Position numbers and translations under genes: made by a program. A DNA stretch of 64,000 nucleotides, taken from Thermodesulfobacteriota bacterium (lineage in GTDB: Bacteria > Desulfobacterota > GWC2-55-46 > JADFVP01). The notes beneath the pieces are model-generated. The model saw only the letters and a program-made list of their open reading frames with translations. It did not search any database and was not told the origin of the DNA. Location of the stretch: positions 11,061-75,060 of the forward strand of contig JBHHUP010000002.1 of the NCBI GenBank assembly GCA_046753845.1, given 5' to 3'. This document shows positions 1 through 64,000 of the stretch, piece by piece; within the stretch, counting starts at the first letter, position 1, and every line of letters begins with the position of its first letter.

Positions 1-417
1 CCGGACTCTTTTTCGGCTTATGGTAAAAAGTTTGAGATTCAAAAATTAAAAAATCCCTACAGGGCCCTTGAGAAGACAGACCCCGACCAGTTCAGGAAGA
101 CTGTGAGGCAGGGCGGCATTATATATTTTAAGAATTGTTTTTTCTGCCACGGAGCCTTGCTTGGTGGAAAGGGGCATTATGGACGCGCCTTTAACCCCGC
201 TCCGCTGCCTTTTAAAGGCGGTAATACCATAGCGCAGCTTCAGGAATCATATCTCTTCTGGAGGATAGTCACCGGAGGACCGGGGCTGCCTTATGAATCC
301 GCGCCATGGAGCTCGGCCATGCCTGCCTGGGAGGCCATGCTTTCCGGTGACGAGGTCTGGAAGACTATACTCTTTCTTTACGATTATACAGGCAACAGGC
401 CGCAGGAGTTGAGATGA
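1..417 (+). CDS. c-type cytochrome, C-terminal part (5' end upstream of window)
   Basis: Frame 1 is open from base 1. The only start before the haem motif is GTG at 103, which would leave no signal peptide. One CxxCH motif (CFFCHG). Confidence 0.7.
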   Translation, partial: PDSFSAYGKKFEIQKLKNPYRALEKTDPDQFRKTVRQGGIIYFKNCFFCHGALLGGKGHYGRAFNPAPLPFKGGNTIAQLQESYLFWRIVTGGPGLPYESAPWSSAMPAWEAMLSGDEVWKTILFLYDYTGNRPQELR

Positions 418-478
418 TTTTACTTGCAGGGAGCTCTCGGCTATCTTTAATCTTATCTGCACTTGGACAGGAGAGGGG

Positions 479-2011
479 ATGAAAAAGACTCTCTTAATTT
501 TTATGGTTTTCGCCCTATTAATTGTAGCGGTACGTCCTTCTTTTTCTGCCGATACAGAGAGGGGGAAGGATATATACGCAAGGTACTGCTGGTGGTGCCA
601 CGGTGAGTCCGGTGAAGGTAACGGCCCGGCCGCGGATTTTTTAAACCCTCAGCCACGGGATTTCACTTACGGGCTCTACAAGTGGAAGTCCACGCCCTTT
701 GATGAGCTTACCCCCGGGCACAGGGATTTTCTGGCTATGCTCGGTGGTGATGCTATTCGTGGTAAAGAAGGATGGAGCGGGTTAAAGGGCACTGCCATGC
801 CCGGCTGGAAGGGTGTGCTGAAGGACGGGGCCATTAACGATGTTATCGCTTACATAAAGAGTCTTGCCGAGCTTGGTGTGCCTGAGTTGGCTCCTGTAGA
901 TCTATCGGGGCAGATAAAGAATACAATAGTGAGCATTAAGAGAGGCAGTAAACTCTTTGCCGATAACTGCTCTGAGTGTCATGGTAAAGAGGGAAGGGGG
1001 GATGGAACAAAGCGCCTTAAAGACGATTTTGGCATAAGGACCTGGCCGAGAGACCTTACAAAACCATGGACATTCAGGGGCGGCAGCACCGCAGAGGATA
1101 TATATACAAGGATTACCGTTGGAATTCTTGGCACACAGATGCCGAGCTTTGATGACCCCGAGAGTAAAAAAAGGCTCTCAGCCAAGGAGCGGTGGGATAT
1201 AGCCAATTACGTAACCACCCTTGCAGAGCCCCTTATGAAGCCCTCCTCGGTGGGGCTTATCAGCGCCTTAAAGGTAGATGGGGCCCTTCCTGATAACCCT
1301 GACGATGAGCTCTGGGATAAGGCCCTGTACAGAAGTTTTTATCTTGCCCCTCAGATAATAGCCCCGGAGAGGCTCTTTACCCCTACCGTGGATTCTATAT
1401 CCGTAAAGTCTCTTTATAACGATGATGAAGCTGCCTTTCTCCTTATGTGGGACGACCGTACAGAGAGCTTGCCGGGACAAAAAGCATCGGCAAAGCTCGC
1501 CGAGGGCGAGGTCTTTAGAGATGGCGCGGCAGTAGAGCTTCCCATTAAGAGGCTGGAGGGGGCGAAGAGGCCCTACTTTGGTATGGGCGATGCGCGTGAC
1601 CCTGTACGGATATTATTCTGGCAGGGAGGAAGCTCGAGCGCACCGGAGCGTCTTAGTCTGATAACGGCGCGCGGAGAAAAAAATATCTCAAGCAAACCCG
1701 CTCCCGCGGCCTTTTCTGCCAGAGGTTTGTACAGTAACGGCAGGTGGAGGGTGGTTATGAAGGGGCCTCTTAAGGCACTCTATACGGGGTTAAGCGCTTC
1801 AACCGAAGAAGAACCCCTTATACCTCTGGCCTTTGCCCTCTGGGACGGCTCTAATGGCGAGAAAGGCTCGCGCCATGTTTTCTCAGGCTGGCACTGGTTG
1901 GCGCTAAAGGCTGAAGAGGGCCGGGGGCACGCTTTATTATGGGCACTGGTTGTTTTTGGCCTGGTATTTCTCGCGGAGCTTATTATAGCTCGCGAGTTAC
2001 GCAGTAGATGA
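479..2011 (+). CDS. dihaem cytochrome c fused to an EB_dh/NxrC-EbdC-like haem-b domain, with C-terminal membrane anchor
   Basis: Signal-peptide-like N-terminus and two CxxCH motifs (CWWCHG, CSECHG). The C-terminal half has the ELWDKA...APQ...VKSLYNDDEAAFLLMWDD...ALWDGSNGEKG pattern typical of ethylbenzene-dehydrogenase gamma-like domains. There is a terminal hydrophobic helix. Confidence 0.8.
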   Translation: MKKTLLIFMVFALLIVAVRPSFSADTERGKDIYARYCWWCHGESGEGNGPAADFLNPQPRDFTYGLYKWKSTPFDELTPGHRDFLAMLGGDAIRGKEGWSGLKGTAMPGWKGVLKDGAINDVIAYIKSLAELGVPELAPVDLSGQIKNTIVSIKRGSKLFADNCSECHGKEGRGDGTKRLKDDFGIRTWPRDLTKPWTFRGGSTAEDIYTRITVGILGTQMPSFDDPESKKRLSAKERWDIANYVTTLAEPLMKPSSVGLISALKVDGALPDNPDDELWDKALYRSFYLAPQIIAPERLFTPTVDSISVKSLYNDDEAAFLLMWDDRTESLPGQKASAKLAEGEVFRDGAAVELPIKRLEGAKRPYFGMGDARDPVRILFWQGGSSSAPERLSLITARGEKNISSKPAPAAFSARGLYSNGRWRVVMKGPLKALYTGLSASTEEEPLIPLAFALWDGSNGEKGSRHVFSGWHWLALKAEEGRGHALLWALVVFGLVFLAELIIARELRSR

Positions 2012-2221
2012 GCCCTTACGGTTTTTCAGGTGACCGAGAAACATCAATGCCCCGCCGGAGATAAGAAGTGCGTAATTAAATGGATCTGCCGAGAGGTCGG
2101 CCTTTAAGGTTATCATTGTATTTAAGAGCCCCGTAAATAGGAGGATGGCACCGAAAAAACGCCAGCCCACTCCTCTTACTTTTTTCGTGCTTATCGTCTT
2201 GTCCTTTGTTTTGTTATTCAT
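1997..2221 (-). CDS. small two-helix membrane protein, hypothetical
   Basis: 74 aa with two hydrophobic segments. A G-rich RBS (GGGGGGAG) lies about 12 nt upstream. It sits directly downstream of the radical SAM gene on the same strand. Confidence 0.45.
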   Translation of the reverse strand: MNNKTKDKTISTKKVRGVGWRFFGAILLFTGLLNTMITLKADLSADPFNYALLISGGALMFLGHLKNRKGSSTA

Positions 2222-2245
2222 CTTCTTGAGACTCCCCCCCTTTTC

Positions 2246-3481
2246 TTATGTTCTGCCTGTCTTGCCCCTCAGGCGGGCCATTATCTCAGGTGTTATCTCG
2301 GTAATTCCCATGTGCCTTGCGTAGCGTTCAAGACCTTTAGAGACCATGGGTCTAAGAAAACGTGGAACCTGTAAAAGGCGCGCCTCTGCATCTTTTGTCC
2401 ACTGAATGGACTTATCTTTTTTGGCGCTTACCGCATTATTCACAGCCTCGTAAGTACACGATGGGTCCGAGGCCAGGAGCTCACCCTTTTCCGCTATGGC
2501 CCTGGCCCTGCATCCTCCGCAGATATCCTTATAAGAGCAGAGTCCGCACCTGCCTCTTAGCCCCTGGCCGCGGAGCCCCATAAAGGTTTTTTCCTTCTCC
2601 CATATCTCCTGTAAGGTCTTCCCTCCCGCGCCTATATGCGGGGCCCCCGTTTCTGCCGGGATATATGGGCAGGGGGTAATCTCGCCAAGGGGGGTTATTC
2701 TCATGTAGGAACTTCCCGCGATGCACCCGCAGGTGTTGCCCATAAGGAGCGGGCTCTCGGGGTCTATGGCCGCAAGGTGGCGCATGAACTGCGGGGCGCA
2801 TCTTGCGCGGAGCTTCAGCCTCTCTTCAAGCCCTCCGGTCCTTCGCGCTATTTCAGTAAGGATGGTCTCATATGACTCGGGTTTCAGGCTTGTCTCTTCA
2901 TCTGTCTCTGTAGCGGCCCTGCCGGTACAGACCGTAAAAAAGATATTTAACGCCTTTGCGCCGCTCTTAAGAGAGAGCTCTATCATGGACTCGAGCTCGG
3001 ACTTATTCTCTTCAGTTACGGTAAAGTGAATCTGAAACTCAATGCCGGCCGCCTTCAGGAGTTCCATGCCTCTGATGGTCTTGGCCCACTCTCCGCTAAG
3101 ACCTCTAAAGCGGTCGTGATAGAGCGGCGTGGCAGAATCAAGGCTTACTCCCACGCCTAGGGTACCGGCCTTCTTAAGCCTCTGTACCATAAGCTCGTCA
3201 AGCTCGGCTCCGCTTGTACCGAGAAAGACCGTCAGCCCCCTCTTGGTTGCTACTCTTATTATGGTGAATATATCGGGGCGAAGGAGCGGTTCGCCGCCCG
3301 TTAATATGAGTATGGCCCCTGGGCTGAACTCGGCAATTTCATCAACAATGGCCAGGGCCCTACTTGCCCCGGCCTCTGCTCCGCCGGTCATGGCAAGGCT
3401 ATCCATATAACAGTGCGGACACTTCAGGGCGCACCTTCTTGTGATATTCCATGAGATGATATAAGGTGGGGATTCAGTCAT
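2246..3481 (-). CDS. radical SAM/SPASM protein (NirJ/AhbD-like) with extra C-terminal PCP_red-like domain
   Basis: CxxxCxxC motif (CALKCPHC) near the N-terminus. Cys-rich SPASM-like region (CGCIAGS...CGLCSYKDICGGCRARA). The C-terminal roughly 50 aa are WTKDAEARLLQVPRFLRPMV...ITPEIM. Confidence 0.85.
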   Translation of the reverse strand: MTESPPYIISWNITRRCALKCPHCYMDSLAMTGGAEAGASRALAIVDEIAEFSPGAILILTGGEPLLRPDIFTIIRVATKRGLTVFLGTSGAELDELMVQRLKKAGTLGVGVSLDSATPLYHDRFRGLSGEWAKTIRGMELLKAAGIEFQIHFTVTEENKSELESMIELSLKSGAKALNIFFTVCTGRAATETDEETSLKPESYETILTEIARRTGGLEERLKLRARCAPQFMRHLAAIDPESPLLMGNTCGCIAGSSYMRITPLGEITPCPYIPAETGAPHIGAGGKTLQEIWEKEKTFMGLRGQGLRGRCGLCSYKDICGGCRARAIAEKGELLASDPSCTYEAVNNAVSAKKDKSIQWTKDAEARLLQVPRFLRPMVSKGLERYARHMGITEITPEIMARLRGKTGRT

Positions 3482-3483
3482 TG

Positions 3484-4665
3484 TCAGAGTCCAAGGTCTT
3501 TTTTAAACCTCTCCATAAAGAGGGGTGTTATCTCAGATACCCCTGCGTCAATGGCGGCCTCGGTTATCATGGCACGGGCGGCCTTTCTCGCAAATGCAGG
3601 GATGGGCAGCAGTTTTGCCTCGGCCTCCGCTGTCCAGGAGGGGTTTTTGTCCTCCTCTTTCTCGGGAGGCAATGCGGTGTAATCCTCTGTGGAGATAAGT
3701 AGATTAGTATCGCATGATCGCAGACAATTTTCCGTAACGCTTCCTATATCAAGGTCTGAACCCCCATGAACACCCGTCTTGCCGAGGACGAGAAAACGAG
3801 GTTTTTTTACGTGGACGTAGCGGGCAATTTCGTCAAATGCCTTTCCTGAGAGCAGCTCGTAGCGGGCCTTAACGCCAAGCTCTTCGGCAAGGTTTACCGC
3901 CGACTCAAGGTGGTCGCCGTATATTTTCGCTAACCCCCGGTCAATGATATTATTATGCAGCTCTTTCTGGTCTTCAAAGCGGAAGACCCGTGATGCCTCA
4001 TTTGTGAGGATACCGGCGATGGAGCGGAAGGCCGAGTGGTGAAACTCCGGATCATAGACGCTTATTATATGAAGGGGGCAGTTAAAGATCTTTGCGAGCT
4101 TTACGCCTTGCCTGAGGGCCCCGTAGGAGCGCGGGCTTCCGTCTATGGCCGCCACTACGCCATCGCCAACCCCGGTAAGGCCTTTACGTACGATAAGGGT
4201 GTCTTTAGCGGCTCTACGCGCTACCCGTTCGCATACCGAGCCAATGCGGCTCTTATCAGTCACCCCGAGGCCAAGTGCGCCGAGGACTACAAGGTCGTAT
4301 GAGCCCTCGTTAACCTCGCGGACAATCTCAGAGTAGTTTTTGCCCTCTCTGCTTAGCCCTCTGGGTGTAAGCCCCGCTGTGGAGGCCTTTGTGTGCAGCA
4401 CTGTCATGTAGGAGTCTGAGATAATCTCAAGGCCCTTTGTTATAAGGTCGTCATGTATGGACCTCTGGCGCTTGAGCTCTTCCTCGGCCTGATATTTCTC
4501 AGGCAGGCCGCCCTCCATCTGACGGAACCTATCGTTGTGGAGACGCGCTGCGTATACATGCAGCCCTGTTAAAGAGGCCGAGCCCCCAAGGGCTATATCT
4601 ATGGCCAGGTCAATGCCGGCAGTGGAATCATCAGAGTTATCAAGGCAGATAAGTATATCTTTCAT
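3484..4665 (-). CDS. tandem universal stress protein (UspA) domains plus C-terminal PCP_red-like domain
   Basis: Two Usp-like halves (ILICLDNSD...LVVLGALG and VVAAIDGSP...LVLGKTGVHG). The C-terminus is WTAEAEAKLLPIPAFARKAARAMI...ITPLFM, paralogous to the tail of the neighbouring gene. Confidence 0.8.
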   Translation of the reverse strand: MKDILICLDNSDDSTAGIDLAIDIALGGSASLTGLHVYAARLHNDRFRQMEGGLPEKYQAEEELKRQRSIHDDLITKGLEIISDSYMTVLHTKASTAGLTPRGLSREGKNYSEIVREVNEGSYDLVVLGALGLGVTDKSRIGSVCERVARRAAKDTLIVRKGLTGVGDGVVAAIDGSPRSYGALRQGVKLAKIFNCPLHIISVYDPEFHHSAFRSIAGILTNEASRVFRFEDQKELHNNIIDRGLAKIYGDHLESAVNLAEELGVKARYELLSGKAFDEIARYVHVKKPRFLVLGKTGVHGGSDLDIGSVTENCLRSCDTNLLISTEDYTALPPEKEEDKNPSWTAEAEAKLLPIPAFARKAARAMITEAAIDAGVSEITPLFMERFKKDLGL

Positions 4666-4697
4666 GTTTTTCAGCTCTTAAGGTTAGTTGGCGGAGG

Positions 4698-5990
4698 TTA
4701 AACGAAGAGGTTTGTCTGGGCCGGGCCCTGAGGGGTTACTTTCTCACGTTTTCCGAGGATGTTGATTTTTCCGAACTCACCGTCAAAACCCGGTGTAATA
4801 TTAACCTCACCACGGCGCATCTTTATGATTGCTCCGGCTGCGCGCTCTCCGGCGAGCCCGATTAAATCCCCTTCACTCATATCAAGGAGTATATGAAACT
4901 CATCTCCGCCCTCTGAGATAATCCTCATGTACTCACTCTGCACCCGCTTTGAGGCAACCCCGAAACCCATTGCCTCGGAGAGTATCTCTACAAGGGGGAT
5001 GATGTGTCTTGAGGGTATGGCGTTCTCTGGTACAAAACCCTCGGGTCTGTCGGCAAGTTCCTGCACCCGGCTGAGAACCCCTACGGTAAGCCCCTTACCG
5101 CATACAGGGCATAGGCCCCCTGCCTTTATGGTCTCATCGGGGCCGAATAGCACGCCGCAGTTTCTATGCCCGTCGGCGTGGTACTTACCTTCTTCAGGAA
5201 AAAATTCTATGGTAAACAAAAACCTCTCGCGGTCTTTTGTCTTTATAATATCCATAATATTACCGTAGCTCGGGGCGCACTCAAAGACATTTGCCTCTCT
5301 ACCGAGTTTTGATGGCGAGTGGGCATCGGAGTTGGAGATTAAGGTGATATTGTCAAGTGCAGAAAGCCGCCAGTTCATTGCGGGGTTTGACGATAACCCC
5401 GTCTCAATTGCGTGGATATGGGGGGCGTACTCGCCGAAACATTCCTCAATGGAGTTAAATCCCGAGCGGCTGCCGAATATTGAGAACCAGGGCGTCCAGG
5501 CATGAGCCGGAACAAGCATGGCATGAGGCGATGCCTCAAGGACTATCTTAATAAGGTCCTTTGCCGAAAAACCGAATATGGGCCGCCCGTCGGAGCCTAT
5601 GTTCCCGATGGCTCCGAGGGTGGTCTTAATGCTCTTTGCCACATCAATAGAGGGTACGAATATAAGGTTGTGTATCTTTCTTGTGCGCTCCCCCTGTTTG
5701 AAGATATTGCTTACCTCAGTTGTAAGGATAAAGCGCAGGGGGCGTAGGGTGTCCTGTTTTTTATCCTCCCCCTTAAGCATGAAGAGACCGTCTTCAGCCG
5801 GTTCAAGGAGCTCTTCTATGGCGGCAAAGTGCGCCGGGTGTGTAAAGTCGCCCGTGCTTACGATGTCTATGCCCTTCCATCGCGCCCACTGGGCCATCTC
5901 CACAAGGTTCATCTTAGGGCTCGTGGCCCGTGAATACTTGCTGTGTATATGCAGGTCCGCTATTAAACGCATGATATATATTAAGCTCAC
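4698..5990 (-). CDS. PHP-domain endonuclease Q (EndoQ)-like protein
   Basis: N-terminal ADLHIHSKYSRATS PHP motif, then STGDFTHP, and a zinc-finger-like CPVCGKGLTVGV. The GTG start overlaps the fabI stop (GTGA). Confidence 0.7.
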   Translation of the reverse strand: MSLIYIMRLIADLHIHSKYSRATSPKMNLVEMAQWARWKGIDIVSTGDFTHPAHFAAIEELLEPAEDGLFMLKGEDKKQDTLRPLRFILTTEVSNIFKQGERTRKIHNLIFVPSIDVAKSIKTTLGAIGNIGSDGRPIFGFSAKDLIKIVLEASPHAMLVPAHAWTPWFSIFGSRSGFNSIEECFGEYAPHIHAIETGLSSNPAMNWRLSALDNITLISNSDAHSPSKLGREANVFECAPSYGNIMDIIKTKDRERFLFTIEFFPEEGKYHADGHRNCGVLFGPDETIKAGGLCPVCGKGLTVGVLSRVQELADRPEGFVPENAIPSRHIIPLVEILSEAMGFGVASKRVQSEYMRIISEGGDEFHILLDMSEGDLIGLAGERAAGAIIKMRRGEVNITPGFDGEFGKINILGKREKVTPQGPAQTNLFV

Positions 5991-6757
5991 ATGCCGATGA
6001 TATTATATCCGCCGTCTACGAAGACCGTCTCTCCTGTTACGCCTTTTGATAGCTCGCTTAAGAGGTAAAGCGCTGTGCCGGCAACATCGTCTTGTGTGAC
6101 GTTGCGCCGCAGCGGTGCTTTTTGCTCGACAATATCGAGCATCTTTCTAAATCCCGATATGCCCATGGCGGCAAGTGTTCTTACCGGCCCGGCGGAGATG
6201 GCGTTTACACGCACACCGCGTTTACCGAGGTCTTCTGCGAGGTACTGCACGCTTGTCTCAAGGGCCGCCTTGGCTACCCCCATTACATTATAGTTCTCTA
6301 TTACCTTTGTGCTCCCGTAATAGGTCATGGCCATGATGGACCCGCCCCGAACCTCCAGAAGAGGGGCCGCTGCTCTTGAGAGTGCTACGAGGGAGTAGGC
6401 GCTTATATCAAGGGCGGTCTTGAAGCCCTCGCGAGAGGTCTGGAGAAACTCGTTTTTGAGCTCTTCTTTTTTGGCAAAGGCAAGGGAGTGCACGAGGATA
6501 TCAAGGGCTCCCCATTCGTCTTTTATGGTCTTGAATACGGCGGTAATTTCCTCATCATTTGTGACATCGCAGGGCATGATTATCTTCACGCCAAGAGACT
6601 CTGCAAGAGGCCGGACTCTTGACTCAAGCACTGGGCCCGCGTATGTGAAGGCCAGCTCGGCTCCTTCCGCTTTCAGGCGTTTTGCTATGGCCCAGGCGAT
6701 GCTCTTTTCGTTGGCCACCCCGAATATAACCCCTTTTTTGCCATCCAGAAGTCCCAT
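5987..6757 (-). CDS. fabI: enoyl-ACP reductase (NADH)
   Basis: 256 aa. GVANEKSIAWAIA N-terminus plus the Y...K active-site region typical of FabI. Confidence 0.92.
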   Translation of the reverse strand: MGLLDGKKGVIFGVANEKSIAWAIAKRLKAEGAELAFTYAGPVLESRVRPLAESLGVKIIMPCDVTNDEEITAVFKTIKDEWGALDILVHSLAFAKKEELKNEFLQTSREGFKTALDISAYSLVALSRAAAPLLEVRGGSIMAMTYYGSTKVIENYNVMGVAKAALETSVQYLAEDLGKRGVRVNAISAGPVRTLAAMGISGFRKMLDIVEQKAPLRRNVTQDDVAGTALYLLSELSKGVTGETVFVDGGYNIIGM

Positions 6758-7010
6758 GGCCAGCCCTCCTATCTTAAGTTATTATTTAGCACGAGTATGA
6801 GTATGAGATAACATTATTTGGCCTATGATTCAACTCTTACTTTTTTTCTCAAGAGTCTGCCATAGCCCCCTATCCGGTCTTCGGCGGTAAATGCCTTTAA
6901 ATAGAAGGGCTATCTAAAGATAACTGTTCTGTATGGTATGAAGTCCTTGCCCATTTACTCGTTTTCTGGTAAATTTATGCTAATACAATAAACACCATAA
7001 GGAGCATCCT

Positions 7011-7499
7011 ATGTCTTATGAACACTTTGAGGAAAAAGAGGCGGTAAAGATTGCCGCCCTGATTGAGACGAATGGACTGAAGTTTTATAATATCCTCGGC
7101 GGAAGGGTTACTGACCCGGAGGTGAAAACCATTATTAGTAATCTGGCAAGGGACGAGAAACAACACCTTCAGGTTATAGAGAAGATGTTTTTCCCGCGCG
7201 CCGGCTTCACCGAGCAGATAACCGATGAGGAAGTGGCCATGGAGGCCAATATTGAGAGCAGCGGCCAGGCTGATATTTTTACAAAACATGTGAATATGGA
7301 AGAGGTTATCAACGCCCTTGGTACCCCTGTTAAGGCCCTTGAGCTTGCACTTGAGGCCGAGAAGTATTCCGTTACATTTTTTACAGAGCTCTCCGAGAAG
7401 GCAGAGACCCAAGAGTCAAGACGGCTTTATGAGGAGCTTGCCGATGAAGAAAAGAGGCACGTGGCCAAGGTAGAAGGCATCATAGCCAGAATTTCCTAA
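7011..7499 (+). CDS. rubrerythrin/ferritin-like di-iron protein
   Basis: Two ExxH motifs (DEKQH, EEKRH) in a four-helix-like repeat. An AAGGAG RBS lies upstream. Confidence 0.75.
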   Translation: MSYEHFEEKEAVKIAALIETNGLKFYNILGGRVTDPEVKTIISNLARDEKQHLQVIEKMFFPRAGFTEQITDEEVAMEANIESSGQADIFTKHVNMEEVINALGTPVKALELALEAEKYSVTFFTELSEKAETQESRRLYEELADEEKRHVAKVEGIIARIS

Positions 7500-7541
7500 G
7501 TCTCATACTGTTAACTAAGTTTCCCCCCTTTTCCCTCATGA

Positions 7542-7574
7542 CCTTACCGGAGTACCGGTAAGGCCGGTTTTTTT
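7542..7574 (+). terminator. rho-independent terminator
   Basis: Perfect 9-bp stem CCTTACCGG-agta-CCGGTAAGG, followed by ccgg and a T7 run. Confidence 0.7.
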
Positions 7575-7594
7575 CCATTAGTGGTATAACCGCT

Positions 7595-8587
7595 ATGCCT
7601 GAGTTCAGACTCAACCTTATATCAAGAGAATGGGTGGTCCTAAACGCCGAGCGGGCCCGCGGTCCGGCGGAGTTCCGCCGTGGTGTGACTCGCAGCCCAA
7701 AGCCCTCTTACCTTGATTCATGTCCATTCTGCCCCGGTAACGAGGGTGCACCGGAGAATGAGCTCTACCGCGTCTCTGATAACGGCGGCTGGAAGATAAG
7801 GGTATTAAAGAATAAATATCCCGTACTCTCTATGGAGGGCGAGCCCGTAAGGACAATGGACGGGCCAATGAGAATGGTGAGCGGTGTGGGGCTTCATGAG
7901 GTAATAGTGGAGAGCCCGCTTCACGACACGAGCCCTGCCTTCTTTGAGTTAACTCACATGGTAAAGCTGCTATCCATTTACCGCAGCCGTTTTAATAATG
8001 CCTATCTCGACAAGAGGGTGGAGCATGTGATTATCTTCAAAAATCATGGCCCTGCTTCGGGAACATCCATCGAACATCCGCATTCGCAGCTTGTTGCCAC
8101 ACCTGTTGTTCCGGCGCGTTTTCGCGATAGGATCCTCGCCGCCATGCAATACTTTGACGATACGGGAAAATGCATTAAATGCGATATGATAGAAAAAGAG
8201 AGGGCCGATAGTGAGAGGGTTATCCTTGAGACTGAGCACTTTATTACCTTCATACCCTTTGCTGCCCTTTCCCCATTTCACTTATGGATATTCCCGAAGA
8301 GGCACATGGCGGTTTTTTCCGGCATAAATGAGGATGAGATAAAGGACCTTGCCCTTCACATGAAGACTATTCTCCATAAGTTGCACGTTGGCCTTGATGA
8401 CCCTGATTACAATTACTCAATAAGTTCGAGCGCCACAAGGCACAGCAAGAGCGAGTTTTCCCACTGGTATATATCCATCATTCCGAGACTCATTGAGACC
8501 ACGGGCTTTGAGCTCGGCAGCGGCATATACGTAAACCCCTCCATGCCTGAGAAGAACGCCGAGTTTTTGCGCGCCATTGAGGAATAG
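7595..8587 (+). CDS. galT: galactose-1-phosphate uridylyltransferase family (HIT-like)
   Basis: 330 aa. Zn-site CPFCPGNE and the HPHSQ active-site histidine motif. Confidence 0.78.
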
Positions 8588-8597
8588 CGGTAATTAT

Positions 8598-9026
8598 ATG
8601 GAAAAAATTTATAAAAATCCCCTGCCCACGGTAGACATCATCATAGAACTCGCCGGCGGCGGTATTGTCTTGATTAAGAGAAAAAATCCCCCTTTTGGCT
8701 GGGCCATACCCGGCGGTTTTGTAGACGAGGGCGAGTCCCTTGAGGACGCGGCCAGACGCGAGGCCCTTGAGGAGACGGGCCTTGAGGTCAATCTTGTTTG
8801 CCAGATGCACACCTACTCAGATCCTAAAAGGGACCTGCGTTTTCATACCATTACTACGGTATTCGTGGCGACTGCTGTTGGCAGCCCCACCGCCGGAGAC
8901 GATGCCGCCGAGGCAGTGGTTTTTACGGAAGAAAATTTACCTGAAAATATGGCCTTTGACCACAAAGAGGTGATGGGTGACTACTTCCGCTGGAAGAAGG
9001 AGGGGTTTGGGGTCTTTTGGGTTTGA
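8598..9026 (+). CDS. NUDIX hydrolase
   Basis: Nudix box [27 protein letters not shown] at 8598 is preferred over the TTG at 8577, which overlaps galT. Confidence 0.85.
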
Positions 9027-9071
9027 TAAGTAAAAGGATGGGTAGAGCAGAGCGTAACCCATCAAAAGAAC

Positions 9072-10511
9072 TTACCCCTTCAGCCTCTCTTTCAGGAGTT
9101 TATTCACAAGCCCGGGGTTGGCCTGACCTTTTGTGCCCTTCATGACTTGACCTACGAAGAAGCCTAAAAGTTTCTGCTCCCCGCTTCTGTATCTCTCCAC
9201 GCTATCGCTATTCTTGGCGAGGACCTCATCTATTACGGCGATAAGGGCCGACTCATCGGATATCTGGACGAGACCTTTTTTCTCAACAATCTCATCGGCC
9301 TTACCGCCGCTCTTGTACATCTCGGCGAAGACCTCTTTGGCTATCGAGTTGCTTATGGTCCCTTTTTTTACCATGAGAATAAGGCTCGCGAGGTTTGCAG
9401 AAGTTACGGGGCAGTCTTCAATCTCACGGCTGTCTTCTTTAAGGGCTCGAAGCAGTTCTCCCATGACCCAGTTGGAGGCGAGTTTTGCCTCACCTGTGGC
9501 CTTTACCACCTCTTCGTAATACATGGCAAGGGCTTTTTCGGCAGTAAGCACACCTGCGTCATAGGCTGGTATGGCGTACTCATCAATAAAACGAGCTTTT
9601 TTGGCAACGGGCAGTTCCGGCAGGTTTTTCCGCGCTCTTTCCAAGAGCTCATCTGTTATTACAAGGGGTTTCAGGTCGGGCTCGGGGAAGTAGCGGTAGT
9701 CGTGGGCCTCTTCTTTACCTCGCATGGCAAGGGTGATGCCGCGCGCCGAGTCAAAGAGCCGCGTCTCCTGCACTACATGGCCGCCGCCCTCAATGAGGTC
9801 TATCTGACGTTCTATCTCATAGGCAAGACCGTCTTTTATAAACTTAAAGGAGTTCATGTTCTTAAGCTCGGCCTTTGTCCCCAGAGTTGTCTGACCCACG
9901 GGGCGTATGGAAATATTAGCGTCACAGCGAAAGCTTCCCTCCTCCATATTTCCGTCGCTGATGCCAAGGTAGAGTATAATATCTCTCATGCCCTTAAGGT
10001 ATGCTACGGCCTCTTCAGGGGTGCGCATATCAGGCTCGCTTACTATCTCGATAAGGGGCGTGCAGGCGCGGTTAAGGTCCACGAAACTGTTACCGCCGTC
10101 CTCGGCTCCCTCGCCGTGAATGAGTTTACCGGCGTCTTCTTCCATGTGTATCCTTGTGACGCCTATATTACGTTTGCCGGCCTCTGTCTCTATCTGAAGG
10201 GTGCCGTGTTCGGCAAGCGGTTTATCGTACTGGGATATCTGATATCCCTTTGGCAGGTCGGGATAAAAATAGTTCTTCCGCGCGAAGACGCTCTCTTTGT
10301 TAATCTGGCACTCTACGGCAAGTCCCATCTCCACGGCAAACTCAACGGCCTTACTGTTAAGTACAGGGAGCGCGCCGGGAAGCCCGAGACATACAGGACA
10401 TGTCTGCGTGTTGGGGGAACTACCGAACTGCGTGGAACAGCCGCAGAATATCTTTGTATTTGTAAGGAGTTGGCTGTGAATCTCAAGCCCTATTACTGCT
10501 TCGTACTTCAA
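9072..10511 (-). CDS. gatB: Asp/Glu-tRNA amidotransferase subunit B
   Basis: Full-length GatB similarity ([14 protein letters not shown]...). TTG at 10511 has an AGAGG RBS 7 nt upstream and gives the canonical N-terminus. The ORF-track GTG at 10538 is the alternative. Confidence 0.9.
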
Positions 10512-10654
10512 TGGTATGCCTCTTTTTTTGGTGGGCACAGCCCACCCTACAAGTTAGGCGGGGCGAAGAAAACATATTAAAAGGTAATAAGCTCGTTCCC
10601 CCGTTGGTTTTCTTTATCTTACTTTCTTTTTTCCAAAAGGAAGTAAGGAGGTTT

Positions 10655-12127
10655 TTATATCTTCGGTTTTTTGATTGCTGGCCCTGCCGTCTGCTCATAT
10701 GCATAGGCCGTGTTGAGTACGGTTTGTTCGTCAAGAAACTTGCCGATAATCTGCAGTCCCGTTGGCAGTCCCGCTTCTGTAAGTCCGCAGGGTAGAGAAA
10801 TTCCCGGCAGTCCCGCCAGGTTACAGGAGATGGTAAAAATATCAGAAAGATACATAGTCAGCGGGTCCGCCATTCTCTCGCCTATCTTGAAGGCAGGTGC
10901 CGGGGCCGTAGGGGTGGCGATAACGTCGCAGGCCTTAAAGGCCTCGTTAAAGTCTCTCTTAATAAGAGTCCGCACATCTGTGGCCTTCTTGTAATAGGCG
11001 TCATAGTAACCTGAGCTCAAGGCGTATGTGCCGAGCATTATACGCCGTTTCACCTCTGCTCCAAAGCCGGTGTCTCTTGTACTTTTATACATATCAATAA
11101 GACCCGAATTGTTATCGACTCTCATCCCGTACTTTACACCGTCGTAGCGGGCAAGGTTGCTCGATGCCTCGGCTGTGGCCACAAGGTAGTATACGCTAAC
11201 GGCGTACTCCGTGTGAGGCAGGGTTATGTCTACAATAACCGCCCCGGCATCTTTAAGCACGCTGATGGCATCTCGAACCAGGGCCTCTGTCTCGCTGTCC
11301 ATGCCCTCTATGAAATATTCTTTTGGTATGCCTATGCGAAGCCCTTTAACGTTCGTGGTGAGGGCCCCGGTGTAATCGGGCACGGGCGCGTCTATGGAGG
11401 TTGAGTCTTTCGGGTCTTTACCTGCCATGATGCCGAGCAGTAAAGCCGCGTCTTTAACGTCTTTTGTAAGGGGGCCGGCCTGGTCGAGGGATGAGGCAAA
11501 GGCTATCATTCCGTATCTTGATACCCGTCCGTATGTTGGTTTAAGTCCCACCACGCCACAGCATGAGGCGGGCTGGCGGATGGAGCCGCCCGTGTCCGTG
11601 CCTATGGAGGCCGAGCATAAGTCAGCCGCAACGGAGGCGGCAGAGCCGCCGGAGCTTCCACCCGGGACCCTGTCTTTTGCCCATGGGTTTAGCGTTGGGC
11701 CGAAGGCCGAGTTCTCCGTGGAAGAGCCCATGGCGAACTCGTCCATGTTGGTCTTGCCGAGGATAACGGCGCCGGCGTCTTTTAGTTTTTTTGCCACCGT
11801 AGAGTCATAGGGAGGTATAAAGCCTTCGAGCATCTTTGATGCGCAGGTGGTCTTTATACCATCTGTACAGAATATGTCCTTTACGGATATGGGAACCCCT
11901 GTAAGGGGCGTTACTTCTGTACCGGAAGCAAGTCTTTTCTCGGCCCTGGCCGCGTCTTCCAGGGCGGACTCGGCAGTCACGGTAATGTAGCTGTTAATGG
12001 AAGGGTCAAGCTCCGCGATTCTATTGAGATATGCTTTAGTGATTTCAGTAGAGGTAAGTTCTCTCTTCCGCAGCATCTCCGAGAGACGGGCTATTGTCTT
12101 TGATGTTAAGCTCATATGTTTACTCAA
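10655..12127 (-). CDS. gatA: Glu-tRNA(Gln) amidotransferase subunit A
   Basis: 490 aa with the amidase signature [13 protein letters not shown]. Confidence 0.93.
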
Positions 12128-12407
12128 TAATCCTCGGCACCTTGAAGCACCCGTGGTCTTTTTCAGGTGCGTTTTGCAGGGTACTCTTGCGCTGAAGCGA
12201 TGGGGTTACGACGTCTTCCCTTAAGGTCTCGCCCTCGGGGGTCTCTTGTCTTGAGGCCGCTACTTCTTTAGTCTCAAGGGCGGCGAGTTTATCCACGTAG
12301 CTCAGAATATTGCCCATCTGTTCTGTATATAAAGCGATTTCGTCTTCTGTGAGGGCGAGCCTCGCGAGATCTGCTACATGAATCACCTCTTTACTATCTA
12401 TCTTCAT
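12120..12407 (-). CDS. gatC: Asp/Glu-tRNA amidotransferase subunit C
   Basis: 95 aa with the [14 protein letters not shown] motif. It overlaps the gatA start by 8 nt. Confidence 0.85.
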
Positions 12408-12538
12408 AACAGGTATCCCTCTTCAAAATTATTTAAGGAAGCAATCTACCACAGGCCAAGCGCTCTTTCAAGGCTGGTCTTGTTTTTTCTATATATCTTT
12501 TTTTTTGCAAAGTCTTTTGCGAAGCCGGCTCAAAGGTC

Positions 12539-12577
12539 TTGACATTTTTGATATTATTTGATATAAGTCTTTGATAT
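12539..12577 (+). promoter_or_regulatory. candidate promoter (TTGACA-N17-TATAAG) overlapping three TTTGATAT direct repeats
   Basis: TTGACA at 12539-12544 and TATAAG at 12562-12567. TTTGATAT occurs at 12547, 12557 and 12570. The site lies in the divergent gatC/nitrilase intergenic region. Confidence 0.3.
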
Positions 12578-12652
12578 AATTGATAAAAATTAATATATGT
12601 ATATTTTGCGGCACTCTTTAATGATGGATGCTCTTAAGAGAAGAGGTTTCCT

Positions 12653-13456
12653 ATGAGAAAGACAATTAAGGCGGGATTTATCCAGACAGACCCTCTTTTT
12701 GGCCAGGTGAAGAAGAACGTAAATACCGCTGTGGGTGAGATAGAGGCCCTTGGGGCGGAGCTTGTTGTGCTGCCGGAGCTCTTTTCCACGGGCTATCAGT
12801 TCTGTTCGAAGTCCGAGGCCATCTCCCTTGCCGAAGAGGTGCCCGATGGGCCCACGACTAAGGCCCTTTTAGAGGTCTCCGCATCTTCAGGTACTATAAT
12901 TGTTGCCGGTATCCTTGAGAGGGCAGGCGAAAAACTCTTTAACTCCGCTGTTCTTATATCCCCAGGGGGTTTTGTGGCCCTTTACAGGAAGGCCCATCTG
13001 TTCTGGCGTGAAAAAAATATCTTTACCCCCGGTGATACCCCCTTTGAGGTATTTGACGTAGGCGGGGTAAAGCTTGCCATGATGATATGCTTTGACTGGT
13101 ATTTTCCCGAGGTGGCAAGGACTCTGAGCCTTAAAGGAGCCGAGGTAATATGTCATCCATCGAACCTCGTTTTACCCCATTGCCCGGCTGCTATGATTAC
13201 ACGGTGCCTTGAGAACAGGGTCTACGCCATAACTGCCAACAGGGCAGGGGTGGAGAGAAGGCGTAAGGGCGAGCCTCTCCAGTTTATCGGGCAGAGTCAG
13301 GTAGTCTCACCCGCCGGAGAGGTACTGTACAGAGCTCCCGCAAAGGGGAGTGATTCCGTGGCTCTGGAGATAATACCCTCGAAGGCAAGAAACAAGGCCC
13401 CAACGCGCCAGAATGATATCTTTAAGGACAGGAGAGAGGATCTTTACAGGTTATGA
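12653..13456 (+). CDS. carbon-nitrogen hydrolase (nitrilase superfamily)
   Basis: Glu-Lys-Cys triad contexts VLPELF, YRKAHLF and MMICFDWYFPE. Confidence 0.85.
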   Translation: MRKTIKAGFIQTDPLFGQVKKNVNTAVGEIEALGAELVVLPELFSTGYQFCSKSEAISLAEEVPDGPTTKALLEVSASSGTIIVAGILERAGEKLFNSAVLISPGGFVALYRKAHLFWREKNIFTPGDTPFEVFDVGGVKLAMMICFDWYFPEVARTLSLKGAEVICHPSNLVLPHCPAAMITRCLENRVYAITANRAGVERRRKGEPLQFIGQSQVVSPAGEVLYRAPAKGSDSVALEIIPSKARNKAPTRQNDIFKDRREDLYRL

Positions 13457-13711
13457 GAGCGGCAGTCTTAGGTTTTATCAGTTAAAACCCTTATGGCTTG
13501 ATATGCGGGCTTATTATCCAAAACTTTTCTTAAGGTTTTGTATGTAATACCTTTTTTATCCTTGACAAAAAAGCTTACTTGTTTTATCTTGCCACTAATC
13601 TTCAATGACTTCATAGTGTAACAAATGTAATCAGAAAGTGAACCGGCCCGGCGCTCCGGCAAAAGGCCTGTTGCAGCGGCGTAAACCTTTCAGGTAGCAG
13701 TGGAGAGAGTA

Positions 13712-14077
13712 ATGCTTATCGCATATCTGCCGATACTCATTATGATAGTCATAGCATCCGTTATGGCCTGTTCCGTTCTCTTTATTAGTTCCCTATTTCG
13801 TCCCAAAAACCCTTACAAAGAGAAGCTCTCCCCCTGGGAATGCGGTGTTCCGCCTACGGGTGAGGCCAATGCCGGTCATTTTCGTGTTCATTACTTTATT
13901 ATCGCCATTCTTTTTATAGTCTTTGATGTTGAGACGCTCTTTCTTTTTCCCTGGGCCGTTCTTCTTACGGATAAAGCAATATCGGGCTTTATCTTTGTAG
14001 AGATGATTATTTTTATAGCGGTTCTTGCCATAGGCCTTATATACGCATGGGCAAAAGGAGCGCTTGAATGGATATGA
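13712..14077 (+). CDS. nuoA: NADH-quinone oxidoreductase subunit A
   Basis: Three TM helices and the PWECG motif. ATG at 13712 follows a GGAGAG RBS. The track start is GTG at 13700. Confidence 0.9.
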   Translation: MLIAYLPILIMIVIASVMACSVLFISSLFRPKNPYKEKLSPWECGVPPTGEANAGHFRVHYFIIAILFIVFDVETLFLFPWAVLLTDKAISGFIFVEMIIFIAVLAIGLIYAWAKGALEWI

Positions 14078-14102
14078 TGATTAATCCCTCTGAGGTTAAA
14101 CA

Positions 14103-14672
14103 GTGGCAGAGATAAAGAAAAATCCCATGGAAGAGGTAGCTTTATTTACCAGCCTTGAGTCTATCTCTGATATTCTCAGAGACAATACCCTCATGATGGG
14201 TGTGAAGAATAATTCTGTTACAAAGACCGTTGTCAACTGGGGCCGTACCTCCTCGCTCTGGCCCATGACATTCGGCCTTGCCTGCTGCGCTATTGAGATG
14301 ATATGCGCCGCCTGCTCACGCTACGATACTGACAGGATGGGCATGGTCTTCAGGCCCTCTCCAAGGCAATCTGACGTAATGGTAGTGGCCGGAACCATGA
14401 CAAAGAAGATAGCCCCTATGGTGAAGACACTTTATGACCAGATGTCAGAGCCGAGGTGGGTTGTGGCCATGGGCGGCTGCGCCTCTGCCGGAGGACCCTA
14501 TAATACCTATGCCGTAGTACAGGGTACGGATCATGTAATACCTGTTGATGTCTATGTGCCGGGCTGTCCGCCGCGCCCTGACGCCCTGTTGTACGGGTTT
14601 TTGGAGTTAATGGAGAAGATAAAAAAAGAGCATCCATTTGTCTTACAGGAAAGAGGTATAAAGACACCTTAA
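14103..14672 (+). CDS. nuoB: NADH-quinone oxidoreductase subunit B
   Basis: N2-cluster motifs GLACCAIEM and GCPPRP. Confidence 0.92.
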
Positions 14673-15176
14673 ATGCTAAGTGAAGATAAAAAAAACTTAC
14701 TCGTCGACAAGGTGGTCTCGGCCTTTAGAGACGATATCATCAGCACCACAGTCTTTCGCGGCGATGTTACGCATCTTGTGAAAAAGAGAGCTATTCAGGG
14801 CCTCTGCAGTTACTTTGCTACTGAAGAGGGTCTCAAGATGAACTATCTTGTGGATATCGCAGGTGTGGATTACTTTGAGCGTGTTCCGCGTTTTGAGGTT
14901 GTATATCATATGTACTCTACTGTGACAAAACTGAGAATATGTCTGAAGGTCAGATTGAATGATGGTGAGGAGATGCCTTCTGTTACGGCTATCTGGCGTT
15001 CCGCTAATTTTCCCGAGCGTGAGGCCTTTGATATGTTCGGCATCGTTTTTTCCGGTCATCCCGATCTCAGGCGAATATATCTCGCTGAGGACTGGGAAGG
15101 TTTTCCCCTTAGAAAAGACTATCCTTTAAAGGGATATAAGGACGAGTACAATCCCTTCGGAGAAGAGCGGGAGTAA
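14673..15176 (+). CDS. nuoC: NADH-quinone oxidoreductase subunit C
   Basis: ANFPEREAFDMFGIVFSGHPDLRRI motif. Separate from nuoD. Confidence 0.9.
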   Translation: MLSEDKKNLLVDKVVSAFRDDIISTTVFRGDVTHLVKKRAIQGLCSYFATEEGLKMNYLVDIAGVDYFERVPRFEVVYHMYSTVTKLRICLKVRLNDGEEMPSVTAIWRSANFPEREAFDMFGIVFSGHPDLRRIYLAEDWEGFPLRKDYPLKGYKDEYNPFGEERE

Positions 15177-15299
15177 TCCTCTCAACGGGGGCGGGATTTG
15201 AGGGCAAATTTTAAGGTGATAACAGGGACTGCTTCCAAGGGTAATAATCAGGAAAAGGTTCTTTTGTAAGAATTTTTCTTTGCAAGTTAAGGTTTATTA

Positions 15300-16493
15300 A
15301 TGACAACATCAGATGAAAATCTTATAGAGACCAGAGACCTTGTAGTTCATATGGGGCCTCAGCATCCTTCCACCCATGGTGTGCTCCACTTAAAGCTCAC
15401 CGTAGAGGGCGAGAAGATACTTGGCGCCGAGCCTGATATAGGGTACCTGCACAGGGGCACGGAGAAGATTGCCGAGAACCTTCTGTACCATCAGTTTGTT
15501 CCTTATACAGACAGGCTCGACTACATGTGCGCCATGAGCAACAATCTGGCCTATGTCATGGCCGTTGAGAAGCTACTTGATACGGAACTGCCCGAGAGGG
15601 CAAGCTATATAAGGGTAATAGCTGCCGAGCTATCAAGGATAGCCGGCCATCTTATGGGCATCGGGGCCTGGGCCGTTGATCTGGGGGCCATGAGTATTCT
15701 TCTTTACGCCATAAGAGAGCGTGAGATGGTCCTTGATATCTTTGAGATGCTCTGCGGGGCGAGGATGACGCTGACCTATCTTCGCGTTGGAGGCGTGCGT
15801 TATGATTTTACCGATGAGTGCGCCACGGCCTGCCGCGACCTTATAAAATTAATGCCCGAGAGGCTTGACGAGTACGAGAGGATACTTAATAAGAACAGGA
15901 TATGGATAGACAGAAACAAGGGCGTCGGCGTTATATCGGCGGGAGACGCCATAAATCTCGGCCTTAGCGGCCCGGCGCTTCGCGCCAGCGGCGTTAACTG
16001 GGATATTAGAAAAGACGAGCCTTATCTTGTTTATGACAGGTTTGATTTTGATGCGGTCACAGGCACTGCCGGCGACTCTCTTGAGAGATACCTTGTGAGG
16101 ATGGAGGAGATAAAACAGTCTCTGAGGATAATAGAGCAGGCCGTTAATCAGATGCCCGAGGGGCCCTTTGTTGTTGATGACCCCCATATAGTGCCTCCTC
16201 CGAAGCCCGGCGTCTATAAGAACATGGAAAATCTCATACACCACTTTAAGTACGTCTCTCAGGGTTTTAGCGTGCCAAAAGGCGAGGTATACTCCGCCAT
16301 AGAGGCCCCCAAGGGCGAGCTTGGAGTCTACATTGTCAGCGACGGCACGGAAAAGCCCTACAGGCTGAAGATTCGCGTGCCTACATTCATGAATCTGCAG
16401 GCCATGGACCACCTCTGTACCGGTGGTTATATGGCCGACGTTATCGCCACGCTCTCAAGTCTTGACCCTGTTTTTGGTGAGTGCGATAAATAA
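15300..16493 (+). CDS. nuoD: NADH-quinone oxidoreductase subunit D
   Basis: NMGPQHPSTHGVL-type N-terminus and full-length 49-kDa subunit similarity. Confidence 0.93.
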   Translation: MTTSDENLIETRDLVVHMGPQHPSTHGVLHLKLTVEGEKILGAEPDIGYLHRGTEKIAENLLYHQFVPYTDRLDYMCAMSNNLAYVMAVEKLLDTELPERASYIRVIAAELSRIAGHLMGIGAWAVDLGAMSILLYAIREREMVLDIFEMLCGARMTLTYLRVGGVRYDFTDECATACRDLIKLMPERLDEYERILNKNRIWIDRNKGVGVISAGDAINLGLSGPALRASGVNWDIRKDEPYLVYDRFDFDAVTGTAGDSLERYLVRMEEIKQSLRIIEQAVNQMPEGPFVVDDPHIVPPPKPGVYKNMENLIHHFKYVSQGFSVPKGEVYSAIEAPKGELGVYIVSDGTEKPYRLKIRVPTFMNLQAMDHLCTGGYMADVIATLSSLDPVFGECDK

Positions 16494-16519
16494 AGGTTTT
16501 GCGCAAGGGATTATAAGGG

Positions 16520-16990
16520 ATGCTTACAGATAAGGTCAGAGAAGAGATACTCAAGATAACCGCCAAGTATTACAACAAGAAGAGCGCCGTAATGGACGCC
16601 CTTATGCTTGTTCAGAAAGACTGCGGCGGTAATATCACCAGAGGCGACATGGAAGATATTGCCGATCTTCTTGAGATAAGGCCCACGGAGGTCAATGCCG
16701 TGGCCACTTTTTATACTATGTATAATTACGCGCGCCCTGTTGGCAAGTACCATATACAGGTATGCAGGAATATTTCCTGCGCCCTTCTTGAGGCTGAACG
16801 TATTATAGCTCATATAGAGGATACTCTTGGTATAAAGACAGGGGGCACTACCTCTGATAATAAGTTCACTCTCTCTACGGCAGAGTGTTTGGGCTCTTGC
16901 GGCACGGCGCCCATGATGCAGATAAACGATGATTATTACGAGGACCTTACAACGGATAAGGTCGATGCCATATTAAAGGGTTTTGAATAA
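16520..16990 (+). CDS. nuoE: NADH-quinone oxidoreductase subunit E
   Basis: 2Fe-2S cysteines (VCRNISC ... ECLGSCGTAP). Confidence 0.9.
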   Translation: MLTDKVREEILKITAKYYNKKSAVMDALMLVQKDCGGNITRGDMEDIADLLEIRPTEVNAVATFYTMYNYARPVGKYHIQVCRNISCALLEAERIIAHIEDTLGIKTGGTTSDNKFTLSTAECLGSCGTAPMMQINDDYYEDLTTDKVDAILKGFE

Positions 16991-17003
16991 AGGATAAGAC
17001 CTT

Positions 17004-18260
17004 TTGGAAAAGATTCTACTTAAAAATATAGATAAGCCTGAGTCTCATAAGATAGAGTCTTATATCGCCAACGGCGGTTATCGCGCTGTGCGCGAGGCTT
17101 TGAAGCTTGGCTCTGACGATATTATTCAGCGTGTGAAAGACTCGGGCCTTCGCGGCCGCGGCGGCGCGGGGTTCCCCACGGGCCTCAAATGGAGCTTTAT
17201 CCCTAAAGACCCCGGTCTTGATAAATACCTCTGCTGTAACGCTGATGAGGGCGAGCCCGGGACCTTTAAGGACAGGGCTATTATGGATAACGACCCCCAT
17301 CTGCTCCTTGAGGGGATGATGATAACAAGTTACGCCATAGGCGCGTCCGTGGGTTATATCTATATCAGGGGCGAGTTTGAGTTTGGCGCTAAACGCCTTG
17401 AGGCGGCTATTGACGAGGCCTACAGAGAGGGATATCTGGGCAAGAATATCTTTGGCTCTGATTTTTCCCTTGATATGTACGTACACCGCGGCGCCGGCGC
17501 CTATATATGCGGAGAAGAGACGGCCCTGCTCGAATCCCTTGAGGGCGGACGCGGCCAGCCCCGTAAAAAACCGCCATTTCCCGCTCTTGCCGGTCTTTAC
17601 GGTAAGCCTACGGTAATTAATAATGTTGAGACCCTTTCCTGCGTTCCGGCTATTATAGAAAAGGGCGTAGATTGGTTTAAGTCAATAGGCACGGAAAAGA
17701 GTCCGGGGCCCAAGATATTCGGTGTAAGCGGCCATGTCAAGGAGCCGGGGCTCTATGAGCTTCCCATGGGCACTACGCTGCGCGAGCTTATCTACGACCA
17801 TTGCGGCGGTATGAGGGGAGACAAACCCCTGAAGGCCGTAATACCCGGAGGCGTTAGTGCTCCTATGCTGGTCCCGGCGGACCTTGATACTACTATGGAC
17901 TTTGAGGCAATGGGCGCCAAGGGCACCATGCTCGGTTCAGGCGCTGTAATAGTAATGGAAGAGGGCACCTGTATGGTAAAGGTGGCCTATATAACAAATC
18001 GTTTCTTCAGCCATGAGTCCTGCGGAAAATGCACACCATGCCGCGAGGGCACTATATGGATTACCAAGATACTGAAGCGCCTTGAAGAAGACCATGGAAA
18101 ACCCGGTGATATAGATCTATTAGAGGAGCTCTGCGGAAATATTTTCGGCAGGACCTTCTGTCCTCTTGGCGATGGTGCTGTCATGGCGCTTCGGGGAGCT
18201 ATTAAACACTTCAGGGAAGAATTTCTCAGCCATGCGGCACACAAGGGCTGTACGGCTTAA
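17004..18260 (+). CDS. nuoF: NADH-quinone oxidoreductase subunit F
   Basis: GLRGRGGAGFPTG FMN/NADH motif and 4Fe-4S motif ESCGKCTPCREG. TTG start. Confidence 0.93.
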   Translation: MEKILLKNIDKPESHKIESYIANGGYRAVREALKLGSDDIIQRVKDSGLRGRGGAGFPTGLKWSFIPKDPGLDKYLCCNADEGEPGTFKDRAIMDNDPHLLLEGMMITSYAIGASVGYIYIRGEFEFGAKRLEAAIDEAYREGYLGKNIFGSDFSLDMYVHRGAGAYICGEETALLESLEGGRGQPRKKPPFPALAGLYGKPTVINNVETLSCVPAIIEKGVDWFKSIGTEKSPGPKIFGVSGHVKEPGLYELPMGTTLRELIYDHCGGMRGDKPLKAVIPGGVSAPMLVPADLDTTMDFEAMGAKGTMLGSGAVIVMEEGTCMVKVAYITNRFFSHESCGKCTPCREGTIWITKILKRLEEDHGKPGDIDLLEELCGNIFGRTFCPLGDGAVMALRGAIKHFREEFLSHAAHKGCTA

Positions 18261-18298
18261 GGCTGTCTTAGTAGATTGCGGAGATAATAGAGAAGAGA

Positions 18299-20833
18299 AT
18301 GGCTACAGTAATTGTAAATGGTAAGACGATATCCGTAAAGGACGGCACGCTTATACTTGATGCCGCCAGGGATGCAGGCGTGGAGATACCCACTTTCTGC
18401 TACCAGGCGGATCTCATGGGCGTTGGCTCATGCAGGATGTGTCTTGTGGAGATAGAGGGTCAGAAAAAGCTTCAGCCCTCGTGTATAACCCCTGTTATGG
18501 AAGGCATGAGCATACAGACCGAGACGCCTGAGATACTAAAGGCAAGGCAGGGGGTACTGGAGTTCTTTCTATCCAATCATGCCCTTGATTGCCCTGTCTG
18601 CGATAAGGGCGGCGAGTGCGAGTTGCAGGATATGGTCTATCAGCACGGCCCTGTAGAGGGCAGGTATGCTGAGAGTAAACACCGTTTTCATGAGAAAGAT
18701 TATAATCTCAGCCCCGTAATAGTTAAGAACTCCAACCGCTGTGTGCAATGTCTGCGCTGCGTGAGGGTATGCGATGAGGTCGTTGGCCGCAGCGTACTGG
18801 CCTCTCTTGGACGCGGTCATGAGCAGGAGGAGACAAGCTTTTTAAGGAGCCAGCTTGATTGCGACCACTGCGGCAACTGCATAGAGGTCTGCCCTGTGGG
18901 ATGTTTCATGCGTCTTCCCTACAGGTATAAATCAAGGCCATGGGATCTTAAAGGCGCAGACACGGTCTGCCCTTACTGCGCCACGGGCTGCAGGATGGTC
19001 GTAGAGCAGCGAGACGGCGAGGTCTTACGGGCAAGGGCCCAGCTTGGCGTGGGGATTAACAGCGAGACCCTCTGCGCACGCGGCAGGTTTGGTTTTGATT
19101 TCATTAATGACCCCAAGCGTCTGACTACCCCCCTTGTGAAAAAATTCGGCAAACTGGAGCCCGCGACATGGGAGGAGGCCCTGGAGTTTATAAGTGAAAA
19201 TTTATCCGGCATAGATGGTGCGAGGATAGGCGGCATTGCCTCACCTGTCCTGACTAACGAGGAGCTCTATTCTTTTCAGAAACTTATGCGCTTTACCCTT
19301 GGAAGCCCCAATATAGATTCATCTACAAGGTGGGACCCCGCTGTAGTTGAGAATTATATCGAAGCTTCGGCCATGGCCGGCGGAGGCGTAAGTGTCTTTG
19401 ATGTGGCGGAGGCCGATACCCTCTTTGTCGCAGGCTCACAGCTCTCTGATGAGAACCCTATTGTAGATTACATAGCGCGCCGTATCAGCGCGACACACGA
19501 TACGAGGATAATAGTGGCCTCGCCTCGCGATATGAAGCTTGATTCATCGGCGGGGCTCTCCTTAAGGCATATTCCCGGAGGACTTGGCGCACTTATGAAG
19601 GCGGCCGCCCTCTCCCTGTATGAATCCAATCAGGATAAACTTCAGGGTGTTGCAGGGGCAGAGGACCTTGCCGGACTCTCGGCGGAAGTACTTATTGCCG
19701 AGGCGGGTATTTCAGCTCAAGAGCTTGCCGGAGTTATAAAGAGATTTGAAAAAGCCGCTACCGTAGGCATAACAGCAGGTACGGATTTACTGAGGCAGTC
19801 ATGCGGATTGTCTCCTCTCGGGCTTTTATCCGATGTCCTTACTGCCCTTGGTAAAAAGGTTCTTATCCTACCCATACTTGACAGGGCCAATCAGAGGGGC
19901 GCCTGGGAGATGGGAGTCTTGCCGGGTCTTGCGCCGGGTTACGCTGCGGCCCCTAAGAGGGGGCTTGGTACAGAGCAAATGCTCAAGGCGGCGGTCTCCG
20001 GCGGCCTTGATGCCATGTATATAATCGGCGAGGACCCTGTAGGTGAGAACCCTCTCGGGGTATCTGCTTTTGATGCTACATCTAAAGAGGGTTTTCTTCT
20101 TGTTCAGGATACAGTCTTCACTGAGACTGCCGCTATGGCGGATTGTGTGCTTCCCGGGGCTTTTCCTGCAGAGAAGGACGGCACCTTTACTAATCAGGAG
20201 GGAAGGGTGCAGGCTATGAGGAGGCTTAAGGCCCCGCCAGGTGATGCTATGGCGGATCTTAAGATAATAACGTGCCTCTCTAATACGCTTTCTTCTACTA
20301 AAGCTGCTTGTGTCTGTCAAAAGACCGCATCCCTGCATGTCTTTAATGAGATAAGAAAAGAGGCTCCTGCTTACGCCGGGGTAAGCCTTGAGTTTAATAA
20401 CAGGAAGAATAAGCTTGATGATCTTGATAATAAAGATGCCTTGGTAAATGCCTCAGAGGGCGGTTTTACGCCAGCCCCTATGCCGACCTGCGAGGCGGCT
20501 GAAAAGCAGAGGGCAGATGGGGAGTTTCTCCTTATAACGGGCAATACCCTCTTTCATTCAGGGCAGCTCTCTCACCGTTCACCGACTCTTTCGGGGCTGC
20601 AAAAAGGCGCTGCTCTGGAGTTAAGCGAGGGCGATGCAGTGGTCTTGGGGCTTTCTGGCGGCGAAGATGCCAGAGTGCGGGGTAATGGCTACGAGGTTAC
20701 CTTGCCCGTAAGGCCGAGAAAAGGCATGAGAGATGGTGTCGCCTATATACCCGAGTTTTTCCCGGGTGTATCTGTAGGAAAATTTTTCCCGGAAGGGGTC
20801 TCTGTACCGGTGGTTACGATAAAAAAACCTTGA
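18299..20833 (+). CDS. nuoG: NADH-quinone oxidoreductase subunit G
   Basis: N-terminal 2Fe-2S and 4Fe-4S Cys clusters, followed by a molybdopterin-like domain. 844 aa. Confidence 0.9.
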   Translation: MATVIVNGKTISVKDGTLILDAARDAGVEIPTFCYQADLMGVGSCRMCLVEIEGQKKLQPSCITPVMEGMSIQTETPEILKARQGVLEFFLSNHALDCPVCDKGGECELQDMVYQHGPVEGRYAESKHRFHEKDYNLSPVIVKNSNRCVQCLRCVRVCDEVVGRSVLASLGRGHEQEETSFLRSQLDCDHCGNCIEVCPVGCFMRLPYRYKSRPWDLKGADTVCPYCATGCRMVVEQRDGEVLRARAQLGVGINSETLCARGRFGFDFINDPKRLTTPLVKKFGKLEPATWEEALEFISENLSGIDGARIGGIASPVLTNEELYSFQKLMRFTLGSPNIDSSTRWDPAVVENYIEASAMAGGGVSVFDVAEADTLFVAGSQLSDENPIVDYIARRISATHDTRIIVASPRDMKLDSSAGLSLRHIPGGLGALMKAAALSLYESNQDKLQGVAGAEDLAGLSAEVLIAEAGISAQELAGVIKRFEKAATVGITAGTDLLRQSCGLSPLGLLSDVLTALGKKVLILPILDRANQRGAWEMGVLPGLAPGYAAAPKRGLGTEQMLKAAVSGGLDAMYIIGEDPVGENPLGVSAFDATSKEGFLLVQDTVFTETAAMADCVLPGAFPAEKDGTFTNQEGRVQAMRRLKAPPGDAMADLKIITCLSNTLSSTKAACVCQKTASLHVFNEIRKEAPAYAGVSLEFNNRKNKLDDLDNKDALVNASEGGFTPAPMPTCEAAEKQRADGEFLLITGNTLFHSGQLSHRSPTLSGLQKGAALELSEGDAVVLGLSGGEDARVRGNGYEVTLPVRPRKGMRDGVAYIPEFFPGVSVGKFFPEGVSVPVVTIKKP

Positions 20834-21001
20834 CCCCTTGGATTCGCGGGGGCATGATGGGGCTAAGCATTAAATGAAGCCATCTTGTAAAGTGTTAGCG
20901 GGTGGAGTATACCCGGAGCGTGTAGATAGCGTGGTCGATAGAGTCGTTTTGAGAACGCGACTTCTAAAAGAAGCCTCTTTTGCAGGGGCCGGAGGTGTAC
21001 T

Positions 21002-21478
21002 ATGATAGACCCTGAGCTTTTAAGAGAACAGCAGTTCTTCGCTGACCTTACGGATGAAGAGGTAGCGGTGGTGGCCGGTGTTACGCAAAAAGCCAGTTAC
21101 AACCTTGGTGATACCATCTTTAAGGAATCCGAGGATGGCCAGTCCATATATATTATAAAGAGCGGTGAGGTCAAGGCCTGCAAGACCGCTCCTGACGGAG
21201 AGCTCTTTACGCTGACGATAATGAGGGAAGGTGAAATTTTCGGTGAGATGAGTTTTCTTGACGGCCGGCCTCATACCTCTACCATCGTAGCCATAGCCGA
21301 TCTTAAGGTATATGTCATTAACAGAAAAGACTTTGAGACCATCATCGAGGGGCATCCCTGGATTGTATATAAGCTAATGAAGAATATTGTCTTTACCATA
21401 CACGCCATTGTACGCGGCATGAACTCTCGGTACATGGAGATGATAAACTACATGTGGGGCAGAAAGCGGTTCAATTAG
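21002..21478 (+). CDS. stand-alone cyclic-nucleotide-binding (cNMP) domain protein
   Basis: 158 aa. Beta-roll pattern IFKESEDGQSIYIIKSGEV...GEIFGEMSFLDGRPHTSTIVA. Confidence 0.8.
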   Translation: MIDPELLREQQFFADLTDEEVAVVAGVTQKASYNLGDTIFKESEDGQSIYIIKSGEVKACKTAPDGELFTLTIMREGEIFGEMSFLDGRPHTSTIVAIADLKVYVINRKDFETIIEGHPWIVYKLMKNIVFTIHAIVRGMNSRYMEMINYMWGRKRFN

Positions 21479-21587
21479 CCGCGGCCACGGGGCCTATCAG
21501 TAAGACCTCGGGGCAGATTAAGCGATTTGGATTTATTAGAGCAGGAACAGGCGACCTTAGGAAGTTAATCTTTTAGGGCGATAGACA

Positions 21588-22631
21588 ATGATTAATACAG
21601 CTCTTCTCTTAACAATTATAGTCATGGTGATAAAGGTAGGCCTTCTCACGATGATACTCTTTTCCCTGCCCATGCCTCTTACATGGCTTGAGAGAAAGGT
21701 CGCCGGTCATATCCACGCCAGGCTCGGCCCCTTCAGGGTTGGTCCTCATGGGATTATGCAGCCCCTTGCCGATACCATTAAACTACTCTTTAAAGAGGAT
21801 ATCGTCCCTGAAAAGGCCGATAAGCTTATCTTCAAACTCGCCCCGCTAATAGCCATGATACCTGCATTTGCAGTCTTTGTGGCCATACCTGTGGGCGGAA
21901 CATGGACAGTGCCCTTTATCGATGTGGAGATGAACCTCTATGTGACGGATATGAACGTAGGGCTTCTTTACATCCTCGCCATGGGCGGTCTTGGTATCTA
22001 CGGAATCATCTTTGGCGGGTGGGCTTCGAACAGCAAGTACGCCCTTCTTGGCGGCTTGAGGAGCGCGGCGCAGATGATAAGCTACGAGGTGGCGCTCTCT
22101 TTTGCCGCCGTAGGCGTAGTTATGATGTCAAATTCCCTTAGCCTTGTTGATATAGTAAATACTCAAGGCGGAGGGTTCTGGAACTGGAACTTCTTTTATC
22201 TCCCAGTTGGCCCGGTCTGGTTTTGTATCTTCATAATAGCAGGTTCTGCGGAGATAAACCGCATACCCTTTGATCTTGCCGAGGATGAGGGAACGCTTGC
22301 CGCGGGTTTCCATACTGAGTACAGCGGTATGAAGTTTTCATTCTTCATGCTCGCCGAGTACATAGCCCTTGTAACCATATCCGTCCTTGCGGTGGTGCTC
22401 TTTTTCGGCGGATGGCACCCGCCCGTGGACTACACGATACCTTATGTGCCCATAGCCTTTATATGGCTCTCCTGGTTCGTTATTAAGGTGGCGGTATTTA
22501 TCTATATGTTCATGTGGGTACGTTTTACTCTGCCAAGGTACAGGTATGATCAGCTCATGAATATAGGCTGGAAGATATTAATCCCAATATCTCTTGTGAA
22601 TATCCTGATTACAGGATTTATGAGAATATAG
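21588..22631 (+). CDS. nuoH: NADH-quinone oxidoreductase subunit H
   Basis: Eight-TM protein with LERKVAGHIHARLGP and the EYSGMKF motif. Confidence 0.93.
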   Translation: MINTALLLTIIVMVIKVGLLTMILFSLPMPLTWLERKVAGHIHARLGPFRVGPHGIMQPLADTIKLLFKEDIVPEKADKLIFKLAPLIAMIPAFAVFVAIPVGGTWTVPFIDVEMNLYVTDMNVGLLYILAMGGLGIYGIIFGGWASNSKYALLGGLRSAAQMISYEVALSFAAVGVVMMSNSLSLVDIVNTQGGGFWNWNFFYLPVGPVWFCIFIIAGSAEINRIPFDLAEDEGTLAAGFHTEYSGMKFSFFMLAEYIALVTISVLAVVLFFGGWHPPVDYTIPYVPIAFIWLSWFVIKVAVFIYMFMWVRFTLPRYRYDQLMNIGWKILIPISLVNILITGFMRI

Positions 22632-22662
22632 CGGTTCAGACTTACCCTTGAGGTGTTGTTTT

Positions 22663-23244
22663 ATGAATTGCAGCTGCGGTGTCGGGAAGAGAATAAAGAG
22701 CTTTGTAAAGAGCGCGCTCTTTCTCGACTTTATAAAGGGGATGCACGTTACTCTGGGATACCTTTTTTCAAAGAGTATTACCATCAGATACCCTGATGAG
22801 GAAAAGTGGATACCATACCAGAGGTTTCGTGGGCGTCATACTCTTAACAAGACCTCTGAAGGCAAGGAGCTCTGCGTTGCCTGCGAGCTCTGCTCAAAGG
22901 CCTGCCCTACAAAGTGCATTACCGTCATACCCATGGAGGATGATACAGGCATCGGCATAACCGACAGGGTGGCCAAGGTCTGGAAGGTTGATCTGGTAAG
23001 GTGTCTTTTCTGCGGTTACTGCGAGGATGCCTGCCCAACACGCGCCGTAAGGCTCGGCAGAGAGTATGAGCTATCGACCTCGGATATAAGCCGGACTAAA
23101 TTTGAGAAAAGAGAGCTCCTGCTGCCTGAATCCATACCTGAGCAGGTACATGGCGGCGGCATCGCCAAGGCAAAGTTTGTTAGAGACAAGGACGGCATCA
23201 AGGTCGTGGCTAACCTTGGAAAGATGAAGAAGATGCACTGGTAG
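22663..23244 (+). CDS. nuoI: NADH-quinone oxidoreductase subunit I
   Basis: Two CxxCxxCxxxCP ferredoxin motifs. ATG at 22663 has a GAGGTG RBS. The track start is TTG at 22648. Confidence 0.9.
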   Translation: MNCSCGVGKRIKSFVKSALFLDFIKGMHVTLGYLFSKSITIRYPDEEKWIPYQRFRGRHTLNKTSEGKELCVACELCSKACPTKCITVIPMEDDTGIGITDRVAKVWKVDLVRCLFCGYCEDACPTRAVRLGREYELSTSDISRTKFEKRELLLPESIPEQVHGGGIAKAKFVRDKDGIKVVANLGKMKKMHW

Positions 23245-23383
23245 CCGGGCCGCTTCATGGCACCAGGTTATAGGCAAAGCAGAGGTTTACAGAGGTTGGG
23301 TAGTAGAATTACGGGAATTAAGTTTATCCCCGGCCTGATGGCCGCAGTGTTCAGAATTATTAAGAAAGTAAATTAAGAGGGGC

Positions 23384-23896
23384 ATGGAACAGATTTTTTT
23401 CTACATATTCGCCGTCATAGCCGTAGTAGCTGCGGTCTCAGTGGTAGTCTCGCGTAACCCAGTACATAGCGCGCTATTCCTAATTGTCGCTCTTTTACAG
23501 GTGGCGGCTATCTTTGTGCTTTTGCGCGCTCCGTTTCTGGCCGCGGCGCAGGTCTTTGTATACGTGGGCGCCGTTATGGTCCTCTTTCTCTTTACAGTGC
23601 TTGTACTTGATATCGGTAAAGAGACCGTAGTTGAATATATGCACAGTCACGCCTTTGCCGCCGTGGGGGCCGTAGTGGCTCTCTTTGTGGTGCTGGCCTA
23701 TATTGCCTCGCGAGGCCACATAACCGTACCTCAAGGCGGATACACAGAGCAGCTCCTTGCAAAGAACGTCGAGGTAGTTGGAAAGGCACTATTTACAAAG
23801 TATATATTCCCCTTTGAGGTGGTCTCCCTCTTGCTGCTTATCGCCCTTGTGGGAGCTATCGTTCTTGTTATGAATGAGAAGGGCAGAGATAATTAA
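23384..23896 (+). CDS. nuoJ: NADH-quinone oxidoreductase subunit J
   Basis: Hydrophobic 170 aa protein with NPVHSALFL N-terminal motif, in the expected operon position. Confidence 0.88.
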   Translation: MEQIFFYIFAVIAVVAAVSVVVSRNPVHSALFLIVALLQVAAIFVLLRAPFLAAAQVFVYVGAVMVLFLFTVLVLDIGKETVVEYMHSHAFAAVGAVVALFVVLAYIASRGHITVPQGGYTEQLLAKNVEVVGKALFTKYIFPFEVVSLLLLIALVGAIVLVMNEKGRDN

Positions 23897-23923
23897 GAGA
23901 CTTATAATAAGGCTGAAAAAAAC

Positions 23924-24226
23924 ATGGTAACTCTGACGCATTATCTCATTCTTAGTTTTCTTCTCTTCTCCATCGGTGTAGCCGGTGTGCTGATGAGGCG
24001 TAATATAATCATTATACTCATGTCAATGGAGCTTATCTTTAACTCCGTTAATATAAGTCTCGCGGCGTTCTCCTACTACATGCATTCGCTCTCTGGTACG
24101 CTTCTTGTAGTCTTTAATATAACGATAGCCGCGGCTGAGGTTGCCATAGGTCTTGCCATACTCGTTGCCGTGTACCGCCGCAGAAAGACTGTTTATGTGG
24201 ATGAACTTAATAAACTGAGGTACTGA
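23924..24226 (+). CDS. nuoK: NADH-quinone oxidoreductase subunit K
   Basis: 100 aa with three TM helices and the MSMELIFNSVN motif. Confidence 0.9.
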   Translation: MVTLTHYLILSFLLFSIGVAGVLMRRNIIIILMSMELIFNSVNISLAAFSYYMHSLSGTLLVVFNITIAAAEVAIGLAILVAVYRRRKTVYVDELNKLRY

Positions 24227-26085
24227 TGTATATCTGGGCGCTTCTTATACTACCGCTGCTCTCCGCCGTTCTTATAACCCTTGTGACGAGGCGTTCCAAG
24301 GAAGTGAGCTCCTATATTTCCATCGGGGCGGTGATAGCCTGTTTCTTTATAGTATTACCGATATTTCTCAGGTTTGTAGGTGCTCCGCACTCTGAACATC
24401 TGGAGGGCTCTTTCCGATGGATAGGAGTGCCGGGAATGCTGGTGGAGATAGGCTACCTTATCGACCCGCTAAGCGTTCTTATGCTATTTATCGTTACCTT
24501 CGTCGGTACGCTGATCCACATATATTCAAGGGGATACATGCACGGGGACCCCGGTTACTCGAGATTTTTCGCCTGTCTCTCATTATTCATATTCTCCATG
24601 CTCGGCATTGTACTTGCGAATAACCTCATAATGATATACATCTTCTGGGAGCTCGTGGGGCTTAGCTCTTACCTGCTCATTGGTTTTTATTTTGAGAAAC
24701 CCGCTGCAAGCGATGCCGCAAAAAAGGCATTTCTTGTTAACAGGATAGGCGACTTTGGTTTCGCCCTTGGTATATTCGTTATATTTTACGCATCAGGCAG
24801 CTTTAACTTCCTTGATATAGAGCATGCTGTGCACGCAGGCCATCTATCTTCAAATACCATGCTCCTTGGCTCCTTGCTGCTCTTCTGCGGCGCCGTAGGT
24901 AAATCTGCGCAGTTTCCTCTCCATGTCTGGCTCCCTGACGCAATGGAAGGCCCCACGCCTGTCTCGGCCCTTATCCATGCTGCTACAATGGTGGCCGCCG
25001 GCGTGTATATGCTGGCAAGAATTTCGTTCCTCTTATATGCGGCCCCGCCTGCCGCTACGACTGTAATAGCTTACACAGGCGGCATAACTGCTCTTGGTGC
25101 GGCCCTTCTTGCCCTCGGTCAATCGGATATTAAGAGGGTTATAGCGTTCTCAACCCTAAGCTCTCTGGGGTATATGGTCCTTAGCGTGGGCGTTGGAAGC
25201 GCCACGGCAGGTATGTTCTACCTCATGACACATGCCTTCTTTAAGGCCCTGCTCTTTCTCTGCGCCGGCAGCGTAATCCATGCCTGCCACACCAATGACA
25301 TCTGGCACATGGGCGCTTTATCGCCAAAGATGAAGATAACAGCCGCTACCTTTATCCTCGGCAGTCTCGCCATGATGGGTGTCTTCCCCTTCAGCGGTTT
25401 CTGGAGTAAAGACGAGATACTCTCTGCCACCTTTGCCAACGGTGACATGGTGCTGTACGGAGCAGGCGTTCTGACGGCCTTTATCACCGGCATATTCATG
25501 ACAAAACTCATACTCGTCACCTTTTTCGGTAAGAAACGGTATCATGGCACCCCACATGAATCTCCGGCATCCATGACTATACCGCTTATCATCCTAGCTA
25601 TCTTCGCCGTCTTTGTCGGTCTTGTAGGGCTGCCTCAGCTGGACCCCAACTTCGGTTCTTTTCTCGGACTCCACGGGGGGCATCACGGCGCTGAGCACGG
25701 GTTTAATATGACAGTAGCCGTAAGCTCTACCATTGTGGTCTTTGCCGGAATCATCATAGGCTTTCTCACCTATTACACCGGCACGATTAATCCCGATAAG
25801 ATGTACATAATTTTCAGGAGACCGTATCGCGTACTTGAGAACAGGTTTTACATAGACCATTTTTACGATAACTTCCTCGTAGCTAAGATCTATAACCAGG
25901 TCGCACGGATATCCAGCTATATTGAGGTAAATATAATCATCCACTTTTTTATAAACGGCTCTGCCTACATTACAAGGCACGTGGGACTTTTCCTGCGCTC
26001 CACAATTACGGGCGGAGTGCAGCATTACGCCTTTTTCATGGTCTCGGGCGTAGTAGCTTTGATAATAATATACGCTTTAACTTAA
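24226..26085 (+). CDS. nuoL: NADH-quinone oxidoreductase subunit L
   Basis: 619 aa antiporter-like subunit (WLPDAMEGPTPVSALIHAATMV). TGATG overlap with nuoK. Confidence 0.92.
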   Translation: MYIWALLILPLLSAVLITLVTRRSKEVSSYISIGAVIACFFIVLPIFLRFVGAPHSEHLEGSFRWIGVPGMLVEIGYLIDPLSVLMLFIVTFVGTLIHIYSRGYMHGDPGYSRFFACLSLFIFSMLGIVLANNLIMIYIFWELVGLSSYLLIGFYFEKPAASDAAKKAFLVNRIGDFGFALGIFVIFYASGSFNFLDIEHAVHAGHLSSNTMLLGSLLLFCGAVGKSAQFPLHVWLPDAMEGPTPVSALIHAATMVAAGVYMLARISFLLYAAPPAATTVIAYTGGITALGAALLALGQSDIKRVIAFSTLSSLGYMVLSVGVGSATAGMFYLMTHAFFKALLFLCAGSVIHACHTNDIWHMGALSPKMKITAATFILGSLAMMGVFPFSGFWSKDEILSATFANGDMVLYGAGVLTAFITGIFMTKLILVTFFGKKRYHGTPHESPASMTIPLIILAIFAVFVGLVGLPQLDPNFGSFLGLHGGHHGAEHGFNMTVAVSSTIVVFAGIIIGFLTYYTGTINPDKMYIIFRRPYRVLENRFYIDHFYDNFLVAKIYNQVARISSYIEVNIIIHFFINGSAYITRHVGLFLRSTITGGVQHYAFFMVSGVVALIIIYALT

Positions 26086-26152
26086 GGGCAAAGACCTCTT
26101 ATGCCTCCATGGCAAAGAGGGAACTTTAACGAAGGAAAAAAGGTAAAACAAC

Positions 26153-27649
26153 GTGGAAGGCTTTCCTGTAATATCGGCGATAATACTCGCGCCTCTCATA
26201 GCCGTAATAATTCTTATCTTTGTAAACGATAAGGACCATGGGCTGATACACGGCATCGCGGTGGCGGCCACAGCCATCCCCCTTGCCCTCTCCCTCTATC
26301 TTCTTTTTGCCTACGATATGGCAAAGGGCGGATATCAGTTTGAGGAGAATATACCTTGGGTTAAATCCATGGGCATCAACTATCACGTTGGTGTAGACGG
26401 GATAAGCATCGCCATGGTTCTGCTAACGGCTATTGTTATATTTACCGCTGTATTCGTATCATGGAAGGGGATAACACACAGGGTTAAAGAGCATTATATC
26501 TTCCTTCTTCTCCTCGTTGCCGGAGTCTTCGGGGTCTTTACCTCACTGGATCTACTCTGTTTTTACTTCTTCTACGAGCTGGCGGTTATACCCATGTACC
26601 CCCTTATAGGCATATGGGGCAGCGCAAACCGCGAATACGCTACGATGAAACTTACGCTGTACTTAAGCCTTGGCGCCGTATTCGCCATGCTTGGTATACT
26701 CTCTATATATTTTGTAGCCGGGGCGCAGACAGGGCATTACACATTTGATATGGTGCAGCTCAGCCAGGTTACATTTGCCCACGGGTATCAGATAAAGGTC
26801 TTCTTACCCCTGCTCATAGGTTTTGGCGTACTTGTCCCGCTGGCCCCATTCCATTCATGGTCTCCTATAGGCCATGCCGCGGCGCCTTCGGCTGTTAGTA
26901 TGCTCCATGCCGGGGTTCTTATGAAGATAGGCGCTTATGGAATACTGCGCGTAGCCATGGGGCTTCTGCCTGAAGGGGCGTCTTTCTGGATGCCCGTTGT
27001 GGCGATTCTCTGCCTTATTAATATATTCTACGGCGGTATGGTTGCCATGGCCAGAAAGGACATGAAGTTCATGGTGGGCTACTCTTCATCGAGCCATATG
27101 GGATATGTCCTCCTGGGGTTTGCTACATTGAATCATATAGGCGTAAACGGCGCCGTGCTTCTCATGTTCGCTCACGGTATCATGACGGCACTTGCCTTCT
27201 CGCTAATCGGTTTTATTTATGACCAGACCCACACAAGGATGATGTACGATCTGCGGGGCCTTGCCGGTAAGCTGCCCTTTGTGGCCGTGGCATTTGCCGT
27301 TATGGCCTTTGCCTCAAGCGGTCTGCCGGGGCTTGCCAACTTTGTGGCAGAGGTGATGATATTTGTCGGCGCCTTTAAGGATTATCCCGTTCAGACTGTT
27401 ATATCTGTCTTTATGATAATAGTGACAGCCACTTATATGCTTCGGGCTATAAAGAACGTATTTTTCTGTGAAGAGTTGAAGAGGTGGGAGGGTATAAAGG
27501 ACGCCACGGGATTTGTGGAGAAGTTTCCATTCATCATTCTTATAGTTGTTCTCTTTATAGTTGGTTTTTATCCATCTATACTTCTTGATCTTATAAACAG
27601 TGGTGTGGACACCTTACTCTCACGCATACCTGTTTTGCCTATCAGTTGA
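26153..27649 (+). CDS. nuoM: NADH-quinone oxidoreductase subunit M
   Basis: 498 aa antiporter-like subunit. GTG start. Confidence 0.92.
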   Translation: MEGFPVISAIILAPLIAVIILIFVNDKDHGLIHGIAVAATAIPLALSLYLLFAYDMAKGGYQFEENIPWVKSMGINYHVGVDGISIAMVLLTAIVIFTAVFVSWKGITHRVKEHYIFLLLLVAGVFGVFTSLDLLCFYFFYELAVIPMYPLIGIWGSANREYATMKLTLYLSLGAVFAMLGILSIYFVAGAQTGHYTFDMVQLSQVTFAHGYQIKVFLPLLIGFGVLVPLAPFHSWSPIGHAAAPSAVSMLHAGVLMKIGAYGILRVAMGLLPEGASFWMPVVAILCLINIFYGGMVAMARKDMKFMVGYSSSSHMGYVLLGFATLNHIGVNGAVLLMFAHGIMTALAFSLIGFIYDQTHTRMMYDLRGLAGKLPFVAVAFAVMAFASSGLPGLANFVAEVMIFVGAFKDYPVQTVISVFMIIVTATYMLRAIKNVFFCEELKRWEGIKDATGFVEKFPFIILIVVLFIVGFYPSILLDLINSGVDTLLSRIPVLPIS

Positions 27650-27700
27650 GTTTGAAACGCGATCGCCGGATATTTAGTACACGTTAGAAAGGTTTTTTAA

Positions 27701-29137
27701 ATGGAAATGCACTTACAAAGACTTATACCTGAGTTCATCCTCCTGGGTTTTGCACTTGCCTTCCTCGTTGTAGGTTTTTTTATTCCCAAAGAGGCATCGA
27801 ATGGGTCAAGGAGGATATTCGGTATCGTTGGTATCATCGCCGCTATTGTTACCGGTGCCGGTTTGCTCTGCGCCACTTCCGGACCGGCGCTCTCCGGGAT
27901 GTTTATTCAGGACAATGTATCTATTTTCTTCAAGCTGTTATTCATTTTCGTACTTATATTTGTGCTCTTTACGACATTAAAATATGAACGTCACCTCTCG
28001 CAGTGGAAGACAGAGTTCTATGCGTTACTGCTCTTCGCTACAGCAGGTTTCATGTTCATCGCCTCAAGCTTTGATTTTATCAGTTTTTACGTTGCACTTG
28101 AGTTTGTTGCTGTTACGCAGTATGTACTTGTGGCTTTTCGAAAGGAGAATCCCGAGGGCATAGAGTCAGGGCTGAAGTATCTCATTACCGGGGCTCTCTC
28201 TTCGGGTTTTCTGCTCTACGGTATTAGTTTTATCTACGGTGCTACCGGGTCAACGGGTTTTGCCGAGGTAGCTGCCGTTGTACGAGACGGTTCTGCCAGC
28301 AACGCTTTCCTACTAATAGGTGTCTGCCTTGTTGTTATAGGCATAACATTTAAGATATCTGCTCTGCCATTTCATGTATGGGCCCCTGATGTGTATCAGG
28401 GCGCGCCAACTCCGGTAACGGCGTTCCTCGCCTCAGGTTCAAAGGCCGCCGGTTTTGTTATTCTGCTGAGGATACTATTTACCGCACTTGGCTCGGTAAA
28501 GACTGAGTGGATGATCCTGGTAGCGATTATTTCAGGTGCCACGCTCATATTCGGGAACCTCGCGGCCATGCCTCAAAAAGATATAAAGAGGCTTATCGCA
28601 TACGGTGGTATTGGTTCGGCCGGCTACCTCCTTATGGCTGTAGCGGCTGCATCTTCACTTGGCGCCGGTGCTGTAATGTTTTATCTTGTTGTCTACTCAA
28701 TATCCATACTGGCCAGCTTCGTGGCTATAGCAATCGTATATAATCATGAGGGCTCCTACCTTATCAGTACTTTTTCCGGGTTATCTCAGCGCTCTCCTCT
28801 TCTTGCCGCTACTCTTTTCATAGGGCTTCTCTCCATGGCCGGCATACCTCCGCTCGGTGGTTTTATAGCTAAATTCTACCTTATCGCCGCAGCTGTGCAG
28901 AGCGGTCTGCTGGTCCTTGCCGTAATAGGTGTGGTAATGGCAATCGTGGCCATGTACTATTTTCTCCTTGTAATAAAGAGCATGTATCTCAGGGAACCTA
29001 CTAACCCTGAGCCAATACACATTGATTGCGCGACGCGCGTAGTTTTATATATTCTTAACATACTTATTATTTTTCTTGGTGTATATCCCGGCCCGCTCAC
29101 GGATTGGGTCATGGGCATTGCCACGGTATTGTTTTAG
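27701..29137 (+). CDS. nuoN: NADH-quinone oxidoreductase subunit N
   Basis: 478 aa antiporter-like subunit (LPFHVWAPDVYQGAPTPVTAF). Confidence 0.9.
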   Translation: MEMHLQRLIPEFILLGFALAFLVVGFFIPKEASNGSRRIFGIVGIIAAIVTGAGLLCATSGPALSGMFIQDNVSIFFKLLFIFVLIFVLFTTLKYERHLSQWKTEFYALLLFATAGFMFIASSFDFISFYVALEFVAVTQYVLVAFRKENPEGIESGLKYLITGALSSGFLLYGISFIYGATGSTGFAEVAAVVRDGSASNAFLLIGVCLVVIGITFKISALPFHVWAPDVYQGAPTPVTAFLASGSKAAGFVILLRILFTALGSVKTEWMILVAIISGATLIFGNLAAMPQKDIKRLIAYGGIGSAGYLLMAVAAASSLGAGAVMFYLVVYSISILASFVAIAIVYNHEGSYLISTFSGLSQRSPLLAATLFIGLLSMAGIPPLGGFIAKFYLIAAAVQSGLLVLAVIGVVMAIVAMYYFLLVIKSMYLREPTNPEPIHIDCATRVVLYILNILIIFLGVYPGPLTDWVMGIATVLF

Positions 29138-29163
29138 TCTTTAAGTTTGGGGGTATACTCAAT

Positions 29164-29436
29164 ATGGCAGCAAGTGATAGCAGTACTCATAAACGCAGGC
29201 ATTCCGACGAGGGTGTCATAAATGGTAAGATGATCGTAAGGGATATTATAAACACCTGTCCCCAGGCGGAGGTCATAATAAAAAAACACCTCGGTGCCGC
29301 AGCCCTTATTGTACCCGGCGCAAGGGTTGAGTCCCTTGAATTTCTTCTTGCCATGAATGATTATCATGAATCAACTATCCTTGCGGAACTTAACGAGGTA
29401 TGCAAGGTAGCACCCACTAAGGTGGGGCATTTTTAA
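29164..29436 (+). CDS. small DUF1858-like protein (hybrid-cluster-associated redox-disulfide-type domain)
   Basis: The pattern MIVRDIINTCPQAEVIIKKHLG...SLEFLLAMNDYHE resembles DUF1858. ATG at 29164 is preferred because the track start at 29104 overlaps nuoN. Confidence 0.55.
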   Translation: MAASDSSTHKRRHSDEGVINGKMIVRDIINTCPQAEVIIKKHLGAAALIVPGARVESLEFLLAMNDYHESTILAELNEVCKVAPTKVGHF

Positions 29437-29454
29437 CGGCGCTATCCTCAGTCA

Positions 29455-30345
29455 ATGACTAATCAGACCCCCTTGAAGGGGCTAACCGAGGTCAAAGTTC
29501 TATGTCCGGCCAAGGTAAATCTTTTTTTACGTATACTGGACAAAAGGCCTGACGGTTACCACGAGATATATTCCCTTCTTCAGTCTATTTCTCTATACGA
29601 TGAACTTACGGTCTCTATTGAAGGGCCTGATAAAGGTATATCCATTAAGACGGATTCTGCGCTTATACCTTCAGATGACCGCAACCTGGCTTATCGCGCC
29701 GCGGAACTTTTTCTTCAAAGTACAGGGCTGCAGGGTAAGTCCGTTTTTATCCGCATAAAAAAGGTGATACCCGTTGGTGCGGGACTCGGTGGAGGCAGTT
29801 CGGACTGTGCCGGTGTACTCATGGCTCTAGATGACATCTTCGGTACCAGCCTTGGGCAGAAAACCCTTATGGAACTTGGTGCCACACTGGGCTCTGACGT
29901 GCCTTTTTTCATGCTTAAGACTCCTGCCATAGCGAGAGGCAGAGGGGAGGTCTTAAGGGCGGTAAAGGTGCCGGGATTCCACTATATCTTAATTAACCCC
30001 GGTTTTTCCGTCTCCACCAGGTGGGTTTACGAGAATTTGAGCTTGACAAAGAAGGGCGAAAAGAATATCTTATTTAATTCAGATAGGTTTTTTGAGAGTA
30101 AGAAAGGCCTTCTTGACAAACTTAAGAATGATCTTGAGGACGTTACCTGCGGCAGGTTTCCAGAGATAGAGGGCCTTAAGCGGGTCCTTCTGGAATCCGG
30201 CGCAGATGCTGCGCTAATGTCAGGTAGCGGCCCCACGGTATTTGGTCTCTTCACGGTAAAAGAAGCGGCTGAGCAGGCATATACTCGCCTTAAAGAGAAA
30301 TATGCCGAAAAAAAGTTTTCTGTCTTCCTTGCGAGCGGGCTGTAG
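29455..30345 (+). CDS. ispE: 4-diphosphocytidyl-2-C-methyl-D-erythritol kinase
   Basis: GHMP kinase motif PVGAGLGGGSSDCAG and the KVNLFLRI N-terminus. Confidence 0.88.
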   Translation: MTNQTPLKGLTEVKVLCPAKVNLFLRILDKRPDGYHEIYSLLQSISLYDELTVSIEGPDKGISIKTDSALIPSDDRNLAYRAAELFLQSTGLQGKSVFIRIKKVIPVGAGLGGGSSDCAGVLMALDDIFGTSLGQKTLMELGATLGSDVPFFMLKTPAIARGRGEVLRAVKVPGFHYILINPGFSVSTRWVYENLSLTKKGEKNILFNSDRFFESKKGLLDKLKNDLEDVTCGRFPEIEGLKRVLLESGADAALMSGSGPTVFGLFTVKEAAEQAYTRLKEKYAEKKFSVFLASGL

Positions 30346-30601
30346 GGCTCGGGGATTGGATTTAAATATTTTGGGACCGCTGAGGTAGAGCTCTTTAGTT
30401 GTGGGTCTACATTGCGATTGGTTTGTTTGTGTTCTTGGCCGGGTAGGATGGTAATATGAGGTGCTGAGTGGTTTTTGCCTCAGCTATTGCATGATTTATA
30501 AGTAGGCCTCTGTCTTTTTTTTTATAATAAAGATCTTTGGTAGATAGTTACCTTTGTCATTACGGTTTTTTTTTGCTTGCGGCTTACCGTGGTTCTCCGA
30601 T

Positions 30602-30676
30602 TGGGGCGTGGCCAAGCGGCAAGGCACGGGGTTTTGATCCCCGCAATCGGAGGTTCGAATCCTCCCGCCCCAGCCA
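30602..30676 (+). tRNA. tRNA-Gln (anticodon TTG), CCA encoded
   Basis: Hand-folded cloverleaf. Acceptor TGGGGCG/CGCCCCA, anticodon stem CGGGG/CCCCG with loop TTTTGAT, and T-arm GGAGG-TTCGAAT-CCTCC. It is close to the E. coli tRNA-Gln sequence. Confidence 0.92.
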
Positions 30677-30719
30677 TTGTGGCTAATAAGATACTTTTCT
30701 TAGCAGGGTTTGTTTTAAG

Positions 30720-31658
30720 ATGAAAAACATAAGATTATTTTCCGGAAATTCCAACAAATCTCTCTCCGAGGAGATTGCGGCTCACCTTGGTATGGAGATT
30801 GGCAAAGCTGAGGTAAAGAGCTTTAGCGATGGTGAAATATGTGTTGATATTCAAGAAAGCGTAAGGAGTCGTGAGGTCTATGTGGTGCAATCTACTTCTT
30901 CTCCGGGCAACCACAACCTGATGGAGCTTCTTATAATGTTAGATGCCCTTAAGAGGGCCTCTGCTCAGTCTATTACAGCGGTAATACCTTATTACGGTTA
31001 CGCCAGGCAAGATAGGAAGGTAGCCCCGAGGACGCCTATAACGGCAAAGCTGGTTGCCGACCTTATCGCCACGGCAGGGGCAACGCGTGTTGTATGTATG
31101 GATCTTCACGCAGGGCAGATTCAGGGTTTTTTTGATATTCCCGTTGATAACCTCTTCGCAACCCCCGTACTTCTTGATCATATAAAAGGTCGTTTTGATG
31201 ACAACGTTGTCATCGTCTCTCCTGATGCAGGAGGCGTTGAGAGGACGCGTGCTTTTGCTAAGAGGCTTGGAGCCAGCATCGCCATCATAGACAAGAGGCG
31301 TTCCGCGCCTAATGTCTCAGAGGTCATGCATGTGGTAGGTGATGTTAGCGGTAAAACTGCCATACTCCTTGATGACATGATTGATACGGCTGGTACGATT
31401 ACGCAGGCGGCTAAGGCACTTGAGGGATTCGGTGCCAGCGAGGTCTATGCCTGCTGTACTCATCCGGTGCTCTCTGGGCCTGCCATAAGCCGTATCGAGG
31501 CTTCTCCCATAAAAGAACTGGTGGTGACCAATACCATCCCCCTTGACGAGAGGGGAAGGAACTGCGGCAAGTTAAAGGTTGTATCCATTGGCTCTCTTCT
31601 TGCCGAGGCCATAAAGAGAATTCATAGCGGGGACTCAGTAAGTTCTCTCTTTGTCTGA
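30720..31658 (+). CDS. prs: ribose-phosphate pyrophosphokinase
   Basis: 312 aa with the [11 protein letters not shown] and DDMIDTAGT motifs. Confidence 0.93.
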
Positions 31659-31733
31659 AGCTGTGTAGAGTTTTTTTTGAAAAAACTAAGTTTATTTAAT
31701 CTTATTTAAAATGATATTCATGGAGGACGTTTA

Positions 31734-32381
31734 ATGGAAGAGATAAGCCTGCCGGCAGGCATAAGAAACGTTACAGGTAGGGCGGTAGCAAGAAGTCTTA
31801 GAAGAGAGGGTATGACCCCGGCTGTACTTTACGGCCCGGGCATTGAAAAATCCCTGCCGCTAAGCCTTAACAGAAAAGAGCTGGAGAGGGTGCTTCATCT
31901 CTCTGCCGGTGCAAACGTAATCGTTACCCTTGATATAGAGGGCGGGGATAAAAAAACGGCTATGTTCAAAGAAGTAGTCCGTCACCCCGTGCACGATACC
32001 ATTGAGCACGTAGACCTTATACACGTTATTTACGGTACGCTTATTACCGTAGAGGTCCCATTGCATATAACTGGTAAGGCCAAGGGAGTGGTGCTTGGCG
32101 GTATAGTACAGCATGGAGTCAGGCAGATGACCGTGGAATGCCTGCCAAGAGCTATCCCTGACAGCATTGATGTGGATATCACGGAGCTGGACCTCGGTGA
32201 TGCTATCCATATAAAGGATGTTATTCTTCCTGAAGGCGTTAAGCTTGCCGATGACGAGGAGCTTACTGTGCTTTCTATCGTAGCTCCTGCTGCTGAGGAG
32301 GAGGTCAAGACCGAGGAAGAGACCGCTGAGGAGCTGGCAAAGAGCTTTGAGGAGAAGGAAGAGACTCCTTCTGAGGAATAG
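31734..32381 (+). CDS. rplY: 50S ribosomal protein L25/general stress protein Ctc
   Basis: Long-form L25 with an acidic C-terminal tail, in the conserved prs-ctc-pth order. Confidence 0.9.
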   Translation: MEEISLPAGIRNVTGRAVARSLRREGMTPAVLYGPGIEKSLPLSLNRKELERVLHLSAGANVIVTLDIEGGDKKTAMFKEVVRHPVHDTIEHVDLIHVIYGTLITVEVPLHITGKAKGVVLGGIVQHGVRQMTVECLPRAIPDSIDVDITELDLGDAIHIKDVILPEGVKLADDEELTVLSIVAPAAEEEVKTEEETAEELAKSFEEKEETPSEE

Positions 32382-32471
32382 CCCGAAAGAACTACGGCTG
32401 CCGATTAATTACTTGCGAGTATTGAATCGGCCATATGGCTGACTTAAGACGATATATACGGGAAAGTATAC

Positions 32472-33026
32472 TTGTTTCTTATCGCGGGGCTGGGAAATCC
32501 CGGCAGTGAATATGTAAATACTCGGCACAACGTGGGTTTCATGCTCCTTGACAGGCTTGCCGTGCGGTTTGGAATAAAGTGTGCTTCCAGAGCAAGCGGA
32601 GCCCTCTGGGGGAGGGGGAGTATTAAAGGCGAGGACGTGGCGCTGATAAAGCCAATGTCCTTTATGAATCTCAGCGGTAAGGCTGTCGGGGCCTTTACGC
32701 GTAAATTTGCACTCTCTCCTGCATCAGTACTTGTATTGCTTGACGATTGTGAGCTGCCCCTTGGCACTTTAAGGATAAAGCCGGGGGGAGGCAGCGGCGG
32801 TCATAACGGGCTTGGCTCTGTAATAGAAAACCTTGGCGGCTCGGATTTTCCAAGGCTGCGTCTTGGTATAGGCAGGCCGGAGCACGGAGACCTTACGGCC
32901 CATGTTCTTGGTTCATTCAGCTTTGAGGAACGCCAGGTCCTTGAAGAAATGCTTGAAAATGCTCTCTCTTCCGTAGAATGTATTATCGAAGAAGGGATAG
33001 CAGCCGCGATGAATAGATTTAATTAG
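32472..33026 (+). CDS. pth: peptidyl-tRNA hydrolase
   Basis: LIAGLGNPGSEYVNTRHNVGF N-terminus. TTG start. Confidence 0.9.
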   Translation: MFLIAGLGNPGSEYVNTRHNVGFMLLDRLAVRFGIKCASRASGALWGRGSIKGEDVALIKPMSFMNLSGKAVGAFTRKFALSPASVLVLLDDCELPLGTLRIKPGGGSGGHNGLGSVIENLGGSDFPRLRLGIGRPEHGDLTAHVLGSFSFEERQVLEEMLENALSSVECIIEEGIAAAMNRFN

Positions 33027-33096
33027 CTGGTTAGTGGGCTATAACGCATTAAGGTAGCCCCTTTAGTCTGTATAATCATTCAGCAAAGGAGTTGTT

Positions 33097-35118
33097 ATGG
33101 GATTTCTCACTACTCTCGCGCCTTTTCTCGGGGTGGGCGGCCTTGTTCTCGCTGGCGTCATGTATATTATCGTTACCGGCAAACCAGAGGGTAACGAAAA
33201 GATGCGTGAGATAGCCGGCCTTATCCATGGCGGGGCCATGGTTTACCTGAAGCGGCAGTACAGGATACTCTTTATCGTAATTATTCTGGCGGCCATCGCC
33301 CTAACTATCTTTATCGGTTTCTCTACGGCTATAGCCTATCTCTTCGGCGCCAGCTTCTCAATGATGGCAGGTTTTTTCGGGATGAAGGGAGCTACAAAGG
33401 CAAACGTAAGAACAGCGGAAGCTGCAAATATGTATAAGCCTGACGCCGGCAAGGCCCTTAGTGTTGCCTTTATCGGCGGCTCTGTTATGGGGTTATCAGT
33501 AGCGAGTCTCGGTCTTGTGGGTATAGGAATATTTTTCTATTTTTATGGGTATCCTGATACAGCGGCTGTTATAAACGGTTTTGCCATGGGTGCTTCTTCA
33601 ATAGCACTTTTTGCCAGGGTAGGCGGCGGCATATATACGAAGACCGCCGATGTTGGCGCCGACCTTGTTGGTAAGGTTGAGGCAGGTATACCTGAGGACG
33701 ACCCGCGCAACCCCGGTGTTATCGCCGATAATGTTGGAGATAATGTAGGCGACGTAGCCGGACTCGGCGCTGATATCTTCGAGTCCTATGTGGGCTCTAT
33801 AATTGCCACTATAGCCCTTGGTGCAACGGTAATAGCGGGCTCGGCATCTGCTAAGCTCGGCAGCAGTTTGGCGCTTATGTCTTATCCTCTGATACTTGCC
33901 ATGATGGGGTTAATCTCCTCTATCATAGGCATAGCGGCCATGAAATATCTTGAGCGCTTTAATCCTGCTTCTGCGCTGCGTTACTCAACCTTTATAGCCA
34001 CCGCCATATTTCTTATCTTGGCTTTTTTCAGCACATTTGCCTCACACGTAGCTGTAAGCGTTTATGTGGCGGTCTTCGCGGGCTGTATCTGCGGTATTGC
34101 CATAGGGCTAATTACGGAGTATTATACCTCGGCAGGTCCCGTTCATAGGATAGAGGAGGCCAGTGAGACAGGGGCTGCCACGAATATAATAAGCGGCCTT
34201 GCCGTTGGCCTTGAGAGCACTGTTCTCCCACTTCTCGCTATCTGCATCGCAATATTCGTAGCCAACCACTTTGCCGGGCTATACGGTATTGGTATAGCGG
34301 CGGTAGGAATGCTTGCTACCACAGGCATAATCATGAGTGTTGATGCTTATGGCCCCATAGCCGATAACGCAGGTGGTATCTCAGAGATGAGCGGTCTCGG
34401 TGAAGATGTAAGAGAGATAACAGACAGCCTTGACGCCCTTGGCAACACGACGGCGGCCATAGGTAAGGGGTTTGCCATTGGTTCGGCGGCCTTAACGGCT
34501 CTTGCCATGTTCTCGGCCTACAGTCAGGCCATTACCATGAAGCTCGGGCACAGTTTCGAGATTGTTATTACAGACCCCAAGGTAGTAATCGGCCTCTTTA
34601 TCGGCGGCACCTTGCCATTCCTCATCGGGGCCCTTACCATGACAAGCGTTGGTAAGGCCGCCTTTAAGATGGTTAACGAGATTAGAAGGCAGTTCAGGGA
34701 TATACCCGGACTCCTTGACGGTAAAGAAGGGGTAAAGCCCGATGTTGACAGATGTATCGACATAAGCACCAAGGCCGCCCTTAGAGAGATGATACTTCCC
34801 GGCCTTATCGCCCTCTTAATGCCTATTATAATCGGTTTCATACTGGGCCCTTACGCCCTTGGCGGCATGCTCGCAGGTGCTACGGTAACTGGAGTGCTGC
34901 TTGCCATCTTCATGGCAAATGCCGGTGGCGCCTGGGATAATGCCAAAAAATTCATTGAGCAGGGCAGTCACGGCGGCAAGGGCTCTGATTCGCACAAGGC
35001 GGCCGTTGTGGGAGATACCGTTGGAGACCCATTCAAGGACACATCAGGGCCTTCAATGAACATACTTATAAAGCTTATGAGTGTTGTCTCCCTTATCATA
35101 GCACCCCTGCTTGTCTAG
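33097..35118 (+). CDS. hppA: membrane-bound proton/sodium-translocating pyrophosphatase
   Basis: 673 aa polytopic protein with [20 protein letters not shown] and DNVGDNVGD motifs. Confidence 0.93.
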
Positions 35119-35236
35119 GAGAGGCCGTGTTTCAGGGATAGCTTTTCAGGGTTTGTTTTTTATTTTGTCAAAGAGTGGCTATGGAGGCATTAACTCGGCT
35201 GCTTTTTACATTCAGTAAAGATAGTATTGTTGAGTT

Positions 35237-35272
35237 GGGGCGGTTAGGTCTAACCGCCCCAGTTCTTTTTTT
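35237..35272 (+). terminator. rho-independent terminator of hppA
   Basis: 10-bp stem GGGGCGGTTA-ggtc-TAACCGCCCC, followed by agttcTTTTTTT. Confidence 0.7.
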
Positions 35273-35340
35273 ATGATATATATCGTCTATATCAGCGAAG
35301 AATATTTCTCTTATATTCATACCAGAGAGGTTAGTGCTTC

Positions 35341-36432
35341 ATGGGTTTTAATTGCGGTATTGTCGGGCTTCCAAATGTGGGTAAATCTACGATTTTTAAT
35401 GCGATGACCTCTGCCGGTGCCGTCTCTTCCAATTATCCTTTTACCACTATAGACCCGAACGTGGGCATGGTAGTTCTGCGGGACAGCAGGCTCGATGCCC
35501 TTGCTGAGATTGTGAAACCTGAGAGGATTCTGCCAACAGCCGTGGAGTTCGTGGATATAGCCGGTCTTGTAAAGGGCGCAAGCCGTGGTGAGGGGCTTGG
35601 CAACCGTTTTTTGGGCAACATACGCGAGGTGGATATGATAGCCCATGTTGTAAGGTGTTTTGACGACCCCGGTGTCGTTCATGTGGCAGGAAAGGTCTCA
35701 CCTCTTGACGATATAGATGTAGTAGAGACAGAGCTAATGCTGGCGGACCTTGATGCTGTTACAAAAAGGCATCATCGCACATTGAAGCTCGCTAAATCCG
35801 GTGATAAAGATGCCATACGTTTGGCAGCTATTTACGAGAACCTGAAAGAAGCCCTTGAAGACGGACGGCCCGCAAGGAGTGTACTTGATGCTGAGACGGC
35901 CCCCCTTGTGAAGGACCTCTGCCTTATTACGGCAAAGCCCGTTATCTATGTCGCCAACGTTGGCGAGGATGATCTTGGCGGCAGGAGCGATGCTGTAGAG
36001 AGCGTTCGTGAGGCTTCTGCGAGGCTTGGCGGCGGTTTTGTATCCATGTGCGGCTCAATTGAGTCGGAGTTATCGGTAATGAGTGATGATGAGAGGAGTG
36101 AATTTCTCGATGGCCTTGGACTTAGTGAGTCCGGCCTCGACAGGCTCGCAGGGGCATCATATTCTCTTCTCGGCCTTATTACTTATTTTACCGCAGGCGT
36201 TCTTGAGGTAAGGGCATGGACCGTACGAGACGGAGCCAAAGCCCCGGAAGCTGCCGGTGTTATTCACAGCGATTTTGAGCGCGGTTTTATTAAGGCCGAG
36301 GTTATAAAATATGAGGACTTTATTGCATGGAAAGGCGAGGCCGGATGCCGAGAAAAAGGCCTGGTGCGTATGGAAGGAAAGGAGTATTTTGTGAAGGATG
36401 GAGACATACTGCACTTTAGATTCGCTACATGA
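35341..36432 (+). CDS. ychF: ribosome-binding ATPase YchF
   Basis: GIVGLPNVGKSTIFNA P-loop and a TGS-like C-terminus. 363 aa. Confidence 0.93.
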   Translation: MGFNCGIVGLPNVGKSTIFNAMTSAGAVSSNYPFTTIDPNVGMVVLRDSRLDALAEIVKPERILPTAVEFVDIAGLVKGASRGEGLGNRFLGNIREVDMIAHVVRCFDDPGVVHVAGKVSPLDDIDVVETELMLADLDAVTKRHHRTLKLAKSGDKDAIRLAAIYENLKEALEDGRPARSVLDAETAPLVKDLCLITAKPVIYVANVGEDDLGGRSDAVESVREASARLGGGFVSMCGSIESELSVMSDDERSEFLDGLGLSESGLDRLAGASYSLLGLITYFTAGVLEVRAWTVRDGAKAPEAAGVIHSDFERGFIKAEVIKYEDFIAWKGEAGCREKGLVRMEGKEYFVKDGDILHFRFAT

Positions 36433-36550
36433 CGACGCCCCCCCCCTTATCTTTACTGTTTTTGCCCTTTTCTTTTTACTCTTGGCTTTCCTGCTTTATA
36501 TACAACGTAAATGCCTTTGTTTTTTTAAACAAGAGCAGTATTTTAAATAT

Positions 36551-36583
36551 GTTCTTGACAAGAACATAAATATACTGTATAAT
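36551..36583 (+). promoter_or_regulatory. consensus sigma70 promoter with -35 embedded in a 15-bp palindrome
   Basis: TTGACA (36555-36560), a 17-nt spacer, then TATAAT (36578-36583). GTTCTTG-A-CAAGAAC at 36551-36565 is a perfect 7-1-7 inverted repeat. TATAC-T-GTATA overlaps the -10. Confidence 0.6.
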
Positions 36584-36663
36584 AAATATCATAATCGGTG
36601 GAATAAATCGTTTACAACAACTGGCCATAGATACTTCGACGGTGAAAATCATCTTAGACATGC

Positions 36664-36680
36664 GTAATATACTATATTAC
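36664..36680. promoter_or_regulatory. 17-bp perfect palindrome, candidate operator
   Basis: GTAATATA-C-TATATTAC with 8-bp arms, about 80 bp downstream of the consensus promoter in the AT-rich leader. Confidence 0.35.
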
Positions 36681-36806
36681 AGTTGTTTTCTTAGGACAGC
36701 CATTCTGTTCCATCGCACACTTCTATTTCCTGTAAATCAATTAATAGTTAAGTAGTTTTAGTTTTTCTTGTTTTATGTGTGAAGTACACGCACATTAAGA
36801 GAATTA

Positions 36807-37136
36807 TTGACTTTTTTGTCTTTTATGTACACTTATACTTTAGAGAGAAAATATTTGGCCGGTAAGATTAAGATAGATGCTGAAATCTTTTATGACAAGC
36901 TTAGTGGAGAGGGGCCTGGCCTTCGTGATCTTTTATGGCCGCTCTCTGATCTCAGCCCAAGGGAGCGGGCTGTTTTTATGGAGTATCATTATTGGAGTAC
37001 TCATATGAGGGTAATTGCGAAGAGTCACAGGATTTCACTTGGGAGGGCTTATGAAATACTTTACAGATCAGAAGAAAAAGTCGCATCCGCAAGGACACAG
37101 GAGAAGGCGAAGGAAGATATCTATTTCAACCCCTGA
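36807..37136 (+). CDS. small regulator with sigma70 region-4/LuxR-like HTH
   Basis: LSPRERAVFMEYHYWSTHMRVIAKSHRISLGRAYEILYRSEEKV resembles a region 4.2 HTH. The start is uncertain (TTG 36807 or ATG 36825) and no clear RBS is present. Confidence 0.5.
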   Translation: MTFLSFMYTYTLERKYLAGKIKIDAEIFYDKLSGEGPGLRDLLWPLSDLSPRERAVFMEYHYWSTHMRVIAKSHRISLGRAYEILYRSEEKVASARTQEKAKEDIYFNP

Positions 37137-37320
37137 GGCAGAGCCCGAGGTTAGCTGGAGTGAGTATAAGACCATTAGGCAGTATCAGTCTCTTGGAGAC
37201 GTTCTTGATGAGTTTAAGATATATGGTTTTGCAGCCGGCGTAGAGCATATACTTGAGAAAAATATGCTCTTTGAGAGGGATAACGGTCATTATTGGCTTA
37301 CCTCAGATAAGAAAAAATAG
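37051..37320 (+). CDS. hypothetical phage protein with basic N-terminus
   Basis: ATG at 37051 is preceded by GGGAGGG. It overlaps the previous ORF by 86 nt in the +1 frame and is followed by a terminator. Confidence 0.45.
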   Translation: MKYFTDQKKKSHPQGHRRRRRKISISTPEAEPEVSWSEYKTIRQYQSLGDVLDEFKIYGFAAGVEHILEKNMLFERDNGHYWLTSDKKK

Positions 37321-37365
37321 GTTTTCATTAGTCTTAAAATAATTCAATATATTTTGTTAAGTAGA

Positions 37366-37399
37366 AACCGCACGGGTTATAACCCGCGCGGTTTTTTTT
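37366..37399 (+). terminator. rho-independent terminator
   Basis: ACCGCACGGG-ttataa-CCCGCGCGGT (one mismatch), followed by a T8 run. Confidence 0.65.
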
Positions 37400-37543
37400 A
37401 TCTCTAATTTCGACCTTTAGTGATGGGGGTAGAATAAAATTGCCTTATTTGTCTTGTAAAAACAAATAGATGGGCGTGAAGGGGTAGAAAAAAAACACCA
37501 TAGGGTATAGAGGAGAAAAAAATAACATCAGGAGGTCGCAGCC

Positions 37544-37729
37544 ATGACAGATGTATCCGGTTCTGAGATGAAGGCTTCAGGTGGGCTCAATTGGTTTAAA
37601 TATCGTCAGATTGGAAGAAAAAGGGTCCTTTTGAGGGAGCCGGAGAGATGTCTTGAGTGCGGTCATGTCTTTATTAGTCTTTATCCTATTGGAAGATGTG
37701 TGGATCATGATGGCCTTGAGGAGATCTAA
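37544..37729 (+). CDS. small Cys/His protein, hypothetical (zinc-ribbon-like)
   Basis: An AGGAGG RBS lies 8 nt upstream. The pattern is CLECGH...CVDH. Confidence 0.55.
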   Translation: MTDVSGSEMKASGGLNWFKYRQIGRKRVLLREPERCLECGHVFISLYPIGRCVDHDGLEEI

Positions 37730-37732
37730 AGG

Positions 37733-38254
37733 ATGAGGATCGAGACGGTAGAAGCTCTACCTCCTGTGGAGGTGTATAAAAACGTAGTGGGTGCATGGGA
37801 TTGTAATAAGGCACAGAAATCTGCCAGACATGTCTCCCTTGAATCTGATTACGAGGCTGAGGAGATGAGAGCAGGGGTAGATGAAGTAGCGGTGGAATCA
37901 GCAAAAGAAGGTGTAGTGAATCAGGCAGAGGCTCTTAAAGGCGACTTAAATTCCAAGGGTATTTCTTCTCTGGAGGCCATGGAGGGTATTACCGCGGAGC
38001 ATCGCAGGCTATGGGATAAGGTTAGGAAGAAGTTGGTAGCCGGTCTCTGTAAAAGGGATCTTAATAAAGGCCTTGAGCAGTTGAAGGTCGCAAAGCTTGC
38101 AGGAGATATATTAAGTGTCGTGGTCAAGGGGCAAAGACAGGCCTGGGGTCTTGACGTCCTCGAGGGCGAACTCCGATGCGATGATACGGAGGAGTTTATC
38201 GAAGAGATGGCATCCCTTACGGTACCATCGCGAGCAGATAAGGCTCTGGACTGA
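37733..38254 (+). CDS. hypothetical protein, possible small terminase subunit (by position only)
   Basis: 173 aa ORF immediately upstream of, and overlapping, the large terminase ORF. I recognise no motif. Confidence 0.4.
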   Translation: MRIETVEALPPVEVYKNVVGAWDCNKAQKSARHVSLESDYEAEEMRAGVDEVAVESAKEGVVNQAEALKGDLNSKGISSLEAMEGITAEHRRLWDKVRKKLVAGLCKRDLNKGLEQLKVAKLAGDILSVVVKGQRQAWGLDVLEGELRCDDTEEFIEEMASLTVPSRADKALD

Positions 38255-39449
38255 TGAGAAACGATTCAGTGTAGTCACCGCAGGCAGGCGCTCCGGGAAG
38301 ACCGAGCTTGCTAAGAGAAGGCTTGTTATGAGTCTGGCGGAGAGAAAAAGATGGAGCATCCCAAGGTACTTTGCCGCGGCACCGACAAGGGGGCAGGCTA
38401 AGAGGATTTTCTGGAACGATCTGAAGGCTCTTATCCCCTCAAAATGGGTGAAGAAGGTCTACGAGAGTGATCTGTGTATTAAGACGCGTTTTGGCAGTGA
38501 GCTCTGGGTTGTAGGACTTGACAGGCCCCAGAGGATTGAAGGCATTGCCTGGGATGGAGGTGTTCTTGATGAGTACGCTGATATGAGAGCCACGGTCTGG
38601 ACAGAAAATATAAGGCCCGCTCTCTCGGACAGGCAGGGATGGTGCTGGTTTATAGGGGTACCCGAGGGGTTTAATCATTTCAAGGACCTTGCTGATTATG
38701 CGCGTTCCGGGGTAGATCTTGACTGGGGTTTTTATAGGTGGAACTCCGGCGATATCCTGCCACGTGCCGAGATAGAGTCCGCCAAGAGGATGCTTGATCC
38801 GAAGACATTTCGCCAGGAGTATGAGGCGAGTTTTGAGGGTGCTACGGAGAGGGTTTATTACGCATATCGATCAGAGAGGCATATGGATAGCCATATAAGG
38901 CTGGAGCCGAATCTGCCTATAATTGTCTGCTGTGACTTTAATGTGGACCCCTGCGTATGGATACTTGCCCAGACAGACGGGAGAAGGGTTTTCGTCTTTG
39001 ACGAGATAGTTCTTCATAACACAAATACCGTTGAGATGGGCCGCGAGTTCTTAAAGAGATACGGTAAGCATGGCGCCGGAGTGGTGGTTTATGGAGATTC
39101 CGCCGGCTCGGCAAGGAGCACCACCGGTAAGACGGATTATGTGCTCTTAACTGAGCTTGGTTTTAAGACGCAGAGGATAAAACGCAGGAATCCTCCCGTC
39201 AAAGACAGAATAAATGCCGTTAATAGTATGCTTGAGAACACGAAGGATGAGTTCAGGCTTTTTCATCACCCGCAGTGCGTAAACCTTAAGAAAGATTTTG
39301 AGAGCGTAGTATGGACTGAGGGCGGTGTGGATATAGATAAGACAAATCCCGAGAGGACACATGCTACAGACGCCCTGGGATATTTTATTGAGTATGATTT
39401 TCCCCTGAGGAGTAATAGATTCGATCCATCGAGAAGGTTTTATAAATAA
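38115..39449 (+). CDS. terminase large subunit
   Basis: Walker A in the context RFSVVTAGRRSGKTE, Walker B-like VLDEYAD, and a C-terminal nuclease-like region (CCDFNVDP...HATDALGY). GTG at 38115 has an AGGAG RBS. ATG at 38181 is the alternative start. Confidence 0.85.
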   Translation: MSWSRGKDRPGVLTSSRANSDAMIRRSLSKRWHPLRYHREQIRLWTDEKRFSVVTAGRRSGKTELAKRRLVMSLAERKRWSIPRYFAAAPTRGQAKRIFWNDLKALIPSKWVKKVYESDLCIKTRFGSELWVVGLDRPQRIEGIAWDGGVLDEYADMRATVWTENIRPALSDRQGWCWFIGVPEGFNHFKDLADYARSGVDLDWGFYRWNSGDILPRAEIESAKRMLDPKTFRQEYEASFEGATERVYYAYRSERHMDSHIRLEPNLPIIVCCDFNVDPCVWILAQTDGRRVFVFDEIVLHNTNTVEMGREFLKRYGKHGAGVVVYGDSAGSARSTTGKTDYVLLTELGFKTQRIKRRNPPVKDRINAVNSMLENTKDEFRLFHHPQCVNLKKDFESVVWTEGGVDIDKTNPERTHATDALGYFIEYDFPLRSNRFDPSRRFYK

Positions 39450-39500
39450 GACGGCGCCAGTGGAACAAGTGAAGGTAAACAAACAAAAAAAGAGGTTACG

Positions 39501-40913
39501 GTGACATTAGAAGAGCTTGAGAAAACACATCCTCATTATGATGCATGGGTAAAAGAGTGGATATTCTATATAAGGTCCTACCTTGGTGGAACCCTTTACA
39601 AGAAGGCAGACTATTTACTGCAGCATCCTTTTGAGAGCGCCACTAACTACCGGCGCCGCAAAGAGATTGCATATTATTATAATTACTGCGGCCCAATTGT
39701 GGACATCTTCGTGTCTCATCTGTACAGAAAGAGCGCAAGCAGGGATTACGGCTCTCTTGCGGCGGACCCTCTCTTTAAATCATTTCTCAAGGATGCGGAC
39801 CACGAGGGCTCAAATTTTTCTCAGTTCATGCGCGACGCGCAGAGGTTCGCCTCTGTTTACGGCAGGGTTTCTATTCTTGTGGACAGCCCTGAAAACAACG
39901 CCATGACAAGGGCCGAGGCTATTAGCGAGGACATTCGTCCTTATGTGAGTCTTATAACCCCGGAGAACCTTTTGGATTGGACATTTACCAGGTTGCCCTC
40001 AGGTAAACCCGTACTTGAGAGGGTGAAGATTCGTGTGGATGAAAATACTTATCGTATCTGGACAAGGGAGTTATGGGAGTTATGGGAGGTGGAAAGAGAG
40101 AGCGGAGAGGTGCGGCTGCGTGGTTTTGGGGAGCACGGCCTTGGTGTTGTTCCTCTGGTGACGCTTTACAATAAGAGAAGCGGCATAAAGATGGTGGGCA
40201 GCTCGGACCTGCAGGACATAGCTGATATTAATAAGAATATTTATTACCTCTGCAGCGATGCAAAGGAGATTATTGAGAATACGGCTTTTCCAATGCTGGC
40301 CATGCCTTACTCCAAGGCAGGCGGTGATGATGAGAGGGAGATAGGGCCGAGGAATATTCTTCAGTATGATCCCTCAGAACCAAACGCAAAACCATACTGG
40401 CTCGAGCCGCCCCATTCTTCTCTAACGGAGATACGCGAGTGGGTGAGGCAGGACATCGCCGAGATACACAGAATTGCAAAGCTTGGCGGAGTAAAGTCAT
40501 CAGAGGATTTTGCTCATGTCAGGTCTGGTGTGGCTCTTGAACTTGAATATCAGCAGCTCTATGCAACACTTGCCGAGAAGGCCGACAATATAGAGCAGGC
40601 CGAGTCCACAGTACTTGACCTATGGGCAAGGTGGTCGGGGAGCCGTTTTGATGGGCTTATTGATTATCCTGATGATTTTTCTGTACGTGATATGGCAAAG
40701 GATCTTGATAATGCCATTAAGGCTCAGTCAGCGGTAGTTGATTCAAAGACTTTTCGTAAAGAGCTGCAGAAAAAGATAGTCACAACAATATTACCGAAGA
40801 TGGATGAGAGACTTAAAGCCAGGATCAAGGGTGAGATAGAAGAAGGTGTTGAGACAGGTGATGATAGGTCGGCAGTATCCCCCGGAGAGGAAAAAGGAGG
40901 GAATAGTGAGTAA
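39501..40913 (+). CDS. portal protein (DUF4055-like)
   Basis: 470 aa ORF directly after the terminase. The N-terminal pattern YKKADYLLQHPFES...RRRKEIAYYYNYCGPIVDIFVSHLY recalls the DUF4055 portal family. Acidic C-terminus. Confidence 0.7.
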   Translation: MTLEELEKTHPHYDAWVKEWIFYIRSYLGGTLYKKADYLLQHPFESATNYRRRKEIAYYYNYCGPIVDIFVSHLYRKSASRDYGSLAADPLFKSFLKDADHEGSNFSQFMRDAQRFASVYGRVSILVDSPENNAMTRAEAISEDIRPYVSLITPENLLDWTFTRLPSGKPVLERVKIRVDENTYRIWTRELWELWEVERESGEVRLRGFGEHGLGVVPLVTLYNKRSGIKMVGSSDLQDIADINKNIYYLCSDAKEIIENTAFPMLAMPYSKAGGDDEREIGPRNILQYDPSEPNAKPYWLEPPHSSLTEIREWVRQDIAEIHRIAKLGGVKSSEDFAHVRSGVALELEYQQLYATLAEKADNIEQAESTVLDLWARWSGSRFDGLIDYPDDFSVRDMAKDLDNAIKAQSAVVDSKTFRKELQKKIVTTILPKMDERLKARIKGEIEEGVETGDDRSAVSPGEEKGGNSE

Positions 40914-41175
40914 CAGTTACCTTGACAAAGAAGCTTTTAGTACCGCAAAGAAACTTTGTATGGGTTATGGGATTAGTTTTCCCGAGGCCTACAAGATTAC
41001 CAGTAGTATCTGGGAAGAGGCCCGCAGGGCCATACTGACCTCCGTTGATAAAGAGGACTGGCAAAAACTATCTTTTAGCGATAAGTCCCATGTTTGTCAG
41101 AGGGTTGTCAGGGCGTTAATGGACAAGAAGAAGACGCTTGATTTTGTAAGCGGGGCAACGAATACGTTGCTGTAG
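40906..41175 (+). CDS. hypothetical phage protein
   Basis: GTG at 40906 with an AGGAGG RBS 7 nt upstream. It overlaps the portal stop. Confidence 0.5.
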   Translation: MSNSYLDKEAFSTAKKLCMGYGISFPEAYKITSSIWEEARRAILTSVDKEDWQKLSFSDKSHVCQRVVRALMDKKKTLDFVSGATNTLL

Positions 41176-41286
41176 TTTGCCCGTATCGCGCGTTTAACCC
41201 CGAGACGCGGCAGGTTGCCCTTCAGGCAGGGCTGGTCACTTTTGTATTGACCTTTTAACGGGGGATAAATCACAGGAGGATTACTA

Positions 41287-41964
41287 ATGCAGAGTAGTGA
41301 GTTCAAGACGCCGGAAAAGAGTAATGGCCATGGTAATGAATCTGAGAGCACATCCGGAAGGGTTGCCTTTAGCAGCGAGCAGCAGGCCCGGGTGCAGGAG
41401 CTCATTGACGAATCATATAGAAAGGCCTTTGCCAAGGCCCAGAGGACACGTTCATCAAGTGAGGACGTGGAGGGGCTGCGTCGTGAGATAGCCGGACTTA
41501 AGGAGGAGAAAAAAAAGCTTGCACTCCTTAAGGCCGTATCGAAGTACAACGTCGTAGATGGTGAAGAGATAGTGAAACTCCTGGATGACAGGGTGAGGAT
41601 GGATGAAGAGGGCCATGTCACCGTTGTAAATTCTTCGGGATCCGCGAAGATAAACGACTCGGGATATCCTGTTGAGATGGATGACTTTATCTCTCAGTGG
41701 TTAAGCGACAGGCCTCATCATTTAAGATCAGCAAGCGGTGCTGGAGCAGGCTCACACGGCTCCGGTTTTACTCATGGCAGCATTGGCGGCCATAGCCTTG
41801 GTGATCCATCATCGTGGAGTTCCATGCCTCGCGAAGATCTTGACAGATATCTGCGTGAGGGTATCAACGTACATGGCTCTGCCGGACAGGTATACAGGTT
41901 CAGGGACGTTAAGAATCCATTTCTGGATGCAAGAAAGAAGCGTTTCAGTTCTGTAGAAAGGTAG
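41287..41964 (+). CDS. scaffolding protein (putative)
   Basis: AGGAGG RBS. Charged, coiled-coil-like sequence (EDVEGLRREIAGLKEEKKKLALLKA). It lies between the portal and capsid genes. Confidence 0.6.
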   Translation: MQSSEFKTPEKSNGHGNESESTSGRVAFSSEQQARVQELIDESYRKAFAKAQRTRSSSEDVEGLRREIAGLKEEKKKLALLKAVSKYNVVDGEEIVKLLDDRVRMDEEGHVTVVNSSGSAKINDSGYPVEMDDFISQWLSDRPHHLRSASGAGAGSHGSGFTHGSIGGHSLGDPSSWSSMPREDLDRYLREGINVHGSAGQVYRFRDVKNPFLDARKKRFSSVER

Positions 41965-42035
41965 CCTTACGGCGGGTTACTAATCACATATTTGTGAAGT
42001 TTTTTAAGTTTTATTTTTTTTAAGGAGGTTTTCTA

Positions 42036-42899
42036 ATGGCAAACGAAGTAACTTCGGCCGCTCTAAGCGCCGGTGAGTTAATAGCCGCAGAGATAGTATC
42101 TCGTCTTGTAATAGACGCGGCTTATGCCGAATCCGTGATGCCGCCCCTTGTAAGGCTGGCGGATATAAGCGGAGACAGCACCCTTACCGTTGATTTTCCT
42201 AAATGGCCTATGCTTGCGGCCGCTGACCTTACAGAGGCCACGGACATGAGCAACACGGCTGTTAACACCACTTCTACGAGCATTACCGCTGATGAGGCCG
42301 GGATAATGATAACGGTAACAGATATGCTTCTTAACAGCTCTGTCCTTGGAGGTCTTGAGCCATACGCGGCGGAGCTTGGTAAATCACTTGCCAGTAAGAT
42401 TGACGGTGATCTGCTCTTCGCTGTATCAAGTTTTACCAACACTGTTGGTACTACCGGGGTAGGTATTACGGAGACTAATTTTCTTGAGGCACTTTACACA
42501 ATGGAGTTAGGTAATGCCACAGGACCTTTTGTATCGGTTCTTCATCCCAAGCAGGTTCATGATCTGCGGCTTGCCCTTGCGGCAACTACAGGTGCTGTCT
42601 GGGGAGGAGCTTCTGCTCCTGCCAGCGATATCGGCGCCATGGCGAGCCTTTATGGTGTGGATATTTTCCAGTCCACAAACTGCGCTTCTGTTAACGTCAA
42701 TGTTGACAGACAGGGTGTGATGATGCCCATGGGCAATCAGTCAGGGCTGGCCTTTGTATTGAAGACGGGGGCCAAGACAGAGCTGCAGAGAGACGCATCG
42801 CTTCGCGCTACAGAGGTTGTCGTAACGGCCGTGTACGGTCACGGCTGCGTCAATCCTGATGCCGGCGGCGGAGTAAAGATAATAACGGCTCACGAGTAA
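42036..42899 (+). CDS. major capsid protein
   Basis: Strong AAGGAGG RBS. 287 aa, Ala/Thr/Val-rich, with no Cys-rich or TM features, positioned after the scaffold gene. A GC hairpin follows the stop codon. Confidence 0.72.
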   Translation: MANEVTSAALSAGELIAAEIVSRLVIDAAYAESVMPPLVRLADISGDSTLTVDFPKWPMLAAADLTEATDMSNTAVNTTSTSITADEAGIMITVTDMLLNSSVLGGLEPYAAELGKSLASKIDGDLLFAVSSFTNTVGTTGVGITETNFLEALYTMELGNATGPFVSVLHPKQVHDLRLALAATTGAVWGGASAPASDIGAMASLYGVDIFQSTNCASVNVNVDRQGVMMPMGNQSGLAFVLKTGAKTELQRDASLRATEVVVTAVYGHGCVNPDAGGGVKIITAHE

Positions 42900-42969
42900 G
42901 AGATCCTTACTCTGGTCAAGTGGCGAGGGGCCAAAAGCCCCTCCCACATATTTACAGGGGGATTTAGGT

Positions 42970-43464
42970 ATGACCGCAAAGAGAGTACGGCCGGTTAAGG
43001 AGGGTTTTTATTCACTTGCCTCGGATGTAAGGGGAGGTATTGCGTGGCAGGGTGAGTTACTGCGGGATTTTTGGATGTGGAATAAACAGTTTACAGAGTA
43101 CGGCGGAGGAGTGCGTCTTATTCAGACTGTAAAAGTAACGGATTTAAAAGAGGCCGCTATAAGGTATTGGCGGGATAAGTGGGTTCCTCTTCACACGCCT
43201 GACGAAGATCTTTTATTACGTATGGAAGAGAGCCTGAGAGCGCATCAGGGGTTAAAGGACGCAGGGATAGCTTTTCCAGTGACTAGTTTTTTGCAGCCAA
43301 CGGATCCTATACCTGAAGAGCTTATGGGAGCCGAGGTAAGAAGACATCTGGGGCTTGCGAAAGTGAAAAGGAAGAGACTTGTTCCAAAGGTTAAACTAAA
43401 CAAAAAGGCTATCCAGGCCTTTAAAGAGTCCAAGGGGGTAGTAAATGGCAACGTGGTTTTTTAG
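42970..43464 (+). CDS. hypothetical phage protein
   Basis: 164 aa with a GGGGGA RBS, on the same strand as the module. Confidence 0.5.
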   Translation: MTAKRVRPVKEGFYSLASDVRGGIAWQGELLRDFWMWNKQFTEYGGGVRLIQTVKVTDLKEAAIRYWRDKWVPLHTPDEDLLLRMEESLRAHQGLKDAGIAFPVTSFLQPTDPIPEELMGAEVRRHLGLAKVKRKRLVPKVKLNKKAIQAFKESKGVVNGNVVF

Positions 43465-43624
43465 CGGAACTTTTATGAAAGACGGCACCCCTATTACAAT
43501 AGAGGCACGTAGTGAGTCTGAGCTGAATGAGTGTGTGAGTAAGGGGCTTGTGCCGGTTGAGAAGCAGAGTAGAAAGAAATCATCGGTGGGAGCAAAGATA
43601 CCGGCAAGATCAAGAAAGAAGTAA
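43445..43624 (+). CDS. small hypothetical protein (59 aa, below track cutoff)
   Basis: ATG with an AAGGGGG RBS 6 nt upstream. I verified the reading frame codon by codon. It overlaps the upstream gene by 20 nt and has a basic C-terminus. Confidence 0.4.
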   Translation: MATWFFSGTFMKDGTPITIEARSESELNECVSKGLVPVEKQSRKKSSVGAKIPARSRKK

Positions 43625-43667
43625 TACGTTACTGGTCCCTGACGGGAGAAATGTGGGGGGTTGAATA

Positions 43668-43826
43668 TTGAGAGAGAAAAAGGCCGTAGAGAGGGTTATC
43701 TCGCGTATGTGCAGGCATGTTGAGCGCTGTAAGGGAAGGGCCCCGGAAGGAAAGGACCTTAGAGAGATTGAGAGAAAGGTGCGAGACGGGGCCATGCATG
43801 CGGCTAAGAGAAAGAAAGATGCATAG
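43668..43826 (+). CDS. small basic hypothetical protein (52 aa, below track cutoff)
   Basis: TTG start 7 nt after a G6 run. Lys/Arg-rich. Weak evidence. Confidence 0.25.
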   Translation: MREKKAVERVISRMCRHVERCKGRAPEGKDLREIERKVRDGAMHAAKRKKDA

Positions 43827-43970
43827 ATTGTAATTATAAAAAAGCAAGGGTGATAAAACGATAAGTTCATCGAATCAGCAGATGAGTTACCTCGTTGAAA
43901 TGGCCTTCCGATCGCTATATGTGAGATTGAAAGGGTCTTGCAGAACACATAACCCGGAGGAGAAAAACAC

Positions 43971-44363
43971 ATGTCATTTTCAGATTATCTTGAGCTTAAA
44001 GTGCTTGATCATGTTTTTGGAAAGGCGGCTTATACAATGCCAACCGCATATGTCGGCCTCTCAACGGCAGACCCGCTCGACACCGGAGCTGGACTTGCAG
44101 AGCCCACTGGCGGAGCCTACGCCCGTGTAACTACTTCAGCGATTGACTGGAATGCGGCTGCGGCTGGCTCTATCAGTAACGCTAACGCTCTTACCTTTCC
44201 TCAGGCAACGGCCTCATGGGGAACTGTTACACATTTTGCAGTATTTGATGCGCTAACGGCAGGCAACCTCTTGGCCTCGGGTGCATTGACAGTTTCTAAG
44301 GCGGTAGGTAACGGCGATACCGTTAAATTCGATGTGGGTCAGCTTTCTGCCACTTTGGATTAG
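43971..44363 (+). CDS. conserved small phage surface-type protein (family with N-terminal YLExKxLDHxFG motif)
   Basis: GGAGGAG RBS. The sequence SDYLELKVLDHVFG...GGAYARV...WGTVTHFAVFDA...GNLL matches a family I recall as widespread in phages and prophages, without an agreed function. Confidence 0.6.
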   Translation: MSFSDYLELKVLDHVFGKAAYTMPTAYVGLSTADPLDTGAGLAEPTGGAYARVTTSAIDWNAAAAGSISNANALTFPQATASWGTVTHFAVFDALTAGNLLASGALTVSKAVGNGDTVKFDVGQLSATLD

Positions 44364-44422
44364 AGTTCCTTGCATATATCGTAGAACGTTCAAAATGTAA
44401 CGCAAGATAGATAGGGGTAAGA

Positions 44423-45928
44423 ATGGGCTGGGTTACTGGATACGAATACAGGCAGAAAATTACGATTGCGGCTGAGACTCATATTTCAGCTGATTTAACG
44501 GATCTTTCTGTTGTTATTAACGTCCCTTCATCTAACACAAACTTCTGGATTAATGAAGATGGTGTGGGGACGTATCTGCGTTTTGCCCTTCTTGATGGGA
44601 CGCTGCTTAAATTTCAGGTGGAATCCTATGATGCCGTTGGTAAGGATGCCTGGTTTCACGTCAAGATCCCTACGCTCTCAGCTACAGTCGGGACTGATAT
44701 ATATATCTACTACGGCGGTGGTAGCGTAGCAGGTGATGATAAAATCAATACATGGGATCCCAATTATGTTGCCGTTTATCACTTCAATCAAGACCAAGCT
44801 GAAGGGGCCTTCGATGACGCAACTGGTAGCTATCCTGCCACAAACTATAGCTCTACGGATGCTCCCAGTGATATCGATAGAGGCAGACGGCTTGCAGGAG
44901 GCTCTCAGTTTATAGATTGCGGAGTTATAACAGAATTAAGCGGTGCTACTAACGTTACGCTTGAAGGTGTTTTGCAAAGAGATGGTAGCCCTAATTACGG
45001 GCTTATGGTGAAAAGAAATTCGGATGCAAGCCACCGTTTCGGGTTATTTGATCTCGGTACAGTATATGTATTGGTTGCAAATGGGGCAAATACATATGGT
45101 TCGGTAGCTGTAAGTGGCGCCAAACACCACTATATAATGGCCTATGATGGTGCCGGCGCTACCGATGCCGATAAGCTGAAGTTATATGTTGATGGTATTT
45201 TGCAGTCCCTGGCCTTTGTCGGGCCCATTCCGGCATCCGCTGCTATCGATTCAAAGTCGTTTTTATTAGGCAGAGAAGAACCTACGAGTTACGGAGTCTC
45301 AATCTATGATGAGGTGACTATTTCCAAAGTTACACGATCTGCTGATTGGGCTGCAGCTCGTAATCAATCACGGCTCGGCACGTGGCTCTCCTTTGGCACT
45401 CAAGAATTGAAACCCCTTAAGGCGCTCTCTGGTACGGCCACGGTACTTAGTGCCATCGTAGGATCTTTCAATGTAGAAATAGGAACACAGGGAATAATTG
45501 CTTCGGCCACTTCTCTTGGTGCGGCGCTACTGGTCTTGAGGGACGTCATGGGAGATTTTAGCGCCGGTTCCAACTTAACGGGCGGCCTAATGGTTCAGCC
45601 CTTTAAGAAAATTTTTGGTGAGTTGAACACTTTATCGACCTTACTCGGCGGGCTTAGGATGGGCTATCGCTTAAGTGGTTCGTCCATCTCAGGCCTGCTC
45701 TTAAGCGGTGAGATTCGTGAGACCTTTTCCTGCGGCGGCTCTTTTGCAGGGCTCTCTTCCATGAGCGGCTTGCCCGTGTTTCTTGGGTCTTTTTCTCCCG
45801 CCACTCTGGCAAGGTCCCCAAGGATTGACATTACGAGATTTAGCGTAGGAGCACCCTCAACGGTGCAGACAGGTAATAGCAGTAATATAGTAACGAAAAC
45901 AACAAAAACCCCTGGGGTGACAAGATGA
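44423..45928 (+). CDS. DUF2341 plus LamG (concanavalin-like) domain protein with repetitive Gly/Ser/Leu C-terminus
   Basis: N-terminal YEYRQKITI...WFHVKIPTLS...IYIYYGG (DUF2341 pattern). It is followed by YVAVYHFNQD...KLKLYVDGIL (LamG pattern). The C-terminal 170 aa show degenerate repeats of about 20 aa. Confidence 0.7.
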   Translation: MGWVTGYEYRQKITIAAETHISADLTDLSVVINVPSSNTNFWINEDGVGTYLRFALLDGTLLKFQVESYDAVGKDAWFHVKIPTLSATVGTDIYIYYGGGSVAGDDKINTWDPNYVAVYHFNQDQAEGAFDDATGSYPATNYSSTDAPSDIDRGRRLAGGSQFIDCGVITELSGATNVTLEGVLQRDGSPNYGLMVKRNSDASHRFGLFDLGTVYVLVANGANTYGSVAVSGAKHHYIMAYDGAGATDADKLKLYVDGILQSLAFVGPIPASAAIDSKSFLLGREEPTSYGVSIYDEVTISKVTRSADWAAARNQSRLGTWLSFGTQELKPLKALSGTATVLSAIVGSFNVEIGTQGIIASATSLGAALLVLRDVMGDFSAGSNLTGGLMVQPFKKIFGELNTLSTLLGGLRMGYRLSGSSISGLLLSGEIRETFSCGGSFAGLSSMSGLPVFLGSFSPATLARSPRIDITRFSVGAPSTVQTGNSSNIVTKTTKTPGVTR

Positions 45929-46812
45929 AGCAGCAGTTCAAGGTTCATGCCGCGGAGGCCTTCCGCACATATGTTTTCGAGAATAATCGCCGTGCCGTGC
46001 CTTCTACGGCGCTCTTAACAATCTACCGGCCCGGATCAGCGGTTAAGCTTGTAGACGCCGCGTCTATGACAGTATCTGTGGATGGTCTTTTATCCTATTC
46101 TCTAAGCGCAGCAGAGAACTCAGAGGCTGGCTCCAACTACAAGGCGGAGATAACATATCAGCTTGGCACGGAGACATTCTACGCCACGCTCTTTTACGAT
46201 GTTGTTAAGAGCAAACTTTTAAAGGTTATTACAGATGAGGACATAATAAACGAGCTCCCACAGTTAAAGGATAACGGCTGGCGTATAAGCGGTACGGCCA
46301 AGGGCGGCTCCACTTCCACAATAACGGATAGTGAATTGTCCCGTTATCCTGATGAGTATTTTACCGGCGGGTTTGCCACTTCTCTTGATAAGGCGGAGAC
46401 ACGGGAGATAACCTCCTTTGATTCCGCAACAGGCACGGTTACAGCCAAGGCCTTTTCTTCGGCAGTAGTGAGCGGCGAGAAATATTTTCTCCGGCGTTCC
46501 TTTGGCCGGGAAATTCAAAGGGCTTTTGAGAAGATGGAAGAGAAGATAATCCGTCTTGGCAAGAGGCCTGAGCTGATTCTCGACTCCGTAGATTTACGAG
46601 AGGTCCATATATATTTATCCGTCGCCGAGGTCTGCAAGGGGTTTGTTACGGAGAAAGAGACCTTCTGGTGGGATATATGGAAGGACTATGAGAGCCGGGC
46701 CGAAAAAACTTTTGAGGGTCTGCGGTTTAAGTACGATGCCTCAGGCGACGGCTACATAGCGGGTTCAGAGGCAGATACTCGTACTTACGTATCAAGGACG
46801 GTGAGAAGATGA
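45925..46812 (+). CDS. hypothetical phage structural protein (neck/adaptor region)
   Basis: ATGA overlap with the upstream gene. 295 aa. Confidence 0.55.
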   Translation: MKQQFKVHAAEAFRTYVFENNRRAVPSTALLTIYRPGSAVKLVDAASMTVSVDGLLSYSLSAAENSEAGSNYKAEITYQLGTETFYATLFYDVVKSKLLKVITDEDIINELPQLKDNGWRISGTAKGGSTSTITDSELSRYPDEYFTGGFATSLDKAETREITSFDSATGTVTAKAFSSAVVSGEKYFLRRSFGREIQRAFEKMEEKIIRLGKRPELILDSVDLREVHIYLSVAEVCKGFVTEKETFWWDIWKDYESRAEKTFEGLRFKYDASGDGYIAGSEADTRTYVSRTVRR

Positions 46813-46881
46813 GAATTGTTATACGAGCGGTATCCCAGCAGATTAGTTTTGTTTTCTGTCAGTATCAAGAGGGGGGTAACG

Positions 46882-47307
46882 GTGAATAATACTGAGACCC
46901 TTAGGGCCATTACGGAAAACCTTAATACGATCCTTGAGACAGAGGGCCTGCACCTGGTAAGAGAGAACTATGAGAACGCGAAGAACGTACCGTCAAGTAT
47001 TTTTCCTTACGGGGTCATCTCATACGATGGAGAGACCTTTGAGTACACTCACGGACAGAGGCCCGGCTACAGTGATGTTGATTTTTCGGTGAAGGTGGTT
47101 TTGAGGAACAAAGATCTGCGGGCTATGACTGACGATGAGCAAAGATGGGCGCATAGGATAAGGAAGGTCCTTACAGTTAATGCTATTAACTCCGGGCTGA
47201 TATCTGCCACTTCGCCTGTAAGCAGGGTTATTACAAGGTCAGTTACAGTTGAGAAAGCCGGATATGTCTCAAGGCTTATTTATAGCCTGAGTATAAGATA
47301 CAGATAG
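46882..47307 (+). CDS. hypothetical phage structural protein (head-tail joining region)
   Basis: GTG at 46882 follows a GAGGGGGG RBS. The track start is TTG at 46816. Confidence 0.5.
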   Translation: MNNTETLRAITENLNTILETEGLHLVRENYENAKNVPSSIFPYGVISYDGETFEYTHGQRPGYSDVDFSVKVVLRNKDLRAMTDDEQRWAHRIRKVLTVNAINSGLISATSPVSRVITRSVTVEKAGYVSRLIYSLSIRYR

Positions 47308-47389
47308 GTGAGTAACATTGCGGGAATTGCGGATTATAAATATTAAAAATATCTGAAGATTTTACAAAAGCAAAAAGGAGATAGAGATC

Positions 47390-48481
47390 ATGGCGGAGAA
47401 TAAGCTATACCTGGCCCTCGGCGAAGAGGCGGTGCGCGGCACCAGTGAATCCGGAACAGTTGGATTTATACCACTGCTTTCACCGGGTATTCCAAAGATG
47501 GAATTTAACGATACGAGAAGGGATGAGTTCAGGGGTGAAGACTCCATAAAAGGCGGCGCTCCCTTTCGGCGTATGGACAGAAAATGGAGTTCATCGTTAG
47601 AGATACCTTTTTTTACTGAGGCTGGAGGTCTCCCCGGGATTATGGGAACTTTTTTAAAACATTTTTTTGGTCATGTCACGAGCACGGAGAATGCTCTTAC
47701 GGGCCAGTACTCTCATTCATTCAGCCCGGTTGCGGATCCCTTTGCCTCTAACGCTCTTGGTACAAGAGCGCTCACTCTTAATCTGAATATTAACGAGGGC
47801 AACGTAATGAACAACTGGCCCTTCGTGGGAGGCCGCGTAAGCTCACTTGCCTTTAACCAGGAGGCGGGACAGAACCTTAAGCTTACAGCCGATATATTTG
47901 GTCAGTTTAGAGACGTGGTTACGGCCAGCACGGGCGGAGAGCTCTTTGCCGCGGAGAACCTGCGTTGCGACTACAATAATCTTTTAGTTTATACAGGGCC
48001 GGTCTCACGTGCCGGTACTGCGCCGGATTTTACTGATATTACTTTTACATCTGCCACGCAGATAAAACCTGACAAGGTAAGTATTAAGTTTGAGAACGGG
48101 ATGAGTGACGTATTGAGGCTCTCAGGCCTTGATTATCCCGATAAGACACGCATGGGTAGTTTCAAGGTTAGTCTTGAGATGACTATGGACTGGGAGGACC
48201 CTGCAAGCGGTTTCTCTTCAGTAACGGAGTTTAACAACTGGATGGACTCGGCGAGTTCCACTAATTTTGTCCTTCATTGGGACACTGGTACAGCAGCGGG
48301 CTCCGGTGATAATCACGGGCTCTATATTGATCTTCCCATTATGGAGAGAGTGGGCGGTGCGCCCGAGTATTCGCTGGACAAGGACCCCATGATAACGCTT
48401 AAGTACGAGGGAGTTTTCGATGGCATGGTAACTCAGTACATGGCAGGTTTAATACTTAAAAATACCGCGCCCGTCCTTTAA
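47390..48481 (+). CDS. major tail (tube) protein, putative
   Basis: AGGAG RBS. 363 aa ORF immediately upstream of the G/GT chaperone pair and the tape measure gene. Confidence 0.62.
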   Translation: MAENKLYLALGEEAVRGTSESGTVGFIPLLSPGIPKMEFNDTRRDEFRGEDSIKGGAPFRRMDRKWSSSLEIPFFTEAGGLPGIMGTFLKHFFGHVTSTENALTGQYSHSFSPVADPFASNALGTRALTLNLNINEGNVMNNWPFVGGRVSSLAFNQEAGQNLKLTADIFGQFRDVVTASTGGELFAAENLRCDYNNLLVYTGPVSRAGTAPDFTDITFTSATQIKPDKVSIKFENGMSDVLRLSGLDYPDKTRMGSFKVSLEMTMDWEDPASGFSSVTEFNNWMDSASSTNFVLHWDTGTAAGSGDNHGLYIDLPIMERVGGAPEYSLDKDPMITLKYEGVFDGMVTQYMAGLILKNTAPVL

Positions 48482-48515
48482 AGGGCATAGTTTTTACTAA
48501 CTATTTACGGGAGGC

Positions 48516-48893
48516 ATGATGGCAATAGTAAGTTTTGATCGAGACACCTTGATAGATTTTGTCCCTGAGTACGCTGGAAACAGGAACTCAGATGACCCTT
48601 GCGTGGTGCGTATGAAATTTGTCCCTTATTCCAGAGTACAGGAGTACTCTCGCCTTATCGCCGCGAGTGCCGGAGTGGGTAGTGATGCCGTAAAAACAGT
48701 TCACCTCTCTCAGTCAGTGCAGAAGAAGCAGTTTGTGGAAAGCGTATCAGAAGTTTCCGGGTATTACATCGGCGAGAGAGAGGTCGTGGTTGCTGATGAA
48801 TTTTATGAATCCGCTGATACGGAACTTGTGACAGAAATAATCAGAGCAATGGAGAATATTCAGAAGCTCTCAGAGGGGCAAAGAAAAAACTGA
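48516..48893 (+). CDS. tail assembly chaperone G
   Basis: 125 aa with a GGGAGG RBS. It ends in the slippery heptamer A AAA AAC, directly before the TGA stop. Confidence 0.78.
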   Translation: MMAIVSFDRDTLIDFVPEYAGNRNSDDPCVVRMKFVPYSRVQEYSRLIAASAGVGSDAVKTVHLSQSVQKKQFVESVSEVSGYYIGEREVVVADEFYESADTELVTEIIRAMENIQKLSEGQRKN

Positions 48894-49300
48894 GAGCGGG
48901 TTTTCGTTGGAGCTTTTTTGCCTCATCCGACGGGAGCCCCTTTAACTGTGATACCTGTGACCGGGTGTTGAGAAATGGACGCAACTGTTGTAATGCCGGT
49001 GGTCTTTCAGAGGAGGCCAGAATCGTTACGTCTTATACTGATGACGTAGTGAGGGAGATAAAAGCAAAGGGCGCATGCAAGGTCTTCAGTCTCGGGGAGA
49101 TACGTTTTTACGAGTGTCCTCTTACCGCCATTACCGCTGAGACTTTTGAACTCATAAGAATCGTTTACCTTTTGGAGAGTTCCGGACGGTTGTTTTTCGA
49201 TGGCGGCTGGGCGGACCAGCCTCACTGGCTTGTGGAAGCCTATGAGATGTACAAGATAGAAACTTTAGAATATCTGAAGGGACGTCAAAATGTCGAATGA
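48516..49300 (+). CDS. tail assembly chaperone GT fusion (about 261 aa) made by -1 frameshift at 48884-48890
   Basis: I read the -1 frame from C48890 codon by codon. It has no stop and runs straight into the ORF annotated at 48965-49300. Confidence 0.7.
48884..48890 (+). other. -1 programmed ribosomal frameshift slippery site (A AAA AAC)
   Basis: The X XXY YYZ heptamer is in the correct phase relative to the gene 48516 frame, with a stop codon immediately 3'. Confidence 0.7.
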
Positions 49301-50273
49301 AAAAGATGTAGAAGTTGTTATTAAGGCTCCTGAGGAGTTGGACTCCGTTGTACAGAGGATACTTCAATCTGTTCGTGATTCCAGTGCTACTATCAAGGAT
49401 AACTTTGAAGGCCTAATCTCAGATGAGGACGCGAGCTCTCTTGATAATTATGCTACAGGGCTTGAAAAGGTTGCCGGGCTTGAGGCTGAGAGAAACGGAC
49501 TTATCAGGGAGAGACATGCAGCTGAGGCGGAACTTGCAAGACTCAATACCGTAAGCCCCTTTAATTCCCCTGAGCCGGGCGCCGTAGACTCAGAGGTTGC
49601 CCGTTCATTTTCTGATTACGATACAAGGCTTACTGCTCTGCAGGATTTTAATACAAGTGTCATAACAACGATGATCGCCGCCCATGAGACTCAGTCGCAG
49701 ATAGAGGATACTTATGGGAACCTTTCAATTCAGTCAGCAAAGAAGGTCCGTGATTTTAAGATTCAGTACGCTGGCGAGGCCTTTGGGGCGGCGGCAAACT
49801 TTATGGAAAATCTATTCGTTGCAACCGGCTCAAGCAGCCGTTCAATGTTTGAGGTCATGAAGGCCGCGGCTATATCTCAGACCGTTATCGATACATATGC
49901 ATCGGCTCAGGCGGCCTATAAGTCTCTTGCCGGTATCCCAGTAGTGGGTCCGGGCCTTGCCGTGGCCGCCGCCGCCTCGGCTATAGCCGCGGGGCTTGCA
50001 CGCGTGGCACAGATAAGGAGCACTCCCTTTGGCGGAGGTACGGCCGTAACCGCAGGTGGTGAAGCGATTACTACTCCATTTACAGGAGGCTCACCACAGG
50101 CATTCCCAATCCAGGAAGGTGTTGGTAACGTCTCGCAGACACTTACGGTCAATGTCTACAACCCTTTGAGTGATGATAATTGGGATAAGATTGTTGAAGA
50201 CAACATCGCTCCGGCTCTTGAGGGGCTCTCAGAGAGAGACGTAGTATTGAACATAAAAGTAGCGGGGTCATAA
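49290..50273 (+). CDS. tape measure protein (short, 327 aa)
   Basis: It follows G/GT. It has a helical N-terminus and a hydrophobic Ala/Gly-rich block (AAAISQTVIDTYASAQAAYKSLAGIPVVGPGLAVAAAASAIAAGLARVAQI) typical of tape measure proteins. Confidence 0.7.
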   Translation: MSNEKDVEVVIKAPEELDSVVQRILQSVRDSSATIKDNFEGLISDEDASSLDNYATGLEKVAGLEAERNGLIRERHAAEAELARLNTVSPFNSPEPGAVDSEVARSFSDYDTRLTALQDFNTSVITTMIAAHETQSQIEDTYGNLSIQSAKKVRDFKIQYAGEAFGAAANFMENLFVATGSSSRSMFEVMKAAAISQTVIDTYASAQAAYKSLAGIPVVGPGLAVAAAASAIAAGLARVAQIRSTPFGGGTAVTAGGEAITTPFTGGSPQAFPIQEGVGNVSQTLTVNVYNPLSDDNWDKIVEDNIAPALEGLSERDVVLNIKVAGS

Positions 50274-51970
50274 TGGCAACCTGGGAAAAGATTAAATTTT
50301 TTTACGATACTATGCTTGGTCTAACAGGCTCTACCTTTACGGCTTCAAGCACCCTTGCGGGTACTGATGTTATGAATCTTTATAATATGCTTGAGGTCAA
50401 CAGGTGGGAGTCTGCTGATACGAGCGACCCTCAGTATATTACATGGAGCGCTAATCGCCTGACTAACGGAGGATTTGAGAGTTGGACCGCAGGGGCTCCG
50501 GATTATTGGACTCTGACCGGGGCCGCCGCCACAGTCTCTATGGAGGTTAGTACTATTAAAAAAGGTACCTCCTCTGCAAATGTAACTCGCGCCGGTACTG
50601 ATTGCGGGCTCACTCAGAACATATCTCCTTATATTGATCTTAAGGGCAAGTCTTTCAGCCTGGGCGTATGGGTCTTCGCGGCGCAGGCCTCTCAGGCGAG
50701 GCTTGCCGTAACTGATGGCCTCAAGACCTCCTATTCAACTTATCATAGCGGTGCAGGGGCCTGGGAGTTCTTATCGGTCTCTCATAATGTTTCGCAGGGG
50801 GCCGCATCTCTTAGCGTTAATCTTCAGGTCCTTAATACGGATGGTTCTGTTTTCTTTGATGTGGCAAGCGCAGGTGAGAGAAAGAGCGCTGATTATCTGG
50901 CCGTTATGGGACATGATTTTTACGGCTCTGGCGGAGCCCTCACTTTAGAGGCATCTGATGATGATTTTACCGATGATATACAGGGCGTTATCAGTGTCCG
51001 TCCTTTCTCTAACCATGCCATTGTCTCAGAGGCACGCTTGCTGGTAAATCCTGATTTTGAGGTCTGGGATAACGGCACTCTGGCAGCGCCAACGGGATGG
51101 AGCAGGGGAGGGGGACCGTCAAGTTCTATTGCTAGAGAGTCTCTCGCAGTCTATAAGGGTCTGTACAGCGCGAAACTTTCAAGTGCTCTGAATGAAGCCG
51201 TATCGCTTGAGACCACGGATATGGGAAATGCGGTGAATCTGTATTTATCGGGAAAAACCGTTAGTTTTGGATGTTTTGTCAATACGGCAACTTCGGGACG
51301 CGTAACACTTAGAATCTCCGACGACGATGGGACGGGTTCACAGTTCACTGAGAGCGCCGCACATCCTGGAGACGGGTCGTGGCAGTTTTTGACTGTAACG
51401 CGATCTCTGAGGACTGGTCTTAAGGGCTTTAAAGTAATGTGTAATGTATCTACGGGAGCGGCAGTTGACGTTTATATTGACCAGGCTGTTCTTAGAAACG
51501 CCGCATCACTTCAGGCAGGGGAGCTCTCTGATTACGTTTTTCCGGGAGCGGTAAACAAAAGACACTGGCGTCTGAAGATGACCGGACACAGCAGCGCTCC
51601 TTATATGCACATATGTATCTGGGGCTCCAAGACAATTCTTGATTATGCCACATCCTCTTTTGATCCCAACGGCGAACGCGTTAAGGCCAATGTTAATGTA
51701 AGCAGCTCCGGCCAGATTATGGGTGTACACAGGCAGTACTCAGAGCGCTCTATGTCACTTGCTTTTCGTGAAGCAGATCCAACTCTGTATGAGAAGGTAC
51801 GTGCATGGTGGGAAGAGTCCGGGCTGAAAAACTTTTTTGTAGCCTGGGAGCGTGGCAATAATCCCGATGATATTTATCTCATGTTCCCTGATAAGAGGTT
51901 CACTAATCCGCTTAAAAATGGCGGCCTATTCCGGGATATCAACATAAAACTTAAGGGGAGAAAGGAATAA
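50273..51970 (+). CDS. distal-tail/baseplate protein with two CBM4/9-like carbohydrate-binding insertions
   Basis: TAATG overlap with the tape measure gene. There are two paralogous jelly-roll-like segments, beginning NGGFESW...P.YW (aa 62-200) and NPDFEVW...PTGW (aa 257-407). Confidence 0.6.
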   Translation: MATWEKIKFFYDTMLGLTGSTFTASSTLAGTDVMNLYNMLEVNRWESADTSDPQYITWSANRLTNGGFESWTAGAPDYWTLTGAAATVSMEVSTIKKGTSSANVTRAGTDCGLTQNISPYIDLKGKSFSLGVWVFAAQASQARLAVTDGLKTSYSTYHSGAGAWEFLSVSHNVSQGAASLSVNLQVLNTDGSVFFDVASAGERKSADYLAVMGHDFYGSGGALTLEASDDDFTDDIQGVISVRPFSNHAIVSEARLLVNPDFEVWDNGTLAAPTGWSRGGGPSSSIARESLAVYKGLYSAKLSSALNEAVSLETTDMGNAVNLYLSGKTVSFGCFVNTATSGRVTLRISDDDGTGSQFTESAAHPGDGSWQFLTVTRSLRTGLKGFKVMCNVSTGAAVDVYIDQAVLRNAASLQAGELSDYVFPGAVNKRHWRLKMTGHSSAPYMHICIWGSKTILDYATSSFDPNGERVKANVNVSSSGQIMGVHRQYSERSMSLAFREADPTLYEKVRAWWEESGLKNFFVAWERGNNPDDIYLMFPDKRFTNPLKNGGLFRDINIKLKGRKE

Positions 51971-51973
51971 ACG

Positions 51974-53662
51974 ATGGCTGATCTTAGAATTCAGTATATG
52001 GAAGAGATGGTTGGCGCCGGGCATCCCGCTAAATCGGATACCCTTAACAGGCTGATGCTCTCAGAACATGGGATTAACGGCGCGCATAAATGGTTTGATG
52101 TGACACATCCTGACTTTGGAGCCAAGGGGGATGGTGTAACAGACGATACCTCTGCGATACAGGCGGCATTTGACGCTATAGCGGCCGCTGGCGGAATCAG
52201 GACGGTATACTTTCCATCGGGTACTTATCTCATCTCAGCAGGCATTAATATAAATAAGAACAACATAACGGTGCGCGGCGAGGGTGAATCATCGGTAATA
52301 CAGGTAAAGAACAATGTCGGCGACTTGCAGTTTAACGGTTATGGGGCCATGTTTCTTATCGCCACTGGTTCAAGCCATATCGTTATTAAAGACTTATTGT
52401 TAGACGGTAACTCGGATAATAACACTGCTTCTACTTATAGCGCGATAGAAGGCACCAATACCGATAATCTCTCTATACGGGATATGACGATAAAGAACAC
52501 ACCCTTTAACGCTATACTTCTTACTGCCACCACTTTGCCTCATACTAACTTTAAGGTGACGAATAATAAACTCTTAAATATTGGGTGGCAGGGTATACAG
52601 GTTCGTTATGGTGATACAGGAATAGTATCCGGGAATAATATTTTCTCCAGCGGTAACCACGGTATAGTCATTAACTTCGGGAGTACGGCGGGGACTCACT
52701 CAAGCAGCCGGGTTGTTGTCTCGGATAATATTATCAACAGGTCTGTCCCGCCCAGCACTATCCTGACGGGTCAGGTTGAGAGTGGAATGATGATAATGAT
52801 TAGCGAGGCCAGTAGTTATATAGTCGTGGACAGCAACGTATGTTACGACAACAGGAATGCCGCAAATGATGGTATCGCTACCGTTGGGTCTCCTGCTCCT
52901 GGAGGAGCCGGGCCTATATATCGCTCCATTGTCATAAGCAATAACTCAGTCTCTTATGCCGGTGGTTTTGGTATAGACGCAACGAGCCATTGTACCGTAA
53001 CGGGCAATGTAATTATGTATCCGGCTACGGATGGAATTGTTTTGTCAGGCGACCTTGGACCTATGCGAAAAGATGTGCTTATCTCTAATAATGTTATATA
53101 CAATCCTAATTTCTCGAATACACCCGGCACCGCGGGTATTGCGCTAAACTCCGCCGTTAATAACGGGGCCACCTGGAAGCATATTAGAATAACAAACAAT
53201 ATAGTCTTTGATGAGGCAGGACAGGTCCTGCATGGCGTTCTTGTAAACGCCACAAATATGTTGGTGAGGTATATCGAGATAAGCGGCAATGACCTTAATA
53301 TAATAGGGGGGCTGGACTCAATACATATTACTAATCCCGGTAATGTTACTAATCTGCGCGTTAGAGATAATGTGGAGAAGAATCTTTTCAGGATTATAGC
53401 GAATGGCGATGCCACTCCCTCAGTGCTCGGGGCGGAGTATTTAACTACAGCTAATACCACTGCTACAACCATCACTATGTTTAATGATGGTTATGTCGGG
53501 CAGCGGATATTTGTAAGAATAGGCGACAATCTAACTACCATTGACTTTACAGGAACTAATCTTAAAGGTAATGGCGGGGTGAATTATGCTGCCTCCATAG
53601 GCTCTACCATGGACTGTGTATTTGATGGGACTCAATGGGGTTGTACTGTTAATAAGGCTTGA
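51974..53662 (+). CDS. tailspike with right-handed beta-helix (pectate-lyase-3/GH28-like) domain
   Basis: FGAKGDGVTDDTSAIQAAFDAIAAAGG..VYFPSGTYLIS signature, followed by many NN/GN-containing beta-helix rungs. Confidence 0.8.
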   Translation: MADLRIQYMEEMVGAGHPAKSDTLNRLMLSEHGINGAHKWFDVTHPDFGAKGDGVTDDTSAIQAAFDAIAAAGGIRTVYFPSGTYLISAGININKNNITVRGEGESSVIQVKNNVGDLQFNGYGAMFLIATGSSHIVIKDLLLDGNSDNNTASTYSAIEGTNTDNLSIRDMTIKNTPFNAILLTATTLPHTNFKVTNNKLLNIGWQGIQVRYGDTGIVSGNNIFSSGNHGIVINFGSTAGTHSSSRVVVSDNIINRSVPPSTILTGQVESGMMIMISEASSYIVVDSNVCYDNRNAANDGIATVGSPAPGGAGPIYRSIVISNNSVSYAGGFGIDATSHCTVTGNVIMYPATDGIVLSGDLGPMRKDVLISNNVIYNPNFSNTPGTAGIALNSAVNNGATWKHIRITNNIVFDEAGQVLHGVLVNATNMLVRYIEISGNDLNIIGGLDSIHITNPGNVTNLRVRDNVEKNLFRIIANGDATPSVLGAEYLTTANTTATTITMFNDGYVGQRIFVRIGDNLTTIDFTGTNLKGNGGVNYAASIGSTMDCVFDGTQWGCTVNKA

Positions 53663-53682
53663 TCGTACTCAAGAGGGCGATA

Positions 53683-55407
53683 ATGGTAACGCAAAGATTT
53701 CTTGAAGAACTTAAGAAAAGCGAGAATATGCCTAACGTCATCCTTGAGCTAAGGCTTAAAGGAGGAATACGTTTTATTGGCATTCACGGTAATAGGCCTG
53801 CTTATATTCATTATTTTGCTAATGGTGTTTACCGTGCCGATGCTGATATATTCGCCGTGGGCTCTGATACTCTGCACTTTATTGATGGCATTCTTAAATC
53901 CGTATCCTCTCTTCAGAACAGGATAGATCCATCGAAGGGATTTGCCACAAGGGGTGAGTTAAAGGTCGTAATATCCGGGAGAGATAACTTTAAGTCTCTT
54001 ATAAGAGATGAGTTCCTGAAAAATGCCGAGGTGATAAGAAAAGATGGTTTTGTAGCCCCGGGATTTACATATTTTGATTATGTCTCCACTTTTCATGGCC
54101 GTATATCCGATTGGAGCCGCAAAGGTGATGAACTTACCATTACCATAGCCGATACCCTTGCCGATGGGGCAAGAAAAAATCTTCCCCTTAGCAACTCAAG
54201 CGGTTCGCAGTCTCTTGATTACTCCAATATGCATCCGGGCGAGATAATGAAAGACCTTCTAATAAATAAACTGGGCATGGATGTCTCTACTATAAATACT
54301 GCCAGTTTTGATTTTGAGTCATCTCTATGGCTTAACGGATGGGTTTTCAGCCGCGTACTTACAGAACCCGTGGAAGCCAATAAAATCTTAAATGAGCTTC
54401 AGAGAGAGACTAACTCCTTCATCGTTCATGACGGACTCAGTGTGAACTTGAAGGTTTTTGCCCCTCCTCCTCCCGGTACAAGCGTAGAGCAGTGGTCTGA
54501 TGGTACGCATATTATAGAAGATTCCCTTACGCAGAAATCCGGGTACAGAGACAAGTTTTTTAACCGCGTAGTTGTGTATTTTGATTACAAGGGATCAGGC
54601 GAAAATACGGATAACTTCGAGAGCGCCGTTATCGCGGTGGATGCCGCATCGCAGGACAGCAGCCAGTGGAACGAGATATCCACGAAGACGATAAAGAGCA
54701 AATGGATAAAGTCGTTAACGCACTCTCAGCCCGTGAGTATAACAGGCGCAACTGTGTTCCAGATCTCGAAGAGCAACGGACCAGGAGCAGGGGTGCTCAC
54801 TTTTACTCCCGGCGGCAACGGCAGTCATACACTTCAGTGGGCAGCTCCCGGCGATACGACAGGGGCAGCGGTGAATGTCTCTTCTTCAGGTAGGTACACA
54901 CTCTTTTCCTCTGACGGGAGCAAGTGGATTAGGCTTGTAGTTGATTACGGGAACCTTCCAACGCAGCTCTCTAATGATACGATAAATATAACCACCCTTA
55001 ACGGTCTGAGTATGGCTACTCAGCTGGCGCAGAAGATACTTAATCGCTACCGCGATCCTGTATCCATCATAAGCTTCGAGATGGATATTAATAATATGGT
55101 CTATAACGGTAATTTTATAAGGCCCACTGATCTTAAGGATATTACAACAGACGAGGCCTTTGAGCATGGCGCTTCCACATGGGATAAAAAGCGCGTGATG
55201 ATTACGCGTGTTAGGCCCGATATGAGCAGACACAGGGTAAGGGTTGAGGCCGTAGAGACGAAGCTGTACCGCCGTTACGGTTTTATAGCCCCTTCGGGGC
55301 AATCCGATTATCCCGGGGCCACTAAATCAGAGAGAGAACGCGCTTATATAGGAGACAGTTCCAATAAGGTTAATGGCGGTACGGAAGACGGATACATAAT
55401 TTGGTAA
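53683..55407 (+). CDS. tail hub/host-specificity (gpJ / Phage-tail_3-like) protein, putative
   Basis: About 575 aa ORF after the tailspike gene. ATG at 53683 has a GAGGG RBS (TTG at 53659 is the alternative). The assignment rests mainly on position and size. Confidence 0.5.
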   Translation: MVTQRFLEELKKSENMPNVILELRLKGGIRFIGIHGNRPAYIHYFANGVYRADADIFAVGSDTLHFIDGILKSVSSLQNRIDPSKGFATRGELKVVISGRDNFKSLIRDEFLKNAEVIRKDGFVAPGFTYFDYVSTFHGRISDWSRKGDELTITIADTLADGARKNLPLSNSSGSQSLDYSNMHPGEIMKDLLINKLGMDVSTINTASFDFESSLWLNGWVFSRVLTEPVEANKILNELQRETNSFIVHDGLSVNLKVFAPPPPGTSVEQWSDGTHIIEDSLTQKSGYRDKFFNRVVVYFDYKGSGENTDNFESAVIAVDAASQDSSQWNEISTKTIKSKWIKSLTHSQPVSITGATVFQISKSNGPGAGVLTFTPGGNGSHTLQWAAPGDTTGAAVNVSSSGRYTLFSSDGSKWIRLVVDYGNLPTQLSNDTINITTLNGLSMATQLAQKILNRYRDPVSIISFEMDINNMVYNGNFIRPTDLKDITTDEAFEHGASTWDKKRVMITRVRPDMSRHRVRVEAVETKLYRRYGFIAPSGQSDYPGATKSERERAYIGDSSNKVNGGTEDGYIIW

Positions 55408-55419
55408 GGAGGGTTTGGA

Positions 55420-56010
55420 ATGGCGACACCCACTAAGAACTGGACGGATATCCCTGATACGGCTATTGATGCTGATAGCCCCCTTGATACTACGCTCTTA
55501 ACGGAGATAAGGGATGACCTTGTGCATATGCACGAGTGGCTGGGGCTTAACTATACAGCTGCTGTGGATCATAACCATGATGGTCTTAACAGCGCGCTGC
55601 CGGCCTCGCCGGGTTCATATACTACGGATGGAGCCGCAGCTGACCTTGTTCTCTTTGCTGATACTGAGCGTTCAAAATTCGGTGATGCCGGCGGGACATG
55701 GACAAAGGTTAAGGAGTTTAGAGTTGGCCGCGGCGGTAGTCTGAAGGTCAGTTTTGATGGCAAGTATGTTATCTTCGCCGGAGCTCCGACTACGGTGGGG
55801 GCAAGGATATATAAGAATTCCATACCTTACGGAACACTACGGTCCTTTACAACGGCTTATCAGACTTTTACAGAGATATTGGGCGGCTTTGCTCCCGGCG
55901 ATGTGGTGCAGCTTTATTATGTCTGCAATGGATCGGATGACGAGGTATTTGTGAGGAACTTCAGGTTATATGCTGACCATGATTTTCAGTCTAATGTAGT
56001 TATGGATTAG
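55420..56010 (+). CDS. tail fibre-like protein, hypothetical
   Basis: AGGAGG RBS. The N-terminal WTDIPDTAIDADSPLDTTLLTEIRDDLVHMHEW...DHNHDG pattern is seen in phage fibre proteins. Confidence 0.45.
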   Translation: MATPTKNWTDIPDTAIDADSPLDTTLLTEIRDDLVHMHEWLGLNYTAAVDHNHDGLNSALPASPGSYTTDGAAADLVLFADTERSKFGDAGGTWTKVKEFRVGRGGSLKVSFDGKYVIFAGAPTTVGARIYKNSIPYGTLRSFTTAYQTFTEILGGFAPGDVVQLYYVCNGSDDEVFVRNFRLYADHDFQSNVVMD

Positions 56011-56208
56011 AGAAAGCAGGAACTGTTTTATGGTCCATTTCATTTTTTAGAGATAAAGAGACGACATTATCTCTACGTATTTTGATGGGAGACAAGGGGA
56101 GTTCAATGGCATGGTGGTCTTTTTTGTACATCAATCCATATAACTTCAAAAAGGTTAAATCTTACATGTTGTGCAGGCATATAGCGCGATGGTAAGCAGG
56201 TTACGCAG

Positions 56209-56583
56209 ATGAAGATTGGTTTGGGGCTTAGCCCCTGTAGTGAAAGGTCACGGGTGTGGAAATCAAGGGGCAGCTTTACGGAGGGCATAGTGAGTCCTGA
56301 GAAAAATCCTAACATATGGATCTTAGTAAGCGGTGGTCTTCTTGGTGTCTGGACCGCCATGCTGTCTTATGTGCTTAGGGCATTTGGGCAACGCATGGAT
56401 AGGATTGAGGCCTCGGTTAATCATCAGAACGTGCCGAAGACAGAGTGTGGTTTCTTTCGTGAGAATACGAGAGAGATTTTGCGTGAGATAAAAAATGTTC
56501 TTGCGGAAAATAACAGGGATATACAGCACATGAATAATACTATTGTTAAGATAGCCACAAAAATGGAGGCCCTCGATGAGTGA
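56209..56583 (+). CDS. lysis-associated membrane protein (one TM helix plus coiled coil), holin or i-spanin-like
   Basis: TM segment IWILVSGGLLGVWTAMLSYVL followed by a helical C-terminus. It overlaps the endolysin start by 8 nt. The likely true start is GTG at 56290, after GGAGGG. Confidence 0.5.
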   Translation: MKIGLGLSPCSERSRVWKSRGSFTEGIVSPEKNPNIWILVSGGLLGVWTAMLSYVLRAFGQRMDRIEASVNHQNVPKTECGFFRENTREILREIKNVLAENNRDIQHMNNTIVKIATKMEALDE

Positions 56584-57013
56584 TTTTGATCGTGCCATGG
56601 AGTTTGTCTTTAAGTGGGAAGGCGGTTATGTCTATGACGCGAGAGACCCGGGAGGCGAGACCAAATGGGGGATATCCAGGCGCACTTACCCAACGCTGGA
56701 TATAAAAGACCTTACAAAGCAGGAGGCTGAAGATATTTATCGCCACGATTACTGGGAAAAACTTGGTTGCGATAACCTGCTATGGCCGGTAAACCTCGTT
56801 GTCTTCGATACCGCAGTTAATATGGGCGGTGCGAGGGCGAAAGATTTTCTCTCACGCACGCCTTACTGGCAGGATTACATTATTGAGAGGATAGATTATT
56901 ACGCGAGAGTGCTGGGTAGAAAACCTTATCTGCGGGGCTGGATAAACAGGACAGTGGCGCTTTACAGGTTTTGTGGAGAAGCTCAGCACCCGGTCAGCCG
57001 CTCAACACATTAA
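56576..57013 (+). CDS. endolysin, glycoside hydrolase family 108
   Basis: FKWEGGYVYDARDPGGETKWGIS matches the GH108 EGGY..DP.DPGG.T..GI signature. Confidence 0.8.
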   Translation: MSDFDRAMEFVFKWEGGYVYDARDPGGETKWGISRRTYPTLDIKDLTKQEAEDIYRHDYWEKLGCDNLLWPVNLVVFDTAVNMGGARAKDFLSRTPYWQDYIIERIDYYARVLGRKPYLRGWINRTVALYRFCGEAQHPVSRSTH

Positions 57014-57181
57014 TCAGAGGCCAGTGAGGGCCGCGAATAGGGCATTTTTTAAGAGAGCACTACGACTATGTACGGTTGGTTTACTCTGTTTTGATACCGG
57101 TGAGCACGTTTTTTAGAGGTTTTATTGTGTAGATTCTACGTGCCATCTTTTCGTGTTTTTTTACTACAGGAGGTTAGCAAG

Positions 57182-57304
57182 ATGAGCTGCGAAGAGAAGT
57201 TAAGGTCTATTAATAAGGTCGGTCTTTGTCTTAGATGCGGTAAACTTTGCAGGATTAGTCTAAAGACCTGTGTCTGCGGCGACTGCGCCAGGGAGGCCAT
57301 ATGA
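57182..57304 (+). CDS. 40-aa Cys-rich (zinc-ribbon-like) protein, below track cutoff
   Basis: An AGGAGG RBS lies 7 nt upstream. I verified the frame codon by codon. The stop overlaps the next start (ATGA). The pattern is CLRCGKLC...CVCGDC. Confidence 0.45.
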   Translation: MSCEEKLRSINKVGLCLRCGKLCRISLKTCVCGDCAREAI

Positions 57305-57723
57305 CACCAGTACTTGGCGACCTTATAGAGAGCACCGTTGGCAAGGTGGTTGGCAAATTAACTGACCATTACCTTCCGGCCACCATGGATGAGAAGGAGA
57401 AGGCGGAGTTTCGTATTAAAGCCGGCAGCCTTGCCCTTGAGGAGGCCAGAGCCGCCACGGCCGATATAGAGAACGCCCGCGCTCTTGCCGTGACAGAGTC
57501 CGAGGGAGCCCCGCCGTGGGCAAATGTCTTAAAGGTGACCCATCGCCCCTTATGGTCATTCATAATGCTGGCCATTTTCAGCTGGACCATACTCGCGCCC
57601 TACCTCGGTTATCCCCAGATACCTCTTACGGAGGTGCATAAGTCTATAATGCAGACCGTAATAATCTTCTACTTTGGCGGTCGGAGTGTGGAAAAAAGCA
57701 TAGGTATGATAAAGGCACGCTGA
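57301..57723 (+). CDS. holin-like protein (resembles the 3-TM GTA-release holin family)
   Basis: Soluble charged N-terminal half followed by a hydrophobic C-terminal part (HRPLWSFIMLAIFSWTILAPYLG...IMQTVIIFYFGG). The family assignment is from memory of PF11351-type sequences. Confidence 0.55.
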   Translation: MTPVLGDLIESTVGKVVGKLTDHYLPATMDEKEKAEFRIKAGSLALEEARAATADIENARALAVTESEGAPPWANVLKVTHRPLWSFIMLAIFSWTILAPYLGYPQIPLTEVHKSIMQTVIIFYFGGRSVEKSIGMIKAR

Positions 57724-57789
57724 CCCTTTCTATTCGTTATGATAGGGTGGTTTTATTGATTTCCCCGGTGATAAAGGCTATAATAAAAT

Positions 57790-57999
57790 ATGTTGTCACG
57801 GATTCTGATTATCATCGGGGTACTCTTTATTATCTCAGGCATAGTCTTTGGCCTTGCTCCAAAGATTCCCCTCATAGGTAAACTGCCAGGAGATTTCTAC
57901 TTCAGGAAAGGTAACTTTACTCTATATTTTCCCCTTGCCACCTCAATCCTTATAAGTGTCCTTATCACTCTTATCCTCTATCTCTTTACAAGGCCTTGA
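57790..57999 (+). CDS. DUF2905 small membrane protein
   Basis: 69 aa with the GKLPGDFYFRKGNFTLYFPL motif. Confidence 0.7.
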   Translation: MLSRILIIIGVLFIISGIVFGLAPKIPLIGKLPGDFYFRKGNFTLYFPLATSILISVLITLILYLFTRP

Positions 58000-58131
58000 T
58001 GTTGCAAAAAAGAGAATTTGCGGCCTTCTGTTGTTTTTTTAATACAGTGTTAACTTGACCTTTTATTTGTAATTAGTTGTTTTTACAGCGTTATTTGTCT
58101 TGGCACGCTTTTTGTATATAACTTACTGTGT

Positions 58132-59040
58132 ATGATGCAGACAACTACTAAGAAAGAGATTACATTCTCCGGCGTAGGCCTCCATACAGGGCGTGACGTG
58201 CGGGTAAGGATACTTCCGGCAGAAGAGGATAGCGGAGTAAGGTTCATAAGAAAGGACCTGCCCGGTTTTCCTTCCATAAAGGCCGATGGGGCTAACGTTG
58301 TAAATACCAATTATGCTACGACCCTTGGCGCTGGCGGCGTTACAGTATCTACGGTGGAACACATCCTTGCGGCACTTTACGGCCTTGGTGTGGACAACGT
58401 GGATATAGAGGTATACGGATCTGAGATACCCATTCTTGACGGTAGTGCCGGGGAGTTCATTAAAAAGATAGAGGCCGTGGGTCTTTCTCACCTTATGGCG
58501 GAGCGTGAATATCTTGTAATCAAGAGGCCGATAAAGGTCTCAGAGGGTGATAAGTATCTAATGCTCCTGCCATCCAATGAGCCTGGTTTACGTATTGATT
58601 ACTCCATAGATTTCAGCCATCCTGTTCTCTCTAAACAGATATTCTCAAGGCACTGTACCCGCGAGGTCTTTATCGACGAGATAGGCAATGCGAGAACCTT
58701 CGGGTTTTTAAGTGATATAGAGATGCTGCGGGCCAACGGCCTTGCCATGGGCGGCTCTCTTAGCAACGCCGTTGTCGTTGGCGATAGCGATATCCTTAAT
58801 AAAGACGGTCTAAGATACCCTGACGAGTTTGTAAGGCACAAGGCCCTTGATCTTATCGGAGATCTCTCTCTTGTAGGCGCCCCTGTAAGCGGTCTGCTGA
58901 TAGCCCACAGGTCCGGCCATGCCCTTAACCATAGGCTTTTACAGAAGATAGTAAGACACAGGCCAAGGTGGGAGCTGGAGCGCGGTAATGTTACAAGATT
59001 GCATTACAATACCGAGAGGCGTGAAGCAGTGGGCTTATAA
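58132..59040 (+). CDS. lpxC: UDP-3-O-acyl-N-acetylglucosamine deacetylase
   Basis: GVGLHTGRDVRVRILPA N-terminus, plus HKALDLIGDL and HRSGHALN motifs. Confidence 0.92.
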   Translation: MMQTTTKKEITFSGVGLHTGRDVRVRILPAEEDSGVRFIRKDLPGFPSIKADGANVVNTNYATTLGAGGVTVSTVEHILAALYGLGVDNVDIEVYGSEIPILDGSAGEFIKKIEAVGLSHLMAEREYLVIKRPIKVSEGDKYLMLLPSNEPGLRIDYSIDFSHPVLSKQIFSRHCTREVFIDEIGNARTFGFLSDIEMLRANGLAMGGSLSNAVVVGDSDILNKDGLRYPDEFVRHKALDLIGDLSLVGAPVSGLLIAHRSGHALNHRLLQKIVRHRPRWELERGNVTRLHYNTERREAVGL

Positions 59041-59317
59041 AGAGCCCGTGGCGTAACCTGGGAGTAGATATGGCGGCACTTGGGGCAAGGGGGCACTGTT
59101 ATAGATTACAGCAACTACAGTGGGCGCAATCAGGTATTAGCCCTTACAAGTCTCTATAATCATCTAAGAAGGTACGGGTTATCCGGCCTTTTTTTTTGCT
59201 CTTTTTTCAATCTCCCCTTACTGTAATTTAAGCCTTTTTGCCGATCTTTTTTCTTTTTAGCTCTTAGCAGTCGTTCTGAGATTGTCTCGAACTTCATACT
59301 CCCCATATTGCCATTGA

Positions 59318-59346
59318 TTGTAAAAAAAAAGGCGCTATGGTAGAAT
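59318..59346 (+). promoter_or_regulatory. candidate extended -10 promoter for phoH-ybeY operon
   Basis: TTGTAA, a 17-nt spacer ending in TGg, then TAGAAT. It lies about 78 nt upstream of the phoH start. Confidence 0.35.
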
Positions 59347-59424
59347 TATCTCTAAGAATCAGTGGTGTAGAAGTGCAGTATCAATCTGCCTATTAAGGTT
59401 TTTTACAATTAATCTACGGTATGG

Positions 59425-60462
59425 ATGAAGACAATTATCGCTTCAAAACTCAAGGAAGATGAGCTGAGAGAGCAGATAACTCTTAAAGACAATGCTATCG
59501 CTATGGCTCTTTTTGGTGAAGCCGCGGTAAACTTGAAGATTATTGAGAGAGCCATGGGGCTTAAGATAGACACCCGTGGCAGCCTGGTGACTTTAAGGGG
59601 CACTGAAGAGACTATTGGGGTTGTGAAGAAGCTTATCACTGACCTTTACGACCTGCTCGGGAGGGGTTATATACTTAGCCCTCATGATATTGATTATGCC
59701 ATTCGTATGGTGCAGACGGATAGAGATGTGCCTCTTTCTGATGTATTTCTTGATACGGCCTGTATCTCTTTTAAAAAAAAGGTCATCGCCTCCAAGAGTG
59801 TAGCGCAGAAGAGGTATATTGACGCCATAAGAAGCTCTGATATGGTTTTTGGTATCGGTCCGGCAGGCACCGGCAAGACCTATCTGGCTATGGCCATGGC
59901 CGTAAGCGCCCTTATAAACAAGGAAGTTGAGAGGATAATTCTTACAAGACCGGCCGTGGAGGCAGGCGAGAGGCTTGGTTTTCTGCCAGGTGATCTCGCT
60001 GCCAAGGTAGACCCCTATCTGCGGCCCCTCTATGACGCCCTTTACGATCTCCTTGAGTATGAGAAGGTGGAAAAGCTTATAGAAAAGGGTGTTATAGAGG
60101 TAGCCCCCCTTGCCTTTATGAGGGGCAGGACTCTTAACGATGCATTTATTATCCTTGATGAGGGACAGAATACCACGCCTGAGCAGATGAAGATGTTTCT
60201 GACAAGGCTTGGTTTTGACTCAAAGGCCGTTATCACAGGTGATATCACGCAGATAGACCTGCCATCGGCCAGGAACTCGGGGCTTGTGGAGTCGCGCAAG
60301 GTTCTAAAGGGTATTAATGGTATAGAGTTCGTAATGTTCTCTGACGCCGATGTAGTGCGTCATCCCCTTGTTCAGGATGTGATACGCGCCTTTGATGCCG
60401 CCGAAGCAAGGAGGCAGGCACGCCCTCGAATTCCTGAGAAAGACCCGGGTGAGGAAAGCTGA
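59425..60462 (+). CDS. phoH: PhoH-like ATPase
   Basis: Walker [17 protein letters not shown], and an N-terminal KH-like extension. Confidence 0.9.
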
Positions 60463-60463
60463 T

Positions 60464-60898
60464 ATGCCTGCTTCAAAAGTTCTTGTAACGGACAGGGCCG
60501 ATAGCAAGATGGGTTCTCTGGCGAGGGGTATCCTGAGCTTGGCCATGAAGGGGCTTGCCGTAGATGGCAGAGAACTCAGCCTGCTCCTCACCCTTGACGG
60601 CGAGATAAGAGAGCTTAATAATAGGTACAGAGGTATAGATAAGGCCACTGATGTGCTGAGCTTTCCCATGGTGGATGATATTCTTCTCGGTGATATTGCC
60701 ATCTCAATGGATAAGGTAGCCCTGCAGGCCGGCGATGCCCTCTGTACGCCTGAGGCCGAGCTCGCGAGGTTATGTCATCACGGCCTTCTTCATCTCCTTG
60801 GATATGAGCACATTCACGGCGGCAGGCAGGCCGCGAAGATGAGGACAATGGAAGAAAAATTATTCTCAGCTCTGGAGGCAGAGGGGCTTTTACCTTAG
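60464..60898 (+). CDS. ybeY: rRNA maturation endoribonuclease YbeY
   Basis: HGLLHLLGYEH zinc motif. ATG at 60464 lies 1 nt after the phoH stop. The track start at 60392 overlaps phoH. Confidence 0.88.
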   Translation: MPASKVLVTDRADSKMGSLARGILSLAMKGLAVDGRELSLLLTLDGEIRELNNRYRGIDKATDVLSFPMVDDILLGDIAISMDKVALQAGDALCTPEAELARLCHHGLLHLLGYEHIHGGRQAAKMRTMEEKLFSALEAEGLLP

Positions 60899-60964
60899 AG
60901 GCGGGCTTATAAAGGGCCTTGGTCTTAGAGGGGGGGGTGCGTTAGGCAAGAGTTATAAAAGCAG

Positions 60965-61726
60965 GTGGTCTTATTTCATGAGGCGTTTATCGTGGCAAAG
61001 GAAGAGCGGCAGGTTATAAAACCAAAGGGTATGATCGGAAGCCTGAACTGCGCCATAGAGGGCATTATCTACGCCTTTAAGACTCAGAAACACATCAAGC
61101 TCCATTATCTTATCGCTGTTGCCGCCCTTATACTCAGCCTTGCCTTGAAGCTGCCTGTTCTGGAGTTCGTTCTCTTTGCCATGTCCATTATCTTTCTGCT
61201 CTTTGCCGAGATGCTGAATACGGCCATAGAAGAGGCCGTTAATCTTATCGAGGATAAACATCATATACTCGCAAAGAACGCCAAGGACGTCTCCGCGGGC
61301 GCCGTTCTTATCGCCTCAATAAGCGTTGCCATAGTTGTCTATATGCTCTTTACAAAGTACATGAGAGACCCCTCTACTCTGGCGCTTCGCGGCATTCATG
61401 ACTTCTCGGCTCACATTGCGATTATCTCCCTGCTTCTTGTCCTTATCTCAGTCGTGGTCTTAAAGTCTCTCGGCGGCAGCGGCCGCCCCCTGCACGGGGG
61501 GCTTCCAAGCGGCCACGCCGCCGTGGCCTTCTCTCTCTTCACCTCTGTAACCCTTCTTACCGGTAATCCCCTTGTAGCCATACTGGCCTTTGTAATGGCC
61601 ATTATGGTAACCCAGTCAAGGCTTCTTGGCGGCATACATACATGGGTTGAGGTCTTGCTCGGAGCTTTGCTTGGCATGGGGCTTACACTTCTTATCTATC
61701 GAATTTTTCTCCATTCAGGGCCATGA
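60965..61726 (+). CDS. diacylglycerol/undecaprenol kinase (DgkA-like) fused to PAP2 phosphatase domain
   Basis: The N-terminal half has the AEMLNTAIEEAV DgkA motif. The C-terminal half has PSGHAA...SRLLGGIHT PAP2 motifs. The start is uncertain (GTG 60965, GTG 60992 or ATG 61031). Confidence 0.75.
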   Translation: MVLFHEAFIVAKEERQVIKPKGMIGSLNCAIEGIIYAFKTQKHIKLHYLIAVAALILSLALKLPVLEFVLFAMSIIFLLFAEMLNTAIEEAVNLIEDKHHILAKNAKDVSAGAVLIASISVAIVVYMLFTKYMRDPSTLALRGIHDFSAHIAIISLLLVLISVVVLKSLGGSGRPLHGGLPSGHAAVAFSLFTSVTLLTGNPLVAILAFVMAIMVTQSRLLGGIHTWVEVLLGALLGMGLTLLIYRIFLHSGP

Positions 61727-63252
61727 TAGCAAGGGTAATCGCCGCCATATCCTCGGGGCTGCTTCTTGCGCTTGCCTTTGCCCCCTTTGAACTCTGGCCC
61801 CTTGCCTTTGTGGCCTTTGTGCCTCTGCTTATTTCCATTGATGGCCTTAATGTGCGGCGTTCTTTTTTGCTGGGTTTTATCTCAGGCCTTGTCTTTTTTA
61901 CGGGCACTGTATACTGGGTAGTGTACTCCATGCACTTTTACGGAGGTCTCGGCCTTCTTGAGAGCCTTCCCGTAATGCTGCTTCTGGCAAGCTACCTCGC
62001 CATCTTTTTTGCCCTCTTCGCCTTTTTTCTCCGCTTCTCGCCCGTACCGGGCATTGGCTTGCTTCTCTTTGTGCCTTGCCTCTGGGTTAGCGGTGAGTAT
62101 CTTCGGGGGCACCTCTTTACGGGTTTTCCATGGGTGCTCTCGGGGTACTCTCAGGCCCATAACCTTATATTGATACAGATATCTGATATTACGGGCGTAT
62201 GGGGCATCTCTTTCATGGTCCTTCTTGTAAATACGCTTATCTATATTCTCTTACTCTCTTACAAGAAGGCGTTGTCTTTTCCCGTAAAGGCGTTGGTTGT
62301 TACCATTATGCTTACGGCGGCGGTCTCTGCCTACGGCTTGCTTAGAATAAAACAGGTAGATGATGCGGTAAAGTCCTGGCCCGTGGTGCGCGCCGCTGTT
62401 ACTCAGGGGAATATTGATCAGGCCGTGAAATGGGATAAGAGGTATCAGGCAAGGACGCTTCGTATATACAGGCGCCTTACGGAGCGGGCCTCAGCGGCAG
62501 GGGCCAGGCTCGTGATATGGCCCGAGACTGCCGTGCCTTTTTATCTTGAACAGAGGCGGGCCGGCAGGCGCGTGATAGCCGATATTGCAAGCCAGAGCAA
62601 GGTAAGGCTCTTGACTGGAAGTCCGGCCTTTGATTATAATAAAAAAAACAAAGAGGTGAGTTACTATAACAGCGCCTATGCCATATCCGCCGGGGGCCTT
62701 ATAACGGGCAGGTACGATAAGGTTCATCTCGTGCCATACGGTGAGTATGTGCCTCTGAAATCCTACATGCCCTTTATAAAAAAACTTACCGCCGGGGCAG
62801 GTGATTTTGTCCCGGGCCCGGGTCCCGTGCCCCTTGAACTGAGCGGTTTCAAGGCCGGTGTACTTATATGCTACGAGGCCATATTTCCGGCTCTATCGCG
62901 TCTTGCCGTTCGCGCCGGGGCGGGGCTTTTAGTCAATATTACAAATGACGGCTGGTTCGGCCGCACCAGCGCCCCTTATCAGCACCTTGACATGACCTTA
63001 CTTCGAGCCGTTGAGAACAGGGTCTTTCTCCTGCGCTCGGCTAATACCGGGTTTAGCGCTGTAGTAGACCCTGTGGGCAGGCTGAAGAAAAGGAGCGGAC
63101 TTTTCACTGAGGATATGATACCTTACGACGTCTCCATAAAGGCCGGTCCCGATACTTTTTATACCACCTACGGCGATGTCTTTGCCTATGGCTCTATGGT
63201 CTTCGCCGGGCTTCTTCTTATAGGCGGGGTCTTAAGGCGAGAGGAAAAATAA
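61723..63252 (+). CDS. lnt: apolipoprotein N-acyltransferase
   Basis: N-terminal polytopic region plus a C-N hydrolase domain (VIWPETAVP, ICYEAIFP). ATGA overlap with the upstream gene. Confidence 0.9.
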   Translation: MIARVIAAISSGLLLALAFAPFELWPLAFVAFVPLLISIDGLNVRRSFLLGFISGLVFFTGTVYWVVYSMHFYGGLGLLESLPVMLLLASYLAIFFALFAFFLRFSPVPGIGLLLFVPCLWVSGEYLRGHLFTGFPWVLSGYSQAHNLILIQISDITGVWGISFMVLLVNTLIYILLLSYKKALSFPVKALVVTIMLTAAVSAYGLLRIKQVDDAVKSWPVVRAAVTQGNIDQAVKWDKRYQARTLRIYRRLTERASAAGARLVIWPETAVPFYLEQRRAGRRVIADIASQSKVRLLTGSPAFDYNKKNKEVSYYNSAYAISAGGLITGRYDKVHLVPYGEYVPLKSYMPFIKKLTAGAGDFVPGPGPVPLELSGFKAGVLICYEAIFPALSRLAVRAGAGLLVNITNDGWFGRTSAPYQHLDMTLLRAVENRVFLLRSANTGFSAVVDPVGRLKKRSGLFTEDMIPYDVSIKAGPDTFYTTYGDVFAYGSMVFAGLLLIGGVLRREEK

Positions 63253-63279
63253 AATTATCTTTATAAAAGGGAGATTTCC

Positions 63280-64000
63280 ATGTACGACGAGTTAAGGGCA
63301 GGGCTAAAGGAGACTACGGGCAGGTTTGGGGAACTTCGGAGGTATCTTTGACCTCGCCTCCGTTGAAAAGGAGCTTGGGGAGATAGAGGAGGAGCTGGCA
63401 AGGCCCGACTCATGGGAAGACCGCGCAAGGACTAATGTCTTGATGAAAAAAAAGTCCCTGCTTACCTCACGTCTTGAGTCCATTAAGGCCATCGCCTCTC
63501 TTCTTGAGGAATCCGAGCTCCTCCTTGAGCTCGCCGAGGAGGCCGAAGACACGGATTCCGTGCGTGAGGCCGATGAAAAGCTTACCGAGGCGCGCGAGGC
63601 CATCAGAGGCGAAGAGGTAAAGCGTATGCTCGGCGGCGAGAACGACGCCCGTAACGCTATCGTCTCCATACATCCCGGGGCCGGAGGCACAGAGGCCATG
63701 GATTGGGCGGGAATTCTCCTTCGCATGTACACGCGCTGGGTAGAGGGCAGGGGGTTTAAGATGGAGGTCCTTGATTATCAGCCCGGAGAGGAGGCAGGAG
63801 TTAAGTCCGTCACCTTCACCGTCTCAGGCGAGTTTGCCTACGGATACCTGAAGGCCGAGTCAGGCGTACACCGCCTTGTGCGAATCTCCCCATTTGACGC
63901 AGGCGCCCGCCGCCATACCTCCTTTGCCTCTGTCCTTGTGTACCCTGATATCGCCGAGGATATAGATATTGAGATTCTTGACAGCGACATCCGCGTAGAT
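63280..64000 (+). CDS. prfB: peptide chain release factor 2, 5' part, requires +1 frameshift at 63346-63352 (runs off window)
   Basis: ATG at 63280, 23 codons, then CTT TGA C preceded by an internal GGAGG. The +1 frame is open to base 64000 and encodes RF2 sequence, including the SPF motif (VRISPFD). It is missing from the ORF track. Confidence 0.9.
63337..63352 (+). other. prfB autoregulatory +1 frameshift site
   Basis: CGG AGG TAT CTT TGA C is nearly identical to the E. coli AGG GGG TAT CTT TGA C site. Confidence 0.85.

Follow-up and report, generated by a model that had tools for sequence, protein, structure and literature searches.

In the 64-kb window analysed here, that is, the whole stretch of DNA, some 28 genes with packaging, head, tail and lysis roles share one strand between 36.4 and 57.7 kb; every convincing ORF from 36.8 to 57.7 kb lies on the + strand, as do all cluster features described below. 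ORF calls and family searches bear out the original prediction of an all-(+)-strand block of about 28 ORFs forming a head-tail-lysis cluster without lysogeny or replication genes. Core genes border it as proposed: family searches identified ychF at the left end and DUF2905, lpxC and phoH at the right. For phoH itself, the DEAD/AAA matches were no more than weak and secondary. Translational coupling, also predicted, is seen in the ORF coordinates as ATGA overlaps at 45925 and 57301 and a TAATG overlap at 50273. The labels neck, baseplate and small terminase are positional only.

Family searches covered the cluster and 13 flanking ORFs, namely ten at 2.2-18.3 kb and those for H+-PPase, lpxC and phoH, together roughly half of the larger ORFs in the flanks. 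They gave no integrase, recombinase, repressor, primase, helicase or polymerase match. No direct repeat flanks the cluster and no att repeat was found in the 64-kb window, and no tRNA adjoins it, the sole tRNA being a tRNA-Gln at 30602-30676, 5.8 kb away; both absences had been anticipated. The claim of host-like composition and codon style held in part, the two being close without matching exactly: cluster GC3 (48.5%) falls about 6 points short of the value for host genes (54.7%), and RSCU correlates at r=0.87 between cluster and host, against r=0.93 when two halves of the host gene set are compared.

Control region and structural genes

The cluster opens with a sigma-70 promoter (36550..36583) that matches the consensus at 12/12 positions (TTGACA at 36555-36560, a 17-nt spacer and TATAAT at 36578-36583). 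Its -35 hexamer is enclosed by the palindrome TGTTCTTGACAAGAACA (36550-36566), a putative operator. In 39/44 relatives, all host contexts included, the promoter is kept with at least 10/12 matches, and the outer arms of the palindrome are fully complementary in 16/39, in two co-varying versions, GTTC..GAAC and GTGC..GCAC.

The first gene, r1 (36855..37136), encodes a sigma-70 region-4-like HTH protein of ~93 aa. The "regulator" of the original prediction therefore stands, but its start is a TTG at 36855, not 36807, as set by upstream in-frame stops in three relatives (L009, L012 and L013). All 27 r1 orthologs scanned match Pfam Sigma70_r4 weakly (best E=2.9e-5); r1 also matches the phrog_1190 sigma factor (E=0.0023), and among PDB sequences it comes closest to sigma factor WhiG, in region 4 (E=0.099). 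With matches below threshold, its sigma-like nature is putative, as is its role as candidate activator of the structural operon; its dN/dS is 0.11. The 3' end of r1 is overlapped in the +1 frame by r2 (37051..37320), which encodes a conserved 89-aa protein with a basic N-terminus (MKYxTGxKKRSRLQGHRKRRR) and a fold without assignment. Orthologs in 46 loci share the start and the overlap. Its dN/dS is 0.09-0.14, and its dS is lowered (0.40), as expected of overlapping frames.

After r2 lies an intrinsic terminator (37366..37399; GC-rich hairpin and U8), and 35/44 relatives have a hairpin and T-run at this position, with differing sequences. Two conserved boxes ~55 bp apart follow (37424..37513), GGGGTAGAATAA (37426) and GGGGTAGAAAAAAAACACCATAGGGTATA (37481), which are the only two sites of GGGGTAGAA in the 64-kb window. 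A GGGTA(G/A)A box is present in 40/46 relatives, about half of which have two copies, and ACACCATAGGGTAT is conserved downstream. The boxes are a putative r1/r2-dependent promoter of the structural operon. The resulting two-tier order, sigma-70 promoter with palindrome, r1 and r2, terminator, GGGGTAGAA boxes and structural operon, is conserved.

The structural operon begins with zn (37544..37729), whose 61-aa Cys-rich (CxxC...C..H) product had no Pfam or PHROG match and occurs in every relative covering its position (38-87% identity). Next is a candidate small terminase (37733..38254), assigned by position and overlapping the start of TerL. In alignment, a hypervariable, disordered N-terminal segment of ~80 aa precedes a conserved C-terminal helical hairpin of ~90 aa (AlphaFold pLDDT <50 at residues 1-77 and ~80 at 79-163). 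No match was obtained in Pfam, PHROG, PDB or BFVD, and its dN/dS (0.26-0.46) is the maximum of the cluster. The large terminase TerL (38181..39449; ATG at 38181, frame open back to GTG at 38115) matches Terminase_6N/6C and phrog_2 (E=5.8e-38), has a dN/dS of 0.056-0.079 and carries the predicted Walker A motif, AGRRSGKT, read straight from the translation. The portal is of the SPP1 type (39501..40913; PF05133 SPP1_portal; phrog_145, E=1.3e-78; dN/dS 0.06-0.07). A 109-aa ORF without family match (40846..41175) overlaps its 3' end; gene calls in L002 and L003 include it, and many relatives keep it at 27-84%.

A scaffolding protein (41287..41964; phrog_206, E=4.5e-9; dN/dS 0.06) and the major capsid protein (MCP; 42036..42899; PF25209 Phage_capsid_4, phrog_267 and phrog_544) follow, the latter being 69-98% identical across relatives with a dN/dS of 0.02. 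Three small head-completion/connector candidates (42970..43826; 164, 59 and 52 aa), named by position, have no family match and keep their order in relatives. A variable insert (43971..45928) encodes a Gp80-like head fibre/decoration protein (130 aa) and a DUF2341/LamG lectin-like protein (501 aa), with matches to PF23140 (E=5e-44), the phrog_240 head protein, PF10102 and Laminin_G_3. It is missing from L006 and varies in size in other relatives.

Two neck/tail-terminator candidates (45925..47307; 295 and 163 aa), likewise positional and without family match, are collinear in all relatives (dN/dS 0.09-0.16). They precede the tail tube gene (47390..48481; PF18906 Phage_tube_2, E=8e-13; phrog_290; dN/dS 0.05-0.07) and the tail assembly chaperones G and G-T (48516..49300). 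The latter depend on a programmed -1 frameshift at A_AAA_AAC (48884-48890), which directly precedes the G stop codon, with the -1 frame open to 49300; the signal is thus intact, as predicted. The heptamer is unchanged in 29/29 relatives, and the -1 frame spans 133-141 open codons in the 23 loci that reach its end; in the remaining six it is still open where the fetched DNA stops. The tape measure (49290..50273; phrog_9483, 1506, 3336 and others, E down to 1.7e-15; dN/dS 0.066) has just 327 aa, which implies a short non-contractile tail, and family searches found no sheath gene in the cluster.

The distal tail/host-recognition module (50273..56010) comprises a CBM_4_9-containing protein, a beta-helix tailspike/depolymerase, a fibre-like protein and a 196-aa protein. 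It is the variable part of the cluster, in which N- or C-terminal anchors are conserved and the centres differ among relatives. The lysis cassette (56209..57723) encodes a 124-aa membrane protein, a GH108 endolysin (56576-57013; PF05838, E=1.4e-28; phrog_315 endolysin), a 59-aa Cys-rich protein and a holin-like last gene (57301-57723; phrog_3427 holin, weak match to PF11351 GTA_holin_3TM). Many of the 148 holin homologs carry PF11351, and the endolysin type is exchanged in relatives (Peptidase_M15_4 in L063, DUF5675 in L065).

Conservation and chromosomal context

A collinear cluster was found in 54 GTDB species representatives of uncultured Thermodesulfobacteriota, with portal identities of 57-92% among cluster-bearing relatives. 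Scoring of 8000 candidates gave 400 portal homologs at E<=1e-10; the best 120 of these are 57-100% identical, and their named sources are all Thermodesulfobacteriota, Deltaproteobacteria, unclassified "bacterium" or metagenome.

Structural genes have dN/dS values of 0.02-0.1 and a dS equal to that of the flanking genes, in agreement with low dN/dS as the proposed sign of domestication. Vertical conservation, also proposed, is supported by protein distances, which co-vary between cluster and host (r=0.92, slope 0.93, Mantel 0/2000). A decaying, functionless prophage remnant, conserved for lack of time, would account for the missing early region and for L060, in which the portal is split and a neck gene has a stop codon. 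We consider this the least credible reading, as dS among relatives is 0.8 to >2, at or near saturation, yet dN/dS remains low, and the frameshift signal, promoter, terminator and GGGTAGA boxes are kept where housekeeping proteins have diverged by up to 30% between species. L060 is also the only one of ~54 species with hidden frameshifts or stops, which agrees with the predicted lack of decay, and almost every species retains intact core genes (MCP 44/44, G 27/27, tube 27/28).

The ychF site is the location of the cluster in most of the 54 species. The left junction, ispE-prs-L25-pth-HPPase-ychF, recurs in the complete genome CP129479.1, a 611-kb contig and ~25 other species, and the right junction, holin-DUF2905-lpxC-phoH-ybeY, in two relatives (three contigs). 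Comparison of the ychF-lpxC interval, as had been suggested, recovered the same cluster with both junctions in relatives down to 63% portal identity, and outgroups with a ychF identity of <=65% have no cluster after ychF. Two alternative contexts, SelA/GGDEF-EAL/DUF3108...tmk-holB and CbiG/creatininase/TP_methylase, consist of pure host genes, and each is common to several related species.

The cluster thus occupies at least three chromosomal contexts, so it moved, or the genome was rearranged, a few times. This would suit a functional temperate phage or satellite that inserts repeatedly at the ychF site, with integrase and replication supplied in trans by unlinked genes, a helper phage or host Xer-type recombinases, as would the somewhat lower GC3 of the cluster and the viral listing of several related contigs in IMG/VR. 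We nevertheless regard such an element as very improbable. HMM searches found no lysogeny or replication genes in relatives with examined flanks in all three contexts, and neither an integrase at the junctions examined there nor an att duplication was found, in line with the original prediction. Cluster divergence runs ~1:1 with the flanks at equal dS, which is not expected of a re-infecting mobile element, and the alternative contexts largely cluster together on the portal tree, being largely clade-specific. As for the viral-listed contigs, L069-L075 (seven longer IMG/VR contigs with at least six collinear cluster genes) and L084 share the zn/TerS/TerL... order of the cluster, with r1-r2 present where upstream reach suffices, while the phage-like L082 (IMGVR_UViG_3300041402_000316) and L083 are without r1/r2/zn and fall outside the clade.

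Phage relatives and known particle systems

The closest bona fide phages by sequence are the Pelagibacter phages HTVC026P/111P/112P/202P, phage DSL-LC06 and L082. Identities are 33-38% (portal) and 33-35% (MCP) for the cultured phages, and 57% (TerL), 51% (portal) and 61% (MCP) for L082. They share the TerL-portal-scaffold-MCP order of the cluster but are complete ~30-kb genomes with early regions and without the r1-r2-zn module, and true phage relatives branch outside the chromosomal clade on the portal tree. The early region of HTVC026P includes an HTH regulator, HNH and DnaD; in L082 the genes immediately before TerL are ERF, an MmcB-like nuclease and a Lin1244/DnaD-like gene, at a place where the cluster has host DNA. 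An ancestor of a broad uncultured Thermodesulfobacteriota clade acquired a phage late region for packaging, head, short non-contractile tail, host recognition and lysis; the early, replication and recombination region was lost, and the remainder was passed down with the chromosome, and purifying selection has kept it intact. Among phages whose capsid protein has the same size, the nearest have genomes of ~30-32 kb, so the head may hold more than the 21-kb cluster, and the classical "too small to carry itself" criterion could fail for this locus.

Outside Alphaproteobacteria, VSH-1 of Brachyspira hyodysenteriae is a compact (~16 kb) one-direction head-tail-lysis cluster with host-gene flanks that packages 7.5 kb. 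The present cluster resembles its description in its compact one-direction layout, in a different phylum.

RcGTA and CcGTA (Alphaproteobacteria, Rhodogtaviriformidae) likewise have head-tail genes without replication or integration functions, vertical inheritance throughout a large clade, purifying selection and a short siphovirus-like tail. Their cascade is topped by GafA (GafYZ in Caulobacter), an activator with sigma-factor-like DNA-binding regions (PMC9638019, PMC11150451), and their small terminase is without a DNA-binding domain (PMC11841831). The GTA holin family PF11351 is shared with homologs of the last gene of the cluster. The cluster differs in holding regulators and lysis genes inside, which RcGTA/CcGTA keep at unlinked loci, and in that a CtrA or quorum-sensing link is not known for it; family searches found no match to GTA-specific distal tail families. 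Its SPP1-type portal, Phage_capsid_4 and scaffold in place of a prohead protease are unlike RcGTA/CcGTA, which fits an independent domestication, the most likely origin.

Within the phylum Thermodesulfobacteriota, Dd1 of Desulfovibrio desulfuricans is the only GTA reported (PMC9953437). Dd1 was defined by transduction experiments in a cultured Desulfovibrio, whereas the clade of the cluster is distant and uncultured; no Desulfovibrio name occurs among the best 120 of 400 portal homologs.

PBSX, the defective prophage and GTA-like "phibacin" of Bacillus subtilis, fills its particles with random host DNA of ~13 kb and relies on Xpf, a sigma-like factor (PMC4243946); the particles are freed by lysis (PMC4243946, PMC12946183). 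Like the cluster, PBSX is one contiguous chromosomal locus at one conserved site that combines packaging and head genes with tail and lysis genes and cannot propagate itself. Its control, in which a repressed early promoter yields the small sigma-like positive factor Xpf, which drives a late operon ending in holin and endolysin, appears similar here, although r1 has just a region-4-like domain with a weak match. PBSX differs in its contractile tail and its own Xre repressor gene, neither a sheath nor a repressor gene being found here. The host phylum differs, and the likeness described here is one of architecture and control.

This likeness, with its two-tier control, raises the less probable alternative that the same domesticated particle locus owes its selection to lysis or to use as a weapon (a PBSX-like phibacin, killer particle or public-goods release) and not to gene transfer, in which case tails may bind and kill related strains with packaged DNA as an undelivered by-product. 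Strain-specific targeting would also predict the host-recognition module (depolymerase-like beta-helix, CBM, LamG) to be most variable, as it is. However, purifying selection acts on terminase, portal and scaffold (dN/dS 0.06-0.08) as strongly as on the tail genes, which would be needless for pure killing, and the tail, whose tape measure is short, is of the non-contractile kind.

Proposed mechanism

We favor the view that a small siphovirus-like phage was domesticated and that the locus is its vertically inherited remnant (a "viriform"), which probably makes complete DNA-filled particles, most likely of the GTA or PBSX type; the particles are predicted from genes. Gene content, junctions, dN/dS and co-divergence support in silico the proposal of a GTA-like, independently domesticated candidate, with putative DNA packaging and transfer.

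Under this proposal, the consensus sigma-70 promoter, with its -35 within the palindromic operator, would normally be shut by a repressor encoded outside the cluster. Relief of repression in a few cells would let it drive r1 and r2, with the transcript stopping at the terminator, and r1 and r2 would then turn on the GGGGTAGAA-box promoter of the ~20-kb operon. The terminase would fill scaffold-built capsids with DNA by headful. With no replicating or excised copy of the element and a putative small terminase without a recognisable DNA-binding domain, the packaged DNA is expected to be host DNA taken essentially at random. Short tails, tipped with variable depolymerase and fibre proteins, would be joined on, and holin and endolysin would then lyse the producer. 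The locus likely represents a new bacterial "gene transfer agent" family, kept in at least 54 species of uncultured relatives of sulfate reducers.

Gene content and borders of the cluster

Between 36.4 and 57.7 kb, the ORF map of the window is densely packed with ORFs on the + strand, and searches against Pfam and PHROG identified phage genes among them. They include a large terminase (TerL; Terminase_6N/6C, phrog_2 at E=6e-38, with the Walker A motif AGRRSGKT read from the translation), an SPP1-type portal (SPP1_portal; phrog_145, E=1e-78), a scaffold (phrog_206) and the major capsid protein (MCP; Phage_capsid_4). Also identified were a Gp80-like head fibre with a DUF2341/LamG protein (43971-45928); on the tail side, a tube protein (Phage_tube_2), a tape measure protein of 327 aa, a protein bearing a CBM, a tailspike of beta-helix type and a fibre-like protein; and, for lysis, a GH108 endolysin (56576-57013) and a holin-like final gene. 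The tail assembly chaperone pair G/GT carries the slippery heptamer A_AAA_AAC at 48884-48890, with the -1 frame open to 49300. TerL translated from GTG 38115 had no exact database match, while the MCP and portal queries did, likely because the true TerL start is ATG 38181.

No family match to an integrase, recombinase, repressor, primase, helicase or polymerase was obtained with Pfam or PHROG for any cluster ORF or for 13 flanking ORFs of the window, a set covering about half of the larger flank ORFs. Ten of the 13, at 2.2-18.3 kb, include gatA, gatB, enoyl-ACP reductase and two NADH-dehydrogenase subunits. To the left of the cluster lies ychF, to the right DUF2905, lpxC and phoH; a direct-repeat search found no att-like pair bracketing the cluster. 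The sole tRNA, tRNA-Gln(ttg) at 30602-30676, lies between ispE and prs, 5.8 kb upstream of the cluster, and an Rfam search of the window returned nothing beyond it. The gene families, the absent mobility and replication families, the borders, and the repeat and tRNA results therefore uphold the original prediction, which had described a one-strand packaging, head, tail and lysis run with an intact -1 frameshift signal, flanked by core genes, lacking integrase, repressor and replication genes and having neither a flanking direct repeat nor an abutting tRNA.

The ORF at 37733-38254 overlaps the start of TerL and is by position a candidate small terminase (TerS). Hypervariable over its N-terminal ~80 residues, which are modelled as disordered, it ends in ~90 residues that form a conserved helical hairpin, the helices being the only part predicted with confidence. 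It matched no Pfam or PHROG family, and Foldseek returned no hit in the PDB and no significant hit in BFVD, so that TerS identity is claimed by position only. GTA small terminases are reported to lack a sequence-specific DNA-binding domain (PMC11841831), and the absence of a conserved one in this candidate would fit that description.

Several parts of the cluster vary among relatives. The Gp80-like gene and the lectin-like DUF2341/LamG gene form an insert that separates the head genes from the neck genes. CP129479.1 lacks it, and its size among relatives ranges from ~0 to 5 kb (compared in L006, at 13585-13741, L012, L014, L020 and L036); relative L169 instead has a Gp80-like gene at the distal cluster end. 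The insert looks like an exchangeable module for head decoration or adhesion. The endolysin type is also swapped, from GH108 in the window to Peptidase_M15_4 in L063 (9312-9635) and DUF5675 in L065 (9596-9997), with the holin-like final gene conserved throughout. Two small Cys-rich (CxxC) proteins have no family match: zn (37544-37729), which opens the structural operon, and another in the gap between endolysin and holin (57125-57304). The zn gene was found in all relatives covering that position.

A putative control cascade upstream of the operon

The original prediction did not describe the control region. A perfect TTGACA-17-TATAAT promoter lies at 36555-36583, upstream of r1, and is matched at 10/12 positions or better in 39 of 44 relatives, with every host context represented. 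In many relatives the -35 hexamer sits inside a 15-bp palindrome with outer arms GTTC..GAAC or GTGC..GCAC, giving the putative operator pattern GT(G/T)CTTGACAAG(C/A)AC. This compensatory arm pattern points to a dimeric repressor; no recognisable repressor is encoded in the cluster. An 89-aa ORF with a good RBS at 36398-36667, overlapping the end of ychF, spans the conserved promoter, is conserved only in the closest relatives and is probably not a gene.

The r1 gene, encoding a protein of ~93 aa, starts at TTG 36855, and a TTG start is found in most relatives examined. A weak Sigma70_r4 match, below the curated threshold, recurs in all 27 r1 orthologs scanned (best E=2.9e-5), and the best PDB sequence match is likewise weak (WhiG region 4, E=0.099). 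The single-sequence structure model is poor (pLDDT 63), and its Foldseek matches to SigF, ECF sigma factors, Mu C and LuxR-type HTH proteins are all non-significant. The conserved r2 gene (ATG 37051; 89 aa) overlaps the end of r1 by 86 nt in another frame. Across r1 and r2 (36855-37320), dS is lowered to about 0.40, compared with 0.8-1.0 elsewhere, as expected for dual coding.

A strong terminator follows r2; 35 of 44 relatives likewise have a hairpin with a T-run, its sequence differing among them. Downstream of the terminator, GGGGTAGAATAA and GGGGTAGAAAAAAAACACCATAGGGTAT form a pair of boxes spaced by ~55 bp; 40 of 46 relatives have a GGGTA(G/A)A box, and the window contains no GGGGTAGAA outside these two sites. 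From the conservation of these control elements we infer a cascade in which the sigma-70 promoter would be held by a repressor and, when active, would express r1 and r2, which in turn would act on a GGGGTAGAA-box promoter to express the ~20-kb operon from zn to the holin gene. Insertions occur in this region in some relatives: in L024 a gene for a DEAD-box helicase intervenes between r2 and zn (4756-8040), and extra DNA separates ychF from r1 in L048 (2153-3830, ~1.7 kb) and L050 (6083-6782, ~0.7 kb).

Chromosomal position, co-divergence and selection

Among the candidates scored, 400 portal homologs had E<=1e-10, and the best 120 of these form a smooth gradient from 100% to 57% identity. The sources named for the best 120 are all Thermodesulfobacteriota, 'Deltaproteobacteria', unclassified 'bacterium' or metagenome, mostly as metagenome-assembled genomes (MAGs). 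When one genome per GTDB species was scanned with a portal profile, 54 species proved to have the gene, and tblastn with all window proteins gave a gene order common to all 54: r1, r2, zn, the TerS candidate, TerL, portal, scaffold, MCP, neck genes, tube, G and GT. The comparisons draw on MAGs or metagenome contigs, and the window apparently has the same kind of origin.

In the complete genome CP129479.1 (portal identity 69%), the cluster follows ispE-prs-L25-pth-H+-PPase-ychF, exactly the arrangement of the window. The ychF left junction recurs in a 611-kb contig (portal 63%) and in about 25 GTDB species with sufficient upstream DNA. The right junction, observed in two relatives, reads holin-DUF2905-lpxC...phoH-ybeY in the one with 58% holin identity; the other (L065, 65% holin identity) has the same order with an extra SocA_Panacea (antitoxin-like) gene at 10615-11154, between holin and DUF2905. 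A minority of species carry the cluster elsewhere, likewise flanked by ordinary host genes: six have SelA/GGDEF-EAL/DUF3108 on its left, and three have a CbiG/creatininase/TP_methylase context. In the first of these contexts, a 43-kb contig places a ~20.3-kb cluster, in which no integrase or replication genes were found, between DUF3108 to its left and tmk-holB-PSP1-metG to its right. The flanks examined in the three host contexts contained host genes only, with no mobility or replication genes. On the portal tree, the alternative contexts largely group separately, the exception being L054, a SelA-context locus near the base of the ychF-context group.

The cluster is absent from outgroup contigs with ychF identity <=65%, which retain prs-L25-pth-ychF; in two of them lpxC lies ~4.4 kb downstream of ychF. 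A metagenome scan with ychF for empty sites returned one in-clade contig, L088, which bears the cluster, the others being outgroups at <=65% identity; the scan is thus hardly informative on how the cluster is distributed inside the clade. An H+-pyrophosphatase gene between pth and ychF (33097-35118 in the window) is present in the cluster-bearing genomes of the ychF context and missing at that position from nearly all outgroup contigs (L089-L167), where pth directly precedes ychF; it may serve as a synteny marker for the clade. The MAG that contains L048 has a second, far more divergent copy on contig JACRCM010000063.1 (L058; TerL 48%, portal 56%, scaffold 30% identity), which groups with phage-like relatives and may represent either a genuine prophage or contamination of the bin by phage.

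Identity to the proteins of CP129479.1 is 43-75% within the cluster and 54-73% for the neighbouring housekeeping proteins. Against the three closest relatives, dN/dS was 0.02 for MCP, 0.056-0.079 for TerL, portal and scaffold, and 0.05-0.07 for tube, tape measure and G; the structural genes overall gave 0.02-0.1, the flank genes prs, H+-PPase and ychF gave 0.04-0.07, and the dS range was alike within the cluster and in the flanks. Across 15 genomes, p-distances of concatenated prs+HPPase+ychF and TerL+portal+MCP were correlated at r=0.92 with a slope of 0.93 (Mantel, 0 of 2000 permutations). The heptamer A_AAA_AAC shows no variation among 29 relatives, and the -1 frame remains open over 133-141 codons in every relative whose DNA reaches the frame end. 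Core genes are nearly always intact (MCP in 44/44, G in 27/27, tube in 27/28). The only relative showing signs of damage is L060 (JAJCZG010000031.1), whose portal match is in two pieces and whose neck gene has an in-frame stop, which could be decay or an assembly error.

These findings are as predicted by vertical inheritance of a functional element, and the selection and co-divergence results are not expected from a decaying remnant or a re-infecting phage. That the cluster is a functionless remnant is barely credible given the invariant heptamer, the low dN/dS, the correlated distances and the near-universal integrity of core genes. The same observations, together with the portal tree and the absence of an att repeat, make a phage or satellite mobilised in trans highly improbable. 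The original prediction had stated that nothing in the cluster looks decayed, and signs of damage are confined to L060; it had also proposed comparing the ychF-lpxC interval and dN/dS among relatives; the locus proved the same down to 63% portal identity, with the structural genes under purifying selection.

Relation to known systems and significance

Among cultured phages, those closest to the cluster are Pelagibacter phages HTVC026P, 111P, 112P and 202P together with phage DSL-LC06, at 33-38% portal and 33-35% MCP identity. They are complete, with early regions present, and have genomes of 30-32 kb. GTA particles package random host DNA in pieces shorter than their own full cluster; here, the closest phages whose MCP is of similar size have genomes of ~30 kb, so head capacity may exceed 21 kb. 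A closer relative, the IMG/VR phage contig IMGVR_UViG_3300041402_000316 (TerL 57%, portal 51%, MCP 61%), encodes ERF, an MmcB-like nuclease and a Lin1244/DnaD-like protein immediately upstream of TerL, is missing r1, r2 and zn, and branches outside the chromosomal clade; by this comparison the cluster looks like the late half of such a phage. No integrase, att duplication, repressor or replication module was found in the cluster, in contrast to the ERF and replication genes of this contig, and an intact temperate prophage was rejected. A phage satellite (PICI or capsid-forming PICI) was also rejected, as int, rep and pri are lacking and the cluster has a full tail module of its own.

Several traits by which GTAs are recognised are found here: a chromosomal head, tail and packaging cluster, with no replication, integration/excision or lysogeny-control family matched in it or in the 13 flanking ORFs of the 64-kb window and no att-like repeat around it; vertical inheritance and co-divergence, seen in the shared locus, r=0.92 and the largely grouped contexts on the portal tree; and purifying selection on the structural genes (dN/dS 0.02-0.1). 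The RcGTA type (Rhodogtaviriformidae) has an HK97-type capsid with a prohead protease, a Phage_portal-type portal, GTA-specific distal tail proteins and GafA, whereas the cluster has SPP1_portal, Phage_capsid_4, Phage_tube_2 and a scaffold PHROG, and Pfam and PHROG gave no match in it to a protease, GTA tail families or a GafA type. The sole common family is the PF11351 holin, a weak match. As already proposed from the sequence, the structural gene families thus differ, and the cluster is not a member of that family, although the two have in common the evolutionary signature and the idea of a sigma-like activator (PMC9638019, PMC11150451).

The closest known system in logic is PBSX, a single locus with the sigma-like Xpf and a late operon ending in lysis genes, which packages 13-kb random host DNA (PMC4243946, PMC12946183). 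The candidate counterpart of its late activator is r1, given the weak Sigma70_r4 match. PBSX differs in having an Xre-type repressor gene and a sheathed contractile tail, neither family being found in any cluster ORF; to judge from the tube, G/GT and tape measure genes, the tail here is non-contractile. Within Thermodesulfobacteriota, Dd1 is the sole GTA on record (PMC9953437); it comes from Desulfovibrio, a cultured genus distant from the hosts of the cluster. An R- or F-type tailocin was ruled out by the presence of strongly selected capsid, scaffold, portal and terminase genes. Full-text searches found no literature description of the element.

The cluster is probably a domesticated phage, either a GTA or a PBSX-type element. 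Beyond gene content, we infer function from sequence, and the best-supported reading is a domesticated phage that would make DNA-filled, short-tailed particles and lyse the producer. Whether such particles would truly transfer genes is close to an even call. The main rival, that the same element is selected as a killer particle, seems unlikely. It could just as easily hold as fail that the cluster represents a new GTA family, going back to a ~30-kb siphovirus-like phage that was domesticated independently in the ancestry of an order- or class-level clade of Thermodesulfobacteriota, and forming a self-contained ~20-kb locus with its own sigma-like cascade and lysis genes that would move random host DNA between cells in the anoxic subsurface. 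The hosts are uncultured, and the clade is found in groundwater, sediment and hydrothermal habitats.

Very few GTA-like elements are known outside Alphaproteobacteria (PMC12946183), and how frequently bacteria domesticate phages in this way is an open question (PMC9953437). The locus adds a well-supported candidate in another phylum, shared by at least 54 species whose uncultured lineage is common in groundwater and sediments, with a clear comparative signature of fixed locus, co-divergence and strong purifying selection. Its putative circuit of a promoter with operator, a sigma-like factor, a terminator and a dedicated promoter is readable and amenable to a heterologous host. Should the particles carry host DNA, they would provide a route of gene exchange among subsurface relatives of sulfate reducers, and would contribute reads to viromes that count as 'viral' but are actually host DNA.

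Follow-up and report, generated by a model that had tools for sequence, protein, structure and literature searches.

The AT-rich DNA downstream of ychF in this bacterium carries a consensus σ70 promoter, P1, whose −35 box lies within a perfect palindrome that we propose to be an operator. Our best overall explanation, which we hold with moderate confidence, is that a GTA-like, vertically inherited gene cluster is controlled by a two-tier switch, with P1 as its gated first tier. The promoter, two operators (O1 and O2) with their conservation and covariation, a cassette of two small genes, a terminator and a second regulatory element can all be read from the DNA analysed here, a stretch of 64 kb that we refer to as the window, and from its relatives.

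Results

Promoter P1 lies in an AT-rich island next to ychF

The sequence of the window stems from a hydrothermal vent metagenome and belongs to an uncultured host; sequencing runs containing it were DNA runs of vent metagenomes only, and no RNA run was among them. The assembly comprises 1.56 Mb in 95 contigs, is about 66% complete and has a G+C content of 50.3%; the relatives used for comparison are MAGs labelled Thermodesulfobacteriota or Deltaproteobacteria. The island is bordered on the left by the stop codon (36430–36432, plus strand) of the open reading frame 35341–36432, which is identified as ychF by its matches to YchF-GTPase_C and MMR_HSR1. In about 20 related loci, ychF is located immediately 5′ of P1, in the gene order PPase–ychF. 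A hand count in the original prediction had put the G+C content of the island at about 30%, and this estimate proved accurate, with 30.0% over 36481–36840 and 32.6% over 36433–36806, compared with 50.3% for the genome. Throughout the 1.56-Mb assembly, 300-bp windows with less than 36% G+C total only about 11.7 kb.

P1 occupies positions 36555–36583 of the plus strand and consists of a −35 box TTGACA (36555–36560), a 17-nt spacer and a −10 box TATAAT (36578–36583). The reported TTGACA-N17-TATAAT thus matches the consensus at 12 of 12 positions, and it is the sole such match within 35000–39000. Promoter geometry predicts a transcription start at a CA (36590–36591, plus strand), 7–8 nt past the −10 box, with an A/T-rich discriminator in between; a ‘CAT/CAC’ after the −10 box is kept in relatives. 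Perfect consensus promoters had been described as rare, and only about 0.5 sites of the form TTGACA-N16–18-TATAAT are indeed expected in the assembly. However, 10 such sites are present, two of them with N17. P1 is therefore not unique, and the organism clearly makes use of perfect consensus promoters.

The hexamers and the spacing of P1 are kept in 30 species. CTTGAC is invariant in 30/30 aligned relatives, as are A34 and T38 of the −10 box, and about 31 of 42 related loci gave a P1-type match or profile hit, P1 always lying upstream of the portal gene at a distance of about 2.9–3.1 kb. When the relatives were searched at the DNA level, the entire island could be aligned only inside the genus; beyond the genus, the alignment is confined to approximately 36546–36584, which corresponds to the palindrome plus the −35 to −10 region. 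Judged by its consensus hexamers, 17-nt spacer and A/T-rich flanks, P1 is a genuine σ70 promoter that should be intrinsically strong. Reading the island sequence revealed no minus-strand −10 box at a usable distance from the palindrome, and for this reason a divergent-promoter reading of the palindrome was rejected.

A conserved palindrome covers the −35 box

The −35 box had been placed at the centre of a perfect 15-bp palindrome. This sequence, GTTCTTGACAAGAAC, is present and perfect, but its true length is 21 bp: operator O1, TATGTTCTTG-A-CAAGAACATA, extends over 36548–36568. The 17-bp core of O1, TGTTC-TTGACAA-GAACA (36550–36566), covers the −35 box and is centred near −32, so that a bound protein would exclude σ region 4 and repression would be expected. 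The dyad is kept in about 30 species of one order of uncultured Thermodesulfobacteriota, which are related to sulfate reducers. Across these species the core reads TGT[T/G]C-TTGACAA-G[A/C]ACA, giving the operator consensus TGTKC-N7-GMACA.

At the symmetric position 5, the two arms form the pairs T:A (9 cases), G:C (13) and A:T (2), with 7 mixed cases. Moreover, the loci L051 and L069 show an entire-arm (triple) replacement, with AAAAC...ATTTT in L051 and a right side degraded to ATTCC in L069. Complementary cells account for 82.5% of the O1 dyad compared with 73.7% in shuffles, and the covariation score is 0.247 compared with 0.105; in both cases 0 of 500 shuffles reach the observed value, although this control ignores phylogeny and related sequences can beat shuffles without constraint. 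Slid registers of the dyad all score far lower. The right arm of O1 falls in the promoter spacer, where RNA polymerase constrains the sequence little. As in a repressible promoter, the dyad over the core hexamer is kept beyond the promoter's own needs, in that its outer arms covary.

The palindrome around the −35 box is thus a candidate operator for a dimeric DNA-binding protein. The central proposal of the original prediction, a strong promoter gated by such a protein at this palindrome, is borne out at the level of sequence by the order-wide presence of P1, by the compensatory arm changes and by the decay of the site in one lineage (G010, see below).

The second conserved operator is an imperfect dyad

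Two additional palindromes had been assigned to the control region. Of these, TATACTGTATA is present at 36571–36581 and overlaps the −10 box, but relatives have no conserved dyad at this place. The other, GTAATATA-C-TATATTAC, is found at 36664–36680 (+75 to +91 of the leader) and is perfect, yet it is lineage-specific, and a role as a control site is not supported. The closest relative (L030, GTAATTTGCTGTTTTGC; portal 92% identical) and most of the genus no longer have the dyad, and RNAalifold returned no consensus pairs at this position for eight leaders of the genus. The palindromes do exceed what would be expected by chance in AT-rich DNA, since perfect palindromes with arms of ≥8 bp numbered 0.04 on average in a first-order Markov simulation of the island (P(≥2) = 0.0007). 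No further copy of either perfect palindrome exists in the assembly at ≤2 mismatches.

The conserved second site is instead an imperfect dyad, the predicted operator O2, TGTGA-AGTACAC-GCACA (TGTGAAGTACACGCACA; 36778–36794). It shares the 5-7-5 geometry of O1 and lies 228 bp downstream of O1 and 60 nt before the TTG start of orf1. When leaders were scanned with the O1 PWM, O2 emerged as the highest-scoring secondary site whose position is conserved. In a de novo count of 4-mer dyads in 32 leaders, TGTG-N9-CACA (9/32) and GTGC-N7-GCAC (7/32) ranked top, with a shuffle maximum of 4. TGTKC-N7-GMACA occurs at ≤1 mismatch in 19 of the 32 leaders, against a simulated mean of 0.78 and a maximum of 4, and sites of the O2 type are positioned 64–122 nt before a conserved orf1 alignment anchor in 22 of 25 loci. 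At the same threshold, the 64-kb window contains O1, O2 and one unrelated site only.

The sites are also subject to turnover. In L032 and L033 the right arm of O1 has decayed, and a new site is found at −71, which is perfect in L032 and has 1 mismatch in L033. The spacing between O1 and O2 varies from 125 to 339 bp among loci and shows no helical phasing, which does not favour a fixed loop. These findings caution against relying on a perfect palindrome from a single genome, since it is the imperfect dyad that is conserved as the second operator.

P1 is predicted to transcribe a two-gene cassette

With a conserved TTG (36855) as the start codon of the first gene, the P1 transcript is predicted to have a leader of about 264 nt. 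This gene, orf1 (36855–37136, plus strand), encodes a protein of 93 aa; its TTG start, which follows AGAGAGA, was set by alignment of relatives. Orf1 has a weak Pfam match to Sigma70_r4, and the best PDB match of its profile is region 4 of WhiG. The AlphaFold model (pLDDT 77.6) points in the same direction, as its top 50 Foldseek hits are all σ region 4 or −35-binding domains, with TM values on target of up to 0.89 for σ region 4 domains. According to this model, Orf1 is a stand-alone HTH protein of the σ-region-4 type. The earlier statement that no repressor gene is encoded nearby thus overlooked the first gene downstream of the promoter, for which Pfam, profile and model agree. The gene occurs in 65 of 77 genomes of the order and in 0 of 19 outside it, and the protein equals the portal in its degree of conservation, one helix, SLGRAYEILYRAEEK, being nearly invariant. 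Relatives of Orf1 in viral contigs were limited to one hit, which is probably the same element.

The second gene, orf1b (37051–37320, plus strand; 89 aa), starts at ATG 37051 in the +1 frame relative to orf1, overlaps it by 86 nt and has an SD sequence, GGGAGGG (37041–37047), inside orf1. Its product combines a conserved arginine-rich N-terminus (LQGHRKRRR) with a small conserved helical C-terminal domain, and an alignment of 35 homologues shows the invariant residues M1, G15, H16, R17, R19, R20, Q44 and W82. In the structural model, the basic tail is disordered and the helices are short. Searches of solved structures (PDB) and of Pfam gave no match for Orf1b. Of the parts of a split or alternative σ factor, the region-4 domain is provided by the Orf1 model; no region-2 (−10-/core-binding) partner was recognised, as Orf1b has neither a structure nor a Pfam match. 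The cassette does show the arrangement of lambda N, where an early promoter precedes and a terminator follows the gene for a small arginine-rich protein.

An intrinsic terminator, consisting of a G+C-rich hairpin followed by T8, is located at 37363–37399 (plus strand) and was recognised from the sequence and from relatives. Of 34 related loci, 30 have a hairpin with a T-run at the same place, their stems being unrelated in sequence. This terminator is predicted to end the P1 transcript after the two small genes. A comparison of the leader with Rfam gave nothing but sub-threshold, terminator-like matches. RNAalifold on eight leaders of the genus detected only the O2 dyad and no other conserved structure, more distant leaders not being alignable, and neither search yielded a boxB/nut-like RNA.

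A putative second-tier element precedes a GTA-like gene cluster

Downstream of the terminator, the second-tier element (37426–37509, plus strand) contains GGGGTAGAA at 37426–37434 and again at 37481–37489, followed by A6-CACCATAGGGTATA up to 37509. The two copies are about 55 bp apart, and the second one precedes A6-CACCATAGNGTAT. The element is situated just upstream of orf2 and the packaging genes and is kept in nearly all related loci. Whereas bare GGGTAGAA occurs at chance frequency, the extended GGGGTAGAA motif is unique in the assembly. The element does not resemble a σ70 promoter and is a candidate late promoter or activator site. Because the terminator and this element both come before the lethal late genes, P1 is to be regarded as the promoter of a two-gene regulatory cassette, and not as the direct driver of the phage genes.

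All genes between 36.8 and 57.7 kb are phage-like and lie on the plus strand. Matches to PHROGs and Pfam define structural and lysis genes of phage origin at 37544–57723 (plus strand). The cluster includes a Zn-ribbon ORF, a putative small terminase, TerL, portal, scaffold, major capsid and a head protein, together with tail proteins, a tape-measure-like protein, fibres or spikes, an endolysin and a holin-like gene with a weak GTA_holin_3TM match. It is enclosed by host genes on both sides, with ychF on the left and lpxC, phoH and ybeY adjoining the right end. PHROGs and Pfam revealed no integrase, replication or lysogeny genes in the cluster.

The portal gene is present in 59 of 77 genomes of the order, covering all 8 families, and in 0 of 19 genomes of other orders in the class. 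Its identity falls with kinship, from 92% in the genus to 63–70% across the order, and the nearest phage portals, which are podophage-like, are 37% identical. Since the portal is found order-wide, its identity tracks kinship and the synteny with ychF is maintained in about 20 loci, we describe the cluster as vertically inherited. With its head-tail-lysis gene content and its inheritance with intact genes, it shares properties with GTAs and is regarded here as a GTA-like, domesticated phage-particle cluster.

One lineage (G010) offers a natural deletion. Its cluster is missing from inside TerL to near lpxC, whereas orf1, orf1b, orf2 and orf3 are retained. In this lineage, the O1 dyad, O2 and the consensus −10 box are all gone. 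Such a pattern is expected if the late genes are the reason for keeping a tight gate.

Discussion

Candidate binders of O1 and O2

Which protein would occupy O1 and O2? Our analysis gives roughly even chances that it is a product of the P1 operon itself, so that P1 would be autoregulated. This reading is favoured because autoregulation typically shows itself by a motif that lacks other targets and immediately precedes an HTH gene. In the same genomes, the lexA and MarR_EPS genes have near-consensus promoters with operators of their own that overlap or flank them. Structurally, Orf1 comes closest to monomeric −35-binding domains and not to known dimeric binders of palindromes, and for its σ-region-4 fold the direct GGGGTAGAA repeats would be no less suitable a target than an inverted repeat. 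Species with T-class and G-class O1 have the same recognition helix in Orf1, and hence there is no diagnostic covariation between protein and operator. Only L051 and L069 have an altered helix start (LG to VT); as both the O1 arms and the GGGGTAGAA boxes have changed there, these loci are uninformative as to which motif Orf1 reads.

A host factor had been named as the likely regulator. With an HTH gene downstream of P1, this is only one of two live options, and we consider an unlinked host factor as the binder a possible but less probable choice. A fuller version, in which a host repressor at O1 and O2 would couple particle production to a host signal and the cassette would act only downstream, appears somewhat unlikely. 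It would account for the fact that the window holds no classical repressor gene besides orf1, and a purely self-repressing cassette could not hold an OFF state. In addition, Orf1 resembles a monomeric −35 reader, better suited to the direct GGGGTAGAA repeats. GTAs are typically under host regulators, RcGTA being controlled by CtrA and GtaR. However, the regulon that further motif copies were expected to define did not emerge: the assembly contains no convincing other copy of the conserved motif (≤3 mismatches; site pairs), and in eight complete relatives exact G-class sites comprise O1, O2 and a few apparently random ones. The same search, which was non-exhaustive for degenerate sites, also found no autoregulatory site at candidate host regulator genes, and the two regulators that were tested, LexA and MarR_EPS, do not fit.

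The idea that MarR_EPS, a winged-helix regulator, has captured the T-class O1 (TGTTC-N7-GAACA) in this genus only is improbable, albeit suggested by several observations. The gene (G000 C37:10420–11034) has its own promoter flanked by two perfect TGTTCA-N5-TGAACA operators, where the sole other perfect TGTKC-N7-GMACA pair of the assembly is located; these twin operators are kept order-wide, and the O1 of this genus agrees with them at 10 of 12 arm positions. Against this, at least 7 near-complete genomes with the cluster, O1 and O2, among them G020 and G043, lack the gene (E≤1e-10). The MarR_EPS operators of 30 genomes always have T/A at the positions that G/C occupies in most O1 and almost all O2 sites, and O2 of the window (TGTGA...GCACA) does not fit. 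Direct LexA control of P1 with SOS induction is less credible still, to the point of being barely conceivable. SOS induction through LexA is known for many prophages, colicins and some tailocins, a lexA gene is present in the genome, and the GTTC/GAAC arms are reminiscent of the tetranucleotides bound by LexA in several phyla, a resemblance that serves as a lead only. Yet the LexA box of the clade, GGGTAACA-NN-TGTTACCC as derived from lexA promoters, has the opposite arm orientation and a different spacing. This box is absent from the island and the cluster, and its two matches in the window at ≤1 mismatch are distant and at chance level, so P1 does not qualify as a member of the LexA regulon.

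It is also very improbable that the dyads have no protein partner and arose as a by-product of selection for promoter strength or as an inherited AT-rich accident. The inner TTG-A-CAA is admittedly forced by the −35 hexamer plus one A, and kinship alone can beat shuffle controls. Nevertheless, the outer arms of O1 covary, complete arm replacements included, the same 5-7-5 dyad recurs at O2, which is free of any −35 constraint, decayed sites get replaced, and O1 and O2 were both lost alongside the late genes in G010. A CI-like HTH_3+S24 repressor gene, encoded divergently 240 bp upstream of P1 in L064, was rejected as the binder since it is found in one genus only. The dyad beside this gene has different arms (TTGCA-N9-TGCAA), and the gene seems to serve another promoter.

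Proposed two-tier switch

In the two-tier switch that we propose, a dimeric protein would recognise TGTKC-N7-GMACA at O1 and O2 and hold P1 low. Occupancy of O1 would block σ region 4 from the −35 box, while O2, 228 bp downstream, could serve as a cooperative partner or as a roadblock. When released, P1 would produce a transcript comprising the 264-nt leader, orf1 and orf1b, which would stop at the intrinsic terminator. The head, tail and lysis genes would be reached solely via the second tier with its two GGGGTAGAA copies, where we infer that the P1 products act as an activator or antiterminator. If, as is our best guess, the binder is itself a product of the P1 operon, the circuit would include negative autoregulation.

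A more far-reaching joint reading, which we put forward tentatively, is that the cluster represents a previously undescribed, independently domesticated GTA fixed in the order, in which a clamped P1 would supply Orf1 and Orf1b to redirect or antiterminate RNA polymerase at GGGGTAGAA. The part of this reading according to which the regulatory logic is unlike that of any known GTA is equally tentative.

Comparison with known systems

The overall architecture of the P1 region is reminiscent of the PL/OL-nutL-N-tL1 region of phage lambda. Both have a strong early promoter with its hexamers under 17-bp dyad operators, a gene for a small arginine-rich protein and an intrinsic terminator before the remaining genes. 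However, there are clear differences between the two. Apart from the CI-like gene of one genus, no CI-type repressor gene is linked to P1, and whereas lambda has three adjacent operators, the two operators described here are 125–339 bp apart. The Rfam and RNAalifold searches detected no boxB/nut-like RNA downstream of P1, and a σ-region-4 protein is co-encoded with the arginine-rich one. Unlike phage lambda, the cluster lacks replication, integration and lysogeny genes and is not a phage.

When comparing the cluster with RcGTA, the similarity lies in the gene content and mode of inheritance: both consist of head-tail-lysis genes, lack replication and integration genes and are vertically transmitted across a clade. 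In the RcGTA/GafA system of Alphaproteobacteria, the structural genes depend on a dedicated regulator with σ-like DNA-binding parts, and we infer a comparable dependence here. The two systems nevertheless belong to unrelated lineages and have different structural proteins, the portals of the present cluster being nearest to podophage-like ones (37%). The regulator cassette is located inside the cluster here, and CtrA-type sites are missing.

Autoregulated genes of the LexA and MarR families share with P1 a near-perfect σ70 promoter and dyad operators upstream of an HTH gene. In contrast to these, Orf1 has a σ-region-4 fold and neither a winged helix nor a LexA fold, its binding to O1 and O2 is a prediction, and one operator of the P1 system is placed far downstream in a long leader. 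The P1 region is therefore a member of neither the lambda PL/OL nor the autoregulated-repressor family. A further resemblance concerns the tra box of TraR/LuxR-type regulators, ATGTGCAGATCTGCACAT, whose arms share letters with the G-class operator arms ATGTGC...GCACAT, and LuxR-type HTH domains are structurally akin to σ region 4. We treat this as a lead only, as the spacing of O1 is one bp longer (6-7-6 vs 6-6-6), its centre lies at −32 and not at about −42, and the Foldseek hits of Orf1 are σ domains and not LuxR-type proteins.

The promoter–operator pair as such is an ordinary device. What is new is its setting, an order-wide two-tier switch of a candidate GTA. To our knowledge, GTAs have been described in no more than a few lineages, and RcGTA is the main case in which their control is understood. 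The present analysis provides an order-wide map of the early control parts of a new candidate GTA, with exact coordinates and natural variants. As the host is uncultured, such short and well-defined parts offer the practical entry point. P1 is expected to be active in E. coli, and the small genes orf1 and orf1b should be easy to express, which would make this putative particle-gene switch directly testable.

Operator turnover and candidate regulators

Two related loci (L032 and L033) carry a decayed version of O1 (window 36548-36568), the dyad that covers the -35 of the sigma70-type promoter P1 and is its candidate operator. In both, it is the right arm that has decayed, and a new TGTTC-N7-GMACA site occurs (L032:2988-3004, L033:1964-1980), at -71 from the predicted start and 31 bp farther upstream than O1; it is perfect in L032 and has one mismatch in L033. 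From the sequences, the decayed arm together with the new -71 site is turnover of a putative operator.

A gene for a CI/LexA-like repressor (HTH_3 plus Peptidase_S24) lies by P1 in a single genus (G031, G037 and G055), where it is divergent and 240 bp upstream of the promoter (L064:2126-2830). Beside it are a second perfect consensus promoter, TTGACA-N17-TATAAT (L064 2795-2823), and a TTGCA-N9-TGCAA dyad. The LexA box of the order, taken from the regions upstream of lexA (contig C79 of the window's own assembly, about 1340-1500; L074:200-260), is GGGTAACA-NN-TGTTACCC and sits directly past the lexA -10; one relative (G018) has a perfect TTGACA-N17-TATAAT as the promoter of lexA itself.

Another regulator encoded in the window's own assembly (contig C37:10417-11100), adjoining sugar-nucleotide genes, is a winged-helix protein of the MarR_EPS type whose C-terminal half is Rossmann-like. 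Its own promoter is flanked by two putative TGTTCA-N5-TGAACA operators, one of which overlaps the start codon; across the order, about 28 of the 30 orthologous loci keep them.

Organisation of the cassette and the late genes

The two cassette genes that follow P1, orf1 (predicted sigma-region-4 HTH protein) and orf1b (arginine-rich protein), share 86 dual-coding nucleotides within window 37015-37136; orf1b is read in the +1 frame. Its Shine-Dalgarno sequence (GGGAGGG) and ATG are formed by the codons for L-G-R-A-Y-E, the recognition helix of orf1, and its arginine-rich LQGHRKRRR shows stronger conservation than the overlapped orf1 tail.

A conserved element that is not of the sigma70 type precedes the packaging genes in almost every species of the order. 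In the window (37426-37509) it comprises two copies of GGGGTAGAA spaced by about 55 bp, with A6-CACCATAGNGTAT after the second copy. In L051 and L069, the lineage in which the orf1 helix begins with VT, not LG, each of the two boxes is GGGGTTGAA.

Among the late genes themselves, the portal frame has one or two in-frame stops near its 3' end in seven genomes (G003, G020, G025, G028, G038, G042 and G049), which may be true truncations, shorter C-termini or assembly errors. The holin-like protein (window 57301-57723) has weak matches to a PHROGs holin family and to Pfam GTA_holin_3TM, the latter at E = 0.005, which does not reach the cut-off.

One locus (L144, G010:C14, 6756-12700) has lost the cluster from inside TerL to near lpxC; it retains orf1, orf1b, orf2 and orf3, and its putative P1 operators and consensus -10 have decayed. 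In another (L043, G034:C1), an insert of about 3.3 kb (760-4090) splits orf1b from orf2, and the cassette is thus separable from the late genes.
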